Source: Amphiscolops sp. MND2022 (taxonomy: Eukaryota). From it: a DNA stretch of 64,000 bases. Shown here one piece after another: positions 1 to 64,000 of this stretch. The stretch is from contig OZ076409.1 of the NCBI GenBank assembly GCA_964187785.1, positions 54,004,001-54,068,000 on the forward strand, in the 5' to 3' direction. Both the position numbers and the translations under genes were made by a program. The notes below the pieces were generated by a model. The model did not search any database, had not been told where the DNA came from, and saw only the letters and a list, made by a program, of their open reading frames with translations. Within the stretch, counting starts at the first letter, position 1; each line of letters opens with the position of its first letter.

Positions 1-1140
1 TTCGAAACATTTTCTCTCCTTGCTGAGAAAGGCTACTGCAAACAATTGTCTTTTGAACATTCTTTACGAACTGGAAGACTTTGCTATCTCAAAAATATTA
101 GCACCAGAAGACCGAAAGATTGTTATGATTGAAATTAATCCTGTGTATTTCGTTTTGCTCACGAAAACCAGGCGGTTGCTTTGCAAACTGGAACATCAAT
201 ACTACAAGACGCCCGCTGAGCAACGAGATATTTTCTGCCCCAAACTGTTCTACAACTACATAAATTTGAGGGCCAAGAATACCCAATGCTTATGAAAATG
301 CAAAAAAATTCGCAGAAACTAGATCCTTTGCAAGTTTAGTAAAGCTGAGCAATCCCTGTTTGTTAAATTAATGCACATAGTTTCACCAGAAGTGTCAAAC
401 ATTGGAAATAGTTTCGACAACTTTGGGGTCAATATTGAACTTTTTCAACAGAAATCTACAGATGTCTCTTCAAATATGAGCGTACTGGACACCGAGTTCA
501 GCTGTTGTTGAATATTCACACCATTCTAACCCACGAAGTAGCTCGAAACATTTTCCTTTGAAAGGTGTACCCCATATTTGATGATTTTGCTTGGAGGTTT
601 TTGAATAGTAAATATTGGACAAATGAGATCGAAAGTTGTGTTTTCAAGCAAAGTTTCTGAAAGTTGTGCAAACAAACTTGTCTGATATCTTTTTGAAACA
701 CTACCGGTAGCTACAAGTTACAATCTTGAGCCTACGATAATTTTGATTGAAGTAAAGTTTGGGAAAGTGTCCAGAATTGAGACTATGTTGTCTGAAATAA
801 AGAAAGATCGGAAATTTTGACACCTTTGTTGTAAACTTTATCCCATTTTCCCCCCAATTGCGCTTTGAATACATGAATGTTTAAACTGGAAGTTCTAAAT
901 GACTAACTAAAGTTCTATTTTTCGAGACTAAATGTCACTGGAAATTCTGTTTTTCGGAAATTTTTGTGGGTTGAACAACAATTGAGAATAGTTTGCAAAA
1001 CGAGGTGATTTTTGTTGTTTCAGAGCTTTTAAAGTGTTTTTAAGGCGAATTTCAGCAACAAAATGCAGTTATCGTTTCAGAATTGCCTACTGGAGATACC
1101 CGGATTATTAATTGTTGAGTTTTTGAAACCATTTTCAAAC
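1..1140. repeat. Dispersed repeat, copy 1 (diverged duplicate of 2930-4500)
   Basis: 1-290 aligns by eye with ~2935-3230 (e.g. TTAGCACCAGAAGACCGAAAGATTGTTATGATTGA). 315-1140 aligns with ~3775-4500 (e.g. CACCATTCTAACCCACGAAGTAGCTCGAAACATTTT). No coherent ORF. Confidence 0.8.
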
Positions 1141-1636
1141 CCGAAGTACTAGAAGATGTCAGGTCGTTGATTTTCTTGGCAAGCTTCCGAAGCTGTTGTT
1201 CTTCGCGCACATCTTATTCATTGATACTTCTCAAAAAGTCACGAATCGTTTCAAACGGATGTCTCTTGCTATTTCCATATCATCTTCTTCAAATCTCTGT
1301 AAAAAGATTGCGATTTTTGCACTGCTGTGTAACAACGTTTGAACAATTTCTTGCACGCTACAGACCATAACAATAGCCAAAAACCAGAAAATCTAAAGTC
1401 GACTCTTTAGTTAAGGCTCAAAAAGAGCATAGTTTTATAAATTTGCCTAAAACTTTTTAAATGAAACCTCACGAAGGGTCGAAACACACAAAGGAAGCTC
1501 AGAAAACGCTTCAAAAATTCGTATATAGCATGCTGGGCCACGTGGGAACCCTTTTAGTGAACCTCGGCCTTCTCAAGGAATTTCACTACGGAGTTAACCT
1601 CAGAAGGTTGGCTAGCATTGAACAAATTTATGGTGG

Positions 1637-1985
1637 CTGTATATTGAGAACAAATTGAAAACAAAAAATGAACATTTTGAAGCAGTCTCACAGTGTAGAA
1701 AATTGTAAAAGGAGGGGACCTTTTGAACTTTTTTGACATCCCATTTAATGCAACAAAATTGAAACAGGGGACCCTTTAGTCTTGTCCGGTTTTGTATGTT
1801 ACGTTAGAAGGGGATTAAATGAAAAAATTAACTTAGATGCGTTTCCGCTGGTCGGTCCAGTAGTTTAGTCGTTTCTGTAAAAAGTGTTCACTACGCATAA
1901 ATTTTCCCATCTGACGGAAAAAAAAAGAAAACATTCGCACTGTAACCGTCGCGCTCATTTTGTTAAAATGCGCCGTCTAAAAACG
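1637..1985 (+). repeat. Interspersed repeat with GGGGACCCTTT units (same family as 6800-7440)
   Basis: Shares GGGGACC(C)TTT units, the GGT..GTATGTTACG motif and the GCGCCG(T/A)CTAAAAA end with 6800-7440. Confidence 0.55.
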
Positions 1986-2305
1986 ACTCAGGAGCAAAGT
2001 TACGACTCGGAATTTCTCAAGTGACAACCTTAAAGTTATGTCTTGACACGATCTGAAAAGCCAGATGTTTGGATAAAGCGAGATAAATCCTATCTGTAAT
2101 GCGGGACAGATACAATACTTTTTGATCGTGAAGTCTAAAAGTGTTGTAGCGTGTTTGAAAACAGTGAAATACTCCGTCTTAACGAAGAATCAGTTTATCT
2201 GGTGGGTTTCCGCAGTATCAACTAGTCATCTAAGACTGCTCACAGCCATGAAATTGGTAGAGAAGCTACAGAGAATTTAACTTAACAATGAAGTTCGAAC
2301 ACTGT

Positions 2306-2307
<2 letters not shown>

Positions 2308-2376
<69 letters not shown>
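2308..2376. repeat. (CAG)23 microsatellite
   Basis: Perfect trinucleotide run of 69 nt. Confidence 0.98.
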
Positions 2377-2377
<1 letters not shown>

Positions 2378-2929
2378 TGAGATAATCGAGGGAAGATCAC
2401 CGAAATATAAACATAAACAAGGGTCCTAAATTGCATTCCAAGCACGTCCATTGGGTTGTCTCGAGCCTTTTTATGAATTTTGCTCTCAGTTGACACTTTC
2501 TAGTTGTTTCATGACAGAGTGTAATAATTCGAGTTCGAGAAAAAAGTTTTTAAATTGTAATCAGTTCTCAAGACTTTCACGTCGTCACATATGTACGGTG
2601 TACGGTAACTCTGACATTACACGAGAGCACAAAACGTATCGAAAACTCTCCATTGTTTCAATAAGCTCTATCACTGATGAAAATTAAAGAAACTAGGTAT
2701 CGTCATTAAGCCTGTCGCTATTCAAAATTTCAAGGATTTTATAACCTTTGAGACCTTGACAGTTCTTGTTTTTTATCTTGACCTCTGGTTTTTTGGCTTT
2801 CTGTTCCCACTTAGGCCTAGGATCGATAAAACTTTGTTCTTATAACTTTCTTTTCTTCTAGGAGACAAGTTTCCTAAAGCTTGAGTCGTGGTGATTCTGG
2901 AAACCATGCGCTTTTCCGCAGAATATTTC

Positions 2930-4500
2930 ATTGAAAACAATTTCTCTCCTTGCTTAGAAAGGCTTCTGCAAACGATTGTCTTTTGAACATTCTTTACGAA
3001 CTGAAAGTCTTTGCTATCTAAAAAATTTTAGCACCAGAAGACCGAAAGATTGTTATGATTGACAAATTAATCCTGTGTATTTCGTTTTGTTCACGAAAAC
3101 CAGGCGGTTGGTTTGCAAACTGGATTATCAATAAAACAAGACGCCCGCTGAGCAGCGAAATAATTTTCCGCCTCAAACTGTTCTACAACTACATAAATTT
3201 GAGGCTCAAGAATAGCCAATACCTCCAAAAACGCAAAGAAGTTCGAAGAAAAAAAGCTTTGATTCATCGTAGCCCATTTTAAAGGAAAGCCCTAATTTCT
3301 GCGATAGCAGGCCACTTTCCGTTTTTTCGGCACTATGCGACTTACCGAGAAACAAAAGTATATAAAATTTTGAAAATAATTTTCGAAAAACATTTATTGC
3401 AGTTTTTAGTTTTTGAGGTTTTCTGTAAAGGAAGTAAATTTCTCGAGTCTTGAAGGTTACATCTTTGTTACTTTTCATCATATGGAACTGACGCTGTTTC
3501 TTATTGGTTGTAGGAATTACCTCCTTTCAGTTTTTCGACTCTGTGCGTCTTTGAGAAACTTTCATTTGGTCAAACAGTGCCTCTTGCTTTCATAGCTGAC
3601 TTCGGCTTGAGGAAAGTAGTTTTGCGAGCTGAAATTCGTTTCACCATCACAGAATTTTACCTGCAAAAATCAAAAAAGTTTTCTTTGTGCTTTCTGTTGG
3701 GCAAAAAGTGCTTTCCCAGTCTCAGGCGTATTTCCTGAGGTAATTTTTGGTACCGAGAAAATGCTAAAAGCATGAAACTAGGTCCTTTGCAAGTTTAGGA
3801 AAGTTGAGCGATTCCAGTTTGGTAAATTATTGCACAAAGTTTCACCAGAAGTGTCAAAAACTGGAAATAGTTCTGACAACTTTGGGGTCAATTTGAGGAA
3901 CTTTCATAACATGAATCTACAGATGTCTCTTCAAATATAAGCGTATTGAACACAGCGTTTAGCTGTTGTTGAATATTTACACCATTCTAACCCACGAAGT
4001 AGCTCGAAACATTTTACTTTGAAAGGTGTAACCCATATCTAGTGAGTTTGCTAGGAGATTTTTGAATATTAGATAAAGGACAGATGAGGTCGAAATTTAC
4101 GTTTTCAAGAAAAGTTTTTGAGAGTTGCGCAAATAAACTGGTCTGATATCTTTTCGAAAAACAACCGTTAGCTACAAGTTTGAACCTTGAGCTTATGATA
4201 TTTCTGATTGAAGAAAATTTTTGGAAAGGGTCCAAAATTGGGAATATGTAGTCTGAAATAAAGAAAGTACGGGAACTTTGACACTTTTGTTGTCAATTTC
4301 ATCCCATTTTGCCCCCAATTGCGTCTTGAATACCTCATTTCGTGGCTTGAACAAAAATTGAGATTAGTTTGTCGAACAACGTGATTTTTTGTTGTTTCAT
4401 AGATTTTAGGGTGCTTTTAAGGCCAATTCCATCAAAAAATGCAGCTATCATTTTAGAATTGTTTACCGGATATACCTGGATTAGTTTTTAAAACCATTTT
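2930..4500. repeat. Dispersed repeat, copy 2 (with ~540 nt absent from copy 1)
   Basis: Direct, diverged similarity to 1-1140. Confidence 0.75.
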
Positions 4501-6661
4501 ATGCGAGGAAGTAGCTTAAAAATTCAACAGATAACTGCCTAAAAAGATAAAAACAATTCTCATTATTTGAGTCATTCGGAGGAAGCTTTTGACCATAAAT
4601 TGGCATTTTCTTTTAAAAAAACGTGCTTCGGACCTAGTTTTATCTTCTCGAGCTATTCGAATTTTTTATTTTACGGAAAGTTGGAAAGTTTCCAATCTCA
4701 AAAAACATTTACAGAAAATTCCAAAAATCGACAAATTTTCGACAAATTTTCGAATTTCTGCGGACAATTTGCACCTATTTTCCAATCGAAGTCTGCAAAT
4801 GTTTCCGTAGTAGCCTAATCGATTATGAGTTCAGTCTTTTTTGAACGTTTGCCAACATTCTGACTCCAAAACAACTCAAAAATTGTACAAAAACGGAGAT
4901 GTTTAAATTTTTTGACTACTTTGGAGTCATTCTGAAGCGTTTTTGAAGCAACGTTCTTTTCAAAAAATGTAATGCATACCTTGTTCATTCGTTGTTGAGT
5001 TGATTGTGTTGAATCTTAGATAAAAATCTTCCGGAAAATGTACAGAAATTGCATCGAAAATGACAAAATTTTCAAGGGTCAATTTGAGGCATTCTTTTTT
5101 CTACAAATTGAATTTATCTCGTGACGAAAATTCACCAAAACAACAAGTTTACTCATATTTTGGGCGTTTTGACCTTATAGTCTACGAATTCCATCGATAT
5201 TTTGACAAAAAATGAACAAAAATAGTGAAAATCGAAATTTTGTCTTTTTTGATGTCAATTCCTGACAGATTGCATTTGAAAAACTGCAATAAACTCTTCA
5301 GAAAAACCTACTGGACAACACATTTTTTCCTTGTTGACCCTTTTGAACGTTCAAATCCACAAAGTCCGACGACAGTTTGGAAGAAAAAGCATAAAATCTT
5401 TGAAAATTGGAAAAATTTGTGATTTTTGCCATTTTCGGTGTCAATTTGAGAGATTTATTTTTGGAAAATGCAGGACTCTTCTAAAACGACTACTAGGCAA
5501 CCAAACCTTTTCCATGTTGACCCCTTAAAACTTTCCAGTCTACGAAGTCCGTCAAAAATTTGACAAAAATGCGAGAAAAATTTGAAAAATGGAAAATTTT
5601 GGGATTTTTGTCATTTTCGGTGTCAATTTGAGATTTTGTTCATTTGGAAAACAGCAATTATCTCTTCTGTAAAGCCTACTGGACAACGAACTAGTGCCTT
5701 GTTGAACGTTTTCAACATTCTAATTCACTATATCTTTCGAAAAATTGCATTAAAACGTGAACAAATTGGAACTTTTTGCTGGTGGTCATTCTTCTTCTTC
5801 CTTGTTGGGGTCATTTTCGGGTCATTCTGGGGTCCTTATGATATGTGGGCGGAAAATATTAAACGCTCGAAGTTCTCACCTTCCATCAAAAAAGTGACAA
5901 CGTCTGACACAGAATCATGAGGCCCAGCAATATAGATGCTAGAACTTCTGGTTATCAAACCCTTAACTGTCTTCATTTGAATCATGATTGTCGTGAAAAG
6001 ATAATTTCGTCAAACGAAAACCACGTCAAACAATATCCTCAATAGTTGAAATTGTCGTCCTTCCAAATTGCCTTCAATTGGAACTGCCGCCATTAGTAAT
6101 AGGCAACACCGTCAATTCAAGTCCTCACTAATCAAAGTTCTTGTCGAGGGATCGAGGGAAGCGCTCTCCTAATGGATTTTTCAACCCAATTTTGTAGAAT
6201 AACAGTTCTTAATGACGATCGATCTGGAAATAAATGTTCGTTTAAAGCAAAAGACTCCGAAAATGTTTTCAAGTATCGTTTTAGGTCTCCGATCAAACAT
6301 CAGCAAATGAATTCAAACCAATGCAATGAAAAAACTACACGCAGACAAAGTAAAGATATTTAAAGATTTTTGAGAAATATTATAAAGTGTCGAGAAGTAT
6401 TTTTAAAATTATTATATTACTTCTTTCAGAAATACCATTTTTTGTAATTTTTGGAGATTCGAACTCGCAATCTGAGAATTGAAAAGGTAGCGCTTCCTTG
6501 TGAATTATTCTTTCAGTTTCTTATTCAGCCTTATTTGCAACGCAACAATTTCAGACAAGACGCCCGCTATGCACCGGGATATTTTCCGCCTTCAATTGGC
6601 TAACAATAGACACTTAATCGAAATTTTCTTTCCTCCTTTGTAGAACGCAATATTAAGTACT

Positions 6662-6760
6662 AGTAACTAAAATAGTCAAGTCACTTAGTTACTTGACTAT
6701 TTTAGTTACTTGGCTATTTTAGTTACTTGACTATTTTAGTTGCTTGGCTATTTTAGTTAA
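6662..6760. repeat. 18-bp tandem repeat (ACTTGRCTATTTTAGTT-like, ~4 copies) preceded by an inverted copy
   Basis: AGTAACTAAAATAGTCAAGT (6662-6681) is the exact reverse complement of ACTTGACTATTTTAGTTACT (6691-6710); tandem units follow. Confidence 0.85.
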
Positions 6761-6799
6761 CTGAATGGAGATCGTGGTGATTTTGCAGAGTTTGTACAA

Positions 6800-7440
6800 A
6801 CAAGCCGGGACCGGCCCAAGTCGGCGCCATATCCAAGGCTCAAAAATAGCAAAAAGACTTCCAAGTGTCAAGTATTCTCTTTTACAGTACTCGAAAATCG
6901 ACATTTTTTCGAAAAAAAAATTTCGAAAAAACTACATACTCAAAAAAATGGACCGAGTGGCGCGCTAAAGTCTCATAATGCCGAAAAACTGAAAGGGGGG
7001 ACCCTTTGAGGTTTTTCAACATCCATTCTGTCGCAAAACATGAAAAAATTGAAGAAAATTTTTTTTATTTTCGGGAAATAATCTCACAATGCCGAAAAAA
7101 ACTGAAAGGGGGGGACCCTTTGGGATTTTCCAACATCCATCTGTCGCAAAACATCAAAAAAAATACAGGGGGACCCTTTGGGGAAAAAAATTTCCGAAAA
7201 AAAATGTCTCGCAGTGCCGAAAAAAAATCAAAGGGGGGACTTTTTGGTCTCGCCCGGTATCGTATGTTACGCGGAAAAACAGGTAAAAGCATTTTGGTCC
7301 AGTTCGCTAGGCCAAATGGTGCAATTTGACACCATAATATTTCGTAAAACTTTTAAGAACTATTTTGGTCAGTTCGTGAGGATAGAAAAAAAAGTCACTA
7401 AAATAGTCGCGTTTCACTTCATGAAGCGCCGACTAAAAAA
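6800..7440 (+). mobile_element. Non-autonomous interspersed repeat with internal GGGGGACCCTTT tandem units
   Basis: Four AAGGGGGG(G)AC(C)CTTT-like units at ~6995, 7108, 7168 and 7232. Ends in AAGCGCCGACTAAAAA, a motif also seen at ~1970 and ~60080. Confidence 0.6.
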
Positions 7441-8773
7441 CGCAACACAGATTACGATTTTCCTCCCATTATATGTGGGCGGAAAATAACAACAACCTGG
7501 GCATATTCGTAGGACTTCAAAGTTCAAGTTCAATTAAGCATAACGGCCATCCTTCTGTTTTTATCTGAACACTAAACAGGCACCAAAAAATGCCGTTCCC
7601 GTTTTGTTTATTTTCAGTCTTCTCAAAGCGTCAACGAAAAGATATTTTCTCGATGCATTTTAGCGCCTCGGGAAAAATGAGGAAAACCTTTGATGAACAG
7701 AAACCTGTTCTTGTTTAGCAACGCGTCTCTAAACGAACCACTTCATTAGGTGTTACATTGAATTCAAGATGCTGAGAGTGTTTGTACAAGTAATGAAATG
7801 CTTTCAAGTGCCCTGATTAACAGTAACCGAACCTATTGTTTCGAGTAGGTTGTATTTGCTCGCTGTGCAGAGCCTCTCATTTTCTTATTTTAATGGGACA
7901 AACATGATTTCTGAGCAGGAGGAGCAGTGGTACTGTCAGTTTGTCTCGTTTTTTGAATGCCCAGAAAGTTTAGTCTCAAATAATATTACAAGGTTAAATT
8001 TCGATTGTTTGCCCCTACCATGCGTGTACATGAGCAGACACTTTTTTCAGGAGTGAAAAGATAGAACGAACAATTGGGGACACTCTTACACTTTACTTGT
8101 TAGTGACTGAATCATTCCCAAGACGTCTTGAAAAGATCCATGTTCTCCCAGCAACAATCAAAAAAGAATCATGGAAAACGAAAAATTCCATGAGTCAAAG
8201 TTTGCTGCAAAATGCCAGCCCAGAGCCATGTATGGTTCTTTGCTGTTCAAATGAACCGTGAAACAGTTTTAGAACTTCAAATAAAATCATTTTTCGAATG
8301 TTTGAGTTTCCATAGAAATGATTCAAACTTCTTTGATCGAAAGCAACGTTGCTATGTTCAGTTTGAGCGTGCTTTCGTTTCACACCACACTCATTGACCA
8401 ATTATAACGAAACTTTAATACTTTGATTTGAGCCAGCTTTGATTTCATCAGCAGGTTCTGATTATGCGTAAGTAATGAAACGTAACGATTGGTTTTCCTG
8501 ACAATACGCAGCATCCATACTAAGTTTCGATTACGCAACAAAAACTCCTTTTCGGTTCCGTTTTCATGATTCACATAGCACTTATCGTTTGATTATCCAA
8601 TTGGTAAGTAGATTCTAGACGTTGTTCTTTTAGCTTTAAGATTGAAATCGTGTGACAGTAGTGAATAATCTGAGGCGCATTTGAATAATTAAAATATGGC
8701 GTGGAGTGAACGTGGGGGGGGGAATGAATAAAAGATGAAATGAACGTGCATTTGGGTGAAATTCGGGTGAATT

Positions 8774-8846
8774 GAACGTGGGGTGAAACGAACGTGGGGT
8801 GAAACGAACGTGGGGTGAAACGAACGTGGGGTGAAACGAACGTGGG
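8774..8846. repeat. 16-bp minisatellite (GAACGTGGGGTGAAAC, ~4.5 copies)
   Basis: Tandem units directly visible, with degenerate copies upstream from ~8700. Confidence 0.9.
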
Positions 8847-9066
8847 TTAAAATTATTTTCAACCCCAGTTTGATACGCAAAAATTTCAACTTTTAATCAC
8901 TGGCAAGCCAAGCGTTTGCATGATATGCGGCGCATTATTTCCCATATTTTTGCATTCATGAGAAAGGGGCCAAATTCTAAAACAATTTTCTAAATAAAAA
9001 CATAATGTTCTGCAAAGTATGCAACGATGTAGTTGATCACTCCATAAGTGTCGATAACCCAGCATG

Positions 9067-9850
9067 TGTGATAGTCCTCTACATCGGATTCTTCATCTGA
9101 ATGTATTGTTACATCTTCGTCTGATTCATTTTGGAATAATGGTTTTGCAGGATGTTTTAAGTCCTTCATTTTTGAAGCTCTAAGAGGATAGTCGTCGCTT
9201 TCACAGTCTGGATTTTCGTTGTTAGATGCGTGAACTCCTATAGATATGTCTATTTTGGATCCCGAAGGTTGTGGATCTTGTATTTCATTAACATCTGACC
9301 TTAGATTTGTTACCGTTGATGCACTTTTGCTGGATTTTATCTCTTTCAGATTTGCTTCTAATTTGTTATCCATTTCTTCTCTCATTTTTTCTATTCTCTC
9401 AGTAATTTTCCGTTCAACGATTTGCGTCCAAATTCGTATCTCATCACTAATTTGGCTGGGCTCTCTTTAGTTGTTTTCTGAATTAGATTCAGCTAAACTT
9501 TATTGAACATTCATACTAGAATTAGTTTAGGTTATATTACCTGTTTCCGGAGAATCAACCCTAGGTCCACTAGTTTCTCTGTCGGGAGTGGGGGTTCCTT
9601 GTATGTATGTCTGCGAAAGATTATTCAAACCTGCCAATCCTGTGAATTCTAAACTGAAATCTTATCTTGTTTCCACCTATTTTGAAAAAATTGCTATGAG
9701 TTAAGGTCGATCTACTCAGCGGATTATCAATAAAGTAACCACCTTCAAAGTTCCTTTCGAATAAATTGTAACATTCGGACCTAACAATGCTTCTTACATC
9801 AAATTCTCCAAAAAATTGTTGGGCCCAATTGTTCAAAACTCTGTTCATTT
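9067..9850 (-). mobile_element. Probable truncated Gypsy LTR carrying a Gag N-terminal-like ORF remnant
   Basis: The acidic, coiled-coil-like ORF 8990-9385 ends ...EDYH at a CA dinucleotide (9067), then changes character. This is the same layout as the LTR-encoded Gag starts of elements A and B. The other boundary was not found. Confidence 0.4.
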
Positions 9851-10468
9851 ATCATGCTTAGCTCACATCATGTATCTAGTGAAAAAGATAACTTGAACCT
9901 ATTCAGGAACGCAATTGCATGAGTTACATGTGGCCATTCAAGTTGCGCAACAACAGTGGAGGAAAAGTTAGATATTTCTGTTTTTTTTTGAAACAAAAAG
10001 GCTAGTTACATCGAAGTGCGTTGGTCATCAATGTTTAACAGTATCCAATACCATGCAGAGTATTATTAGCACGACGTTGAATTTATCAAGGAGGAGGAAG
10101 CCAACTCCGACAGAGTTAGCGATTTGCTGGAGTAAGCATTGGAGACGTCCAACAAACTGGAAAACTGGAATCCAATAACAGCAAAAACTTCTTCCGTCAA
10201 AAAGAAACCAAATGTGTTTCTGGATTCGATTGAATTTCTGAAATCGAATTTAGCCATGGTGATGTTTTATTGCAGACAAACTTTCTAAAATCGAAATTCG
10301 ATTACTTTTTTGATAAAAATTGAAGACCTAACGGCATTTGAAATATACCAGCAAAAGATTTCGAAAATGACCCAAAATTAACTTGTTAATTCAAAGCTTC
10401 TTCCAAAGCTTATCAGAAAATGATGAATTATATTCACATTGGAAGATGTTGCTACACCGCTCTGCAGT

Positions 10469-11709
10469 TGTCGTAAGCACGAGAGTTATTGCTTGTGAGT
10501 CCGTCTTTGGGACGGTCATTGGTTTGTTTGTTCTTAGAATTGTTCCTAGGTTCTAAGTTTTGCAGTTCTCAGCCGGAACGTTCCATCTCTCTTTGGTCAA
10601 TTGTCCCGATCCGGCCAAAACTGCATTTTGGATTTGAGGCAAAATTTGACTACTAATTGCCTCATTTATGGCCCTTTGAATCTGAACACTGACGCTATTC
10701 ATCATTTCATCCATCTCTCGAGATATACGTGAATTTAACTCACTCGACAATCTATTGATCTCAACGCTTGAACACTCCCTGATCGAATTATGGCCTAATT
10801 CGGTATTTGGACTTGGTCCATTATTTCTTGGATTTGGGTGTCCATTTTCATTCTCACCTTCAAATTCATCTCCAAACAAGCTTCCTGGTCTACCGGCCTG
10901 ATTACTATTCACACTTTCATCTCCCTCATTTCTTCCAAAATGGTTTTCGCCTAACATAATGTCCAGGTTTTCAATATCTGATAACATGTCAAGTCCTCTA
11001 GACTTTCTTGCTTTCTTTTGCTTTCTAGTGGTAGGCATCAAGACAGAACCGGGTTGAATAATTCAATTATTAAAACCGGAAAACTGACAAAAGTCGTTGT
11101 ATTATTTCGATCTTTATCAAAGTGAGGGTATGAGATTAATGACCTTTTTACAAGAATATGGCTATATATACTCGTAAAAGGATGACACTCACATTCCATA
11201 AATTCTTTGATCAAGAAAAACATCACATGACTATGGCTTCAACAGGTTATCTGACAAATGCTATTTCAACGTTAGGTAAGTTATTCAGCACTTCAAAGCG
11301 GATATTTTAGGGTGATGTCCCGATTAGGGAAATTCCTAGTTTCGGGGTAGCCCTTAGGAATTCAACATCAAAAGAATGATATTTAAAAGTGTACACAGAC
11401 AGCACCTTCAAGTGTCGTGTTTACAAACATCATCGACATTGTCCTGTCAACAAATACCAATGTCTACTGAAGGAATGCAATAGGCATCTCTTTGGAACGT
11501 ACTTGTGACACGCGCTACCACGCGCCTGTTATTTAACGTGAGTAGGAACTGGATTAAATATTACATGATCAGTTCTGCTTAAGATACTACAGCATTATTA
11601 AAATAACACACTTTCTGGTTATGCGAAAATGGACAAAATCCGGTTTATTAATACAGCACTATAATAAAAGAGGGCAAAAGCCTTATTCGGCTTTTAAGTG
11701 ATCACTAAG
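10469..11709 (-). mobile_element. LTR (solo or gap-truncated) of a Gypsy family related to element B
   Basis: ORF 10553-11041 (MPTTRKQKKARKSRGL...LSSELNSRISREMDEMMNSVS.QIQRAI) is homologous to the Gag N-terminus in the element B LTRs. Ends ...ACGACA at 10469 with no PBS after it. The other end is lost in the N gap. Confidence 0.8.
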
Positions 11710-11909
11710 NNNNNNNNNNNNNNNNNNNNNNNNNNNNNNNNNNNNNNNNNNNNNNNNNNNNNNNNNNNNNNNNNNNNNNNNNNNNNNNNNNNNNNNNNNN
11801 NNNNNNNNNNNNNNNNNNNNNNNNNNNNNNNNNNNNNNNNNNNNNNNNNNNNNNNNNNNNNNNNNNNNNNNNNNNNNNNNNNNNNNNNNNNNNNNNNNNN
11901 NNNNNNNNN
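11710..11909. other. Assembly gap (200 N)
   Basis: Run of N. Confidence 1.
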
Positions 11910-12499
11910 CACCGCTCTGCAGTTTATTTAAGATAAACGATTTTTATAACTAGCTTCAGGCTTATAATTTCTTCAAATACCTGTTTTATCAGTACCTGGA
12001 TTTTCAGACGTACCATAGAAAGAGATGGATTGTTATGGTGTCGATTCTCAAAGTTTGAAACTCCCAAGAATCGAAGAGTAAGCCGAAATAGAATCTTTGA
12101 AGAACTAAACTCAAGTTCTGCAGAATTTTTTTCAGGAAATGGCAATCAACGCCCCAAAGCTGGCTGCACTCTCCAAATATGGCGTTTTAGAGGACATTTC
12201 TGCAAACGTTGAAAGAAGCTTTTCCTACTTCAACATACTTTTTTGCGATGAACGCCGTCCGATGCCAGAAGAAATTTTAAACTCATAGATTTTTCTCTAC
12301 GATAACTTGCAGTTGAAGTACTCTCTGAGAATAGTAAGCTCATGAAAAGAAGGAAAAGATCAATGCATGCTGTAGATCTAAAGTTTACGTTATGGTATCA
12401 AGCTTCTTCAAGTAAAATAAATAGCTGTTGGTGCCCAAATTAAAAATAGCAACAGAATTGTTTATCAACAGTCTTTAAATTGACTCGCTGTTGGTCTTC

Positions 12500-15400
12500 A
12501 TTACTGCTTCAGCAATTGGAGGAGAGTCGTTCAATGGCTGTCTATTTTGGTGTTATGGTCGGTGGACCGTCCATGTCTTGGTGCTGTTGTGTCCTTGATG
12601 GTGTCTTTGGTGGTGAAGTTCGTGATCAGCATGATGAGTCTCGCTGTCCGGCTCCGGTATTTCTTCTGTTGCCTCCAGTAGTGACTACAGATTGAGTTCT
12701 TTAGTAATTTTGACCGGCGTAGGCTAGTTTCTTCTGATTATTCCAACTCTTTTTCGATTTTTGTGCTAGAGCTAAAGTTTCTTCTCCCATTTTCAACAGC
12801 ATTAGAGGTTATTTTACCAGTTTTGTTTCTGATGTGAAGTTCACGTCCTGGGTACTGCGCGTCGCTAATTACCTGGTATATGCCGGAATCTGATATTCGG
12901 TCTGTTTTATTGTAATCGTTTATTGTTATCATTTGTTATGTAGTTGTCGGCTTGTGCTTCGGTCATCTTAGCTTCCGAGCCGTATCTCTGGTGACGTTGA
13001 TATAACGTGGTTACCGAAATTTTGTTTACCGGTGATTCTGTGCAGGTTGCCAGTAGCTCGTCTTTCAATAGGTATCTTTCAGCAGTAGCTGGAACCATGT
13101 CTTTATTCTCGCATATCTATCCCGTCCTCTTCTCTTGGTCTGGTGTCACTGTTTTTTGATTCCGGATCAAAAGTCTTAACTGGTTTACGGATAGTTTGAC
13201 GATGAAGTATTTTACTATGGAGGTGATTATTGTGTGTTATGGTACCGTAACGGCTGTTTGTAGTTCCAATTTTCCGTCCAAATGTAACAGAGGAGATAAA
13301 CCATAATCTGTGTTGCGTTTTTGTACAAGTTATGACAAAACGTTTTTATTCCATTTAGTACCACGGCATAATTTAGTAACACGCATTTACATCCATTTAG
13401 TTACACACATTTAGAAACTCCAACTAGTCACCATGGAGCAGTTGGTAGGGCATCTGCCGCGTTACATTTTTAGCGGAAAAACTCCCGGCGCTCAGCGGCT
13501 GAGTTTTTCTCAATATGGGCTTTTAAACATTTCTTTGATGTTTCTTGGTTCAAATTTTTTAAGGAAGTAGTTACTCACCGTTTTTGCTCCTTGTCAATTT
13601 TGTTTTATTGACAGATGGTGGAGGTTACAGCCTTCTCCACTGAATGTGTTAACCTCCTAGGTTCTGGTTTCGCTAAAGAGAGAAGTTTTTGGTTAGCTTT
13701 TTGATTCTGTAAATTTTCAGCATATAACTGAATTCCGCGTTTGATTCTCTACCAAAATAAAGTTCCAATGCTGTTTTCTTTAATCTGGTATGTGGGGTGG
13801 TTCGCATTACCCCCAAGGCTAGATCGAGTGCTTTTCCGAATGATTAGCCTGCTATAAAATTTGTTAGCAGATTTTCTTTTAAACTTCTTCTTCCGGACTC
13901 TACTAAGCCGTTAGAAGTGTGAATATACGGTGTACCGTATATTATTGAAATGGAACTTTTTTGCAGAAACCTTCCAACTAGTTACCACTGAAAGCCGACG
14001 ATTTGTCAGTTCTAATGTTTTGGATAATGCGTTCAATTGAACTTTTTGTTTTGAAATTTTCACTGTCGTTTTTCCGACTGTCGATTTGCACAGACTGGCG
14101 GCCGGCCTTTTACTATACCGGTCACTGGAGAGTAAATTGTAAAATCTGCGGTTCTCTTTCGTGATTGGTCCGATGGAGTCCAATTGGATTTCTTCACAAT
14201 GTGCGCCTTATTGAGGTACGTTGAATAAATGATGCTTATCGGAGCGTTTACACGGTATGCAGCTGTCGCAATAACTTCGGATGGCTTCTGTTAATTTTCG
14301 TCACATGGAATGGTTTGCCACCCAGTCATCTTGTTGATGGTCGGGTGGCTTTCTTGCAGTAAGGTGATGTTAGTGGTTCGGGGGTTAGTGGGGACGATGA
14401 TTGTTTCTTCGATGCCTACTATTCCATTCCTTGTTGATAGCGTTTTTTCTGTAAGTGTTACATTCTTCGAGGATGTTATCGTTTTGTCTTTCCAGACATA
14501 CTAGGGTTTTTAGTAGTTTTGAGTTGTCAGTGGGCTCCGTCATTGATAATTGTAGATCCCTTTCAAAGTATTTTTCAGTTGCCCTGACGGTGTTTTCATT
14601 GTCCCAAGGGTTTGGTTCAATTGCTTGTACCCTCGGAGTGTGGCCCAATTTTATATATTGCACGCTTTTTCCGCCGATGTTATTGCCCCAGTTATCGGTT
14701 GCTGCCCCCAGTACCAACGGCGCTCGCTCTGATCCACTGGAGATTTCTCCTTCTTTCATCGCTATTTCGTCCGATGTGTTTCTGTTACCGGTTGTGCTCT
14801 TGATGGGCCTGGATGATCATCTGTATGTCTCTCTTGCTGGTTTCTGGGTATGAAACCCCTTTCCTAGTGGTAGTTTCGTAGTGAGGTAAACTGCCAATGA
14901 TTGTTGTTTGTTGTATTTTTGTTGATTTGGCCGGTTTCCAACTTCCATGGCCGGTCATTCTAATCGACGGATCTTTTTGAGCCTGCGCGTTTGGGATTTC
15001 TGCTCAATTAACGTTTGATGTTTCCCTGTAGTAACGTTTTCCTGTAGTAACCTTCTAGATGTTTTCCGATATAGTTTACGTTTAATTGTGAAATACGGTA
15101 ATCGGTCCAATCAGCGCGTTAGGCGTGCGCTGTAAGATTTCTTTGAAAGATTGCATTTAAGTAGGAGTGCTACTGCTTGGTAATCCGTGAGCAAATTTAT
15201 GGGTTCATCGTAAATGTAAATGCGGAAATGTTCTAGTCCCTGAACAACTGCCAACATTTCCATTTCTTTTAATGCAGATATCTTTGCAGAAATCTGCTTG
15301 ATTTGCTTGGTTACAGAAATCTGCCAGCGGAAACTAATGGTTTAAGGTCACCGTTTGCTTGTTCTTGCTTGAGTGTTGCCCCTTGACTTTTTGTTTTGTG

Positions 15401-15950
15401 TCCGTGGTTACTGTCCGTGTGCGGTCGACTGGAGCTAAAGTGTGCCTATCGCGGTATTTCCGTAGTTTTTTTAATTGGGTAAACGCTTCTGAATGTTCCG
15501 TTGTAAAATTCCAATTGTTTTTCTTTTTTACTATTTGTCTCAGTAAATTAGTTTGTGTTGCCACACTTTGTGTCTATTTTAGCAGAAACTGAATTGCCCC
15601 CAAAAAACTCCAGTTTTTTTTGTTTTCGGTTCTTTTAACTTTTGTATTGGTTTTATTCTGTTTTGTAACGGTCTGATACCGTTTTGATCCGTTTTGTGCC
15701 CTACACACTCCATTTCAGATATTCAAAATTCTGTTTTGTTTTTGCTGAGTCTATATCTTGAGTTTTCTAGTTCTGTAAACTATTCTAGTAATTCACGTTC
15801 ATGTTCGTCTTTTGTCCCTTTTGTGACTACCAATATGTCGTCTAGCCACGCGGAGTGTTTTTTCTCCAGTGTTTGGACAACCTTTTATTCCAGGAAAAAG
15901 TTGTCCAAACAGGTTGTTCAAAGCCAGATGCTGTACAAAAAGTTGAAAAC
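12500..15950 (-). pseudogene. pol: Heavily decayed Ty3/Gypsy pol (RT-RNaseH-integrase)
   Basis: WLDDILVVTKG (RT YxDD-like, ~15815-15848). LLRQIVKKKNNWNFTTEHSEAFTQLK (RT/RH connection, 15334-15564). DSIGPI...LLSSDRYSK (integrase core start, 13911-14183). Many stops and frameshifts. Confidence 0.75.
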
Positions 15951-16559
15951 ATCCTAATACAAGAATTGTCGATGCATGAAAGTGGTGCGGATTTCAAACC
16001 GTTTTTCTTCAGGAACGAAAATTCAGGACATCATATACTGAAAAGAAGTAGAACAAGAGACACAGTGGCACTATAAATATTTCTTAGACTGTCGCAAGAC
16101 GCCTTTAGGAAAAAATCGGACACTTTCAAACCTTTACTATTTGAAAACAAAATTAACGGAATAACCACAACTAAAAATGCCTCTAAGCATACGCATTTAT
16201 TTAGATGCTGAGAAAAATCGTGGCGAGGTATTTCAGGCTCAAGAACGTTTTCTCTAACGAGCTAAAAAAACATCTATAACAAAAACCTCTGGTAATATAA
16301 AAACTTTTTGAAAAAAGCTGCACAGAGCCAAACTTACAATTTGCTCGAAAACCAGATTTTTCAAACTGAAAACGTCAAAACAAGAAACAGAGATCCTCTA
16401 GTGAGATGAAAAAACTTCAATGAAAAAGTGTGGAAAAACATTTGTCAAAAAAGCCAGAAAATCTGCATAAATTAGGTTACAAACAATTTTTCGATATAGT
16501 AATTAACAGCTAATTTCGACGGAGATTTTAACAGAGCGTCAGGCAGCACCCATTGGACT

Positions 16560-17500
16560 ACATCGATACCGTCGAATGACTATACATAAATGAGCGAGGT
16601 AAACTACCCATCAGCTGGATTGGGGATTGGATGTGCAAACGAAAATTGCCGAAATAGCCTCAGGAAAAAAATCAGTGTGAATTTGTAGTGGAGGTAATAT
16701 TAACGCACGTAAAAATTACAAGTGACGTCAACTTATCCCAAATTAATACTTCGAAAGAATTTTAATCAGATAACAGGAGATCGATCGGAACAGAGATAGA
16801 TCGGAACAAGGTTGAAACAACTAACTCGAAAAAAAGATAGTTTTGTCATTCAAAAGCAACAGAAAGTCAAAAATGAAAGGACACAATACAGCATTAGATG
16901 TAGAAAATATCCACGCAAAAACGTAGGTCATGCGAAGGGGGAATGTTCGAATTGGGGAAAATTGAGAAACTTCGAAAAAAAATGTGGAGCAACAAATAGC
17001 GAAGCAAGTAATAGCAGTGGCGATGACTGGTTGCCGGATAAAAAAAACACACAAAAAAATACAAAATGACGGAAAGAGACAACCGTATTTTATCATCACG
17101 GTAATGCTCGAAACCCAACCAAGGAATATATTCATAGACGGTGGCTCAAGGAACTCTACATTTCAGCAGAACTCATTCAAAAACGTGTCTCGAATTCAGC
17201 GTTTAGAAACAGAATATCGAGATGTCAACGCCAGGAGAAATAATTTCAGAGGAGAAATACTGGTCAAAAATACTGGGATAAATCAACTGTATGAGAGAAT
17301 ATGCAACTACTGTTTTTCACGTTAGTGAGTTCAGATTGGATAAACTCCATGGGTATTTCCTAAATTAGGGCACGTTACAGTATTTTGATCAAACACATCG
17401 GAATACTCTCGATCTCTTGAGGAAAAATTCAGGAAACTATTTCCAGAAACATCGAACAATTTTCGAAACATAGTTAGACATGCCAATAAAAGACGAATTT
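16560..17500 (+). pseudogene. Decayed Gypsy gag-protease fragment
   Basis: Degenerate zinc-knuckle-like GHAKGECSNWGKLRNFEKKC (16812-17069) followed by IFIDGGS (aspartic protease D-S/T-G-like, 16984-17325). Confidence 0.5.
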
Positions 17501-17559
17501 AACCTGATATTTATAAAAATGTATATATATGTAAATATGAAGTTCAGTTTTGGATTTTC

Positions 17560-18360
17560 TCTATCTGAGTAGTGTTTCAAGATGTGGTTTAGTAATGACG
17601 AATTCTTTCAGTTCTCTAGTCAAAACGTCCACAGTCGATGATGAAATTGCCCAGAATCGCCATTCAGTCTACCAAAAAATTATAGTCTTTGTTAGGTGGG
17701 GTGAGCGATACTGGTCAAATTGGGGGCAGAAGAACAGATAGTGGGCGACAGATTCGGTATCATTTCGGCACTGGCAGAGCGGAGACTCAGATCTCCAGAT
17801 GTTATAGGCATATTCTGCCAGTTCGACGTTACAATTCAAGAGTAGCTTGTTTATTGTTAGCTCCAGTTTCCTGTTTATATGTTTGGGGAAAGTTATCCCC
17901 TCCAACTCGATTTCATTGATGAAAGGGTCCAAAGGGTTGTTCGTAAAGGGGCTTCTGAAGTTGTTGTTCCATCTTTTCCTAACCTACGAGAGACACAATT
18001 TCAGAGCCTTGTGCTGTAGTTTGTTTAGAGCCTGCAGATGTTTCCTTGCCCATACTGGGGCAGCGTAAAGCATTTGTGGAAGTATTAATGTTTTGTAGAG
18101 CTCGAGCTCTATGAGCGTCGCGTGCATCAGTCCTCAGTTCGAGCCACATTGTCTTTTAAGATATTCATCTGTTTTGCAATTTTGCCTTCCATTTCATGAA
18201 AGTGATCGTTAGAGTTAAGTTGGCTGTCTATCGTGTGCTTATAAGTCCCAGACTTATGTTGCTTCGAGTAATTTTGCAGAGTTTACCGATAAACTTCAAG
18301 TCGGGAACGTTCTCGGAGCTCACATAGATTACTGAAGTATTTTCGCCGCTCACTTGCTAA
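17560..18360 (-). mobile_element. 3' fragment of a non-LTR retrotransposon (LINE) ORF2
   Basis: LYKTLILPQMLYAAPVW (~18051-18101) and C-terminal CCHC CQCRNDTESVAHYLFFCPQF (17669-17932 ORF). Confidence 0.75.
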
Positions 18361-18499
18361 AGTCTTTTCGCCGCTCACTAAGGAACCCTTTAAAAAGATT
18401 TTTTGTTTTTTGAGGGGTAGAAATTTGACGTTTTTGTATATCTAAACACAAAACTGAGAGCATAAATAGAAAACGTTATTTCATTTGTGAATGAGATCA

Positions 18500-19560
18500 A
18501 ATATTTCACCATTGGCAAAACTGTAGAGATCTGCAATTTAATGATAAAAACTTTAAAATTGTTCTCTGTCCGTTTCGCATATCATTTTGTTCGAAGGTAA
18601 AAACGCCCCACTTGCTGAGCAGAACTTTAATTAGAATTATTGCACGAGAACCTAGCTTTTTCTAGGGAGGTTCCAAATGTGTAGACTTCTATTTCTTGTC
18701 TGTTTTGAGTACCAATGCTTTGTTTTTTGAAACCATTTCGAATCTGGTTAGAGAAACACTTGCGAATCTCTTAGACATGATACTCAAATACTGTTCTAAT
18801 TTTTAGATCTTAGATTTTTTGTAGCGCTGGTCCTGGTAGCAAGCCTTCAGGCTATCCTTACATTTTTTTTGAATTGTGAAAAACTTGAGCAGTTTCGTCT
18901 TTGGGCCTAACTCATGGAAAGAACGCCATATTGAAAAAGAGGTGACATATGTGTTCGAATGTATTGAAATGAATAATTGTCCTTAGTTCAACATTGCCTT
19001 TAACTTCTAAAGAATACCGCTGTATGGTTAGAGTTCAGCAGTAAGATAGTTTTTGTGTTTTTGAAAGTTCATTTTTTGTCGAATTGTATGCAGAAGTGTT
19101 TGTAACTTTCCCAGAAGGAATTTTCATGGTCACCAAAAACTACGTTTGGATGTTTTACTGATCTCATCCCTTAAACGTTTTAGTATGAATACAATCCTAG
19201 CTATGTATATTCGTCCAGTTTCAAAAGACATTTTTATTTTCGGATTAAGAGTTTAGTTTCTCTGTCATAACTGGTTCACCAGGGTACTTTATTTTTCCAA
19301 CATGCCAATTTTCAAATTTTCATGTGTATCCAGATCATTAATAAAACCCAGAAACAAAAGAGGACCTAGTATAGAACCATGCGTTCCTTCCGGTTTTAAT
19401 AATTTCGTGGTTGAACCTTTATGTTAAATTTCGACGTACTAAAACTTGTTTGACAACTAATTTGTCAAGAATTTATAATGAAATACCTCTGACACTGACA
19501 TGATTAAAGTTTTCTTAGAAAACATCATGATCAACTGCATCAAAGTCTCTTCCTGAAGTC
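18500..19560 (-). mobile_element. Decayed LINE reverse-transcriptase fragment (CR1/L2-like)
   Basis: GTHGSILGPLLFLGFINDL at ~19331-19387 matches the LINE RT motif GVPQGSILGPLLFxxxINDL. Boundaries approximate. Confidence 0.65.
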
Positions 19561-19599
19561 TACAAAAATGATATTTTTTAAATTTGGACTTCCAGTTTT

Positions 19600-19885
19600 C
19601 TTTTATTTGTTTTTTTCCACCCACGTAAACGGGGAGGAGAATCATGATCTGTGATGCGTTTTTGTTTTACTAATTCTGCCGAAACTCCACTTTATCTCCA
19701 CTCCATTTATTCAATTATGTTGGTTCCGTCAGATTGTAGGTCCTGGGTTCGCACCCCGGCTGGTGCTTGATTTTTTTTGTTTCCCAGCCAGTAGGTCATT
19801 TGTTCAAACCTCTCCTTCGCCATACTTTTTTTGCAATAAGCGTGTCGCGGATAATATCTCGATGCTTAGCGGGCGTCCTGTTTAA
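19600..19885 (+). repeat. SINE-like repeat with a tRNA B-box-like motif; inverted relative at ~6440-6600 plus 7436-7490
   Basis: GGTTCGCACCCC at 19746. 19618-19665 resembles the reverse complement of 7436-7488. 19845-19883 resembles the reverse complement of ACAAGACGCCCGCT...ATTTTCCGC at ~6555 (also ~205 and ~3135). Confidence 0.5.
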
Positions 19886-20546
19886 AAAGCGATGTTGAAG
19901 CTTGGAAAGAATCTTTCTTTTTTCTGAAGCCGTCGTGAGTTTCTCAAAGGGTTGCAAATTTTTCAAAATAGTTCAATTTTTTTCATGTACTACTTTCTCT
20001 AAAAGCTTTGATAAGTTACCCAGAATTGAAACTGGTATGGTATCTGAGGATAACTTTTCCCGCATTTTGAGGACTGGTACTAAATATGAAGTTTTCATTC
20101 TTTCAGCAAAAACGACTATAGATATGTATTTGTCGGAAGGCACTTTTCAAAAACAGATTAACAATTTGGCCTTTTTTTTCAAATTTTGACATCTAAAAAA
20201 TCAAGTCAATATTTCTTCTGTTTTTCAATGGTTAAAGATGTTTCAAAATTCCATCAGCAGTAACCGGAAGGAGAAATAATGATTGTAGTTGATCAACTTG
20301 CTGAAATTTCCGTTCGTGAGCTACTATGTGTTTTGTGGTGTCAGCAGCAGTTTTGAAGTATTTGTGGATATCTCCAACAGGTAGATCATTACAATTGGTC
20401 GCCAGGTTGTGGGCTCCTTTCATTTTTTCAAATTATCTTGAAAAATTTTTGGTACTTTTTTGATCAACTTTGGTTTGAACATCAATCCGTTTCGCCTTTT
20501 AAATTCCAATATTAACTTCCTTCGTTTCTTTTCATCACGATAGATA

Positions 20547-21473
20547 TGCCGCAACGACCAGGCAAGATCGTGCTAGTACGATCAACAGCCAATAGAAACG
20601 CGTTATTATTTCTGATACGCGTTACGAGTTTTGCTCGTTACACTGTGTGATTTGGCGTTACGCCCAGTGATCAAATTACAGTAAATGACTACTTTACACT
20701 CTCTACAATTACGTACTTTGACTGGTTTCCCCTTCAAACACGAAGACGGAAATAGATTGTTTTACACATTAACCTGGTACCCATTTCGACTGGATTTCAC
20801 TTTCAAAGTGAAAAACAATCAAGGTGTGTAAGTTAGTGATACCTTTGACTGTTTTCCGCTCTGGAGCATTAGTTGTTTTCTTTCAAACCTGGTACACATT
20901 TTGACTGGAATTCACTTTGGCAAAGTGTGTAAGTTAGTGACACCCGAATATGTGTTACAAATAGGACGCTTACCATTCGGATGAATCTGGGACAACCGCC
21001 CAGTAACTCGACTAAAATACTCAATTATGTGAAAGTATTTCAACACAAGATGTTCAATGGTTCAGTTGAATGTGATTGAAATGATGTGTTCAATTTGTTT
21101 CAGCCGTGGATATTCCACTAAGTGATCAACTTGAGGAAGTTCTACACAACCAGACTACGAATCTAGACAATAGTTCGATGGAATGGCGAACAAGATGGGC
21201 ACTAATTTCTAAATACTCGAAAATGAATTCTAGTGAACATTGACTAATTTACGCTTTACACATGTTACGGAATTGAGCCAATTGTAGGTTGAAATTCTTG
21301 ACTGGTTTCCACTTTTCTCTAATTACGCTCAATGACCACAATCCGCAATTTCTGATTACACTGTGCATTGAAATTCACAATAAACACATTGCACTGTTTG
21401 ACTAGAATACTGTTCGTTCTCGTTTTACGGAAAATACACTTTACACTTGAAGATAAATTCTACTTTTGCCGCA
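20547..21473. mobile_element. Possible solo LTR
   Basis: TGCCGCA...TGCCGCA ends (TG..CA), internal repeated TGACTGG motifs, CCAAT box and AATAAA. No convincing TSD. Confidence 0.35.
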
Positions 21474-21779
21474 TATGTATCGTAAAGTTGTTTTTGGATT
21501 TCTCGTAATCTTTATTTGAGTTGTTTTAATCTATAGTTGGTATATGCCTCATAATACGATTTGTTATCCATGATTTTTTGGGTTCAGGTCATTTCCTTTG
21601 TTTAACGGGACATCCTTATTTCTTGACTCCTGGATTACATGCGCGATTTCGAAAAAATATGATTCGGCAACAATATTGTGTTCATCAATTTTATCCAGAG
21701 AATGACTCACATGAGAGAGGGACTTTTCACATTGAATAGGGTCTTCTAATATTTCCAAGGAACGATATTCAAAAAGTTT

Positions 21780-22399
21780 TCTGCAAATTCATGATGTATA
21801 TTAAAAGATACTTGTGATCTATAATGATCAGAGAAATTAGTTGTTTTATTTGGCCTAATTGAATTGAAATATTGCTGTATAAAGAGTCTATACATGTACT
21901 AGATCTAGCTGTTGCTCAGTTCTCGCAAGCTAACCAAATCCAAACCTGTCATCAACTTTTCTAACTTTGTTCGCGCTGCGAGGTTTTCGTTCAACAAGTC
22001 AATATTAAAGTCGCCGCTAGCTAAGTGCATAGCATCATCATTTTTGGCAACACTTCTTCAACATGCTCTAGATTCTGATTTCTATTCCTGGAAGGTTCAT
22101 AATGAAAACAATTAATTTTCATTTTCAATTTTTTTGCGGAGTCAATATTTTTCACGGATAATATCTCAATATTTTCATCAGTGTGTTATCGAACAAATAG
22201 GTGCAATGGCAAAAGTGTCACACTCATTTTAAGTAAGCTGTCCACATTTGAAAGATCTAGCCCAAAATTGGAGTTCCTGATTGGAAGAAACAAAATGTTC
22301 AACAATAAACACGTTTTTAACATACCTTGAACGCGGTGTCTTTCTTTTCGATCATCTTGTTGATTTATGTTTCTCACAAATCATGATTTATTGGACAAT
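21780..22399 (-). mobile_element. Decayed LINE APE-endonuclease fragment; target of the element A insertion
   Basis: SGDFNIDLL (GDFN at 22004-22015) followed downstream by NFSDHY (SDH, ~21820-21840). Confidence 0.6.
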
Positions 22400-22404
22400 A
22401 CACT

Positions 22405-24591
22405 AGTCGAACCCCACTCTGTGGGTCGGCTTTGAAGAACTTTGCGATGACGAAGGTAAGTTATTTTCGTCATTTTTACCAATAACTGCCATTAATAAGT
22501 TCTTCAGTTGACTAAATTCGCTTTGTAACTCATTTATCTTCCTCTCATAGTTCTCTTTTATTTCAGACAACTGGGACGAGATATCTGAAGCCTCATTGGT
22601 GTCAGAATCGTTGGAGGATGTTTGAGCCATATCCGGATCTGCTGGTGAAGGCGTTTCTAATGAAGAATTAATGATTTTACCGTTTCTAAGCTCCGTACCT
22701 TGATCCGGGTTCATATAGACAAGTGAAAAGAATTATGAGTGAAGACTGGATTATCTGAGATGTTGTTTCAATGTATTTTTGCTGATTTAACTGAATATTC
22801 GATCTCAAATTCACTAATCTGAAACTGAGATGTTTTAGAAAGAAGTCGTACAAATAAGTAAGCAGTTAGGTAAGGAGAAGGAAAACTAGCAAGATATTTA
22901 GAAGGAGTTCATCCAATTTTTATCGCAGTCGTAGATGTACCAAGAAGTTACTCAGTTTAAATTCCTCAATTTCTGAAGATGAAATAGAGATGTGTTTTTC
23001 TGACTTTCGCGTGTTTTAATATCTCACTGATCGGTAGCTTGTCGGTATTCGGGCTGAGTAATATTTTATGGCGGCCCAAATTACAGCAGTTCACGTGTCT
23101 TTTCGGTTGGTAAGACGCTAAACCTCTTACCAACCTTCTCTCATTGGCTGTTACCAGCTGGTGTTAAAATGGTAAGTCACGTGACCAGTGTTGTGAACTG
23201 CCGCAAAGTGGCCACGCACCATGGTACATCTACATGTGTTAATGGTGTTTAGTCATCAATTTACAATGTCGCAATTGCCTGCACTATAGTAACTGGTTTC
23301 TATAGTAACTAAAATGGACTCAAATCATTCAATAACGCACTAATTTCAAGCAAATTTAAGGTAAAGCACACTTTGGGATGGGAAAACGATGTTTTCCGCT
23401 GATTCTAGCACCAAAATCAATGATTTAAAACTTGAAGATGGAAATGCGATGAACTTGTAAGAATATTTGCTGATTTCCAAGTATAGTTTAGCTCTGGATG
23501 AAAATGCGATGAATGGTAGTCTTTCTCGCTCGGCAATCTACACAATTCAAACTGACGATGACAAAAGGATGAACTCCATGCATAATTTGCCAATTTCCAG
23601 CACAGATTCAAATGACGATGAATTAGGGATGAATTCAGTCGATAAACGCTAATTCTAGTACAGGAGAATTTTGGCGATGAGTTTAGGATGAACTTGTCAG
23701 TTAAAACAGCAAATACCAAAGCAGTACAAATTGGCGATGAGTTTAGGATGAACTCACCCACTAAAATGGTTAATTTTCAGCACAAACGAAATCAAGATGA
23801 ATTGAGGATGGGTTTACTAAACAAATCAGATAACCAGCACTTTCACTCTTTTTTAGGATGAATTAAGGATGTACTTTCTCATTTCTCTTCTGTACTAGTG
23901 AACGCGATGAATAAAGGATGGACTACTGTTCTTTAGAAATGAGAAGCACATTCAGGAATTACTAAATGAAATAATCACGATGAATTAAAGATGAGTTTTA
24001 CTAGAATAAGTCCCATAAAATCCGTTGATGGATTTCTGATGAAAGTCAGTTTAAAGTCCCATGTTTTGTTCACTCGCAAACTTTAAGGATGGGATTGCGA
24101 TGAACTTTGGTTAAAAACACCGTTGAACCCGCTGATGGATCCAAGTGAAATTTCTGATCAGATCAAAATCGTCATCAAATTCGACGATGAATTTGTGATG
24201 AATTTAATGGAATTTGTCACAACTACATACTCTGAGGCGGGGAGTTAGTAGAAGTTATATTTTCCATTACTTCCATTATTCCTCGGTCCAGTCTGATCGG
24301 AAAACTTCTCTCCCTTGTCGTGACAAACCAATATTTATGAAATATAGCACATTCAAGGCCAGATTCTGGCAAGATCATTTATGCGGACACCGGAACTAGA
24401 GCGCTCAGTATTAAGTAAATATATATAACTCACACTCAGGGGGAAAGGGATTAAGGTACAAGTAACGTAGAGTTGCTCACAACCATGGCTCTTATTATAT
24501 GACATCATATTGCCCATATCTAAGTACATAAGACATAATATTTACATTACAGATATTTAGTAGATTATATTTCCATCATGCTGGCATGACA
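22405..24591 (-). repeat. Element A 3' LTR (2187 bp)
   Basis: Direct repeat of 38854-41037, roughly 99% identical by eye. Minus-strand termini TGTCATG...TTCGACT. Contains the 103-aa Gag N-terminal copy (22403-22714). Confidence 0.97.
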
Positions 24592-25003
24592 CTCCCCGGG
24601 GCGGGATTTTGGACTGAGAGTGCAGGGGCCAAATGTGCAGAGGATGGTTGTCTCGGCGTTGGCTTCGACTGGTCCTTCGTTTGGTTGGGGAGAAAATATC
24701 CTTCGTTAGTTCTGAATTGGCATATCCTTCGTTTGTTCTGTCCTGTGTGAACCTTCTCTGAGAAGAGGATTTCCGGCTATCGTCATGTCTGGCTTTTTCT
24801 GGGTGATTTCGGTTAAAGAATTTCGACGCGGCAACTCTAATTCTTGGCCCATCGAATGTCCGCTGATCTGCATTTAATTGGTTGTCATGCTTTTGGTGGG
24901 AGCTCGGTATGTCGATTGTTTCGGTGGAAATCTCGATTTCCTGGTGAAAAGACTTCCCCAGGTCGCCTACGCTAAGTAAACATTCTGCTAGCTTCGTTGA
25001 CAA
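24557..25003 (-). CDS. Putative sense-strand accessory ORF running into the element A 3' LTR
   Basis: 148-codon open frame crossing the internal/LTR junction at 24591, positionally equivalent to 45115-45900 in element B. No in-frame ATG. Confidence 0.3.
   Translation of the reverse strand: MSTKLAECLLSVGDLGKSFHQEIEISTETIDIPSSHQKHDNQLNADQRTFDGPRIRVAASKFFNRNHPEKARHDDSRKSSSQRRFTQDRTNEGYANSELTKDIFSPTKRRTSRSQRRDNHPLHIWPLHSQSKIPPRGVSCQHDGNIIY
24592..24608 (-). promoter_or_regulatory. Atypical short polypurine-tract position of element A
   Basis: Minus strand AATCCCGCCCCGGGGAG directly precedes the TG of the 3' LTR; only the last 6 nt are purines. Confidence 0.45.
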
Positions 25004-25761
25004 TTTGTCAGTAAATCGGCGCCATTTCCTGTCTGCTGAAGTTTCTTGAGATGAATGAACGATGAATTGTTTACTCAGCGAGACATCGATGTTGACTTAG
25101 CAGACGGCTGGCGCCGCCACTCTGTCAATTTCCGCGATAAGAAAGAGATGAACTGTCGTCATAGCAACCGTCGCTGTCGCTTCCGCTGTCTGATTTTCTC
25201 AGCGATGAGAAAGAGATGAAATCGTCGCCATAGCAACTACTGCTAAATTCTGATTGGCTAGAAACTGAACTTTCTGAACTGAAGGAAATTCAACCGGTTG
25301 TTAACAAACAATCTCATCCTTGAATCATCCTCCGTCAAGCCGTTTTGAAAATCGCCACGATTTCCTTTGCGCGTTTTCCGCTCAACTTCGTCGCTATTGA
25401 ATTCGAGACTGGCAGCTGTCGTCAAATCAAATACTTGAAGCTTTTGTAGTCAAATTCTGGGGGGCGATTCGTTTTCAGAGAAAATTGTCAAGTTGGTTGA
25501 ATTGGGAAGAAAAATGTAGACAGTCATCGAAATCGGAGAGTCTTCATCGATTTTTCATCTTTTGAATTTCAAGTATTTGGTTTTGTCCTGGCACTCAAGC
25601 TGCATCCGCGCTCTTTGAAGTTTTCCGTGAATTCGTATTTCGTAATCATGGTTGATCAGGCCATTTAATTACTGATCAAATTCTTGTCCTCAGATTCTTC
25701 GATTTCTTTCCCTTCTTCACTTTCTTCCATTCCTTTTCAGATTGTTTGCAAATCTACAGCG

Positions 25762-28700
25762 ATGTCTGACATCCACTCCGTTTATTCTCTTCCAGAGACT
25801 GAAGCCACAGAAAGTAAGTGCACTATTTTTTCTTTTCTTTCACAAAACAGGTTAGGGAACAATTAGGTACTGAAGGCGCGTCTTGGTTTTAGCAGACTCC
25901 GTTCACTCTGTCGGCGTCATTTCCGAGCTGACTATATTACAGACAATTCCGCCTCAAGAGGCTCCTATCCATGCAGCAGCTCCCGTTCCTCAATTACAGC
26001 TTGATCAGCAGTTTGAACAGCTCCCTAATGTCCCGTACCTTCCGCAGTGTAAGTTCCATCCTCCCAGATCATCATGTTCAGTCTACAATCTCTTCGTTTC
26101 CCTTCCCTGATCCATTCAGACGCTGACTCTTTCCGTTTGATGTTTAGATCACTATCCCTGGTATGCCTCCCTTGGTAGCATTACCTTTGGGTGGTATGAC
26201 CGCCACATGCGGGACATGCTGCGAGAGAGTATCCAGCAGTATAGTGAGTAAACTCCTTTTCACTTTCTTACTATACTAGGCCATCGTTCGGACACTCCGA
26301 TGTAATTCCGATGTAAACATCTCATCTGCATGTAGTGCCCTTTACGGTCGATTATCCATGTAATTCATTTTAAGATGAATTTAGGATGTGTCATGAACAT
26401 TCACAGCCTTTTCTGATTGACTCACTGCGAATTTCATTTTTTGAAGATGGGTTATGGATGAATTCTGCTCCAGACTTCTTTCTTTGCGCGGCGTACGCGC
26501 TCTTTCTTCTCCACTCGTCGTCGTCTGATTTCTGTTTTTCTTCCTTCAGGCCCAACGCCAATTCACGCACCGAGACCGCGTCCTATCACTTACTCCATTG
26601 CGATTGGGACCAGTGACTTCGGCAATGACAGTGTCGACGTCAGTACCCAAGGAGGGCCTCCTCAGCTTGATTTCTCTTCATTCCTGTGTGACCTGCCCCT
26701 GACTGGTGTGAGTTCTCCTGTCACTCGTGCTCCAGTCTCTGTTCTGTCCCCTGTCTTGAGACGGTCCTTAACTGTTGCCAGTCCTCCTTCTGCCCGTCTT
26801 ACTGTTGATGCAGGAGTCAATGCCATCGTCACTCCTGTTGATGTGGCAGTCGATGCCGTCGTCGCTGCCTCTGATCAAGCAGTTCAGGCCGTCGTGGAAG
26901 TCAGTGAGTCTTCCACTTCTTATGATCCTCCTGTTGAGGAAACTGCTATTGCTGCTTCGTCTTCTGTCCCTGCTGTGCGCCCTGTACTGGAAACTGCTCT
27001 TGTTGCTGTTAGTGCCTCTGAGGTTGTCGAGCCAGCTGTGGACCAACCTGCTCCTCCTGTCAGCGGCGCAGAAGGACCTAGTGACGTTCCTGAGGATTCA
27101 GCTAGCAGCACTGAAGCCTTACTGGAAATTCCTGAGGACTTTTCTGCCGGTAGCCTTCTGTCTGCTGAGCCTGATCAAGAGACTGCTCCTTCCAGTCCAG
27201 ACCTTACAACTGCCGTTACCTCTCCCATGAGGGCCAGTCTGCTGGACTCTGATGATGAACCAATTGCGTCTCGTCTGCCAGGTTAACTAAACAGCTTTAA
27301 ATCCTGTGAAGTATCTGATCAGTAACTTTTCGTTCGTTTCTCTTTTCATTTTCACTTTTATTAGTTTTTTCACGTTTTTCCTTCGTTTTCCATCTATTTC
27401 CCATCGTTTTCTGTATTCACTATTCGGTTTCTGTAGTTTTCTATTTTCATCACTTTCTCATCGTCAAAAGTCTTGAATATAGCGTTTTTTCTTTTCTGGT
27501 CATTTTTTAGAACTTTTCATCTCTTTTACATCCTTAAAATTTTCCGTTTCTGTTTTAGCAATTTTCGTCGTTTTCTTTTCAGTTTACATCTCTTTTTCAT
27601 CATTAAGTTGTTTTCGCTCTGAAATATCTCAATTTTGGTTCAAAATTCGTTCTATACATCTCTTTTTCATTTTTTCGTTTTTTCTTCGTTTTTCGCTTGT
27701 ATTTCCAATGAAAATATTATTTTACATCATGTTTTCATTACTCCGGGGGAGCTTTTTGAAGTTTTCATTGGATTTTCGAGTTTTCGTTTTCTGAGGATGT
27801 GTAGAGGATGAGTTTTACAATTTCGTTTCACTTGTGATTTCAGGGAAGAAAATACTTAAGGCAAAATGGTTTAACCATGTCTATTGTGGATTGGCGCTCG
27901 GATATCCAAAAGATCATCTGACGCGCGATTCTTACGTGAGGTGTCTTCTCTGCAAACAAGATGTAAAGATTGCTAGCCGCGGAATTACAACGTTTTTCGA
28001 ACATTGCCGTGGAATGAGGCACCACCGTCTGGACTGCTTGGTGCGATTGCGACGGGGGCTGGCGTTGAGAAAGCGAGACGGGACACTGATGTCCGAAACT
28101 GAGGCAAATGCGTATGCGACGACGTTAGCCGGTGAAACGGTGCCAGTGGTTGAGTCATGTCCCAGCGTGACAGTGATCGAGGCTCTACAGACTGAGGCAG
28201 CTGGCAGGTCCGTGTGGGGCGAGTTATGTGCGGTGGACGACAGTGAGCAGCTTGAAAGTGTGCGGCTATTTGTGTGCCTAGTCGTGGATGCTATTTATCG
28301 CGACTGTGACTTCTCAAGTGTGACGCATCTGTGGGACTTGATGGTGTCTTCGAATCCTGCTCATTCGGTCTTGTTTGGTGCGGCGTGTCGAGAAGCGGAC
28401 GCCCTGGTTATTATGTTTTGGTTATTGAATGTCATTTTACATGTTACATGTGTTTGTGGTTACTAGCAATCAAAGCTGGAAGGTTGTTTTTTGGGTTAGG
28501 GGCGTGTTAAAAGCAAAATTTGGGCAATGTATTTTGGGTAAGTCTATTTTTGTGTGTTTAGAGTTTGGTCCTGATGGGGTTTTGGCCCTATGTAATGCGG
28601 CGAGTGTTGAACTTGTGGACAGAGACTGAGTTCACTCGGTTTGGTGTGGCTATTGTGGGCGATCGAGTGGTGGGCACTGTCAACGTGTGCACTGTGGAGG

Positions 28701-30439
28701 GGCTCGCTAGTTATGTGGTCCTGTCCTTCAATTATTCTCAAGACTGGGAACAGCGTGTGGTCATCTGGATGATCAATTTACTTTGTTGTGTCGTGGGGCA
28801 GGTTTCGCCTGTCGGAGTTAGTTGTAGTCTGCTTCCCAGATTGGAGGACGTGTTGGTGGGGAACACTGGATTGGGAGCTGTCTCACTGGTTCCTCTGCGG
28901 ATTAGTGATATAAACAAGATCCTTGTGGACGTGAGTGTGCGCGTTATGGGTGGAGTCGATGTGCATTCTTTGCTTAATCATTTACAGACGCGATTGAAAG
29001 ACTTCGTGCAGGATGCTGTCCTCCTGAGTTGTCCGAACTTATTGCAAGTGAGTATGTGTTCTGTATTGGTTTTTCTAACATTTTAGTTTATTGTTTTCGG
29101 GGGTTTTGTGCTTGGGTTGTGCGAGTGATGGGTCTTGATGAGATGTTTTTATCCACTTGGTGTATTATATTTTAGTCTGTGCCAGAGGGAGAAGTTACGC
29201 TATGGGATGTACCCGATGTACTGACGGATCTCTATACTCATTGGTCAGAGATTGTTGTGCTCCTGAGGGTGCCAAGCAGTTCTGGGGTGTCTGAGACGCT
29301 TGACCTTGTATTGTGTGGTGACCCTAGTGTCTCCTTTCGACTTCATGCATTGTCGCTGGTATTCCGTGCTCGTATGTATATTTCAATTTCATAGTGTGTT
29401 ATTTGGTGGTGGGGGGAGACGTGAAGTAGTAGATCGAAAATATAGTTGTAGATCTTGGGGGGCGGCTGTTATAAACCCTTCTGTATAAATTTTTGGTTTG
29501 ATTTTAGTCGTTAATTCTTTTCGCTGGAGCTTCAGCAGCTGTGAATTGAGGACGTCACATTGGGCATACGAGAGTTCGTGTTTCGTACATGCTATCTTAT
29601 CGTATCTCGTTGAGGAATCAGAGCTCCCTGTTGTGGTAGATGTACGAGCCAGCTTGTGCCTTGAACTCGATGGACTTGTGGTTTCTGACGCCAAAATGAC
29701 TGTGCTTCGCGAGAAGTTTATTTCTCACATGAACTGTTTTGAGAGCCCAGCTGTATTTGAAGAGAATGTGGTGCTAGTCAAGGACTTTATGATGATGGTC
29801 GTGGGTGAGGTCTTGTGCGCACGGGGCATGAAAGAGGAAGTGACCTTTCACATGAGTGTCTGTTGTCCTGCCCTGTTATTGCTGGGTGATCCTGAAGTGC
29901 TGTCAGTAGAAGTTGGACATTTTACAGATTTATTGATGGATTTGAGACGAGTCACTGTGGTGGAAAAGAAACGGATGGACAGGAGTTTTCCTGTCTTTCT
30001 TGCAAATTTTCGGCGGATTACAACTGATGTGACCTCAGACAGTGCGAGTTCTGCTGTCAAGATTATGCGAGCGTGTGAAAGTGTGCCTGCGCAGCGGCTG
30101 TTCAGGTATCTCATGTGTCTGAACGAGAGTCCACCATTTCCACTCAGGAGTTTATGTGACAGTGTGGGTGAGTTGCGGAGTGATATCACGACCAGCGTGT
30201 GCTCCAGTGTTTTGAGTTTTCTCAAGGCTCATTGCATCCGAACTTATGATAGTGTTAGCGGTCCGTTATTGGGGGAAATCGCTGAATATTTTGGGCGATT
30301 TACGACTCTGCCTGGCGTAACTGAAGAGATGTTATGGGATGATGTCGGTGTTGTGGCAACCGAAGATTACCGTCAGTCTCTTTACGCAATGATGGGGTTC
30401 ACTGAAGAGGGAGAACGAGCTCCGAGTCCGGAGATTTGA
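25762..30439 (+). CDS. Element A antisense spliced accessory gene: BED-type zinc finger plus inactive hAT-transposase-like protein, 1070 aa predicted
   Basis: Exons 25762-25813, 25893-26048, 26148-26243, 26550-27281, 27844-28406, 28562-29047, 29176-29371, 29508-30439. All introns are GT..AG with compatible phases (1,1,1,1,0,0,1). Total 3213 nt with no internal stop. Zinc finger CLLC...FEHCRGMRH in exon 5. Confidence 0.85.
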
Positions 30440-32565
30440 AATACTTGCATTGAATTTTTGATTGTGACTTGTTTTCATTTCGTATATTAGTATTAGTGTT
30501 TTGTATTATGTTATAGTATAACTTGGTGGGTGACCAAATCAATGTGCCACTGCAAGTGTTGGGGGGGCGATAAAAACTGCTGCGGCGGAAAAATCGGCAG
30601 CAGGCATATGTACAGAATAGTTATTTGGCGCCCGAATTGGTTTTTTCTTGAGATGCTAGTGAGTAGGAACACAGGTAGGGAAAATTTTGCGATTCATTGT
30701 TTCGCATTTTGTTATTATGCCACGTCGTTGAGTTTTATATTACCGGTCGTCATCGCTTCCGCTTCGCTTTTTCGATGTCGCACTTTCTCAGGTAACTTTT
30801 GCATGGCGTTCATCATTGTTACATCTCTTGTGTTTGTTGGTAGGTCCTCAACGCTTTGGTTCTGATTTATCATCTCGTTTTCATCGCGTTTTCCTCAGTC
30901 GACCGAGCGACGTCGCGAAAATTGTTTTCTCATCTTTTTTATATCGTTTGTTACGTAGGAAACATTGCATGTTGTTATATGTATTTTATCTGCATGGTCC
31001 ATCGTCTTTTCATCGTTAGTTTGTATTTTAACATTTTTACACGTTATTTGGTATAGTTCATCTTCTTTTCATCGTAATTTTGAAATTTTGTAATTTTGTG
31101 CGTTTTCGTGGCTATGTGACTCTGACGTTTTCGGGAATGTACTTTTCATATGGTATGTGCATGTTTTACTCATTTTATACTGTCTCAGTATGATTTTCAT
31201 TCTCTTTTTAATTTTACATGTCGTTTTGGTGTTCGTGGTATTTTCATAATGTAATCTTTTAATGGGTTACCCCATTATTTGCATGTTGGTTATTTCTTGA
31301 TTTTGTTCGTCAATTTGGACAGGGCTTTGTCGTCACAAAGCCCCTACAAAACTAACTGAGAATCCACTAGCCGCTGGATAACCAACGCAGCAAGCTTCAT
31401 CCGAATATGGTTGTGAGCTCCCCGCCTCAACTAACCAGCACTCTTTTCAGAGAAATGCCAGCCAGCACGAAGGAATGTTTTTAGTTTTTCGATAGGGGTG
31501 TTTTGCTTGTTATGAACTGATGTTTGCTGGGGGGTGCTCACTCCTTTATTCGTTTTGTAGGTGTTTCGTCAGTTCTTATATTTTGCATGTAAGTTATTAG
31601 ACTTCATGTATTTTCGATTGTTTGTTTCATTTTTTTTCGTCTAGGTTTGGATGGCTTTGGTGTGAATTGCATATATTATCTCGTTCGTTTTTAAACGGTA
31701 CATGTATATTTCCGTGTGTTACTCATTTGTATTGCATGTAGTTTGGAATTGTCAATTTCTTTCGTGACGTCATTGATTTGGCAGGTCTTTGAACTTTACA
31801 TGTATTGATCATTTCATTTTCGTGTCGCATAATTCTGTTTGCATGATTCGAAATAAAGTCGGTTGTTTTTTATCGTTTCGTGGAGTTACATGTTGTTTGA
31901 GAGTTAGCTGATTTATTGTGATGTTATGTTGATGGTGTTTCCCATCGCAAGGAGGTTTTGGTAAGTCATTTAATATTTTCGAACTTCCATTTAGACTAAA
32001 TTCATCGTTTTGACATCCTCCAGCGAAGCTAGAGTATTCTGTCAGGTTAACGATAAATTCGGTCACGATTTGATGGTAGTGTCCATCACAAATTCATCTC
32101 GTTAATTGATTTCATGTAATTTCTGAATAATTGGATCGAATTCATCGCTATTTCATCCTCTAGCCGAGCTAGAGTATTATGACAGCATGAACGTGAGTGC
32201 GTTCGCATTCTGATGGTATTTTCCATCTCAAATGCATCGCTAGTAGATATTGCATGTTGATTGGTCGAATTTTTGACTGAGTTCATCACTTTTTCATCTC
32301 TCGTGTGTCTGAGCTAATTTTTCATGTGATTTCATCCTTTTTTCATCTCAAATTTTTGTGTGTTGTTTTTTCTGGTTTTTTGGTCGTTTTTCATCCGTTT
32401 TACATCGTGTTTTGTTTTTATGCGTTTTTCATGTGATTTTTAGTGACTTCTCATCCATTTTACATCTTCATGTTCATTTTAAATTGAAATTGCATGTAAT
32501 TGACTCGGTTTTGTGAATTGTTCATCTTTAACACATCGTGTGTTTTGAAATGTTGTTTTTCTTGG

Positions 32566-35500
32566 CTAACTCGTTACGTTTACTTTGTTGGTCTTTCTCA
32601 GAGAGTTTCTGGCTGATGTAATCTCATGAATAAGGAAGTCAGGATATTTTTTCGGTGTAGGGTTTTCGCGTAACCTGTACCTACTTTGATTTTTTCTAGA
32701 AGGTCTAGAACTCATCCTTTCCTCATCTTCAGTTTGCGTGTTTGTCTGTTGTGGCTGATTTTCGTGTTGTTCGTCTCTCAGAGGTACTCTTATCCTACTT
32801 TCATCGCGGGGGGGGGCGGTAGAATAATTTCCTCTTGCGTTCCAAATCTAACTGTAGGTGGTCTAAAGTTGTTTTGGTCAGTTTCTACTTGCTGATAATC
32901 TATTCTCGTGGTTATTTCTGGTGGAATTACTTGTGGACTGTGTTGTTCTTGTACCTGCGGAATTATTTCTTCTGAAGGCTCTTCTTCGACTAAGTCTTGA
33001 TCTAGATTGTCATTCTCATTCTGATCTACCTCGTCGGTCGTCGGAATATTCGAGTCGAAAATGTCCGTGTCTTCAACCCTTTCAGTGTCTGGGTAGAGAT
33101 GTTTGGACAGGTTGATGTCATCAATCGGAAATTCCGGTTTGAACAATCTCAGTCGCATGCGATGTACGCACTGAGTTTGGTGTGTGCCTACTTTGCCGAT
33201 GATGTAGTTGCTATCGGATAGCACTTTAATCACCTTGTACGGTCCTTTCCAATGGAAAGTTTTAAACTCTTCTTTGCTTCTCTGAGAGTCGTACTTAGGA
33301 TCTAGTAGGAACACAAATTCATTCACCTTCAGTGGCTGTGCTCGTGCTTTTCTATCATAGTACGTTTTGTACTTATGATAGGCGGAAATGATGTTGTCTA
33401 GATTGTCTCTGAAGATGAAGTTCATTTTGTCTAGAATTTCGTTCACGTCCTTGCACTTTGTTTCAGCCGGTTTGTTTGCGTTTCGGAATTGCAGATCTAG
33501 TGGGTTGTATGGTGTTCTTCCGTGGAAAATTTCAGTTGGTGAACATTTCAGTGAATCATGATACGTTGTGTTATGGGCCATGATTGCTATGTCGACATAG
33601 CGGTCCCATTGTGGTCGGTCAGCGTTTACACTAATTTTAAGGATCTTTTTCAGTTTCGCGTGCGTTCTCTCCACCATGCCTATTGTCTGTGCGTGCTTTA
33701 TCGTGGCATGGGAGATGTGAATATCAGCCGCTTTCGCGATTTCAGACAGAAGTTCAGCCGTAAACGCCGTGCCCTTGTCCGTCAGAATGTGCTTGGGCAC
33801 ATACGCGTGTTTCGTGAAGATCGACAGTAATCCTCTGACTACGGAATGTGTATCAGGTCTCTTCAGCGGAACGGCGAACAGGTAGCGCGAAAAAACGTCA
33901 ACAGCCGTCAGAATGTGTGTAAAACCGTTCGACGCCGGGAGTGGACCAACGATGTCTATTTCCAACAGGTCTTCTGGTCCGTCGCACGGGTCGTAGACTT
34001 TTTGTAACGGTGGACGTAGTTGCGTTTCTTTTACACTTTTAGATTTCATGCAGTTTTCACATCCGTCAAGGACTTTTTGAACTTTACAGGCTAAGTTAGG
34101 AGAGTAATATCTTTTACGAAGTTCGTGCAACATTTCCTTTGAACCAGGGTGTCCTTGTACCGGGCTGTTATGTAGAGTCTTAATTATTTTCAAAATACAG
34201 TCTTCAGGAACAACTAACTGCTTGTGAGACTCCAGTCCCGTGTGATCAAAAAACTGTCTGTACAAGACACCGTTTACAACTTGTAGACGTTTTCGATTTT
34301 TGTACAACTTTTGAAAAAACTGGTCTTGCATATTAACTGGGTGTTGCAAAATTTCAGTACCTTCTAAAAATCTAATCATTTTTTGAATAACCCAGTTATT
34401 TTTCTGGACCTGAATTAGATCGATCCCCTCAGCGGGGCTAACCTGACTCATTACCGGGTGTGATAATGATACTTTACGGATGAATTGCGAGAGTTGAATC
34501 GGCTCGTCCACGTCTGTGAGGCGGTACGTCAGATGGTTGTCAGTCGCGAAGTCATCTGAGGCCGCTGTTCTCTCACAGTTGGTGAACTTCATCCCTTTCC
34601 CATCGTCATGAGCCACGTCAGTGCCAGTTGCCAATTTCATCTCTTTGACATCCTTCTGGCGTTTGCATCTGAGTGGTTCGCTCGTGGGAAAGTAATTAGG
34701 CTCGTCTTCCTCCTGTTTTTGTGTACGGGAGGCGATGTCGATCTCGATTCTGTGAATTGAAATAGTATCAGTCAATTTTAAATGTACACGGTCTTCAGGT
34801 CTAATCTCAAGCCGAGATAAGTAATCCGCTGCGGGATTTTCAACTCCTGGAACATGTGCTAATAAAAAATTGAACTGAAGGGTTTGATCGCAAAAATTCC
34901 AAAGTGAAGGCGGGATATGCTTCGCCTGAAAAAATCTAGTCAAAGCCTTATTGTCAGTCATAACAATGATGGGTTTTTTCGCACCCCACAAAATGTGGCC
35001 AAATTCATCGAAGGCAAAGTGCATAGCTAAAAACTCTTTGGCATACATTGTGAGAGACATCTGGCCGCCCTGAAATTTCTTAGAGCCAAATGCAACAGGG
35101 GCGTATGTTTGTTTGACTGACGGGTCAGCATAATCCTCAATTAACAAAACATAGCCGGCAGCGTGTTCGCTGGCGTCACACATGATTACCAGTTGTTTAT
35201 CAGGTAATGGCAATTTCAGGGACACTTTTGTTGCTTTTAACAAACTTTCATTGATTTCAAAAATAGCATCTTTATGTTGTTGATTCAGTTTGAAAGGGAC
35301 GTCCTTCTTGATCAATTCGTGTAAACAACAAGTTTTATCAGCTAGTCGGGGAATATAAGACCTGTAAAAGTTTACAAAACCAAGATAACGTTGCAATGCT
35401 TTCACTGAGTTGGGGGGTTTCAATTTGGTCAGATAGTCAGTTACTCGTTTCTCAATGGGAGCAATACCGGTGCTAGAAATGGTTTTTCCCAAGTACTCTA

Positions 35501-37667
35501 TTTGTTTTTGTCCAAATTCACATTTACTCATGCTAAGTTTAAGACCGGCTTTGTTCAGCTGCTGAAAAACAAGTTCAAGGTTATTAATCAGTTCGTCAGG
35601 GGTGTGTGCTGCAATTCCAATGTCATCAACATATTGAGCACATCGGTCCGCTTTGACCAAGGGGTCCAAATACTCACGGACTACACTTGTGAATGCTGAC
35701 AAAGAACGGTTAAGACCTTGGGCTAGACGTAAAAAGGCAAAAGTTCTAGAACCAAAATTAAACGATAACAGTTGGACAGACTGCTCATCGGCCATTGGAA
35801 TGCAATGGTAGGCCTGGGAACAATCAAGTTTACAGAAATACTTTTTCCCGGCCATGTGTTGGGCAGCGTCAGCAATTGTTGTTACGGGATGGTTGTGTTC
35901 ACCGTAATCGTTTTTGATCAAGTGGTTTATTCTTCTCAAGTCAACTAAAATCCTCAATTTACCATTTGGTTTACGTTGAGCAAATATCGGAGATGAGTAT
36001 TTGCTATGAGGCAAAGTAGTTATGATCCCGTACTCTTGCATTAAAGCTAACTCCACGAGCAAATCGTCCTTCAAATTTGTCGGAGTAGGGAGACTTTGTG
36101 AATAAACAGGTTCTTCATGTTGGGGTGTTAGCTTAACTTTAAAATCAGTGTTCATGCCAATATCAAAACGATGTCTAGCAAAAATGGAGTTGTACTTTAC
36201 CAGCAACTCCTCTACCTGTAACCGTTGAGACGGAGTAAGAAGCGAGTCGTCCCAGTTGAAGTTCTTCAGGAAGTTCATCCGTTGTTCATCGGATTGGGAC
36301 GGGTCAAGCTTCTCGAGCTCTCGTAGTGCCAGAATCTCATCATAGATTCGACGCTCAATTGCGTTGAGTTTGTCTGGCTCACTGCACTTCTCGGGAGTTG
36401 GGTACCACTTAGTTGACTTCATTTCAGGGTTCACGAACAGTTGGTTGATCACTGCTTCCGCCTCATCTGGGTACTTGGTGATCAGGTTCAAGTGTTCGAC
36501 TGGCATGGGTGTGATGTTTGCCGCCTGATGTGGTGTCGGTATGCGAAAGTGTGCCAGAGTGGTGTTGGCATCAAGTGTGAACGTGTGGTTGTTCGGGTTG
36601 GTGACCTGGATTGTCGTCTTGCCCTCGTCTAGGTCAACCAAAGTTGGAGAAACAAGCAAACACGTCTTTCGCATGAATCCAGGTGAGCCCTCAACTGTAC
36701 CAGTTGTAAGTGAGATGTCCGCGTCACTGTGGACCTGTATCATCACTTGATGGAGAGAAGGGATCACTGTTCTGGTACTGGAACACAAATCAATTAAACC
36801 AGTTTTGAATCTGTTGTTCTTTTGCTGTCTAACTTGCATGGACATCATGTGATTAGGGAAGTGGACAAGGTGGTTTTTTATGTCTAAATTGACTGAGTAC
36901 TTTTCAAAGAATGACATTCCAATTAAAATTGTGCCCATTGTTGGAAGGATTAGGAACGTTTCTTCAAAGACTTTTCCAGCAACGTAAAATCTAAGTAAGA
37001 CTTGCTTACGTACTGGGACTAAGTTCCCGTTTGCTATTTGAATTTTGAAATTCGGAGGGGGGAGTTCTTGAAGGATGGCTTCTGGATGAGCCGTTGTTAT
37101 TTTTCGCAATTCTGCTTCAGACATTGCACTTTGAATTGCGCCTGTATCTAAAAGTGCGCTGTTTTCATATTTGTCAAACTGAAGAGGGACGTAAAGCATT
37201 TTATCTTTCTTGTTTAAGTGTAAAGTGGGACTGAGAACGTGAATTTCTGTTTTAGTTGCATGTTTTTTAGCTTTTGAAACGTTAATACTACTCTGTTTTG
37301 CATGTTTTTTAATACTAAGCCGTTTGTCGATTGTTGAGTGTGAAGTCGAGTCGTCGTCAAGATGGTTGGTTTCCATCTCTTTGGCATCTTCCACCTGCCT
37401 CATGGTGTTTTATTGCCAGTTCATCGTTTGTTCATCGTTGATTTCAGCGAGTGGAGAAAAGCGGCTGCCGTTGCGTTGACGTGCAATTCCCATCGCTTTT
37501 TCATCGTTGGAAAGTCTTCGCTGATAGACGTCGTCAGCTTTTGGTCGTTTGTCCAGTGAAGGCTGCCATTTCTTCATTGGACGGTTGTGTGTAGTCGGTT
37601 GAGTCGAAAGTCGTTTGTCGCGCGTTGTATTTCTAGCGGGCGGAAAACGTGGCTGAATCAAAAACCC
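32566..37667 (-). CDS. pol: Element A Pol polyprotein (protease, RT, RNase H, integrase)
   Basis: Main ORF 32790-37403: LLDTGA, QYVDD, DAS...E...TD...D RNase H motifs, HHCC, and integrase D-D-E (IDIVGP, TDKG, VERTH). The same frame extends upstream to the slippery site but has one TAA at 37410-37412. The C-terminal tail (..RYRLRENPTPKKY..) continues to 32566 after a shift in a 9-nt homopolymer. Confidence 0.95.
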
Positions 37668-39163
37668 TGGTTAATGTCTTCATCAGAGTAGCTTAGTTGT
37701 TCGTCGTCCTCAGTAATTGCTTGCATTGGATTCATCTGCTTTTGCTGTCGTTTTAAATCTTGTCGTCTAGCCTTGTTGTCGTCCTGTGAATTTGTTGTGT
37801 ATGGAATCTTTCCATATGCAGAGCTGCTTTCCTTGGGAATGCGTCGCCTGCAGTCTCTTGCAGAGTGGCCGGTGTATCCACAAATCTGGCAAACCAGCTT
37901 GGGATTGTACTTCGGTTTGTCTGTGTCGGTTGCTTTCTTCATCGGAATTGCATCTTCTTTCTTAATGCCGTTTGCTTCGTCACGTTGTCGGGCGCGGCAT
38001 TCTGTTTTGCGGTGACCTGTCTTTCCGCAGTAGAAGCATTGTCCCTCAAATCGTTTTCGTTCTGTCGGTTGTGTTGTCGTCGTTGTTGCTGGTTTAATCG
38101 TTGTGTTGGTCGTTGGGACCGAGGAGGTGACCGCGTTAAATGGTTGAATTGTCGTAGGTGGCGCAACGTACTGTTGGTACTGGTACTTTCTCATCAAGTA
38201 TGTCTTGATTTCTTCTGGAGAGCTCTCCTCCTTATTGGTCATCGTAGGTTCTTGTTGTATTTCGACTGGGAGTTTACCGAACAAGAACATTTTGATGATT
38301 TTATCCTCTTCTTCCCCAAATGCTTGTTTCGCAATCGTTTTCAAGTTTTTGAGGAAGTCGCTGAATGTTTCTGTGGTGGGATCGTAACGGGCTTGATCCC
38401 ATTTGTATCGAGCTACTTCTTTAAGATCCTCTTTCGCGAATTCTTTCCTGAAGAGGTCGAGAACATCTTCCAGCGTTGTTAGTGGCGTTATCTGGATGGA
38501 TTGCCAGTACTCTATTGCATCATCTCTCAAAAGGCTTTGAAAGAAGTGGAGTTTGTTCTCTTCGGTGATTTTGTTGGCGAGCGGGCTAAGGTGGTTGAGG
38601 AGAAGGTGCTCGAATTCCACGAATTTGTCTTTTTGGCCTCTGAAATTTGGGACGTGTGTCTGTAGTAATTTCGTGTTGGTGGTGGTGCTTTTGATTCGTT
38701 GGGGGATCGTCTCGATTGCATTGAGTAGTCGTTCCTCATTGCTTCTAGGAGTTGATTCACCTTCTTCGTCCGAGTCGTCTTCCTGGTATCGCCTGAAGTT
38801 TGTGAAGCTGGATGTCGGGCGGGTGGAGCGGGTTTCTGTAACTCCTGTCACCAAGTCGAACCCCACTCTGTGGGTCGGCTTTGAAGAACTTTGCGATGAC
38901 GAAGGTAAGTTATTTTCGTCATTTTTACCAATAACTGCCATTAATAAGTTCTTCAGTTGACTAAATTCGCTTTGTAACTCATTTATCTTCCTCTCATAGT
39001 TCTCTTTTATTTCAGACAACTGGGACGAGATATCTGAAGCCTCATTGGTGTCAGAATCGTTGGAGGATGTTTGAGCCATATCCGGATCTGCTGGTGAAGG
39101 CGTTTCTAATGAAGAATTAATGATTTTACCGTTTCTAAGCTCGGTACCTTGATCCGGGTTCAT
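37658..39163 (-). CDS. gag: Element A Gag (501 aa), starting inside the 5' LTR
   Basis: Capsid-like region and two CCHC knuckles (CFYCGKTGHRKTEC, CQICGYTGHSARDC). The ATG lies 310 nt inside the LTR. Confidence 0.95.
   Translation of the reverse strand: MNPDQGTELRNGKIINSSLETPSPADPDMAQTSSNDSDTNEASDISSQLSEIKENYERKINELQSEFSQLKNLLMAVIGKNDENNLPSSSQSSSKPTHRVGFDLVTGVTETRSTRPTSSFTNFRRYQEDDSDEEGESTPRSNEERLLNAIETIPQRIKSTTTNTKLLQTHVPNFRGQKDKFVEFEHLLLNHLSPLANKITEENKLHFFQSLLRDDAIEYWQSIQITPLTTLEDVLDLFRKEFAKEDLKEVARYKWDQARYDPTTETFSDFLKNLKTIAKQAFGEEEDKIIKMFLFGKLPVEIQQEPTMTNKEESSPEEIKTYLMRKYQYQQYVAPPTTIQPFNAVTSSVPTTNTTIKPATTTTTQPTERKRFEGQCFYCGKTGHRKTECRARQRDEANGIKKEDAIPMKKATDTDKPKYNPKLVCQICGYTGHSARDCRRRIPKESSSAYGKIPYTTNSQDDNKARRQDLKRQQKQMNPMQAITEDDEQLSYSDEDINQGF
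37661..37667 (-). promoter_or_regulatory. -1 ribosomal frameshift slippery heptamer G GGU UUU (element A gag/pol)
   Basis: CAG GGT TTT TGA at the gag stop; the -1 frame is the pol frame. Confidence 0.8.
38841..38853 (-). promoter_or_regulatory. Element A primer-binding site, probably tRNA-Leu
   Basis: TGGTGACAGGAGT abuts the 5' LTR. It is one mismatch from TGGTGTCAGGAGT, the complement of the animal tRNA-Leu(CAG) 3' end as I recall it. Confidence 0.8.
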
Positions 39164-41037
39164 ATAGACAAGTGAAAAGAATTATGAGTGAAGACTGGAT
39201 TATCTGAGATGTTGTTTCAATGTATTTTTGCTGATTTAACTGAATATTCGATCTCAAATTCACTAATCTGAAACTGAGATGTTTTAGAAAGAAGTCGTAC
39301 AAATAAGTAAGCAGTTAGGTAAGGAGAAGGAAAACTAGCAAGATATTCAGAAGGAGTTCATCCAATTTTTATCGCAGTCGTAGATGTACCAAGAAGTTAC
39401 TCAGTTTAAATTCCTCAATTTCTGAAGATGAAATAGAGATGTGTTTTTCTGACTTTCGCGTGTTTTAATATCTCACTGATCGGTAGCTTGTCGGTATTCG
39501 GGCTGAGTAATATTTTATGGCGGCCCAAATTACAGCAGTTCACGTGTCTTTTCGGTTGGTAAGACGCTAAATCTCTTACCAACCTTCTCTCTTTGGCTGT
39601 TACCAGCTGGTGTTAAAATGGTAAGTCACGTGACCAGTGTTGTGAACTGCCGCAAAGTGGCCACGCACCATTTTACATCTACATGTGTTAATGGTGTTTA
39701 GTCATCAATTTACAATGTCGCAATTGCCTGCACATAACATCATGGTTTCTATAGTAACTAAAATGGACTCAAATCATTCAATAACGCACTAATTTCAAGC
39801 AAATTTAAGGTAAAGCACACTTTGGGATGGGAAAACGATGTTTTCCGCTGATTCTAGCACCAAAATCAATGATTTAAAACTTGAAGATGGAAATGCGATG
39901 AACTTGTAAGAATATTTGCTGATTTCCAAGTATAGTTTAGCTTTGGATGAAAATGCGATGAATGGTAGTCTTTCTCGCTCGGAAATCAACACAATTCAAA
40001 CTGACGATGACAAAAGGATGAACTCCATGCATAATTTGCCAATTTCCAGCACAGATTCAAGTGACGATGAATTAGGGATGAATTCAGTCGATAAACGCTA
40101 ATTCTAGTACAGGAGAATTTTGGCGATGAGTTTAGGATGAACTTGTCAGTTAAAACAGCAAATACCAAAGCAGTACAAATTGGCGATGAGTTTAGGATGA
40201 ACTCACCCACTAAAATGGTTAATTTTCAGCACAAACGAAATCAAGATGAATTGAGGATGGGTTTACTAAACAAATCAGATAACCAGCACTTTCACTCTTT
40301 TTTAGGATGAATTAGGGATGTACTTTCTCATTTCTCTTCTGTACTAGTGAACGCGATGAATAAAGGATGGACTACTGTTCTTTAGAAATGAGAAGCACAT
40401 TCAGGAATTACTAAATGAAATAATCACGATGAATTAAAGATGAGTTTTACTAGAATAAGTCCCATAAAATCCGTTGATGGATTTCTGATGAAAGTCAGTT
40501 TAAAGTCCCATGTTTTGTTCACTCGCAAACTTTAAGGATGGGATTGCGATGAACTTTGGTTAAAAACACCGTTGAACCCGCTGATGGATCCAAGTGAAAT
40601 TTCTGATCAGATCAAAATCGTCATCAAATTCGACGATGAATTTGTGATGAATTTAATGGAATTTGTCACAACTACATACTCTGAGGCGGGGAGTTAGAAG
40701 TTATATTTTCCATTACTTCCAATATTCCTCGGTCCAGTCTGATCGGAAAACTTCTCTCCCTTGTCGTGACAAACCAATATTTATGAAATATAGCACATTC
40801 AAGGCCAGATTCTGGCAAGATCATTTATGCGGACACCGGAACTAGAGCGCTCAGTATTAAGTAAATATATATAACTCACACTCAGGGGGAAAGGGATTAA
40901 GGTACAAGTAACGTAGAGTTGCTCACAACCATGGCTCTTATTATATGACATCATATTGCCCATATCTAAGTACATAAGACATAATATTTACATTACAGAT
41001 ATTTAGTAGATTATATTTCCATCATGCTGGCATGACA
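38854..41037 (-). repeat. Element A 5' LTR (2184 bp)
   Basis: Direct repeat of 22405-24591 with one 3-bp indel and scattered substitutions. Confidence 0.97.
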
Positions 41038-42445
41038 ACACTTTAATCAATGTGGGAATTGTGGTCATCACTTTAATTGTGTTCGGTTCACTTTAAAGCA
41101 GCAAACTGTTCAAAGGTGACACTTTCTTCATTTTAGTATTCTTTTTTCCACTGAAGCATTTGCGACTTTTTCACTCAATCGATGATTTAGTGAAAACCAT
41201 AAGAAGGGAGCTTTCTAACTTCTGGTTTGTTTTCATTATTCCGTGTGAGTGGCTTCAACTTTTTGCTCTTAAATTTTTTCATGTTGGTGTTCATTGAATT
41301 TTTGGGCTTTTGGCGTTTTTGTTTACAGACGGATTCCGGATTCTGCATTTTGCATGAAAACGGAATATCATTGCAAGATTTAAATTTATTTGGTATTTTA
41401 GTGACTTAGCATTCATGTGACTTGCTGAGTATTTTAGTGACTGATAACCTGAGATCTTAAAAGGAAGAAGAAACATTCGATGTGACCATTGACGGAAATT
41501 CCCGAAAAAGTGCGGAAAATGGCATGGCGAGAAAATGAGAATTTCCAAAAATTAACGGCATTTTTCTCTAACAGAAATTTTTGGAAACACTATTACATTA
41601 CATTACATTACAAAAAAATTTGCACTTCCTATCACTTTTGAGACAGAAAGATGCATTGGAGAATTAATTTCGCTCAGAAAGTTTTTAACAGAAATTTGAA
41701 GTCAACTTCTCCGTAACGGCAACTTTATTCAAACCACAAGATACTTGAAAATTTGCAGGGCTTCTTGTTCCTTCGATTTTTATAACTTTCACGCTAATTG
41801 GCTAATGTTAAAGGCCCTCCGTTGACTAAAAACAAAACTTTCCCTCTCAAAATTATCATTTTCCAAGTTTTCAACATCGAAAAATTTTCTGACGACAGCC
41901 AAATTCTTACATCATGGTGAGATGCAACCTTGCGAGTTTTTTTCCAAAAAAGTAGAACGCTTCGATGAATGCGCTTCGAGATATAACGCTTTGAATAAAA
42001 ACAACGATCAGTGATATCACGTTTTCAGATAGGAAGATAAAAAAACCCAGTCATTTCGTTCAAATTTCAGCGCAATTCCTGACAAAAGGGTTCGCTCCGC
42101 TTGCACTACGCTCGCGTAAAAAAATTGCAAAACTAGGTGCGAACGCACAAAACAGCACAAACTTTTCTAGGTGTAATTAGCACGTCTCTGGTTCATTTGC
42201 TAAGCGTTGCAAGTTTGGCAGGTTTCCACAGCCGTGTGCTGCGACCATTGCAGTTTTTCCAATTCATGTCATGTCCATGGTGAACGCAGCTCAAACTCTT
42301 GAGCTGGGACACCATTTATATTGCATCTCGCAAACTTTGCGCTGGTATTTATTTTAAAATTAGCTCTGGAGCTTCCATACTAGTTTGTAATCATTTAAGA
42401 CTCTGAAAGATGAGACATGTTGTTACTTTGGCTTTTTTTTACTTG

Positions 42446-42902
42446 CCCGGATCCAAATTCATAAGTCTTCCATGCGATTCCATGCATGGAACCATATGGT
42501 TCCATACGATAATTTCATGCCGTTTCCATGCATGGCATCGCATGGAATCATATGGTTCCATGCATGGAATCGCATGGAATCATATGGTTCCATGCATGGA
42601 ATCGCATGGAATCATATGGTTCCATGCATGGAATCGCATGGAATCATATGGTTCCATGTATGGAATCGTATGGAATCATATGGTTCCATGCATGGAATCG
42701 TATGGAATCATATGGTTCCATGCATGGAATCGCATGGAATTATATAATTGTAGACATGAAATCGGATTGAATCATATGGAAAACGAAGGAAACCACAGTA
42801 ATGACATCTGGAAATATCGAAAACATTACAGTAAGATCTAAAACAACAGGTCATGCTTCCATGCATGAAATTGCATGGAAGCCTTATGAATTTGGATCCG
42901 GG
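42446..42902. mobile_element. MITE-like element with ~50-bp imperfect TIRs and an internal 32-bp tandem array
   Basis: CCCGGATCCAAATTCATAAG... and ...CTTATGAATTTGGATCCGGG. Flanked by TG on both sides (possible 2-bp TSD). About 6.5 copies of CATGGAATCATATGGTTCCATGCATGGAATCG at 42541-42740. Confidence 0.85.
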
Positions 42903-43492
42903 TGGTGCTTTTTGAAAGCTAGAAAGAGGGTGATTCTAATCAGGCAAAATGCAAGTCACTTTCAGTAGTGACAAACTGAGATAGAGTGGAGGGCATCAAT
43001 GAAAAGCGGAAACTCAATCGTTACACTCCTTTGAAGCCAAATAGGTTTTTGCGGATGTGGCGTGTTCCGGGCAAAAAAACGTTCCCCAGGATTTCTCCAC
43101 TGTTCACTTGTCGTTACAATAAGTATCTTCCATTAAAAGATACATTTGAGCGTCAATTTTTTTGCATCAATTTAATCATCATTTTATCATCAATTTTATC
43201 ATCAATCATCAAATTTATCATCATTTTATCTATGTTCGGTTGATAGCTAATTTGACAGTGTTTGAAAAATTTTTACCTTCCATTTGAAGTTGCTGGTGAA
43301 TATAGGTCCCATGTTGAAACTGAAAATTCGATGCTTTAATTAAACAGGCTGAGACCGACCCGAGTCGGTGCCCCACTCAAGTTTCAAAACCAAGTTTTCG
43401 TAAAATACAAAGAACACTATTGTTAAATTTTCATCATTTTCTCAGTGCCGAAAAATACTCCAAGGGATACGCACAAGACTCGGAACCACTAT

Positions 43493-45203
43493 TGTCATGA
43501 ACATTACAGTATGTTTTGTCACCACGTTCACTATTAAGAGTAGTTTTAGCTTTCGCGTTGTGCTGAACTTCGGAATAACTTTCCGGTCTCTCATCAGGCC
43601 TCTCCCATCCCCTTCTAGTCTCCTGTCCTGAACCGGCCATAATAACGTTTCGAATCTGGGGCAAAACCTGGTTGTGGATGGCGTCACTTATGGCTCTCTG
43701 GATCTGAGAACTAACACTGTTCATCATCTCATCCATCTCTCTAGATATTCTAGAGTTCAATTCACTCGATAACTTATTGATCTCAGCTTGAGAATCTATA
43801 CTTGCTGAGTTTTGGTCATAACCGGCACAAGTCCCGGCTCCAAGAATTCTATGATCGGAATGAAGGTTCATTTCTTCATTTACCAAATTACTACTGGTAA
43901 TACTTTCCTGCCTCCTAGTGGAAGTTCTATCGAGACTTCCGTCTCTTCCTGTATCATTGAAGTGATTTTCACTAATCCTCTAGATTTCCTTGCTTTCTTT
44001 TGCTTTCTTGTGGTAGGCATTAAGACTGAACCGGGTTGAATACTTGAATTATCAATTCCGGAAAATAACAGTGAAACCGTTTGTATTTATGAACGTCTTT
44101 ATCAAATGGGAAAAGTAAAAGTCTGAGCCTTCCTGCAGGGGTATGGGTATTTATACCTCTGCAAGGATGACACACACATTTTTTACATACTTTGATCAAG
44201 ACAAATCATAGGATTTTACAATCATCATGAGGAAATCCCCGACAATTACATATTTCCGGGGGACATTCAACGAATGGTATTCAAAGTCATCACTTTAAGT
44301 AGCAACTTCAAACGGTCTATCGGTCAGACCTACTTCAAGTGTGATGTAAACAAATATCACAACTTGCATATTTTATAGTGTTAAAAATGAAGGCACGTGC
44401 CGGTACAAGTTTACTGCAAATTAAGCTGAAAATGGAATGTACTACTATGTGTGGAATTCTAATACTGCATCGATATTCACGAAAATACACTCGCATATCA
44501 GAGCCGGAATAGGCCCAAATCCATAACATGTACTGCGCATGTGAAGGACATGGTAAAAAGGCCTCAACCGTCCCTTTATTCAAGTTGGAAATATACAAAC
44601 ATCAAACACCACAAACGTATTTATTTAGGCTAATATCACGATTCTAATAGCTCTGCATAAGTATTGATTCAATTAGGCAATGAAGGTATTATTATGCTTG
44701 AATTGGCCGAAACTGTCCATTTGACTGAGGGACTGGTATAAATTAGCACCGCTTAGTCAATAGGCCTTATCCGGCTATCATAAATAAAGCACTCATAATT
44801 AGCAAAAGCAAAGTTCTGATTGGCTAATAATCGTACTGAAAGTTACATCGCCGAGAAGGGACGTTTTCTCACTTGAACACGTTTCCTTCTCGCGATTAAT
44901 CTGCTTATTGTACGTTGCCGCTTTTATCAAATTTCACACTCTATTTGTAATACAGTAAAACTTTCTTTACAAATCTCAAACCACAACCTGGTTTGGATAG
45001 CTCCAAACCGTAATTTTAACAGACTAATATCACGAACAATTATATAAAAATGCACTTGATTAAACAAAAATGAATGTGATCAACAAATAAGTATAAGTTT
45101 CAGCAAGGGAAAGTTTAAAACGTGGGTAGGGTACCTGGGACGACTTCTTGATTTTCCGCTGACGTCGTTATTAATGTGCCGTCACAGGCGGCAGCCTGCG
45201 ACA
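43493..45203 (-). repeat. Element B 3' LTR (1711 bp)
   Basis: Direct repeat of 57759-59469, highly similar by eye. Confidence 0.97.
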
Positions 45204-45900
45204 CTGCGGGTGCTATAAAGAGGAAAGCTCCGGCGTTGAGACCGTTTTCATAGGCTTCCCTTCTGGTTTTCGTGATGTACTCAGGCTCTCCTCGCGGCTT
45301 GGATCTCGCAACATACCATTCTACCTTCTCTTTCTTTATTGCTTCGGAGGATCTACCACACACCATGCAGCCAGAATACAGTTTATTGCTCACGTTCTCG
45401 TACGGCCTTGTGTTCTGCACATGGAACGACGCATGAAAACCACCCATGGTAGGCTGCATCAGGGGGATGTCCAAACTTGGCCCTCTCTCATGGTCAGGTG
45501 GTGACATAGGTGACTCTGGTACTGGTAATAGAGTCTTGCACATCTCTATTCTTGACTTTCCCAACTTCTTTGAGGGCGCGTAACACATCTCCTGGTCGAA
45601 GTACCTGTGGTCAAATTTCGGAGTCACGTCCGTTTGTATCTGGGAAGAACTGGGGCCAGCTCCTGGTTCGTCTTCTGAAGATTCCTCCATAGTCATTATA
45701 CGGCCCCCAAGTAGCATGGGGCTGGAGGTGACTTCCCTCTCGATTCTTGCAATAAGCTGCTCTGTGTCTGTAGAACAGTCAGTTTCCCAATCTGATGACT
45801 CTTCCTCACTGCTGGAAATGTATATTACTGATCTTTCGGAATCATCTGAATCGTATTCCTCCAGATCGAACAATTTCCTAGCTAAGTTGTATTTGCTCAT
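45115..45900 (-). CDS. Element B sense-strand accessory ORF (261 aa from MSKYNL), ending inside the 3' LTR
   Basis: Part of the 45115-46452 open frame, with ATG at 45900. Acidic N-terminus and CMVC motif. The last 89 nt lie within the LTR. Function unknown. Confidence 0.65.
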   Translation of the reverse strand: MSKYNLARKLFDLEEYDSDDSERSVIYISSSEEESSDWETDCSTDTEQLIARIEREVTSSPMLLGGRIMTMEESSEDEPGAGPSSSQIQTDVTPKFDHRYFDQEMCYAPSKKLGKSRIEMCKTLLPVPESPMSPPDHERGPSLDIPLMQPTMGGFHASFHVQNTRPYENVSNKLYSGCMVCGRSSEAIKKEKVEWYVARSKPRGEPEYITKTRREAYENGLNAGAFLFIAPAVSQAAACDGTLITTSAENQEVVPGTLPTF

Positions 45901-46811
45901 GATTATCTTTTTCGCTATTTTGAAGCTGTTCTGAGTAACTGGATTGAAGAGAAGTTTGTAGTAGAATGAAATTGTCAGTTTTAAGAATTCAGCCGAATCA
46001 GGCCTTTTCCCGAACTTTCCAATTCGGCGGGAGAACCTTAGGTTAATCGTCCCAATCCGTCGTAAACTTTTCTGAATTGAATTTTTACACTGGTTGACAG
46101 CCACTGTTAATTGCTGTTTACCCCCATCTAAGTTGTCATCAAAGAGGGTGTGAACCGCACTCGAGTTGTTGATATCAAATATTTTTTTCTCAAGTAGGTA
46201 ATTAACGGCTTGCCTGAGAGCAATTAACGGCACGCGACTCGAAATACTTCCGAAATGGCTCCAGCCAATCAGAGTTAAGCTTTGACAAATTGTAAAATTG
46301 AATACTAAAAATGGCGAAAATAATAAAACCAAATAATTCAAGATGGCAGAAATCCTAACTAAAGGGTATCTAAGGTAACTGAACGAAACGGCAAAACAAA
46401 ACAGGGCAAACGGCCATAACTGGCCTCTAACTAAATAAGCTGTAAAAAACAAAGTTCTTTGTACATTTCGCTGGCAGACTCCATGTACAGAATAAATATG
46501 TAAATAATCAAATAATATTAGTCTGGTAAATCTCCTTCAGCCACGAACTCCAACTTTCTAATTCATTATATTTATATTCCGATTCAATTCCAGTTCCATT
46601 TGAATTCCGTTTATTCTCCATTTGTATTCTATCTGAAATTTCCTGATCAGCGATTATCTCGATCTATCTCCAGCTTCGTCGCTGACTCTTCTTTTTGTTT
46701 CTCTCCGGAGTACCGCGGATTTCCCTTTTACGACATAGCCGATTCTAGCCTGTTCCCTTTCATCAACTCTATCCAGATCAGGATCAATTCCAGAAAGGCG
46801 CCCTTTGCAGA

Positions 46812-49800
46812 ATGTCTTCAACTACAGGTTGGTTTGAATTTTCATTTTGAACAAACTCAACTTGACCAGGGTTAAATTTTGTTCACAAGATGCTTCCTGT
46901 ATCCACTAATGAGCACATGATACCTCATTTCATTCAAGTTTTCAAGATACTTCCGGAAGTTTTCTAATGCGGTAGAATGGATTTCTTTCAAGGAAGCTTA
47001 CTGCCAAATTTCATCCCCTTCTGTTTAGATAATCAGAATACTGATGAACATCAATTCCAAACCAACACCGCATCTGTCAATCTTGCTGAGCCTTCTCAAA
47101 GTTCGATTCCTGTTCCAGTTTTAAGAGCTACTCCGAATCCAGTTTCTTCTCCGCCTCCATTCCCTCCAATCAGAGCTGTTCACAGTCAAGCTCCACAGAT
47201 GGCTGCCGATTCTCCTTTCAGTAGTGGGAGTAATGTTGACGTCAGGGCTTACGCGGACGAGGTAGTCCAGCGAATGGAAGTCTCACAGGAGCTCATTGAC
47301 ACCAATCTTATTAATCCCACTGAGGAGCGGCCCCTTACGGCTCAAGGTCAAAATACCCCAAATGCGAGTCATGTCTCTGAATTTGTGAGAACCAGGACAC
47401 CAACTCCACCTGAGCAGTCCGGAGCAGAGGAGGTCAGCCTCTCATTGCTTGAATCCACATTGTCAGTGGCACCACAGACACAATCTGGTTTCCCTGAACT
47501 ACAACTTGCCCAGATTCAGACTCATGAGACACCTGCAGTTTCCTTCCTGCATCTTCCGTTCATGAGCCTCCTCCACTTCCCGCAGGAACCGGACAGCTTA
47601 AAACCCCAGGGGACCACAGTGACACCAACCACACTATGGAAACTACTAGTCGGTCCGAAATCCCTCTCTTTTACGCTACCATCCCTTTTGGCGCGGAGTC
47701 AGCGTCGGAAGGGTGTGAAGACTCAGGGTTGGAAGCACATGATCCAGGACCACCAGGGACGTCCAAATTCGTCCATCAACTTTAAGAGGAAGTTTTGCGA
47801 TATCTGTCAGGGCGAAGTAGAGCTATCCTGAAACAGTATTTTGAGACCGACGATCCCTACACCTTCCCGGTCGGGCAGAGGGTCGTAGCCTTCACAGAGC
47901 CACAAGTCTACCATCTGCTTCGAGTCCTGACTGATGAAGCCATAAATATGACTTGTACAACCATGGAAAGGATGGTAATTGGAGCTGTCAAAGGGACACC
48001 AGTGACTGTCCCATCACAAGCCGAGAAGTTTCGAACGCGGGACCGAACTCCCACCCCAGGACCTAATCAACCAGCTGAGTCTAGTTCCGATGGATTCTCA
48101 GCTGAACTTGGCTCTGGGCCTGGTTCCCAACTTGACTTGAGCACGCTTCAGGATGTTAGCGATTTCCCCTATCTTGCAGATAGCGATAACTCCACAGAAA
48201 AGGCCCTGATTGATCAGGTTTATAGTAAGACTGTTCCCGAGAGCCTCTCCACAGCGGCACAACAGAGACAGCCATTAGATTCGTCAGGGGAAGGGGCTGA
48301 AACAGCAGAAAAGAGTAGCCTCGACGTCACCTTATCCGAGGTCCCTGATCGGCTCCCTGACCGAAAGTCCCGCCAAGGGGTAACGACGACTAAGAAGGGC
48401 AAATCCAAGAGGGTTCCAAGACGAGGAGTACCAATGCGCGAGGAGTTCTTCTCTAAGATTGGGTGGACTAGGTCCTTCATTTCCGGCCCGGCGGATCCTC
48501 TGCATAACCCTCACATGGTGTGGTGCCACATGTGCAAGAAGAATTTCAGCATCAACACCAAGGGCACCATGGAGATCCTGCGTCATCACAGGACGGAAAA
48601 ACACCTCCGCCGCGACCAAAGATGGCGGTATGAACATCTCAAGACCATTGATGATGTGACCGGGAAGGTCCAGCACAAAGTTCGCGGGAGGGATGGCAAA
48701 ATCCTCAACAAGATTGACCTCGCACATGAGTTTCCCAAGTTCATTCACGCGGAACTTGTTGACGTTGGCGTGAGACATCCTTTCTACGAGGACTACTTGA
48801 AAGGACACGCCTTTGCTCCAGTTACTCCCCAATCGCGGTTGCAAACCCAAATTTGTCTCTTGGGAGACTTCGTCCAGGACTCAGGCAACCTAACCATCCT
48901 CCGTAGATTGTGGGCAAGGGCAGGGAGTTATACTGGATTCCAGGCAGCTTTCCAGGATTTTGACTGGAGCGAAGATCACATCATGGTAAATTCACCCGTT
49001 TGTTCTCTTGTAAGGTTATACGTAGCGTAAGAGCGACTTGTGGGAATGAGATCACACAATCATCCAAATTTGTTCCGTTTCAGGCCATTTTCCAACACGT
49101 CTTCAACTGCATGATGGAGGACGTGGCCGAACAGGTCGTCGCTTCCCAACACTTTGGGATTGAATTCGAGAAGAGAGGAGCTAACCGCTTCATGTCTCTT
49201 CGATTCTGGAAGGGTGCGAAACTTTGCCGCATCTTCATCTGTCGAAGTAGTCTTGCTAGCGTTGGGCTCACTGAAGAATTGGGTTCTCTGTCTCGACTAT
49301 TGTCCGTCGTTTCAACTACTCCCGACGTAGTCGCGATTTCAGGATGTGCCGTCGACTTGATAAGGACAGTGGACCAACATCCTTCCTATCCACGAGGGGT
49401 TCAAAGTTGCTTCCGCTTCGAGTCACTTGACCTGAGGACCTTAATGCACAAGATGAACTACAGCGTCTTTGGGCATATAGACATGTTTTCCGTCCTCCAA
49501 AGGCTTCTGGTCTCGCTTGGGGGTTGTCTAACTGAGGACTGGGTCACGTAATCAGCTGAACTTGTCCGGGTAAGTCTACGTTGTGAATCTAATCTGCACA
49601 ACACCGGTGACGGGGGGTGGTAGTCAACGACAGTTAGGACTTCGATCATATGAACTACTTTGTTTAGGCCATCACGACCTGTAAGCTGGAAGTAGCCAAA
49701 ATACCTGATTTGTGTCGCGATCTGCTGAAAAGGTGGAAGTCGGTCCTCCGCTACCTCACTATACACTCGCACCGACAGGAAAACCAGGGGGTCCACAACA

Positions 49801-51217
49801 AGGTTATAACTCACGAAAATATCTGTCTCCTTTCAGAGAGGGTCCTAATGACCGTTCTCTCTTACCGACATAGGTAGGGTTATTGTCTCATATCTACATC
49901 ATGTGTTTCCACAGGTCCAGAGCTTCGAGTGGTCCCTAATTATGGACAACTTCTTCGCTGTCAAATTGGAGTTATTTCAACGCTTGGTCAGCGATTGTGA
50001 GTATTTCTAGTTTGGTAAAGTCACTTCGGTCTGTTCCCCTTTTAGGCACCTTTAATTTTAATGTTTTAGACGTCACTAGTTTCGTCATCAGTTTGGGCCA
50101 GAGGCGAGATGCTACCTTCTTTCTCTGTGGAGAGGTATGCAAACACATCAACCGTCTTTGGTTTCGCATTTATCAGCCCGACACAGTACCTCTGGAAAGT
50201 GCTTGGTTCCTGCTGATGGATTTCCGGATAAGTCAGGGCAAACTCATGAGTGACGAGTACTTTCTAGTGCGCCTCAAAATTGCCAGTAAGGTGACCACTG
50301 CGAGCAACCTGAAGGCGGCCGGACTTCATTTTAACAAGAAGTCACGCAAGGCAGCCATCAATAAGACCGCTGAAAGTGCAAAGTCAGATTTTGTGGGAAG
50401 TGCAAGGGATTTCATCAAGTTCCTGTTATCAGGGGTGCTCCAGCATACCGAGCTCGGATCCGACCTCATCAAAGGATTGGCTGCATTTGATCCGCACATC
50501 TTGTTCAGGAGGCCCGTAGAAGTTGCCTTAAGGCATTTTGATCGTTTGCATTCCACATTTCAGCTGCGTTCTTGGGTTTCGGCGTCCAACGAATCAGTTT
50601 GTCGGGACGAGTATGTTGCCTTGTTGGACTACCTCCGAGCCAACCATTCCTCTGAGTTCAGCTCAGCCAGTGACCCTCCTGACCTCATTGACTTCTTCAT
50701 GGATCTGGAGTTCCTCCAAACTCGCGAACATCTTTGTTATTTATTCAAATTGAGCTGCCTCTGTATCACTTCTGTAAGTACCGAGTATCCCTCAGTTTCC
50801 TTGGGGAGAGTCGACACAAAGAGGCTCCAGTCTCGTTTGGTAGACGTCATCTTGCCTTGCCAAAGTTATCTGTCGACAGTGCGTGATTCCTTGATTGCCT
50901 GCTGCACTAAATCTCGACTTGAGAAATTCTCCGAATTGTCCTCATCGTTCGGACAATCTGCTTTTGCCGCTGATTACGACCCTTGGACTTACGTAGACGG
51001 TTTTGGACGTTCTGCGATTTACAAGACTCTTGTCTCTTCCTATCGCTCTGCTCTCTCTGGGTCAGAGTTCCATTTTAGAAGTCCTGGTTTTGCTGATACT
51101 GCTCCTGCTGTCAAGCTGCCTAGTGATCGTAAGCGTAGGCGGATAGAAAGAAGTTGTTCCCGTAGTAGGGCCTCATCTGTCGTCGAAGAATGCCCTGCTG
51201 ATGGTTCTAAAAACTAA
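46812..51217 (+). pseudogene. Element B antisense spliced accessory gene (homologue of the element A gene), disrupted in this copy
   Basis: Exons 46812-46827, 47029-48985, 49084-49569, 49668-49802, 49915-49996, 50070-51217, all GT..AG and phase-compatible. BED-like WCHMC...ILRHHRTEKH. One frameshift near 47545 and TAA stops at ~47782 and 49549-49551. Confidence 0.85.
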
Positions 51218-51430
51218 TTGTACGTATGTATTTATGTACCTACAAACTGTAAACTTTGTTGATTTTCTGTTTTGTTTCTTTTGATTTCTTGATGTCTTGA
51301 TCACTTATTTATTCCTTTTTGTATGGGATCCTTTGAAATGCCCCAGTATTTATTCAAAAAAAATTCTCAGAGGGGCTTGAAAAAACAAAGATAAAAGAAA
51401 AGAATTCCCATTTCCGGGAAAATTCAATTC

Positions 51431-54400
51431 TTAGTATCTGAAGTCTTCTGAGTAGTTTGGGTTAGGGTTAGGTCTGAGATCATATTTCCCTCCTCTAGGG
51501 CTCAGACTTTCATTTCTAGCATCGTTTTTGGATATTTCGGGCACGATAATATCATCCCCCTCTTTTTGGAGAGTTTTGTGCACCGTTTTCATTCGTCAAA
51601 TTTTTTTCTGAGAGAATCTCATCTTTTTTTGGTCTTTCATCCGTATTCGGCAAAGTTTTTTCTTGACTTTTCGGGTGAACGGCCGGATTCGGCCAATCAG
51701 ATTTGTCATTGCTAGTCGCTTCACTAGCTTCATTCCTTTTTGTGACGTCATGATTTAATCTTTCATTCCGGCTCCGCGCCGCGTGGTCAGCGTAATTTGT
51801 TTCGTCACTCGTGATTATGTAATCCGCTTCATTCTCGTTTACGTCACTATGACTCGGTTCTGCCGCATGCGGATGTTCGCCATTCGGTAAGCTAGTCGGA
51901 ATGGGACTCTGTCCTCGTGTAACTAGTTGCTCACCAAAGTCTGTTTCCCACGTTATGACATACAAGTCGTCTTGCGGAATGACAATCTCGTCGTCAGGTT
52001 GTAATCGCTGTTCTTGGAAATTGTCTTCAAGCGGTTGATTAGGGACAAACTTTTTAAGGCGAATCCGATGCAATATCTGAGTTTTGTTTGTATTAATTCG
52101 TCGTACAATATAATTCTCATTTGGCAAAACTTTTTGGACTACAAATGGCCCAACCCAACGGTAATCGCGGAATGGAATTTTTGATCCTTGATTGTCCGCT
52201 TTCGGCTGTAAGACAAAACAGTATTCGTTCTCCTTTAGTTGAGCGGCTTTTGCTTTGCGGTCGTAATATTCTTTGTACTTGATATACGACTGCATAATGT
52301 TCTGTTTCGTTTTGTCGATCAGGATTTTTGTCCGGTTTTGGATTTCTTCAGCAAATTCGGTTGTGGGGTTGATCTGCTCGTTTGGATTATTTCCAAGCTT
52401 GTGATCCAAAATATTAAATGGAATTCGTCCCTGGAATACTCTCGTCGGCTCATAACCGATGCTGGCGTGATATCTAGTATTATGTTTCAGTACTGCTAAT
52501 GGCAAGTATTTGTGCCATTGTTGGCGATATTCCCCACATGCCATTTTGAGATTTGTTTTCAATGAGGCATGAGTTCGCTCCAATTTCCCAATTGTCTGCG
52601 GGTGTTTTGTTGTTGCACATTTGAGTGTTATACCCAAAATTTGCGTAACCTCCGCAATAATTGTAGAAGTGAATGCAGTACCCTTATCAGTAATAAGAGT
52701 CGTTGGCAGATATGCGTGTTTAGTCATGATGTCAATGAGCGCTTTTGCTACATTGATCGCTGATGCGTCCGTAAGGGAATAGGCGAACAAATATCTGGAG
52801 AATACGTCAATTGCCGTTAGGACATTTTCATACCCTCCACTTGGGGGAAGATTCGGCAATAGGTCGATTTGCATGGCGTCTTCAGGTCCAAGGTCCCATT
52901 CGGGCAAATTGAGCAGCTCCGGTGTGATCGTTGCATTAGGGACTCGCTTGTCTCTTGCGCATTGTTCACACCCCTCTACCCATTTTTTGACGTGTTTAGC
53001 CATGTTAGGATAGTACTACCTCTGTCGGATTTCCTGCAACATTTTTGAAATGCCAGGATGTTTATGCGCTGTCCCGTGAAGGGACTGAAGCAATTCCTGT
53101 AGTAAATGTTGCGGGAGCAGAATTTGATGGTATTTAACGTTCCCTGTTTCATCAAAGTATTGTCTTGTCAGGATTTCGTCCTTTAGTACAATTCGTTCCT
53201 GATTGTTTGCGTAATGTCTATGTCGGGCATCCTGGTGCAGTAGATTTTCTGAATACTCTTCACGAAGCAGTTTTGCTTTCAATTGTTGTAGTACTGCATC
53301 TTTGGATTGCTCGATGATGATCTGGTTCGTTTTCCTCAATCGGACTTGTATATCGGGGTGTTGCTTGACCAGATTTGTTGACAGAGTGTTTATAGTAACA
53401 GTGGGCTCATCAGTTGCTGGATTTTTTCTGGTTGCTTCTTTTCTTGCCCAATACTGTTCCTCTGTCTCATCGTCGTCATTGGTGTAGAAGATTTGTTCTT
53501 CTTGTGACACCCCTGCGGATTGGAAATTGATTTCGATTGGTAGTGTTTGTACATCTTCACGAATTTTCATCACCAATTTGTCCTTCGGGTCTGCTTCCAA
53601 TCGGGACAAATAGTCGGCAGCTGTATTTTGTGCCCCCGAGATGTGCGCTATGACAAAATTGAACTGGATAACATAGTCACATGCGTTCCACAGTGCTGGG
53701 GGTATTATTTTCGTTTGGAAAAATCGTGTTACAGCTTTGTTGTCCGTAAGGTTGATGACCGATTTCGGCGCACCCCAGAAGATATGTCCGAATTCTTTGA
53801 ATGCAAAATAGATTGCAAGAAATTCTTTAGCATAAATTGACATTTTGATCTGTGCTGGGGTGAAAGTTTTTGATCCATATGCAACCGGTGCATACGATTT
53901 CCTGAGTGATGTAAATTTCTGGCTTGGGTCGTCTTCAATTAGGACCGCGTATCCGGCTGCACCGAAACTTGCATCAGTCATTAGTGCTATTTGCTTGTTT
54001 GGAATGGGTTGCTGTAGGGCCAAGTCTCAACGTTTGTCTAGTGCTCTATTGATTTCTTTGAATTGTTGGACTAATTCTTTCGATACTAGGACCTTTTCGT
54101 CACTTTTGAGCATCTTGTAGAATGGAGCAAGGCGTTCGGAGAGTCTTGGGACATAATTCCTGTAGTAGTTTAGGAATCCCAAATAGCGCTGTAAAGCTTT
54201 TTTCGACTTCGGGAATTTGGTCTTTTCCAGAAAGTTTTGCACATTCTGTTTCTGGGGTTTGACGCCTTGTGGGGTAATAGTCCGTCCGAGAAAATCAATT
54301 TCTTTTGCACCGAAGTGTCATTTGTGCATTGTTAATTTAAGGCCTGCTTCCTGAATGCATTTGAACGTAGCTCTCAGGTTCGTTATGAGGTGGTCAGCAT

Positions 54401-56641
54401 CATTGGCTGCGATGCCGATATCGTCCACATACTGGGCACACTGATCCGCTTTAATGACTTTGTCGAGGTATTCCCTCATGAAACTCGAGAATGCAGATAG
54501 TGACCGACTAAGGCCTTGTGCCAAACGTCTGTAGGCGAATGTGCGACTGGCAAAATTGAAAGCCAACATTTCGATTGAACGTTGGTCGGCCATTGGTAGG
54601 CAGTGGTATGCCTGCGAACAGTCTAATTTACAGAACAGTTTTTTGCCTGCCAAGTGTTGGGCAGCATCAACTAGTGTACTGACGGGGTGATTATTGTTGA
54701 TATAGTCATCCGAGATGAGGTAGTTGATTTTTCTCAAGTCAACCAAGAGTCGGCGTTTCCCATTCAGTTTCTTTTGTGCGAATATTGGACTCGCATATTT
54801 CGAGAATGGTAGGGAAGTGATTATGCCATATTTGTGTAACATGGCTAATTCAACTAGGATGTCCTCCTTCAAGTTGATAGGAGCTGGAAGGCTTTGACTA
54901 TAGGCTGGGGAATCGTCCTTAGGCGTCAATTTGACCTTGAATTCCTCGTTCATGCCTATATCGAATCGATGTCGTGCAAATATGTCATGGAATTCCACTT
55001 ACAATTCCTCAATTTTATCCTTTTCTTCAGGAGTAAGGGTGGAGTCCTTCAAATCAAAGTTTTCTAAGAATTTTGCACGCGATTCCTCATCTTTGGTGGG
55101 GTCGAGTGTCTCCAGGTCCTGTAAGGCCTGTAATTCTCGAAGGATTCGTTTTTGTATAAGTGTGTGTTCCTCAGGATTTCCAGGATTTTCTGGAGTTGGG
55201 AACCAGTAATTTTCAGAATTTTGAGAATTTCTGTTTGTCTTGATGAAACTGCTGACATAGTGGGCTGCCTGTTCTTGGTCGTTTTGCAAGAGGTGCGAGG
55301 TTGATGCCGGATCTACCGGTTTGACGTATTTCATCAATTCTGGCGTCATGACTGAGAAATTGGCAATGTGAAGTCCCTTTTTGAGTTTATAAGTGTGGTC
55401 TGTGAAGTTGTTCACTGGTATCATTATAATGCCATCATTCAGAGTGACCAATGCTGGGCAAAATGTAATGTCGCCTTCTTCATGTAGAAGGTCGCTCGGT
55501 TGCAAAATTCCAGTAACCGCATTCTCAGGGTACAGTAAGGAGTTGGTCCTAATTAGGACTCTGTCATTTGGCGGAATTGTTATTTCAGTGGGGTTGAGAA
55601 TCGGTTCCAGTACGTTAGAGTATTTGTGATCAGCTGTTTTAAGCTGCATTGAAAAGAACGGGAAATTTAGTATCCCTTGTCTCATGTCCAGAACTGTATG
55701 GTTTCTTTGAAGGAACATTAGTCCAATGATCGGACCTGTCAGATGTTCCATCACTATGAAAATCTCGTGGAACGCGATGTCTCCAACTTCAAATTTGAGC
55801 TCTATTGTACTCTTAGGAGTTTCCAATTGCCCATTAGCGACCAATATTTGGAAATTCGGAGGCGGACCTTCCCGGATAACAGATTGTGGAGATAAAAGTC
55901 GAATTTCCGGAGGTCCATTTCAGGAATTGCACTGGACAGCGCTCCAGTGTCAATGAGTCCGTCAATGGTCAATTCCCCAAAGTCCATTGGGAAATACAAC
56001 ATGCGTTTTTGGCATTTAAGGTTTATGTTGGTTGACAAGGGTATACAGTCTGGTTCACCGTCTCTAGTTATTAAGACATTTTGGAACTGTTTCTCGTCTA
56101 GTAATGATTGTGGTACGGATTCAACATTGCTGTCATGGGTCTCGGTCCCCAATGGGTTTGGGAACACTGGATGGTTTGTGCCATCATTCATTTGCCAGTT
56201 TTCAAATAATGCTCTGGTCTTCTTATTGTGGGTGATTGGAGGGTTCTCGTGGATTGTCCGATTGTAGTGTTCAATATCATCTAGAACGTAATGAAATTGT
56301 AATAGTTCTTGATTATAGATCTCGGTGTCCCAATAGGGATCTCTGCCGTAGTCTTGATCGATATACGTTGGATTGTAGTTATCGACTAGGGGAATGGGCC
56401 TGAACCGGGTAGTAAAGGTGGTGGTATAGTCAGGGTCCCAAACAGGAATTGGTTTCTGGAATTAATAGGTGTTGTAGGTGATGGTGATAGCTTTGTCCAT
56501 CTGTTGCTGCCAGACAACAGAGGGATAGCCCATCAATTGTTTTGTATCCTGATGAAAGGTTTTTGTTGAAGGATCCGACCTGATGTATTGGCGGACGGAT
56601 ATCAGTTCGTTGTATTGGAGTCGTGTTGAAGTTAGTTTTTT
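51431..56641 (-). pseudogene. pol: Element B pol, broken by several stops and frameshifts
   Basis: LIDTGA (55802-56191), QYVDD (54318-54998), RNase H TDAS (53016-54023), integrase IDLLP/TDKG/LERTH (51552-53003). Tail KYDLRPNPNPNYSEDFRY runs to 51431. Confidence 0.93.
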
Positions 56642-58286
56642 GACTCATCATTAGAGGATGAGGATTGTGAGTTTGAAGATGTTGGTCTATTTTGCGGCTT
56701 CTGGGCCTTTGAGGTGGGCTTACCGTCATTGGCGTCATCTGGTCTGGTGCGTTTGGGTTTGAGATGCGCGCCAGAACCTTGCCAACATTTTTCCTCCGGG
56801 TGGTTATTTTTGCCACAAGTACCACACTCCGGATATGTTTTCTTCTGTGTTTGTTTGCCTTGTTGGGCATCTTTTTCTTTTTTCTTTTTGAGTTTTTCGC
56901 AGTCCGTGACCATATGGCCCTTTTCCTTGCAATAATTGCAAGTAATGTCTGACATTTGCCCAGTGGACAGAGGAGTTTTGGATTTTGTAGTCGAGGAGGT
57001 CATTGTGGCCATTGGTAGGTCATCTGATTCTTCAAGGGCGTTGAGTTCCAACTCTCTCTCCAAATGAGCAACAATTTCATCATATGAGCCATTTTCTAAT
57101 CTGGCCATGTTGACAGACCGCTTCAACTTAGGTGGCAGCTTTGCGTAAAGCAAGCTGTCAATCATTTTCTGTGCATGATCACCAAACGCCTTCTCGGCTC
57201 CCTGGTTTAATTCTTCGAGAAAATCAGGCAGCTTCATCGTATTGGGATCGAAGACCAGACGGTGCCATTTATGTTTGGCAGTCGCCTGTGACTCAGGCTT
57301 GACGTATTTTCGTCTAAAGATGACTAATACGTCCTCTAGAGTTTGTCGGTTGCTTGAGCTGATATTTCTGAATGTCTGAAGAGCATTCGTCCTCAATAAT
57401 GAGTGGAAGTGATTGATCTTCATTTGCTCAGTCATTTCTGGCTGCATCTTGATAATAGTGTGAAATAGATCTTCGAACAGCTCGAATTTCTCACTTTTGC
57501 CGTCGAATGTCATGGTATTTGAATTGACTGGGCGTATGGTGAGTTGTTGGGCTGTCGGTCTATTCTGCATTGTAGTCAAGACGTCTGCTAGTCTAGTGAT
57601 GGTGTCGGAGTCAGCAGCCGTAGCGATTCTCTCTTGTGCTGGGATCGTCGTGCCAAGGTTGATGTCCTCAAAGGACCTGTCGAGATGATTTCTGGATGAG
57701 ATTCGTCCTGTGAGAAGCTTAGGAACTGTATTTGGAGATTCGTTGTCTCCTGTCACCATGTCATGAACATTACGGTATGTTTTGTCACCACGTTCACTAT
57801 TAAGAGTAGTTTTAGCTTTCGCGTTGTGCTGAACTGCGGAATAACTTTCCGGTCTCTCATCAGGCCTCTCCCATCCCCTTCTAGTCTCCTGTCCTGAACC
57901 GGCCATAATAACGTTTTGAATCTGGGGCAAAACCTGGTTGTGGATGGCGTCACTTATGGCTCTCTGGATCTGAGAACTAACACTGTTCATCATCTCATCC
58001 ATCTCTCTAGATTTTCTAGAGTTCAATTCACTCGATAACTTATTGATCTCAGCTTGAGAATCTATACTTGCTGAGTTTTGGTCATAACCGGCACAAGTCC
58101 CGGCTCCAAGATTTCTATGATCGGAATGAAGGTTCATTTCTTCATTTACCAAATTACTACTGGTAATACTTTCCTGCCTCCTAGTGGAAGTTCTATCGAG
58201 ACTTCCGTCTCTTCCTGTATCATTGAAGTGATTTTCACTAATCCTCTAGATTTCCTTGCTTTCTTTTGCTTTCTTGTGGTAGGCAT
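56632..58286 (-). CDS. gag: Element B Gag, starting inside the 5' LTR (N-terminus frameshifted)
   Basis: ORF 56632-58152 has two CCHC knuckles (CNYCKEKGHMVTDC, CGTCGKNNHPEEKC). The presumed start MPTTRKQKK at 58286 is out of frame. Confidence 0.9.
56635..56641 (-). promoter_or_regulatory. -1 ribosomal frameshift slippery heptamer A AAA AAC (element B gag/pol)
   Basis: TCA AAA AAC TAA at the gag stop; the -1 frame stays open (QKTNFNTTPIQR). Confidence 0.8.
57747..57758 (-). promoter_or_regulatory. Element B primer-binding site
   Basis: TGGTGACAGGAG abuts the CA end of the 5' LTR; identical 12-mer to the element A PBS. Confidence 0.85.
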
Positions 58287-59469
58287 TAAGACTGAACCGC
58301 GTTGAATACTTGAATTATCAATTCCGGAAAATAACAGTGAAACCGTTTGTATTTATGAACGTCTTTATCAAATGGGAAAAGTAAAAGTCTGAGCCTTCCT
58401 GCAGGGGTATGGGTATTTATACCTCTGCAAAGATGACACATACATTTTTTACATACTTTGATCAAGACAAATCATAGGATTTTACAATCATCATGAGGAA
58501 ATCTCCGACAATTACATATTTCCGGGGGACATTCAAAGAATGGTATTCAAAGTCATCACTTTAAGTAGCAACTTCAAACAGTCTATCGGTCAGACCTACT
58601 TCAAGTGTGATGTAAACAAATATCACAACTTGCATATTTTATAGTGTTGTAAAATGAAGGCACGTGCCGGTACAAGTTTACTGCAAATTAAGCTGAAAAT
58701 GGAATGTACTACAATGTGTGGAATTCTAATACTGCATCGATATTCACGAAAATACACTCGCATATCAGAGCCGGAATAGGCCCAAATCCATAACATGTAC
58801 TGCGCATATGAAGGACATGGTAAAAAGGCCTCAACCGTCCCTTTATTGAAGTTGGAAATATACAAACATCAAACACCACAAACGTATTTATTTAGGCTAA
58901 TATCACGATCTAATAGCTCTGCATAAGTATTGATTCAATTAGGCAATGAAGGTATTATTATGCTTGAATTGGCCGAAACTGTCCATTTGACTGAGGGACT
59001 GGTATAAATTAGCACCGCTTAGTCAATAGGCCTTATCCGGCCATCATAAATAAAGCACTCATAATTAGCAAAAGCAATGTTCTGATTGGCTAATAATCGT
59101 ACTGAAAGTTACATCGCCGAGAAGGGACGTTTTCTCACTTGAACACGTTTCCTTCTCGCGATTAACCTGCTTATTGTACGTTGCCGCTTTTATCAAATTT
59201 CACACTCTATTTGTAATACAGTAAAACTTCCTTTACAAATCTCAAACCACAACCTGGTTTGGATAGCTCCAAACCGTAATTTTAACAGACTAATATCACG
59301 AACAATTATATAAAAATGCACTTGATTAAACAAAAATGAATGTGATCAACAAATAAATATAAGTTTCAGCAAGGGGAAGTTTAAAACGTGGGTAGGGTAC
59401 CTGGGACGACTTCTTGATTTTCCGCTGACGTCGTTATTAATGTGCCGTCACAGGCGGCAGCCTGTGACA
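57759..59469 (-). repeat. Element B 5' LTR (1711 bp)
   Basis: Direct repeat of 43493-45203, followed by the PBS. Confidence 0.97.
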
Positions 59470-59854
59470 ACTATTTACCCAAATAGGAGAACAAAAAATG
59501 AAAGTTTTTCTCGGAATAAGTCTGAGTGCTTTTTTAAAACTGAAAAGTATACAACGATTCTCAATAATTTGCTCACCTATTGACCGAGTTTTGTTACTTA
59601 ACGTCACGGCATTGTTACTACTATCATAAATTATCATACAAAGCAAACTTCGAATCAAGTTATTACAACTTGCGGGTTTGCGATATCGGTGTGCAAACCA
59701 TCTTCTCTAGCTATGATTTGTGAATCAATACCCTAATGAGGTAACGTGTTGAAATTACTGAAGTTCGAGAATGCAATAGAAACTAGTGCAATAAAAATAA
59801 ACAGAATTAGAAAATAAAAAAGAGTTATCAAAAAACGGATTTGCTACTATGGAA

Positions 59855-60055
59855 CCCTTGTCAAGAACATGGTTAATCTTGGCATCATTGCCAAGATCAT
59901 GGTAAAACTTAGTACCTTTGCATAAAACATGGTAACATTTGCATAATCATGGTATCTTTGGCAAGATCTTGGAAAGATCATGGTAAGATCTTGTCAAGTC
60001 TAGCTAGCGATTTACCATGGTTCTTGGCAAGCGTACCGTGTCTTCGATCGCTGGG
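59855..60055. repeat. Degenerate MITE-like remnant with CAAGATCATGG-type short repeats
   Basis: CTTGTCAAGAACATGGT versus ACCATGGTTCTTGGCAAG (imperfect inverted), with ~10-bp repeats between. Confidence 0.45.
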
Positions 60056-63000
60056 TATAGTCGACTCTTTTCTAAAGAAAGCGCCGACTAAAGATTGAGT
60101 ACCGACATTTTTAGAAGATTAAAGTGTAAGTTCTAAGAGTCTATTTTAGGAATACATAGTTCTAAACTTGAATAAAATTACAGAAAATTTCGGCCGGTAT
60201 GCTTTTACATCTATAATCAATCAACGCTTCTTTCTTCTTTGAGAATATTGATCCGAATATTTCAACTTGTAAACAATAAAATAGCCGTGCGATCAGTGAT
60301 AATTAAATCTTTTGAACTAAAAGGCGCTGCTTGATGCACTGATATGGTAGGAACATTTCTGGTTTGAAATTTCAACCACTTGATCGATCTTGTCAATAAA
60401 TTGCAGCCGCAAACGCTTCGATTCGACATTTAATTTTTGGTCCGCCAACTATTGAATAATGAGATATTTTATAACTTGCCAGTAATAAATCAAACTGATT
60501 TGATTAAAACAAGACCCTCCTTGAAACAGGAACAACAAAGACGCAATTGACAAAGGTGCCCGCAGTCGCAAGGATCCTGTGTGCGTCGATTGGTTGGTTT
60601 AAACTTGTTAATAACAAATAACCTTCAAAAGTGCAAACATTTCCTGTAGAGAGCGTTTAATCAACAGTTATCTCAATTCAAACACACAAACTACACGTCA
60701 TTCAATCATTCTTTGCCCGTGGGTTTCACCCTGTCGCCCGTGATTACCCAGAGCCGTCAAATTAGAATTAAGTATTTTATTAAAGGAAACTAATTTATTA
60801 TAAACGTCAAGATTCTTTGTGTTCAAACATACTAAATTTGCGCCTGCCTTTCATTAGTAACAAATGAACTGGACTCATGCAGAATCCAGAAACAGTGTAT
60901 AGGCCGAAAATGTTCTCAACTTGCATAACTCCTCTTTAATTGGTTTCTGATCTGTCTCTGTGGTCACGAATTATACCAGATCAGAAATACTTTCGCGCAA
61001 ATTGGCCGCTTGGGGATTATTATCACAAAAAATTGCCCTAAGTTACACAGAAGTTTACACAATTTTATATATTACATCAAAACATCTAACACTTTTTAAT
61101 ATCATGTTATCAAGAACCACTACTTCGCTAATTTATCCCCTGTCGTTTTTCCCACTTTTCTCTGATAAAGATAGGTAACTTTTATTTACTAACTGATTAG
61201 AACCCCAGCCCGCATTATTCCATTACATAATGGATCTCAAAAATTACACAATCCGTTTCTTTTGCGATTTTGACTTGGGGCCAAAATAATTCATCATCGC
61301 GGGAAGAAACAGCAGTAGAATATGAGAAGGCAGCAGAAAATAGGAAAAAACTGTGTCTTCTCAAATTATTCAAATTTGCACATCGCAGTTGGAAATCCCT
61401 GCTAACTGATTTCAAGTCTGTGAAGCGCGTCTACACACAAATATATATAAGAGGCAGTATTTTTAGAAAGCTGCGTAATTTTCATCTTCTTTCCTCCGTC
61501 TTTTCCCTAATTTTACCTCGCCTGGTTGCAGCAGAAAGCGTGAAGCAGCGGTGGCGGCGGCGGGCTCAATACACGAGTACAATTGTGTATGTTCCTTAGC
61601 ACCGCATTTTTGACAACAACTTATGCTATCGGTCTGATGTGCAGCCAAAATTTAATCCCTTCCGTAGCTTCCTTCCTGTGTTACGTGGAGGACATGTTTT
61701 CTCTTTTCAGGATGGCAAAAGAGTATGAACGCTTTTTATTTTTATTTGACGCAAAATACCATTTCTAGCAGTCTAGAGCTTAGAACCAATTGAAGCTACT
61801 AGCGCCGTATTATTTTTTGTCGTTGTCGACGCCGCGTCCGCAGCCACAAATTCACTCGCTGTCGAATTTAGAGCTGCAGGCTGTAACAGAAACAAGCTAC
61901 TACCGTCTTACAATCGTTGAAATTCAAATTTATTCATTTCTTTTTTTCCATTTTCATTCCCGCCGTTTTTGTTCTTCCAAACAATTCAGGCGTCTCTTCT
62001 GCCGGAAAAAGATAAACAACCCCCACCTAGGAGACAAGTATTGCCAGTGATTCGAATTTGTCCAAAACCCGTATGGCCAGATATATCATGAGACGTTTCA
62101 TAAAAACTACACATTATTTCTTTGCAGTTATAAATCCTGGAGAATTACGGAACTAAATGGAGTTTACAACAAGATTAAGCATAAATGGGGCGAAAAGGTT
62201 AAGCAAAATTAATTCCCAATATTTGCTTTCGTGTTTGGATTGTTTCTTATGCCAAATTAGCCGCTGATATTTCTCTGGAACGTAGGGAGGCAGCTCAATC
62301 GTTGGCATTTGTTGGATCTATATTGCGAAATATGGAGAAAGTATATTGAAAATATATTATGAGAGTCTTCAATGCAAAGAGTATGTACGTCAAATTTGAG
62401 GCTCTTTGTAAGTGAAGCCGTGTCATTACACAGATTATGAGAGAGGTTGATTGTTGTGCGCACATTGCAGCGACATTTTGACAGAGGATTCGAAGTGGAT
62501 CTGTGGTAAATTGTTAGAATCCTCCGGTTGGTAACTCACATGAGGTTTGGGGATATATTTATCGTTTTTTAATCCCCTCTTGTTTATTAATGGATTACCG
62601 TGCCATGCCAGATCGCAGTGAAAGTTCCAGCTCCTGCATTGCTCCACATATACGGTGCCAGGGTGTCCGCCACGCAAGTAATTCGCCAGCAGTTTCAGCT
62701 CAAGTTACACCGTTACAACTAATTTCATTACCCGGCGGTCCAGGTTTAAACACCAGCAGCCAAGGATCTACTACAGTGCCAGCTATTCCTCAAACTCTAG
62801 CACCAGCAGTAGCCCAACCAAGTTTTCCCCGTCGCTTCCTCAGTAATAATGCTAACGTGGTCCTAGTTGACAACACTGAACGCCACCTACCTACCAAAGG
62901 TCCTAGAAAATTTTGAAAAGTCACGACCTAGATATGAGCTCCAGCTGTCGGGAAAATTTGAAAGATCTGTGGAGAAAAAATTAGGGCTCTGGAAATTTCA

Positions 63001-63262
63001 AGCTGTGGATTCAATAAATCGCCACACAATGTACCTGTCAAATTAGAAGTTACGTCATTGAAAGTTTTGGAGCAGAAATTACAAGTCTTTCATAGAACTA
63101 CTGTTCAACAATTGTAAAATCTTTGAACTATGTCCTGAAAATTAGAAATACTTTTGCAGATTTCAGAAACTTGCCTTTCTTGAAATCGGCCTCAATTTAA
63201 TTCCAGCAAAAACTCATGAGAAACTTTGAGCTCACAGGATATTCAATAGTTGTCAACTAGGA

Positions 63263-63991
63263 ATGGAACAAGATTTTCTTCAACAAACAGAGCACCATAG
63301 CCAATCATCACAAGGTTTCGAAGATTTACCAGACGTGAAAGTTTACGCCGACTCTATTTCCTCCCCTGGAGATTCCGGAGTCTTGAGTTGCAACAATTCC
63401 ATTTACTCCTCCTCTGGTTTTACTCCCTGTACCCCTGGAAGTACCCCCGACGTTAACTCTAACCCCGCTTGCTCTTCGGAATCCAGGCACCAATTCGGCA
63501 TGAATAAAGAACATGGAATGAGTACTGAGTCTGTAAGTGCAACAAGTGGTTCACCCACACCGAGTCCCGAGGAGGGAACGTTCGAAATGCCCCGCCCCTT
63601 CATTTTACCTTCCGATGCAGCCGCTGCTGCTTCGGCCAATCAGCAGCAGGCACACCCAAGTGCATTCAAACCCTATTTACCTAAACCCCTCGTTTTACCC
63701 AACACCCTCCAGGAGTTAACAATGCCCTCTACAAGGTCAAGCACAGATTCTGACCCGAGAGGTAACTCAAATCCTGAGTCAATTTCATCCAATCACAGCA
63801 GCGGAAGAAATTCGATAATTAATTCGTTAAGGAACTCAATGGCTTCCTCGGAGTCGTCAAATTACTCAATTGTTTCCGAACACAGCAATCTCAGTGCAGG
63901 TCAAGACAGTCAACAGTTTTTACAACAAAACACGTTAAGAGACACAGATTCTGACAGTTTTTCTGCGTCTTTAACACCGACCGCTCGTATG
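63263..63991 (+). CDS. Probable first coding exon of a host gene (Ser/Pro-rich, 243 codons), continuing beyond the window
   Basis: Stop-free frame MEQDFLQQTEHHSQ...SLTPTARM, ending at a phase-0 GTAAGC donor at 63992. It is absent from the ORF track because it has no stop. No recognisable domain. Confidence 0.6.
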
Positions 63992-64000
63992 GTAAGCTCG

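Follow-up and report, generated by a model that had tools for sequence, protein, structure and literature searches.

Antisense accessory ORFs, from plant Retand, and giant Gypsy elements in animals, from Burro, are both known already. Systems comparable to the one described here include Retand/Tat of plants (Grande, RIRE2, Retand) and the fungal Boty; in Retand/Tat, antisense ORFs lie between pol and the 3' LTR (PMC11963269, PMC7264820). For these plant ORFs an origin from another transposable element is unsupported, insertion of a nested element being listed as a possibility (PMC11963269, PMC7264820). The Burro elements of planarians exceed 30 kb and have additional domains within a single sense polyprotein some 4,900 aa long, as given in PMC6431247, in whose text the word "antisense" is absent. 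Extra genes 3' of pol are also found in animal Gypsy-like elements, namely bdelloid LTR elements with captured ORF3s and errantiviruses with env: these ORF3s encode env, esterase or exonuclease, typically from spliced element RNA, and the relevant part of PMC5408684 mentions no antisense or intron-bearing ORF3.

The window analyzed here, a stretch of 64,000 nucleotides from Amphiscolops sp. MND2022, contains two full-length Gypsy-type LTR retrotransposons, E1 of family A (22405..41037) and E2 of family B (43493..59469), both on the minus strand, as are their LTRs, primer-binding sites (PBS), gag and pol. A preliminary description had put them at 18.6 and 16.0 kb; they measure 18,633 and 15,977 bp, each with a 5-bp TSD (ACACT and ACTAT, respectively). 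It had also described their LTRs as dissimilar and their Gag and Pol as diverged, in agreement with the lack of any mutual blastn match between the LTRs and with identities of 27% in Gag and 69% in RT.

The two LTRs of E1 (2,188 bp) are 99.1% alike and have the terminus CT, unlike the TG..CA of most copies. The 5' LTR (38854..41037) contains the gag start and seven copies of a CGATGAA motif at 39896-40634, and the 3' LTR (22405..24591) has the CGATGAA array at 23447-24185. The PBS (38842..38853) complements the 3' end of tRNA-Leu(CAG). Gag (37658..39163), which features CCHC knuckles, begins at an ATG 310 nt within the LTR and ends at the slippery GGGTTTT and a stop; pol (32569..37667) is in the -1 frame and has, in the present copy, a single in-frame stop and a single frame change. 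E2 is an older copy with multiple breaks, its LTRs (1,712 bp) being 98.6% alike. Its 5' LTR (57759..59469) contains the 5' part of gag and is followed by a tRNA-Leu PBS (57747..57758); the gag open frame, stop to stop (56632..58245), ends at the slippery AAAAAAC and a stop, pol (51434..56644) has five stops and two frame changes in the present copy, and the 3' LTR (43493..45203) has no canonical PPT upstream.

[quoted passage not shown] Gag starts about 590 nt inside the 5' LTR in most B copies and about 380 nt inside it in D; the slippery heptamer is GGGTTTT in A and AAAAAAC in B and D, and pol follows in the -1 frame. The Pfam domain order is PR-RT-RNaseH-IN in both E1 and E2 Pol. Odin elements have a dual RNase H, a tether and a new RH (PMC9040795); in E1 Pol, Pfam recognized a single Gypsy-type RH, no second RH being seen, and a gap of 200 aa between RH and IN. 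Purines make up 5 to 11 of the 15 bases upstream of the 3' LTR in A, B, D and F (7 in E1), versus 12 to 14 in five other Gypsy elements, so that a canonical PPT is absent; the priming site is atypical, and the LTR boundaries are well defined. When PDB was searched with the RT, foamy-virus RT (1e-33) ranked over Ty3 (1e-22), and an RT-based metagenome scan found no relatives. Ten distant homologues bore no names. The clade is large and recently active: copies number at least in the hundreds, and are among the most abundant repeats of this genome.

Elements of the clade range from 15.6 to 19.5 kb, with a separate gag. They resemble Burro/GYPSM1 of planarians and plant Ogre, likewise Gypsy elements that are oversized and have additional coding capacity, present in thousands of copies, according to PMC6431247. 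The earlier label "giant" has to be qualified, 16-19 kb falling below the 20-kb bar on the internal region set in PMC6431247. Membership in Burro/GYPSM1, with its >30 kb and single giant ORF1 polyprotein, was rejected on size and on the separate gag; in the present clade Pol is ordinary, at about 1,700 aa, with the extras encoded by genes of their own. Troyka was rejected as well, the present clade having TG..CA termini in most copies and 5-bp TSDs, as opposed to CG..CG termini and 3-bp TSDs (PMC12440569).

The antisense gene lies on the plus strand in both elements. In E1 (25762..30439) it has eight predicted exons (25762-25813, 25893-26048, 26148-26243, 26550-27281, 27844-28406, 28562-29047, 29176-29371 and 29508-30439) and 1,070 codons, every predicted intron being GT-AG and the reading frame being without a stop. 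In E2 (46977..51217) five exons are predicted (46977-48985, 49084-49569, 49668-49802, 49915-49996 and 50070-51217), exon 1 being damaged by a frameshift and a stop, and exon 2 by a stop. Standard annotation would overlook such a spliced antisense gene of more than 1,000 aa in a highly abundant repeat. The layout that the preliminary description had assigned to both elements thus holds for the LTR gag start, the PBS, the -1 pol and the antisense multi-exon gene, while the sense ORF is lacking in E1's family. Its phrase "complex-retrovirus-like" is a loose analogy, the plant Retand/Tat layout, in which an antisense ORF likewise separates pol from the 3' LTR, being closer. TRP28 (PF04195), a Retand/Tat domain, had no match in any Pfam scan of the present elements. 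The gene further differs from those of Retand/Tat in being intron-rich, encoding about 1,100-1,300 aa, being likely hAT-derived and being paired with a divergent sense ORF.

That the antisense gene belongs to the lineage, as had been claimed for the cassette, is seen in copies picked irrespective of it: the gene is present in 34 of 36 clade copies, and in none of 10 other Gypsy elements. The gene is homologous across the four families and is under purifying selection, dN/dS being about 0.04-0.12 in structured exons, from few and non-independent pairs, and GT-AG splice sites are retained across variants with saturated synonymous sites. Judging from its sequence, it is presumably spliced and transcribed. 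Clade-wide presence, dN/dS and splice sites all support the earlier view that the gene is kept by selection rather than being chance cargo. That the gene is merely a hAT transposon nested in the element and decaying there as neutral cargo is very improbable: an insertion event would fit the likely hAT ancestry and the antisense orientation, but dN/dS is low despite absent catalytic residues, the position is constant in four families, all 10 cassette-anchored loci lie within LTR elements, and inverted repeats are missing (none of 12 bp or more spans the gene in E1, and E2 has one chance-level 12-mer). This reading is largely refuted. P0193 had no match in this genome at E<=1e-60, which hints that the gene may be present in another genome.

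The antisense gene probably derives from a hAT transposase. Its product in E1 shows a disordered N-terminus, a CX2CX16HX5H finger, an RNase H-like exon and a helical C-terminus, and finger, core and C-terminus come in hAT-transposase order. The finger, of the BED type (CX2CXnHX3-5(H/C)), is found in A, B, D and F, and is unmatched by Pfam zf-BED. Two folds, made of E2 antisense exons 2 and 5 (pLDDT of the exon-2 model, 51), and a language-model search are each a weak pointer to hAT/Hermes: Hermes appeared in VIA rows at ranks 45 and 12, with Z within the chance range, in lists that do not exclude a family missing from them, and the Atlas recognition value, 2084, was under the reliability mark. 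No hAT match passed a significance threshold. Atlas gave no match with the exon-2 query, nor did Foldseek with the last exon at E<=0.001; a PDB sequence search with the antisense gene was empty, and Pfam found no hAT family among 124 members or in D and F exons. Profile comparison with two hAT sets, comparators possibly of the wrong subgroup, was non-significant (best E 0.011, reversed controls up to 0.051). These negative profile tests and sub-threshold structural matches would suit a functional gene of other origin, either a host gene that was captured or a new fold whose resemblance to hAT is fortuitous, much as the Retand TRP28 ORFs are of unknown origin; we consider this quite unlikely, since three separate parts indicate one family in the right order, and colinearity is not expected of a chance match. 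At two Asp positions of the hAT DDE triad, set by motif and not by superposition, Glu and Gly are found, and ERxFS is absent: the catalytic residues appear to be lost, and what the gene encodes is likely a hAT transposase that is catalytically dead.

Hosts are known to domesticate transposases, DAYSLEEPER being a host-domesticated hAT transposase; in the present case the domestication appears to be the work of another mobile element, across the class I/class II divide. Host-domesticated hATs are fixed host genes, whereas the "host" here is a transposon with at least hundreds of copies and many coexisting variants, and similarity to those genes is undetectable by profile. Unlike the plant antisense ORFs, the clade offers a case of an antisense ORF with traceable transposable-element ancestry. 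Searches of the open-access literature turned up no LTR element described as carrying a gene derived from hAT, though supplements could hold such families. In ZBED1/DREF and the BEAF finger, a BED finger and a hAT body are repurposed for DNA-binding regulation; CGATA is the sequence bound by BEAF, and the SUMO-ligase activity of ZBED1 keeps its targets active (PMC7471704).

On balance, we lean slightly towards a Gypsy clade with a captured dead hAT gene acting as a nuclear DNA-binding regulator that aids transcription of the element. The ancestor would have captured the transposase once, by insertion into the region between pol and the 3' LTR, and the protein would have been retained because it helps keep the element transcribed, its DNA binding resembling that of ZBED1/DREF. 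From standard LTR replication, the introns would outlast reverse transcription because they are antisense to the genomic RNA. The gene would be transcribed from its own promoter within a divergent spacer, which in E2 (45901..46976, without strand) separates the sense and antisense start codons and may be a bidirectional promoter. The antisense protein C-termini are basic and NLS-like, as judged by eye. This might also suit a role at integration or on cDNA, as a chromatin tether of the pre-integration complex or by LTR-end binding and nuclear import: hAT transposases bind transposon ends as multimers. Nuclear-import or accessory roles have been suggested for plant antisense ORFs (PMC7264820). 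Such a role is rather unlikely, as the family A core evolves independently of integrase and gag, unlike a dedicated partner, and the gene would sit on a separate antisense transcript.

Numerous old variants of the antisense gene share a near-identical pol in family A, indicating that variants were swapped by recombination; the folded core moves as a single block, independent of pol, gag and LTR. The 18 copies of A hold 11 deeply diverged variants and the 20 of B also hold 11, and swapping is clear mainly in A, because B pol is also fairly diverged (synonymous divergence 0.31-0.67). The preliminary description had missed both the likely hAT origin and this swapping. The old variants on one pol background form a natural series for probing the benefit of an accessory gene to retrotransposons. 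The number of variants and their moves as a block onto shared pol, a pattern which we would regard as typical of frequency-dependent selection, could reflect a selfish system of self-recognition or interference, whose variants exclude or poison rivals or bias transmission, rarity being favoured. We give this only a small chance: a toxin or nuclease signature is absent, B sense and antisense genes do not co-vary (rho 0.08-0.16), contrary to what a toxin and antidote would do, and RT-based ascertainment and repeated pol sweeps could yield the same picture.

The regulatory reading can be extended, tentatively and with somewhat less than even confidence, to a retrotransposon clade that domesticated an intron-rich dead hAT gene, in antisense so that its introns outlast copying, as its own chromatin regulator, dozens of ancient variants being swapped between backbones in an arms race with host silencing. 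As part of the favoured reading itself, old variants would be put onto successful pol backgrounds when the template switches between co-packaged RNAs, and diversifying or frequency-dependent selection would maintain them. A precedent for an accessory protein encoded by a transposable element and acting on cognate copies by way of a short motif that is repeated is VANC of VANDAL DNA transposons (PMC6719617), which the repeated CGATGAA motif of family A recalls. VANC, however, comes from Mutator-like elements of plants and its action is on DNA methylation, while the present function is putative, and no homology to the antisense gene was seen. Variant-specific LTR recognition in A is unsupported, core variants not tracking LTR type (rho 0.01-0.26), and no comparable motif array was found in B, D and F.

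A real gene under selection in B, D and F, the sense ORF carries a SUMO-interaction-like motif (SIM) there. In E2 (45115..45900, minus strand) it encodes about 260 aa, has a SIM-like VIYISSSEEE near 45799-45828 and a CxxC at the C-terminus, and ends 89 nt within the 3' LTR; it is conserved in E2's family, ending 89-91 nt within this LTR. Its product is a candidate SUMO-directed counter-silencing protein. There is about an even chance that the antisense protein binds DNA via its BED-like finger and counters host silencing for the element, in B, D and F alongside this SIM-bearing protein. The sense ORF earlier proposed in E1 (24557..25096, minus strand) shows no conservation as a gene within family A, where it is ruled out by a dN/dS of 0.75 and by frame-breaking indels (81 of 90 distinct ones); family A is active despite the absence of a SIM protein.

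The cassette lying between pol and the 3' LTR of the two retrotransposons in the window, a multi-exon gene on the opposite strand, is real, selected and found throughout a clade of four families, A, B, D and F. The two elements, put at 18.6 and 16.0 kb in the preliminary description, were recovered by self-comparison as two long direct-repeat pairs, complete with LTRs and TSDs: E1 (family A; 22405-41037, minus strand) measures 18,633 bp, with 2,188-bp LTRs 99.1% identical and TSD ACACT, and E2 (family B; 43493-59469, minus strand) 15,977 bp, with 1,712-bp LTRs 98.6% identical and TSD ACTAT. Both contain Gag knuckles and PR-RT-RH-IN domains recognized by Pfam, and the layout described as common to them was found from the 5' LTR to pol: gag starts within the 5' LTR, the PBS, TGGTGACAGGAG, directly adjoins the LTR end and corresponds to a tRNA-Leu(CAG) gene present in this genome (one of three loci is called as a tRNA), and a classic slippery heptamer is followed by pol in the -1 frame. 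The pol frame is broken in both, by one stop and one frame change in E1 and by five stops and two frame changes in E2. Elsewhere in the window, a family-B LTR fragment (10469-11707), 90% identical to the LTR of another B subfamily, is cut by an N gap (11710-11909), and a MITE-like palindromic array, eight tandem 32-nt copies within 50-nt inverted arms, lies between E1 and E2 (42446-42902).

The genome spans 1.07 Gb, with 13 large scaffolds among the matches listed, and the presence of Gypsy elements with env suggests that the host is an animal. Twenty E1-like (A) and 20 E2-like (B) copies were taken from RT searches, one A and three B copies being chosen with cassette matches known. Among those chosen without such knowledge, the cassette core, i.e. 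the folded exons of the gene, was present in 17 of 19 A copies and in all 17 B copies, always antisense; one of the two exceptions carries an internal deletion, the other is truncated. No cassette was seen in ten other Gypsy elements of the same genome, picked by RNase H search (three or four plain ones of 4-6 kb, five env-bearing ones of 12.5-13 kb, one of 13.9 kb). Within 400 kb of unselected sequence, the cassette occurred at one of five RT loci, its carrier representing a third family, D; the fourth, F, was reached through a distant homologue. All ten D/F loci fetched via the cassette fall within LTR-gag-pol elements laid out as in A and B. The thousands of first-look candidates are not copy numbers; scored matches amount to at least 99-150 per family.

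Full-length elements measure 18.6-19.5 kb in A, 16.0-16.5 kb in B, 15.7-16.6 kb in D and 15.6-16.0 kb in F; larger animal Gypsy elements exist, according to the available text of PMC6431247. LTR pairs are mostly 97.5-100% identical across the clade, which has therefore been active recently. The four families form a single RT branch with support 100, in trees built by quick methods on subsets of 19 and 21 rows and carrying a long-branch warning; A shares about 59% identity with B/D/F over RT-RH. The clade's branch in these trees is long, and in a PDB search the RT-RNase H at 34890-36122 matched foamy-virus RT (1e-33) better than Ty3 (1e-22). All A/B/D/F copies lack a purine-rich tract before the 3' LTR (5-11 purines out of 15; 24592-24606 in E1, 45204-45218 in E2); even so, they have multiplied recently, and their plus strand must be primed in some unusual way. 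Troyka was ruled out by termini and TSD, as given in the accessible text of PMC12440569, and membership of Odin is not indicated by that of PMC9040795.

In E1 the antisense gene is predicted to have eight exons, joined across GT-AG introns in phases that fit one another and totalling 1,070 codons with no stops. Despite varying intron lengths, GT-AG is found at 130 of 133 placed junctions in A (14 of 147, unplaced, were omitted) and at 76 of 80 in B (4 of 84 omitted likewise). Median dN/dS, computed from non-independent pairs with 0.1<dS<1.5, most other pairs being saturated, lies at 0.04-0.08 in the B exons (14-20 pairs per exon) and at 0.09-0.12 in the core exons of A (7-14 pairs), and reaches 0.27 in the disordered A exon; synonymous change is also in excess in the D and F genes. 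Low dN/dS in structured exons (0.04-0.12), along with GT-AG kept at nearly all placed junctions, supports the earlier proposal that the cassette is kept by selection and is not chance cargo. Judging from standard LTR replication, introns would survive because the antisense orientation keeps them from being splice sites on genomic RNA. Intron 3 is precisely missing in three of 20 placed B copies (L069, L075, L093), suggesting recombination with spliced mRNA, or intron gain. The A and B proteins are less than 25% identical and are, on sequence grounds, homologous, since their last exons align (E 3e-4), the D gene is matched by both profiles, a finger is common to both, and three introns occupy like positions in the same phase.

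Within family A, sampled on RT protein identity and not on synonymous sites, the median synonymous difference is 9% in RT, 5% in IN and 75-78% in the cassette core, and nucleotide identity passes across the core boundary from above 97% to unalignable. Eleven core variants were counted in 18 copies. Core exons co-vary with one another (Mantel rho 0.81-0.86); no co-variation was detected with RT (-0.02 to 0.05), gag, LTR (0.01-0.26) or their own N-terminal exon (0.06-0.17). Family B, with 11 variants in 20 copies, has a pol more diverged than that of A (0.31-0.67), and its variants correlate moderately with RT and LTR. The simplest reading is that old cassettes recombined onto spreading pol backgrounds, several variants being kept by selection.

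A sense ORF overlapping the 3' LTR had also been described as common to both elements: it stands for E2's family B and for D and F, and fails for E1's family A, where a dN/dS of 0.75 and frame breakage by 81 of 90 indels rule out a conserved gene. The B ORF (about 260-270 aa, dN/dS 0.10 from 6 pairs) has homologues in F (E 1e-27 to 1e-33) and a counterpart by position in D. Each of the 30 copies inspected from B, D and F has an ORF that terminates 86-99 nt into the 3' LTR. A SIM-like pattern occurs in 28 of these 30 ORFs (VIYISSDEE, VIDISSDEE, DSDIEVI), against once in 10,150 aa of Pol; E2 is one of the two misses, yet its motif is visible in the sequence.

Most likely, a hAT element inserted behind pol in an ancestor; it would then have lost its ends and catalysis, the remaining DNA-binding body being retained as a regulator. 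The available text of PMC7471704 describes a host counterpart, ZBED1/DREF, in which a hAT body was taken over by hosts as a regulator, whereas here the regulator would be the element's own. The same text reports that the BED finger of BEAF binds CGATA. Family A elements contain 13-20 CGATGAA motifs (2.5 expected), seven of them in the LTR, family-wide and not specific to a gene variant; B, D and F show no enrichment. In family A the motif is a lead as candidate target of the antisense protein. Our best guess for the latter, on a roughly even balance, is an anti-silencing role like that of VANC (PMC6719617, available text), with a SUMO-directed partner; alternatively, it may act in integration tethering or in self-recognition. 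Antisense accessory ORFs are already known from plant Retand elements, whereas the hAT origin, which is probable, is unusual: searches of open-access main texts returned no account of an LTR element with an accessory gene derived from hAT, and the accessible portions of PMC13524379, PMC5408684 and PMC12477816 describe no such gene.

The env-bearing 12.5-13 kb Gypsy elements have the same tRNA-Leu PBS as the clade and encode a DnaJ/HPD domain in a sense ORF downstream of env (PF00226; L104:2399-3517, plus strand, Pfam E 1.2e-8; L099:6770-7864, minus strand, E 0.007). The 13.9-kb Gypsy element (L113-L114) has 3-kb LTRs and about 1.5 kb devoid of long ORFs after pol. Another LTR element, of 18.9 kb (L151-L153, about G000:C1:54,192,600-54,211,500), has 733-bp LTRs and lacks the cassette; its long ORFs, four in number and all in sense orientation, encode 1554, 711, 812 and 1439 aa. 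The tRNA-Leu 3'-end pattern has 908 matches genome-wide, and most among the matches listed fall in a long tandem array containing it, at G000:C8:35.59-35.64 Mb.
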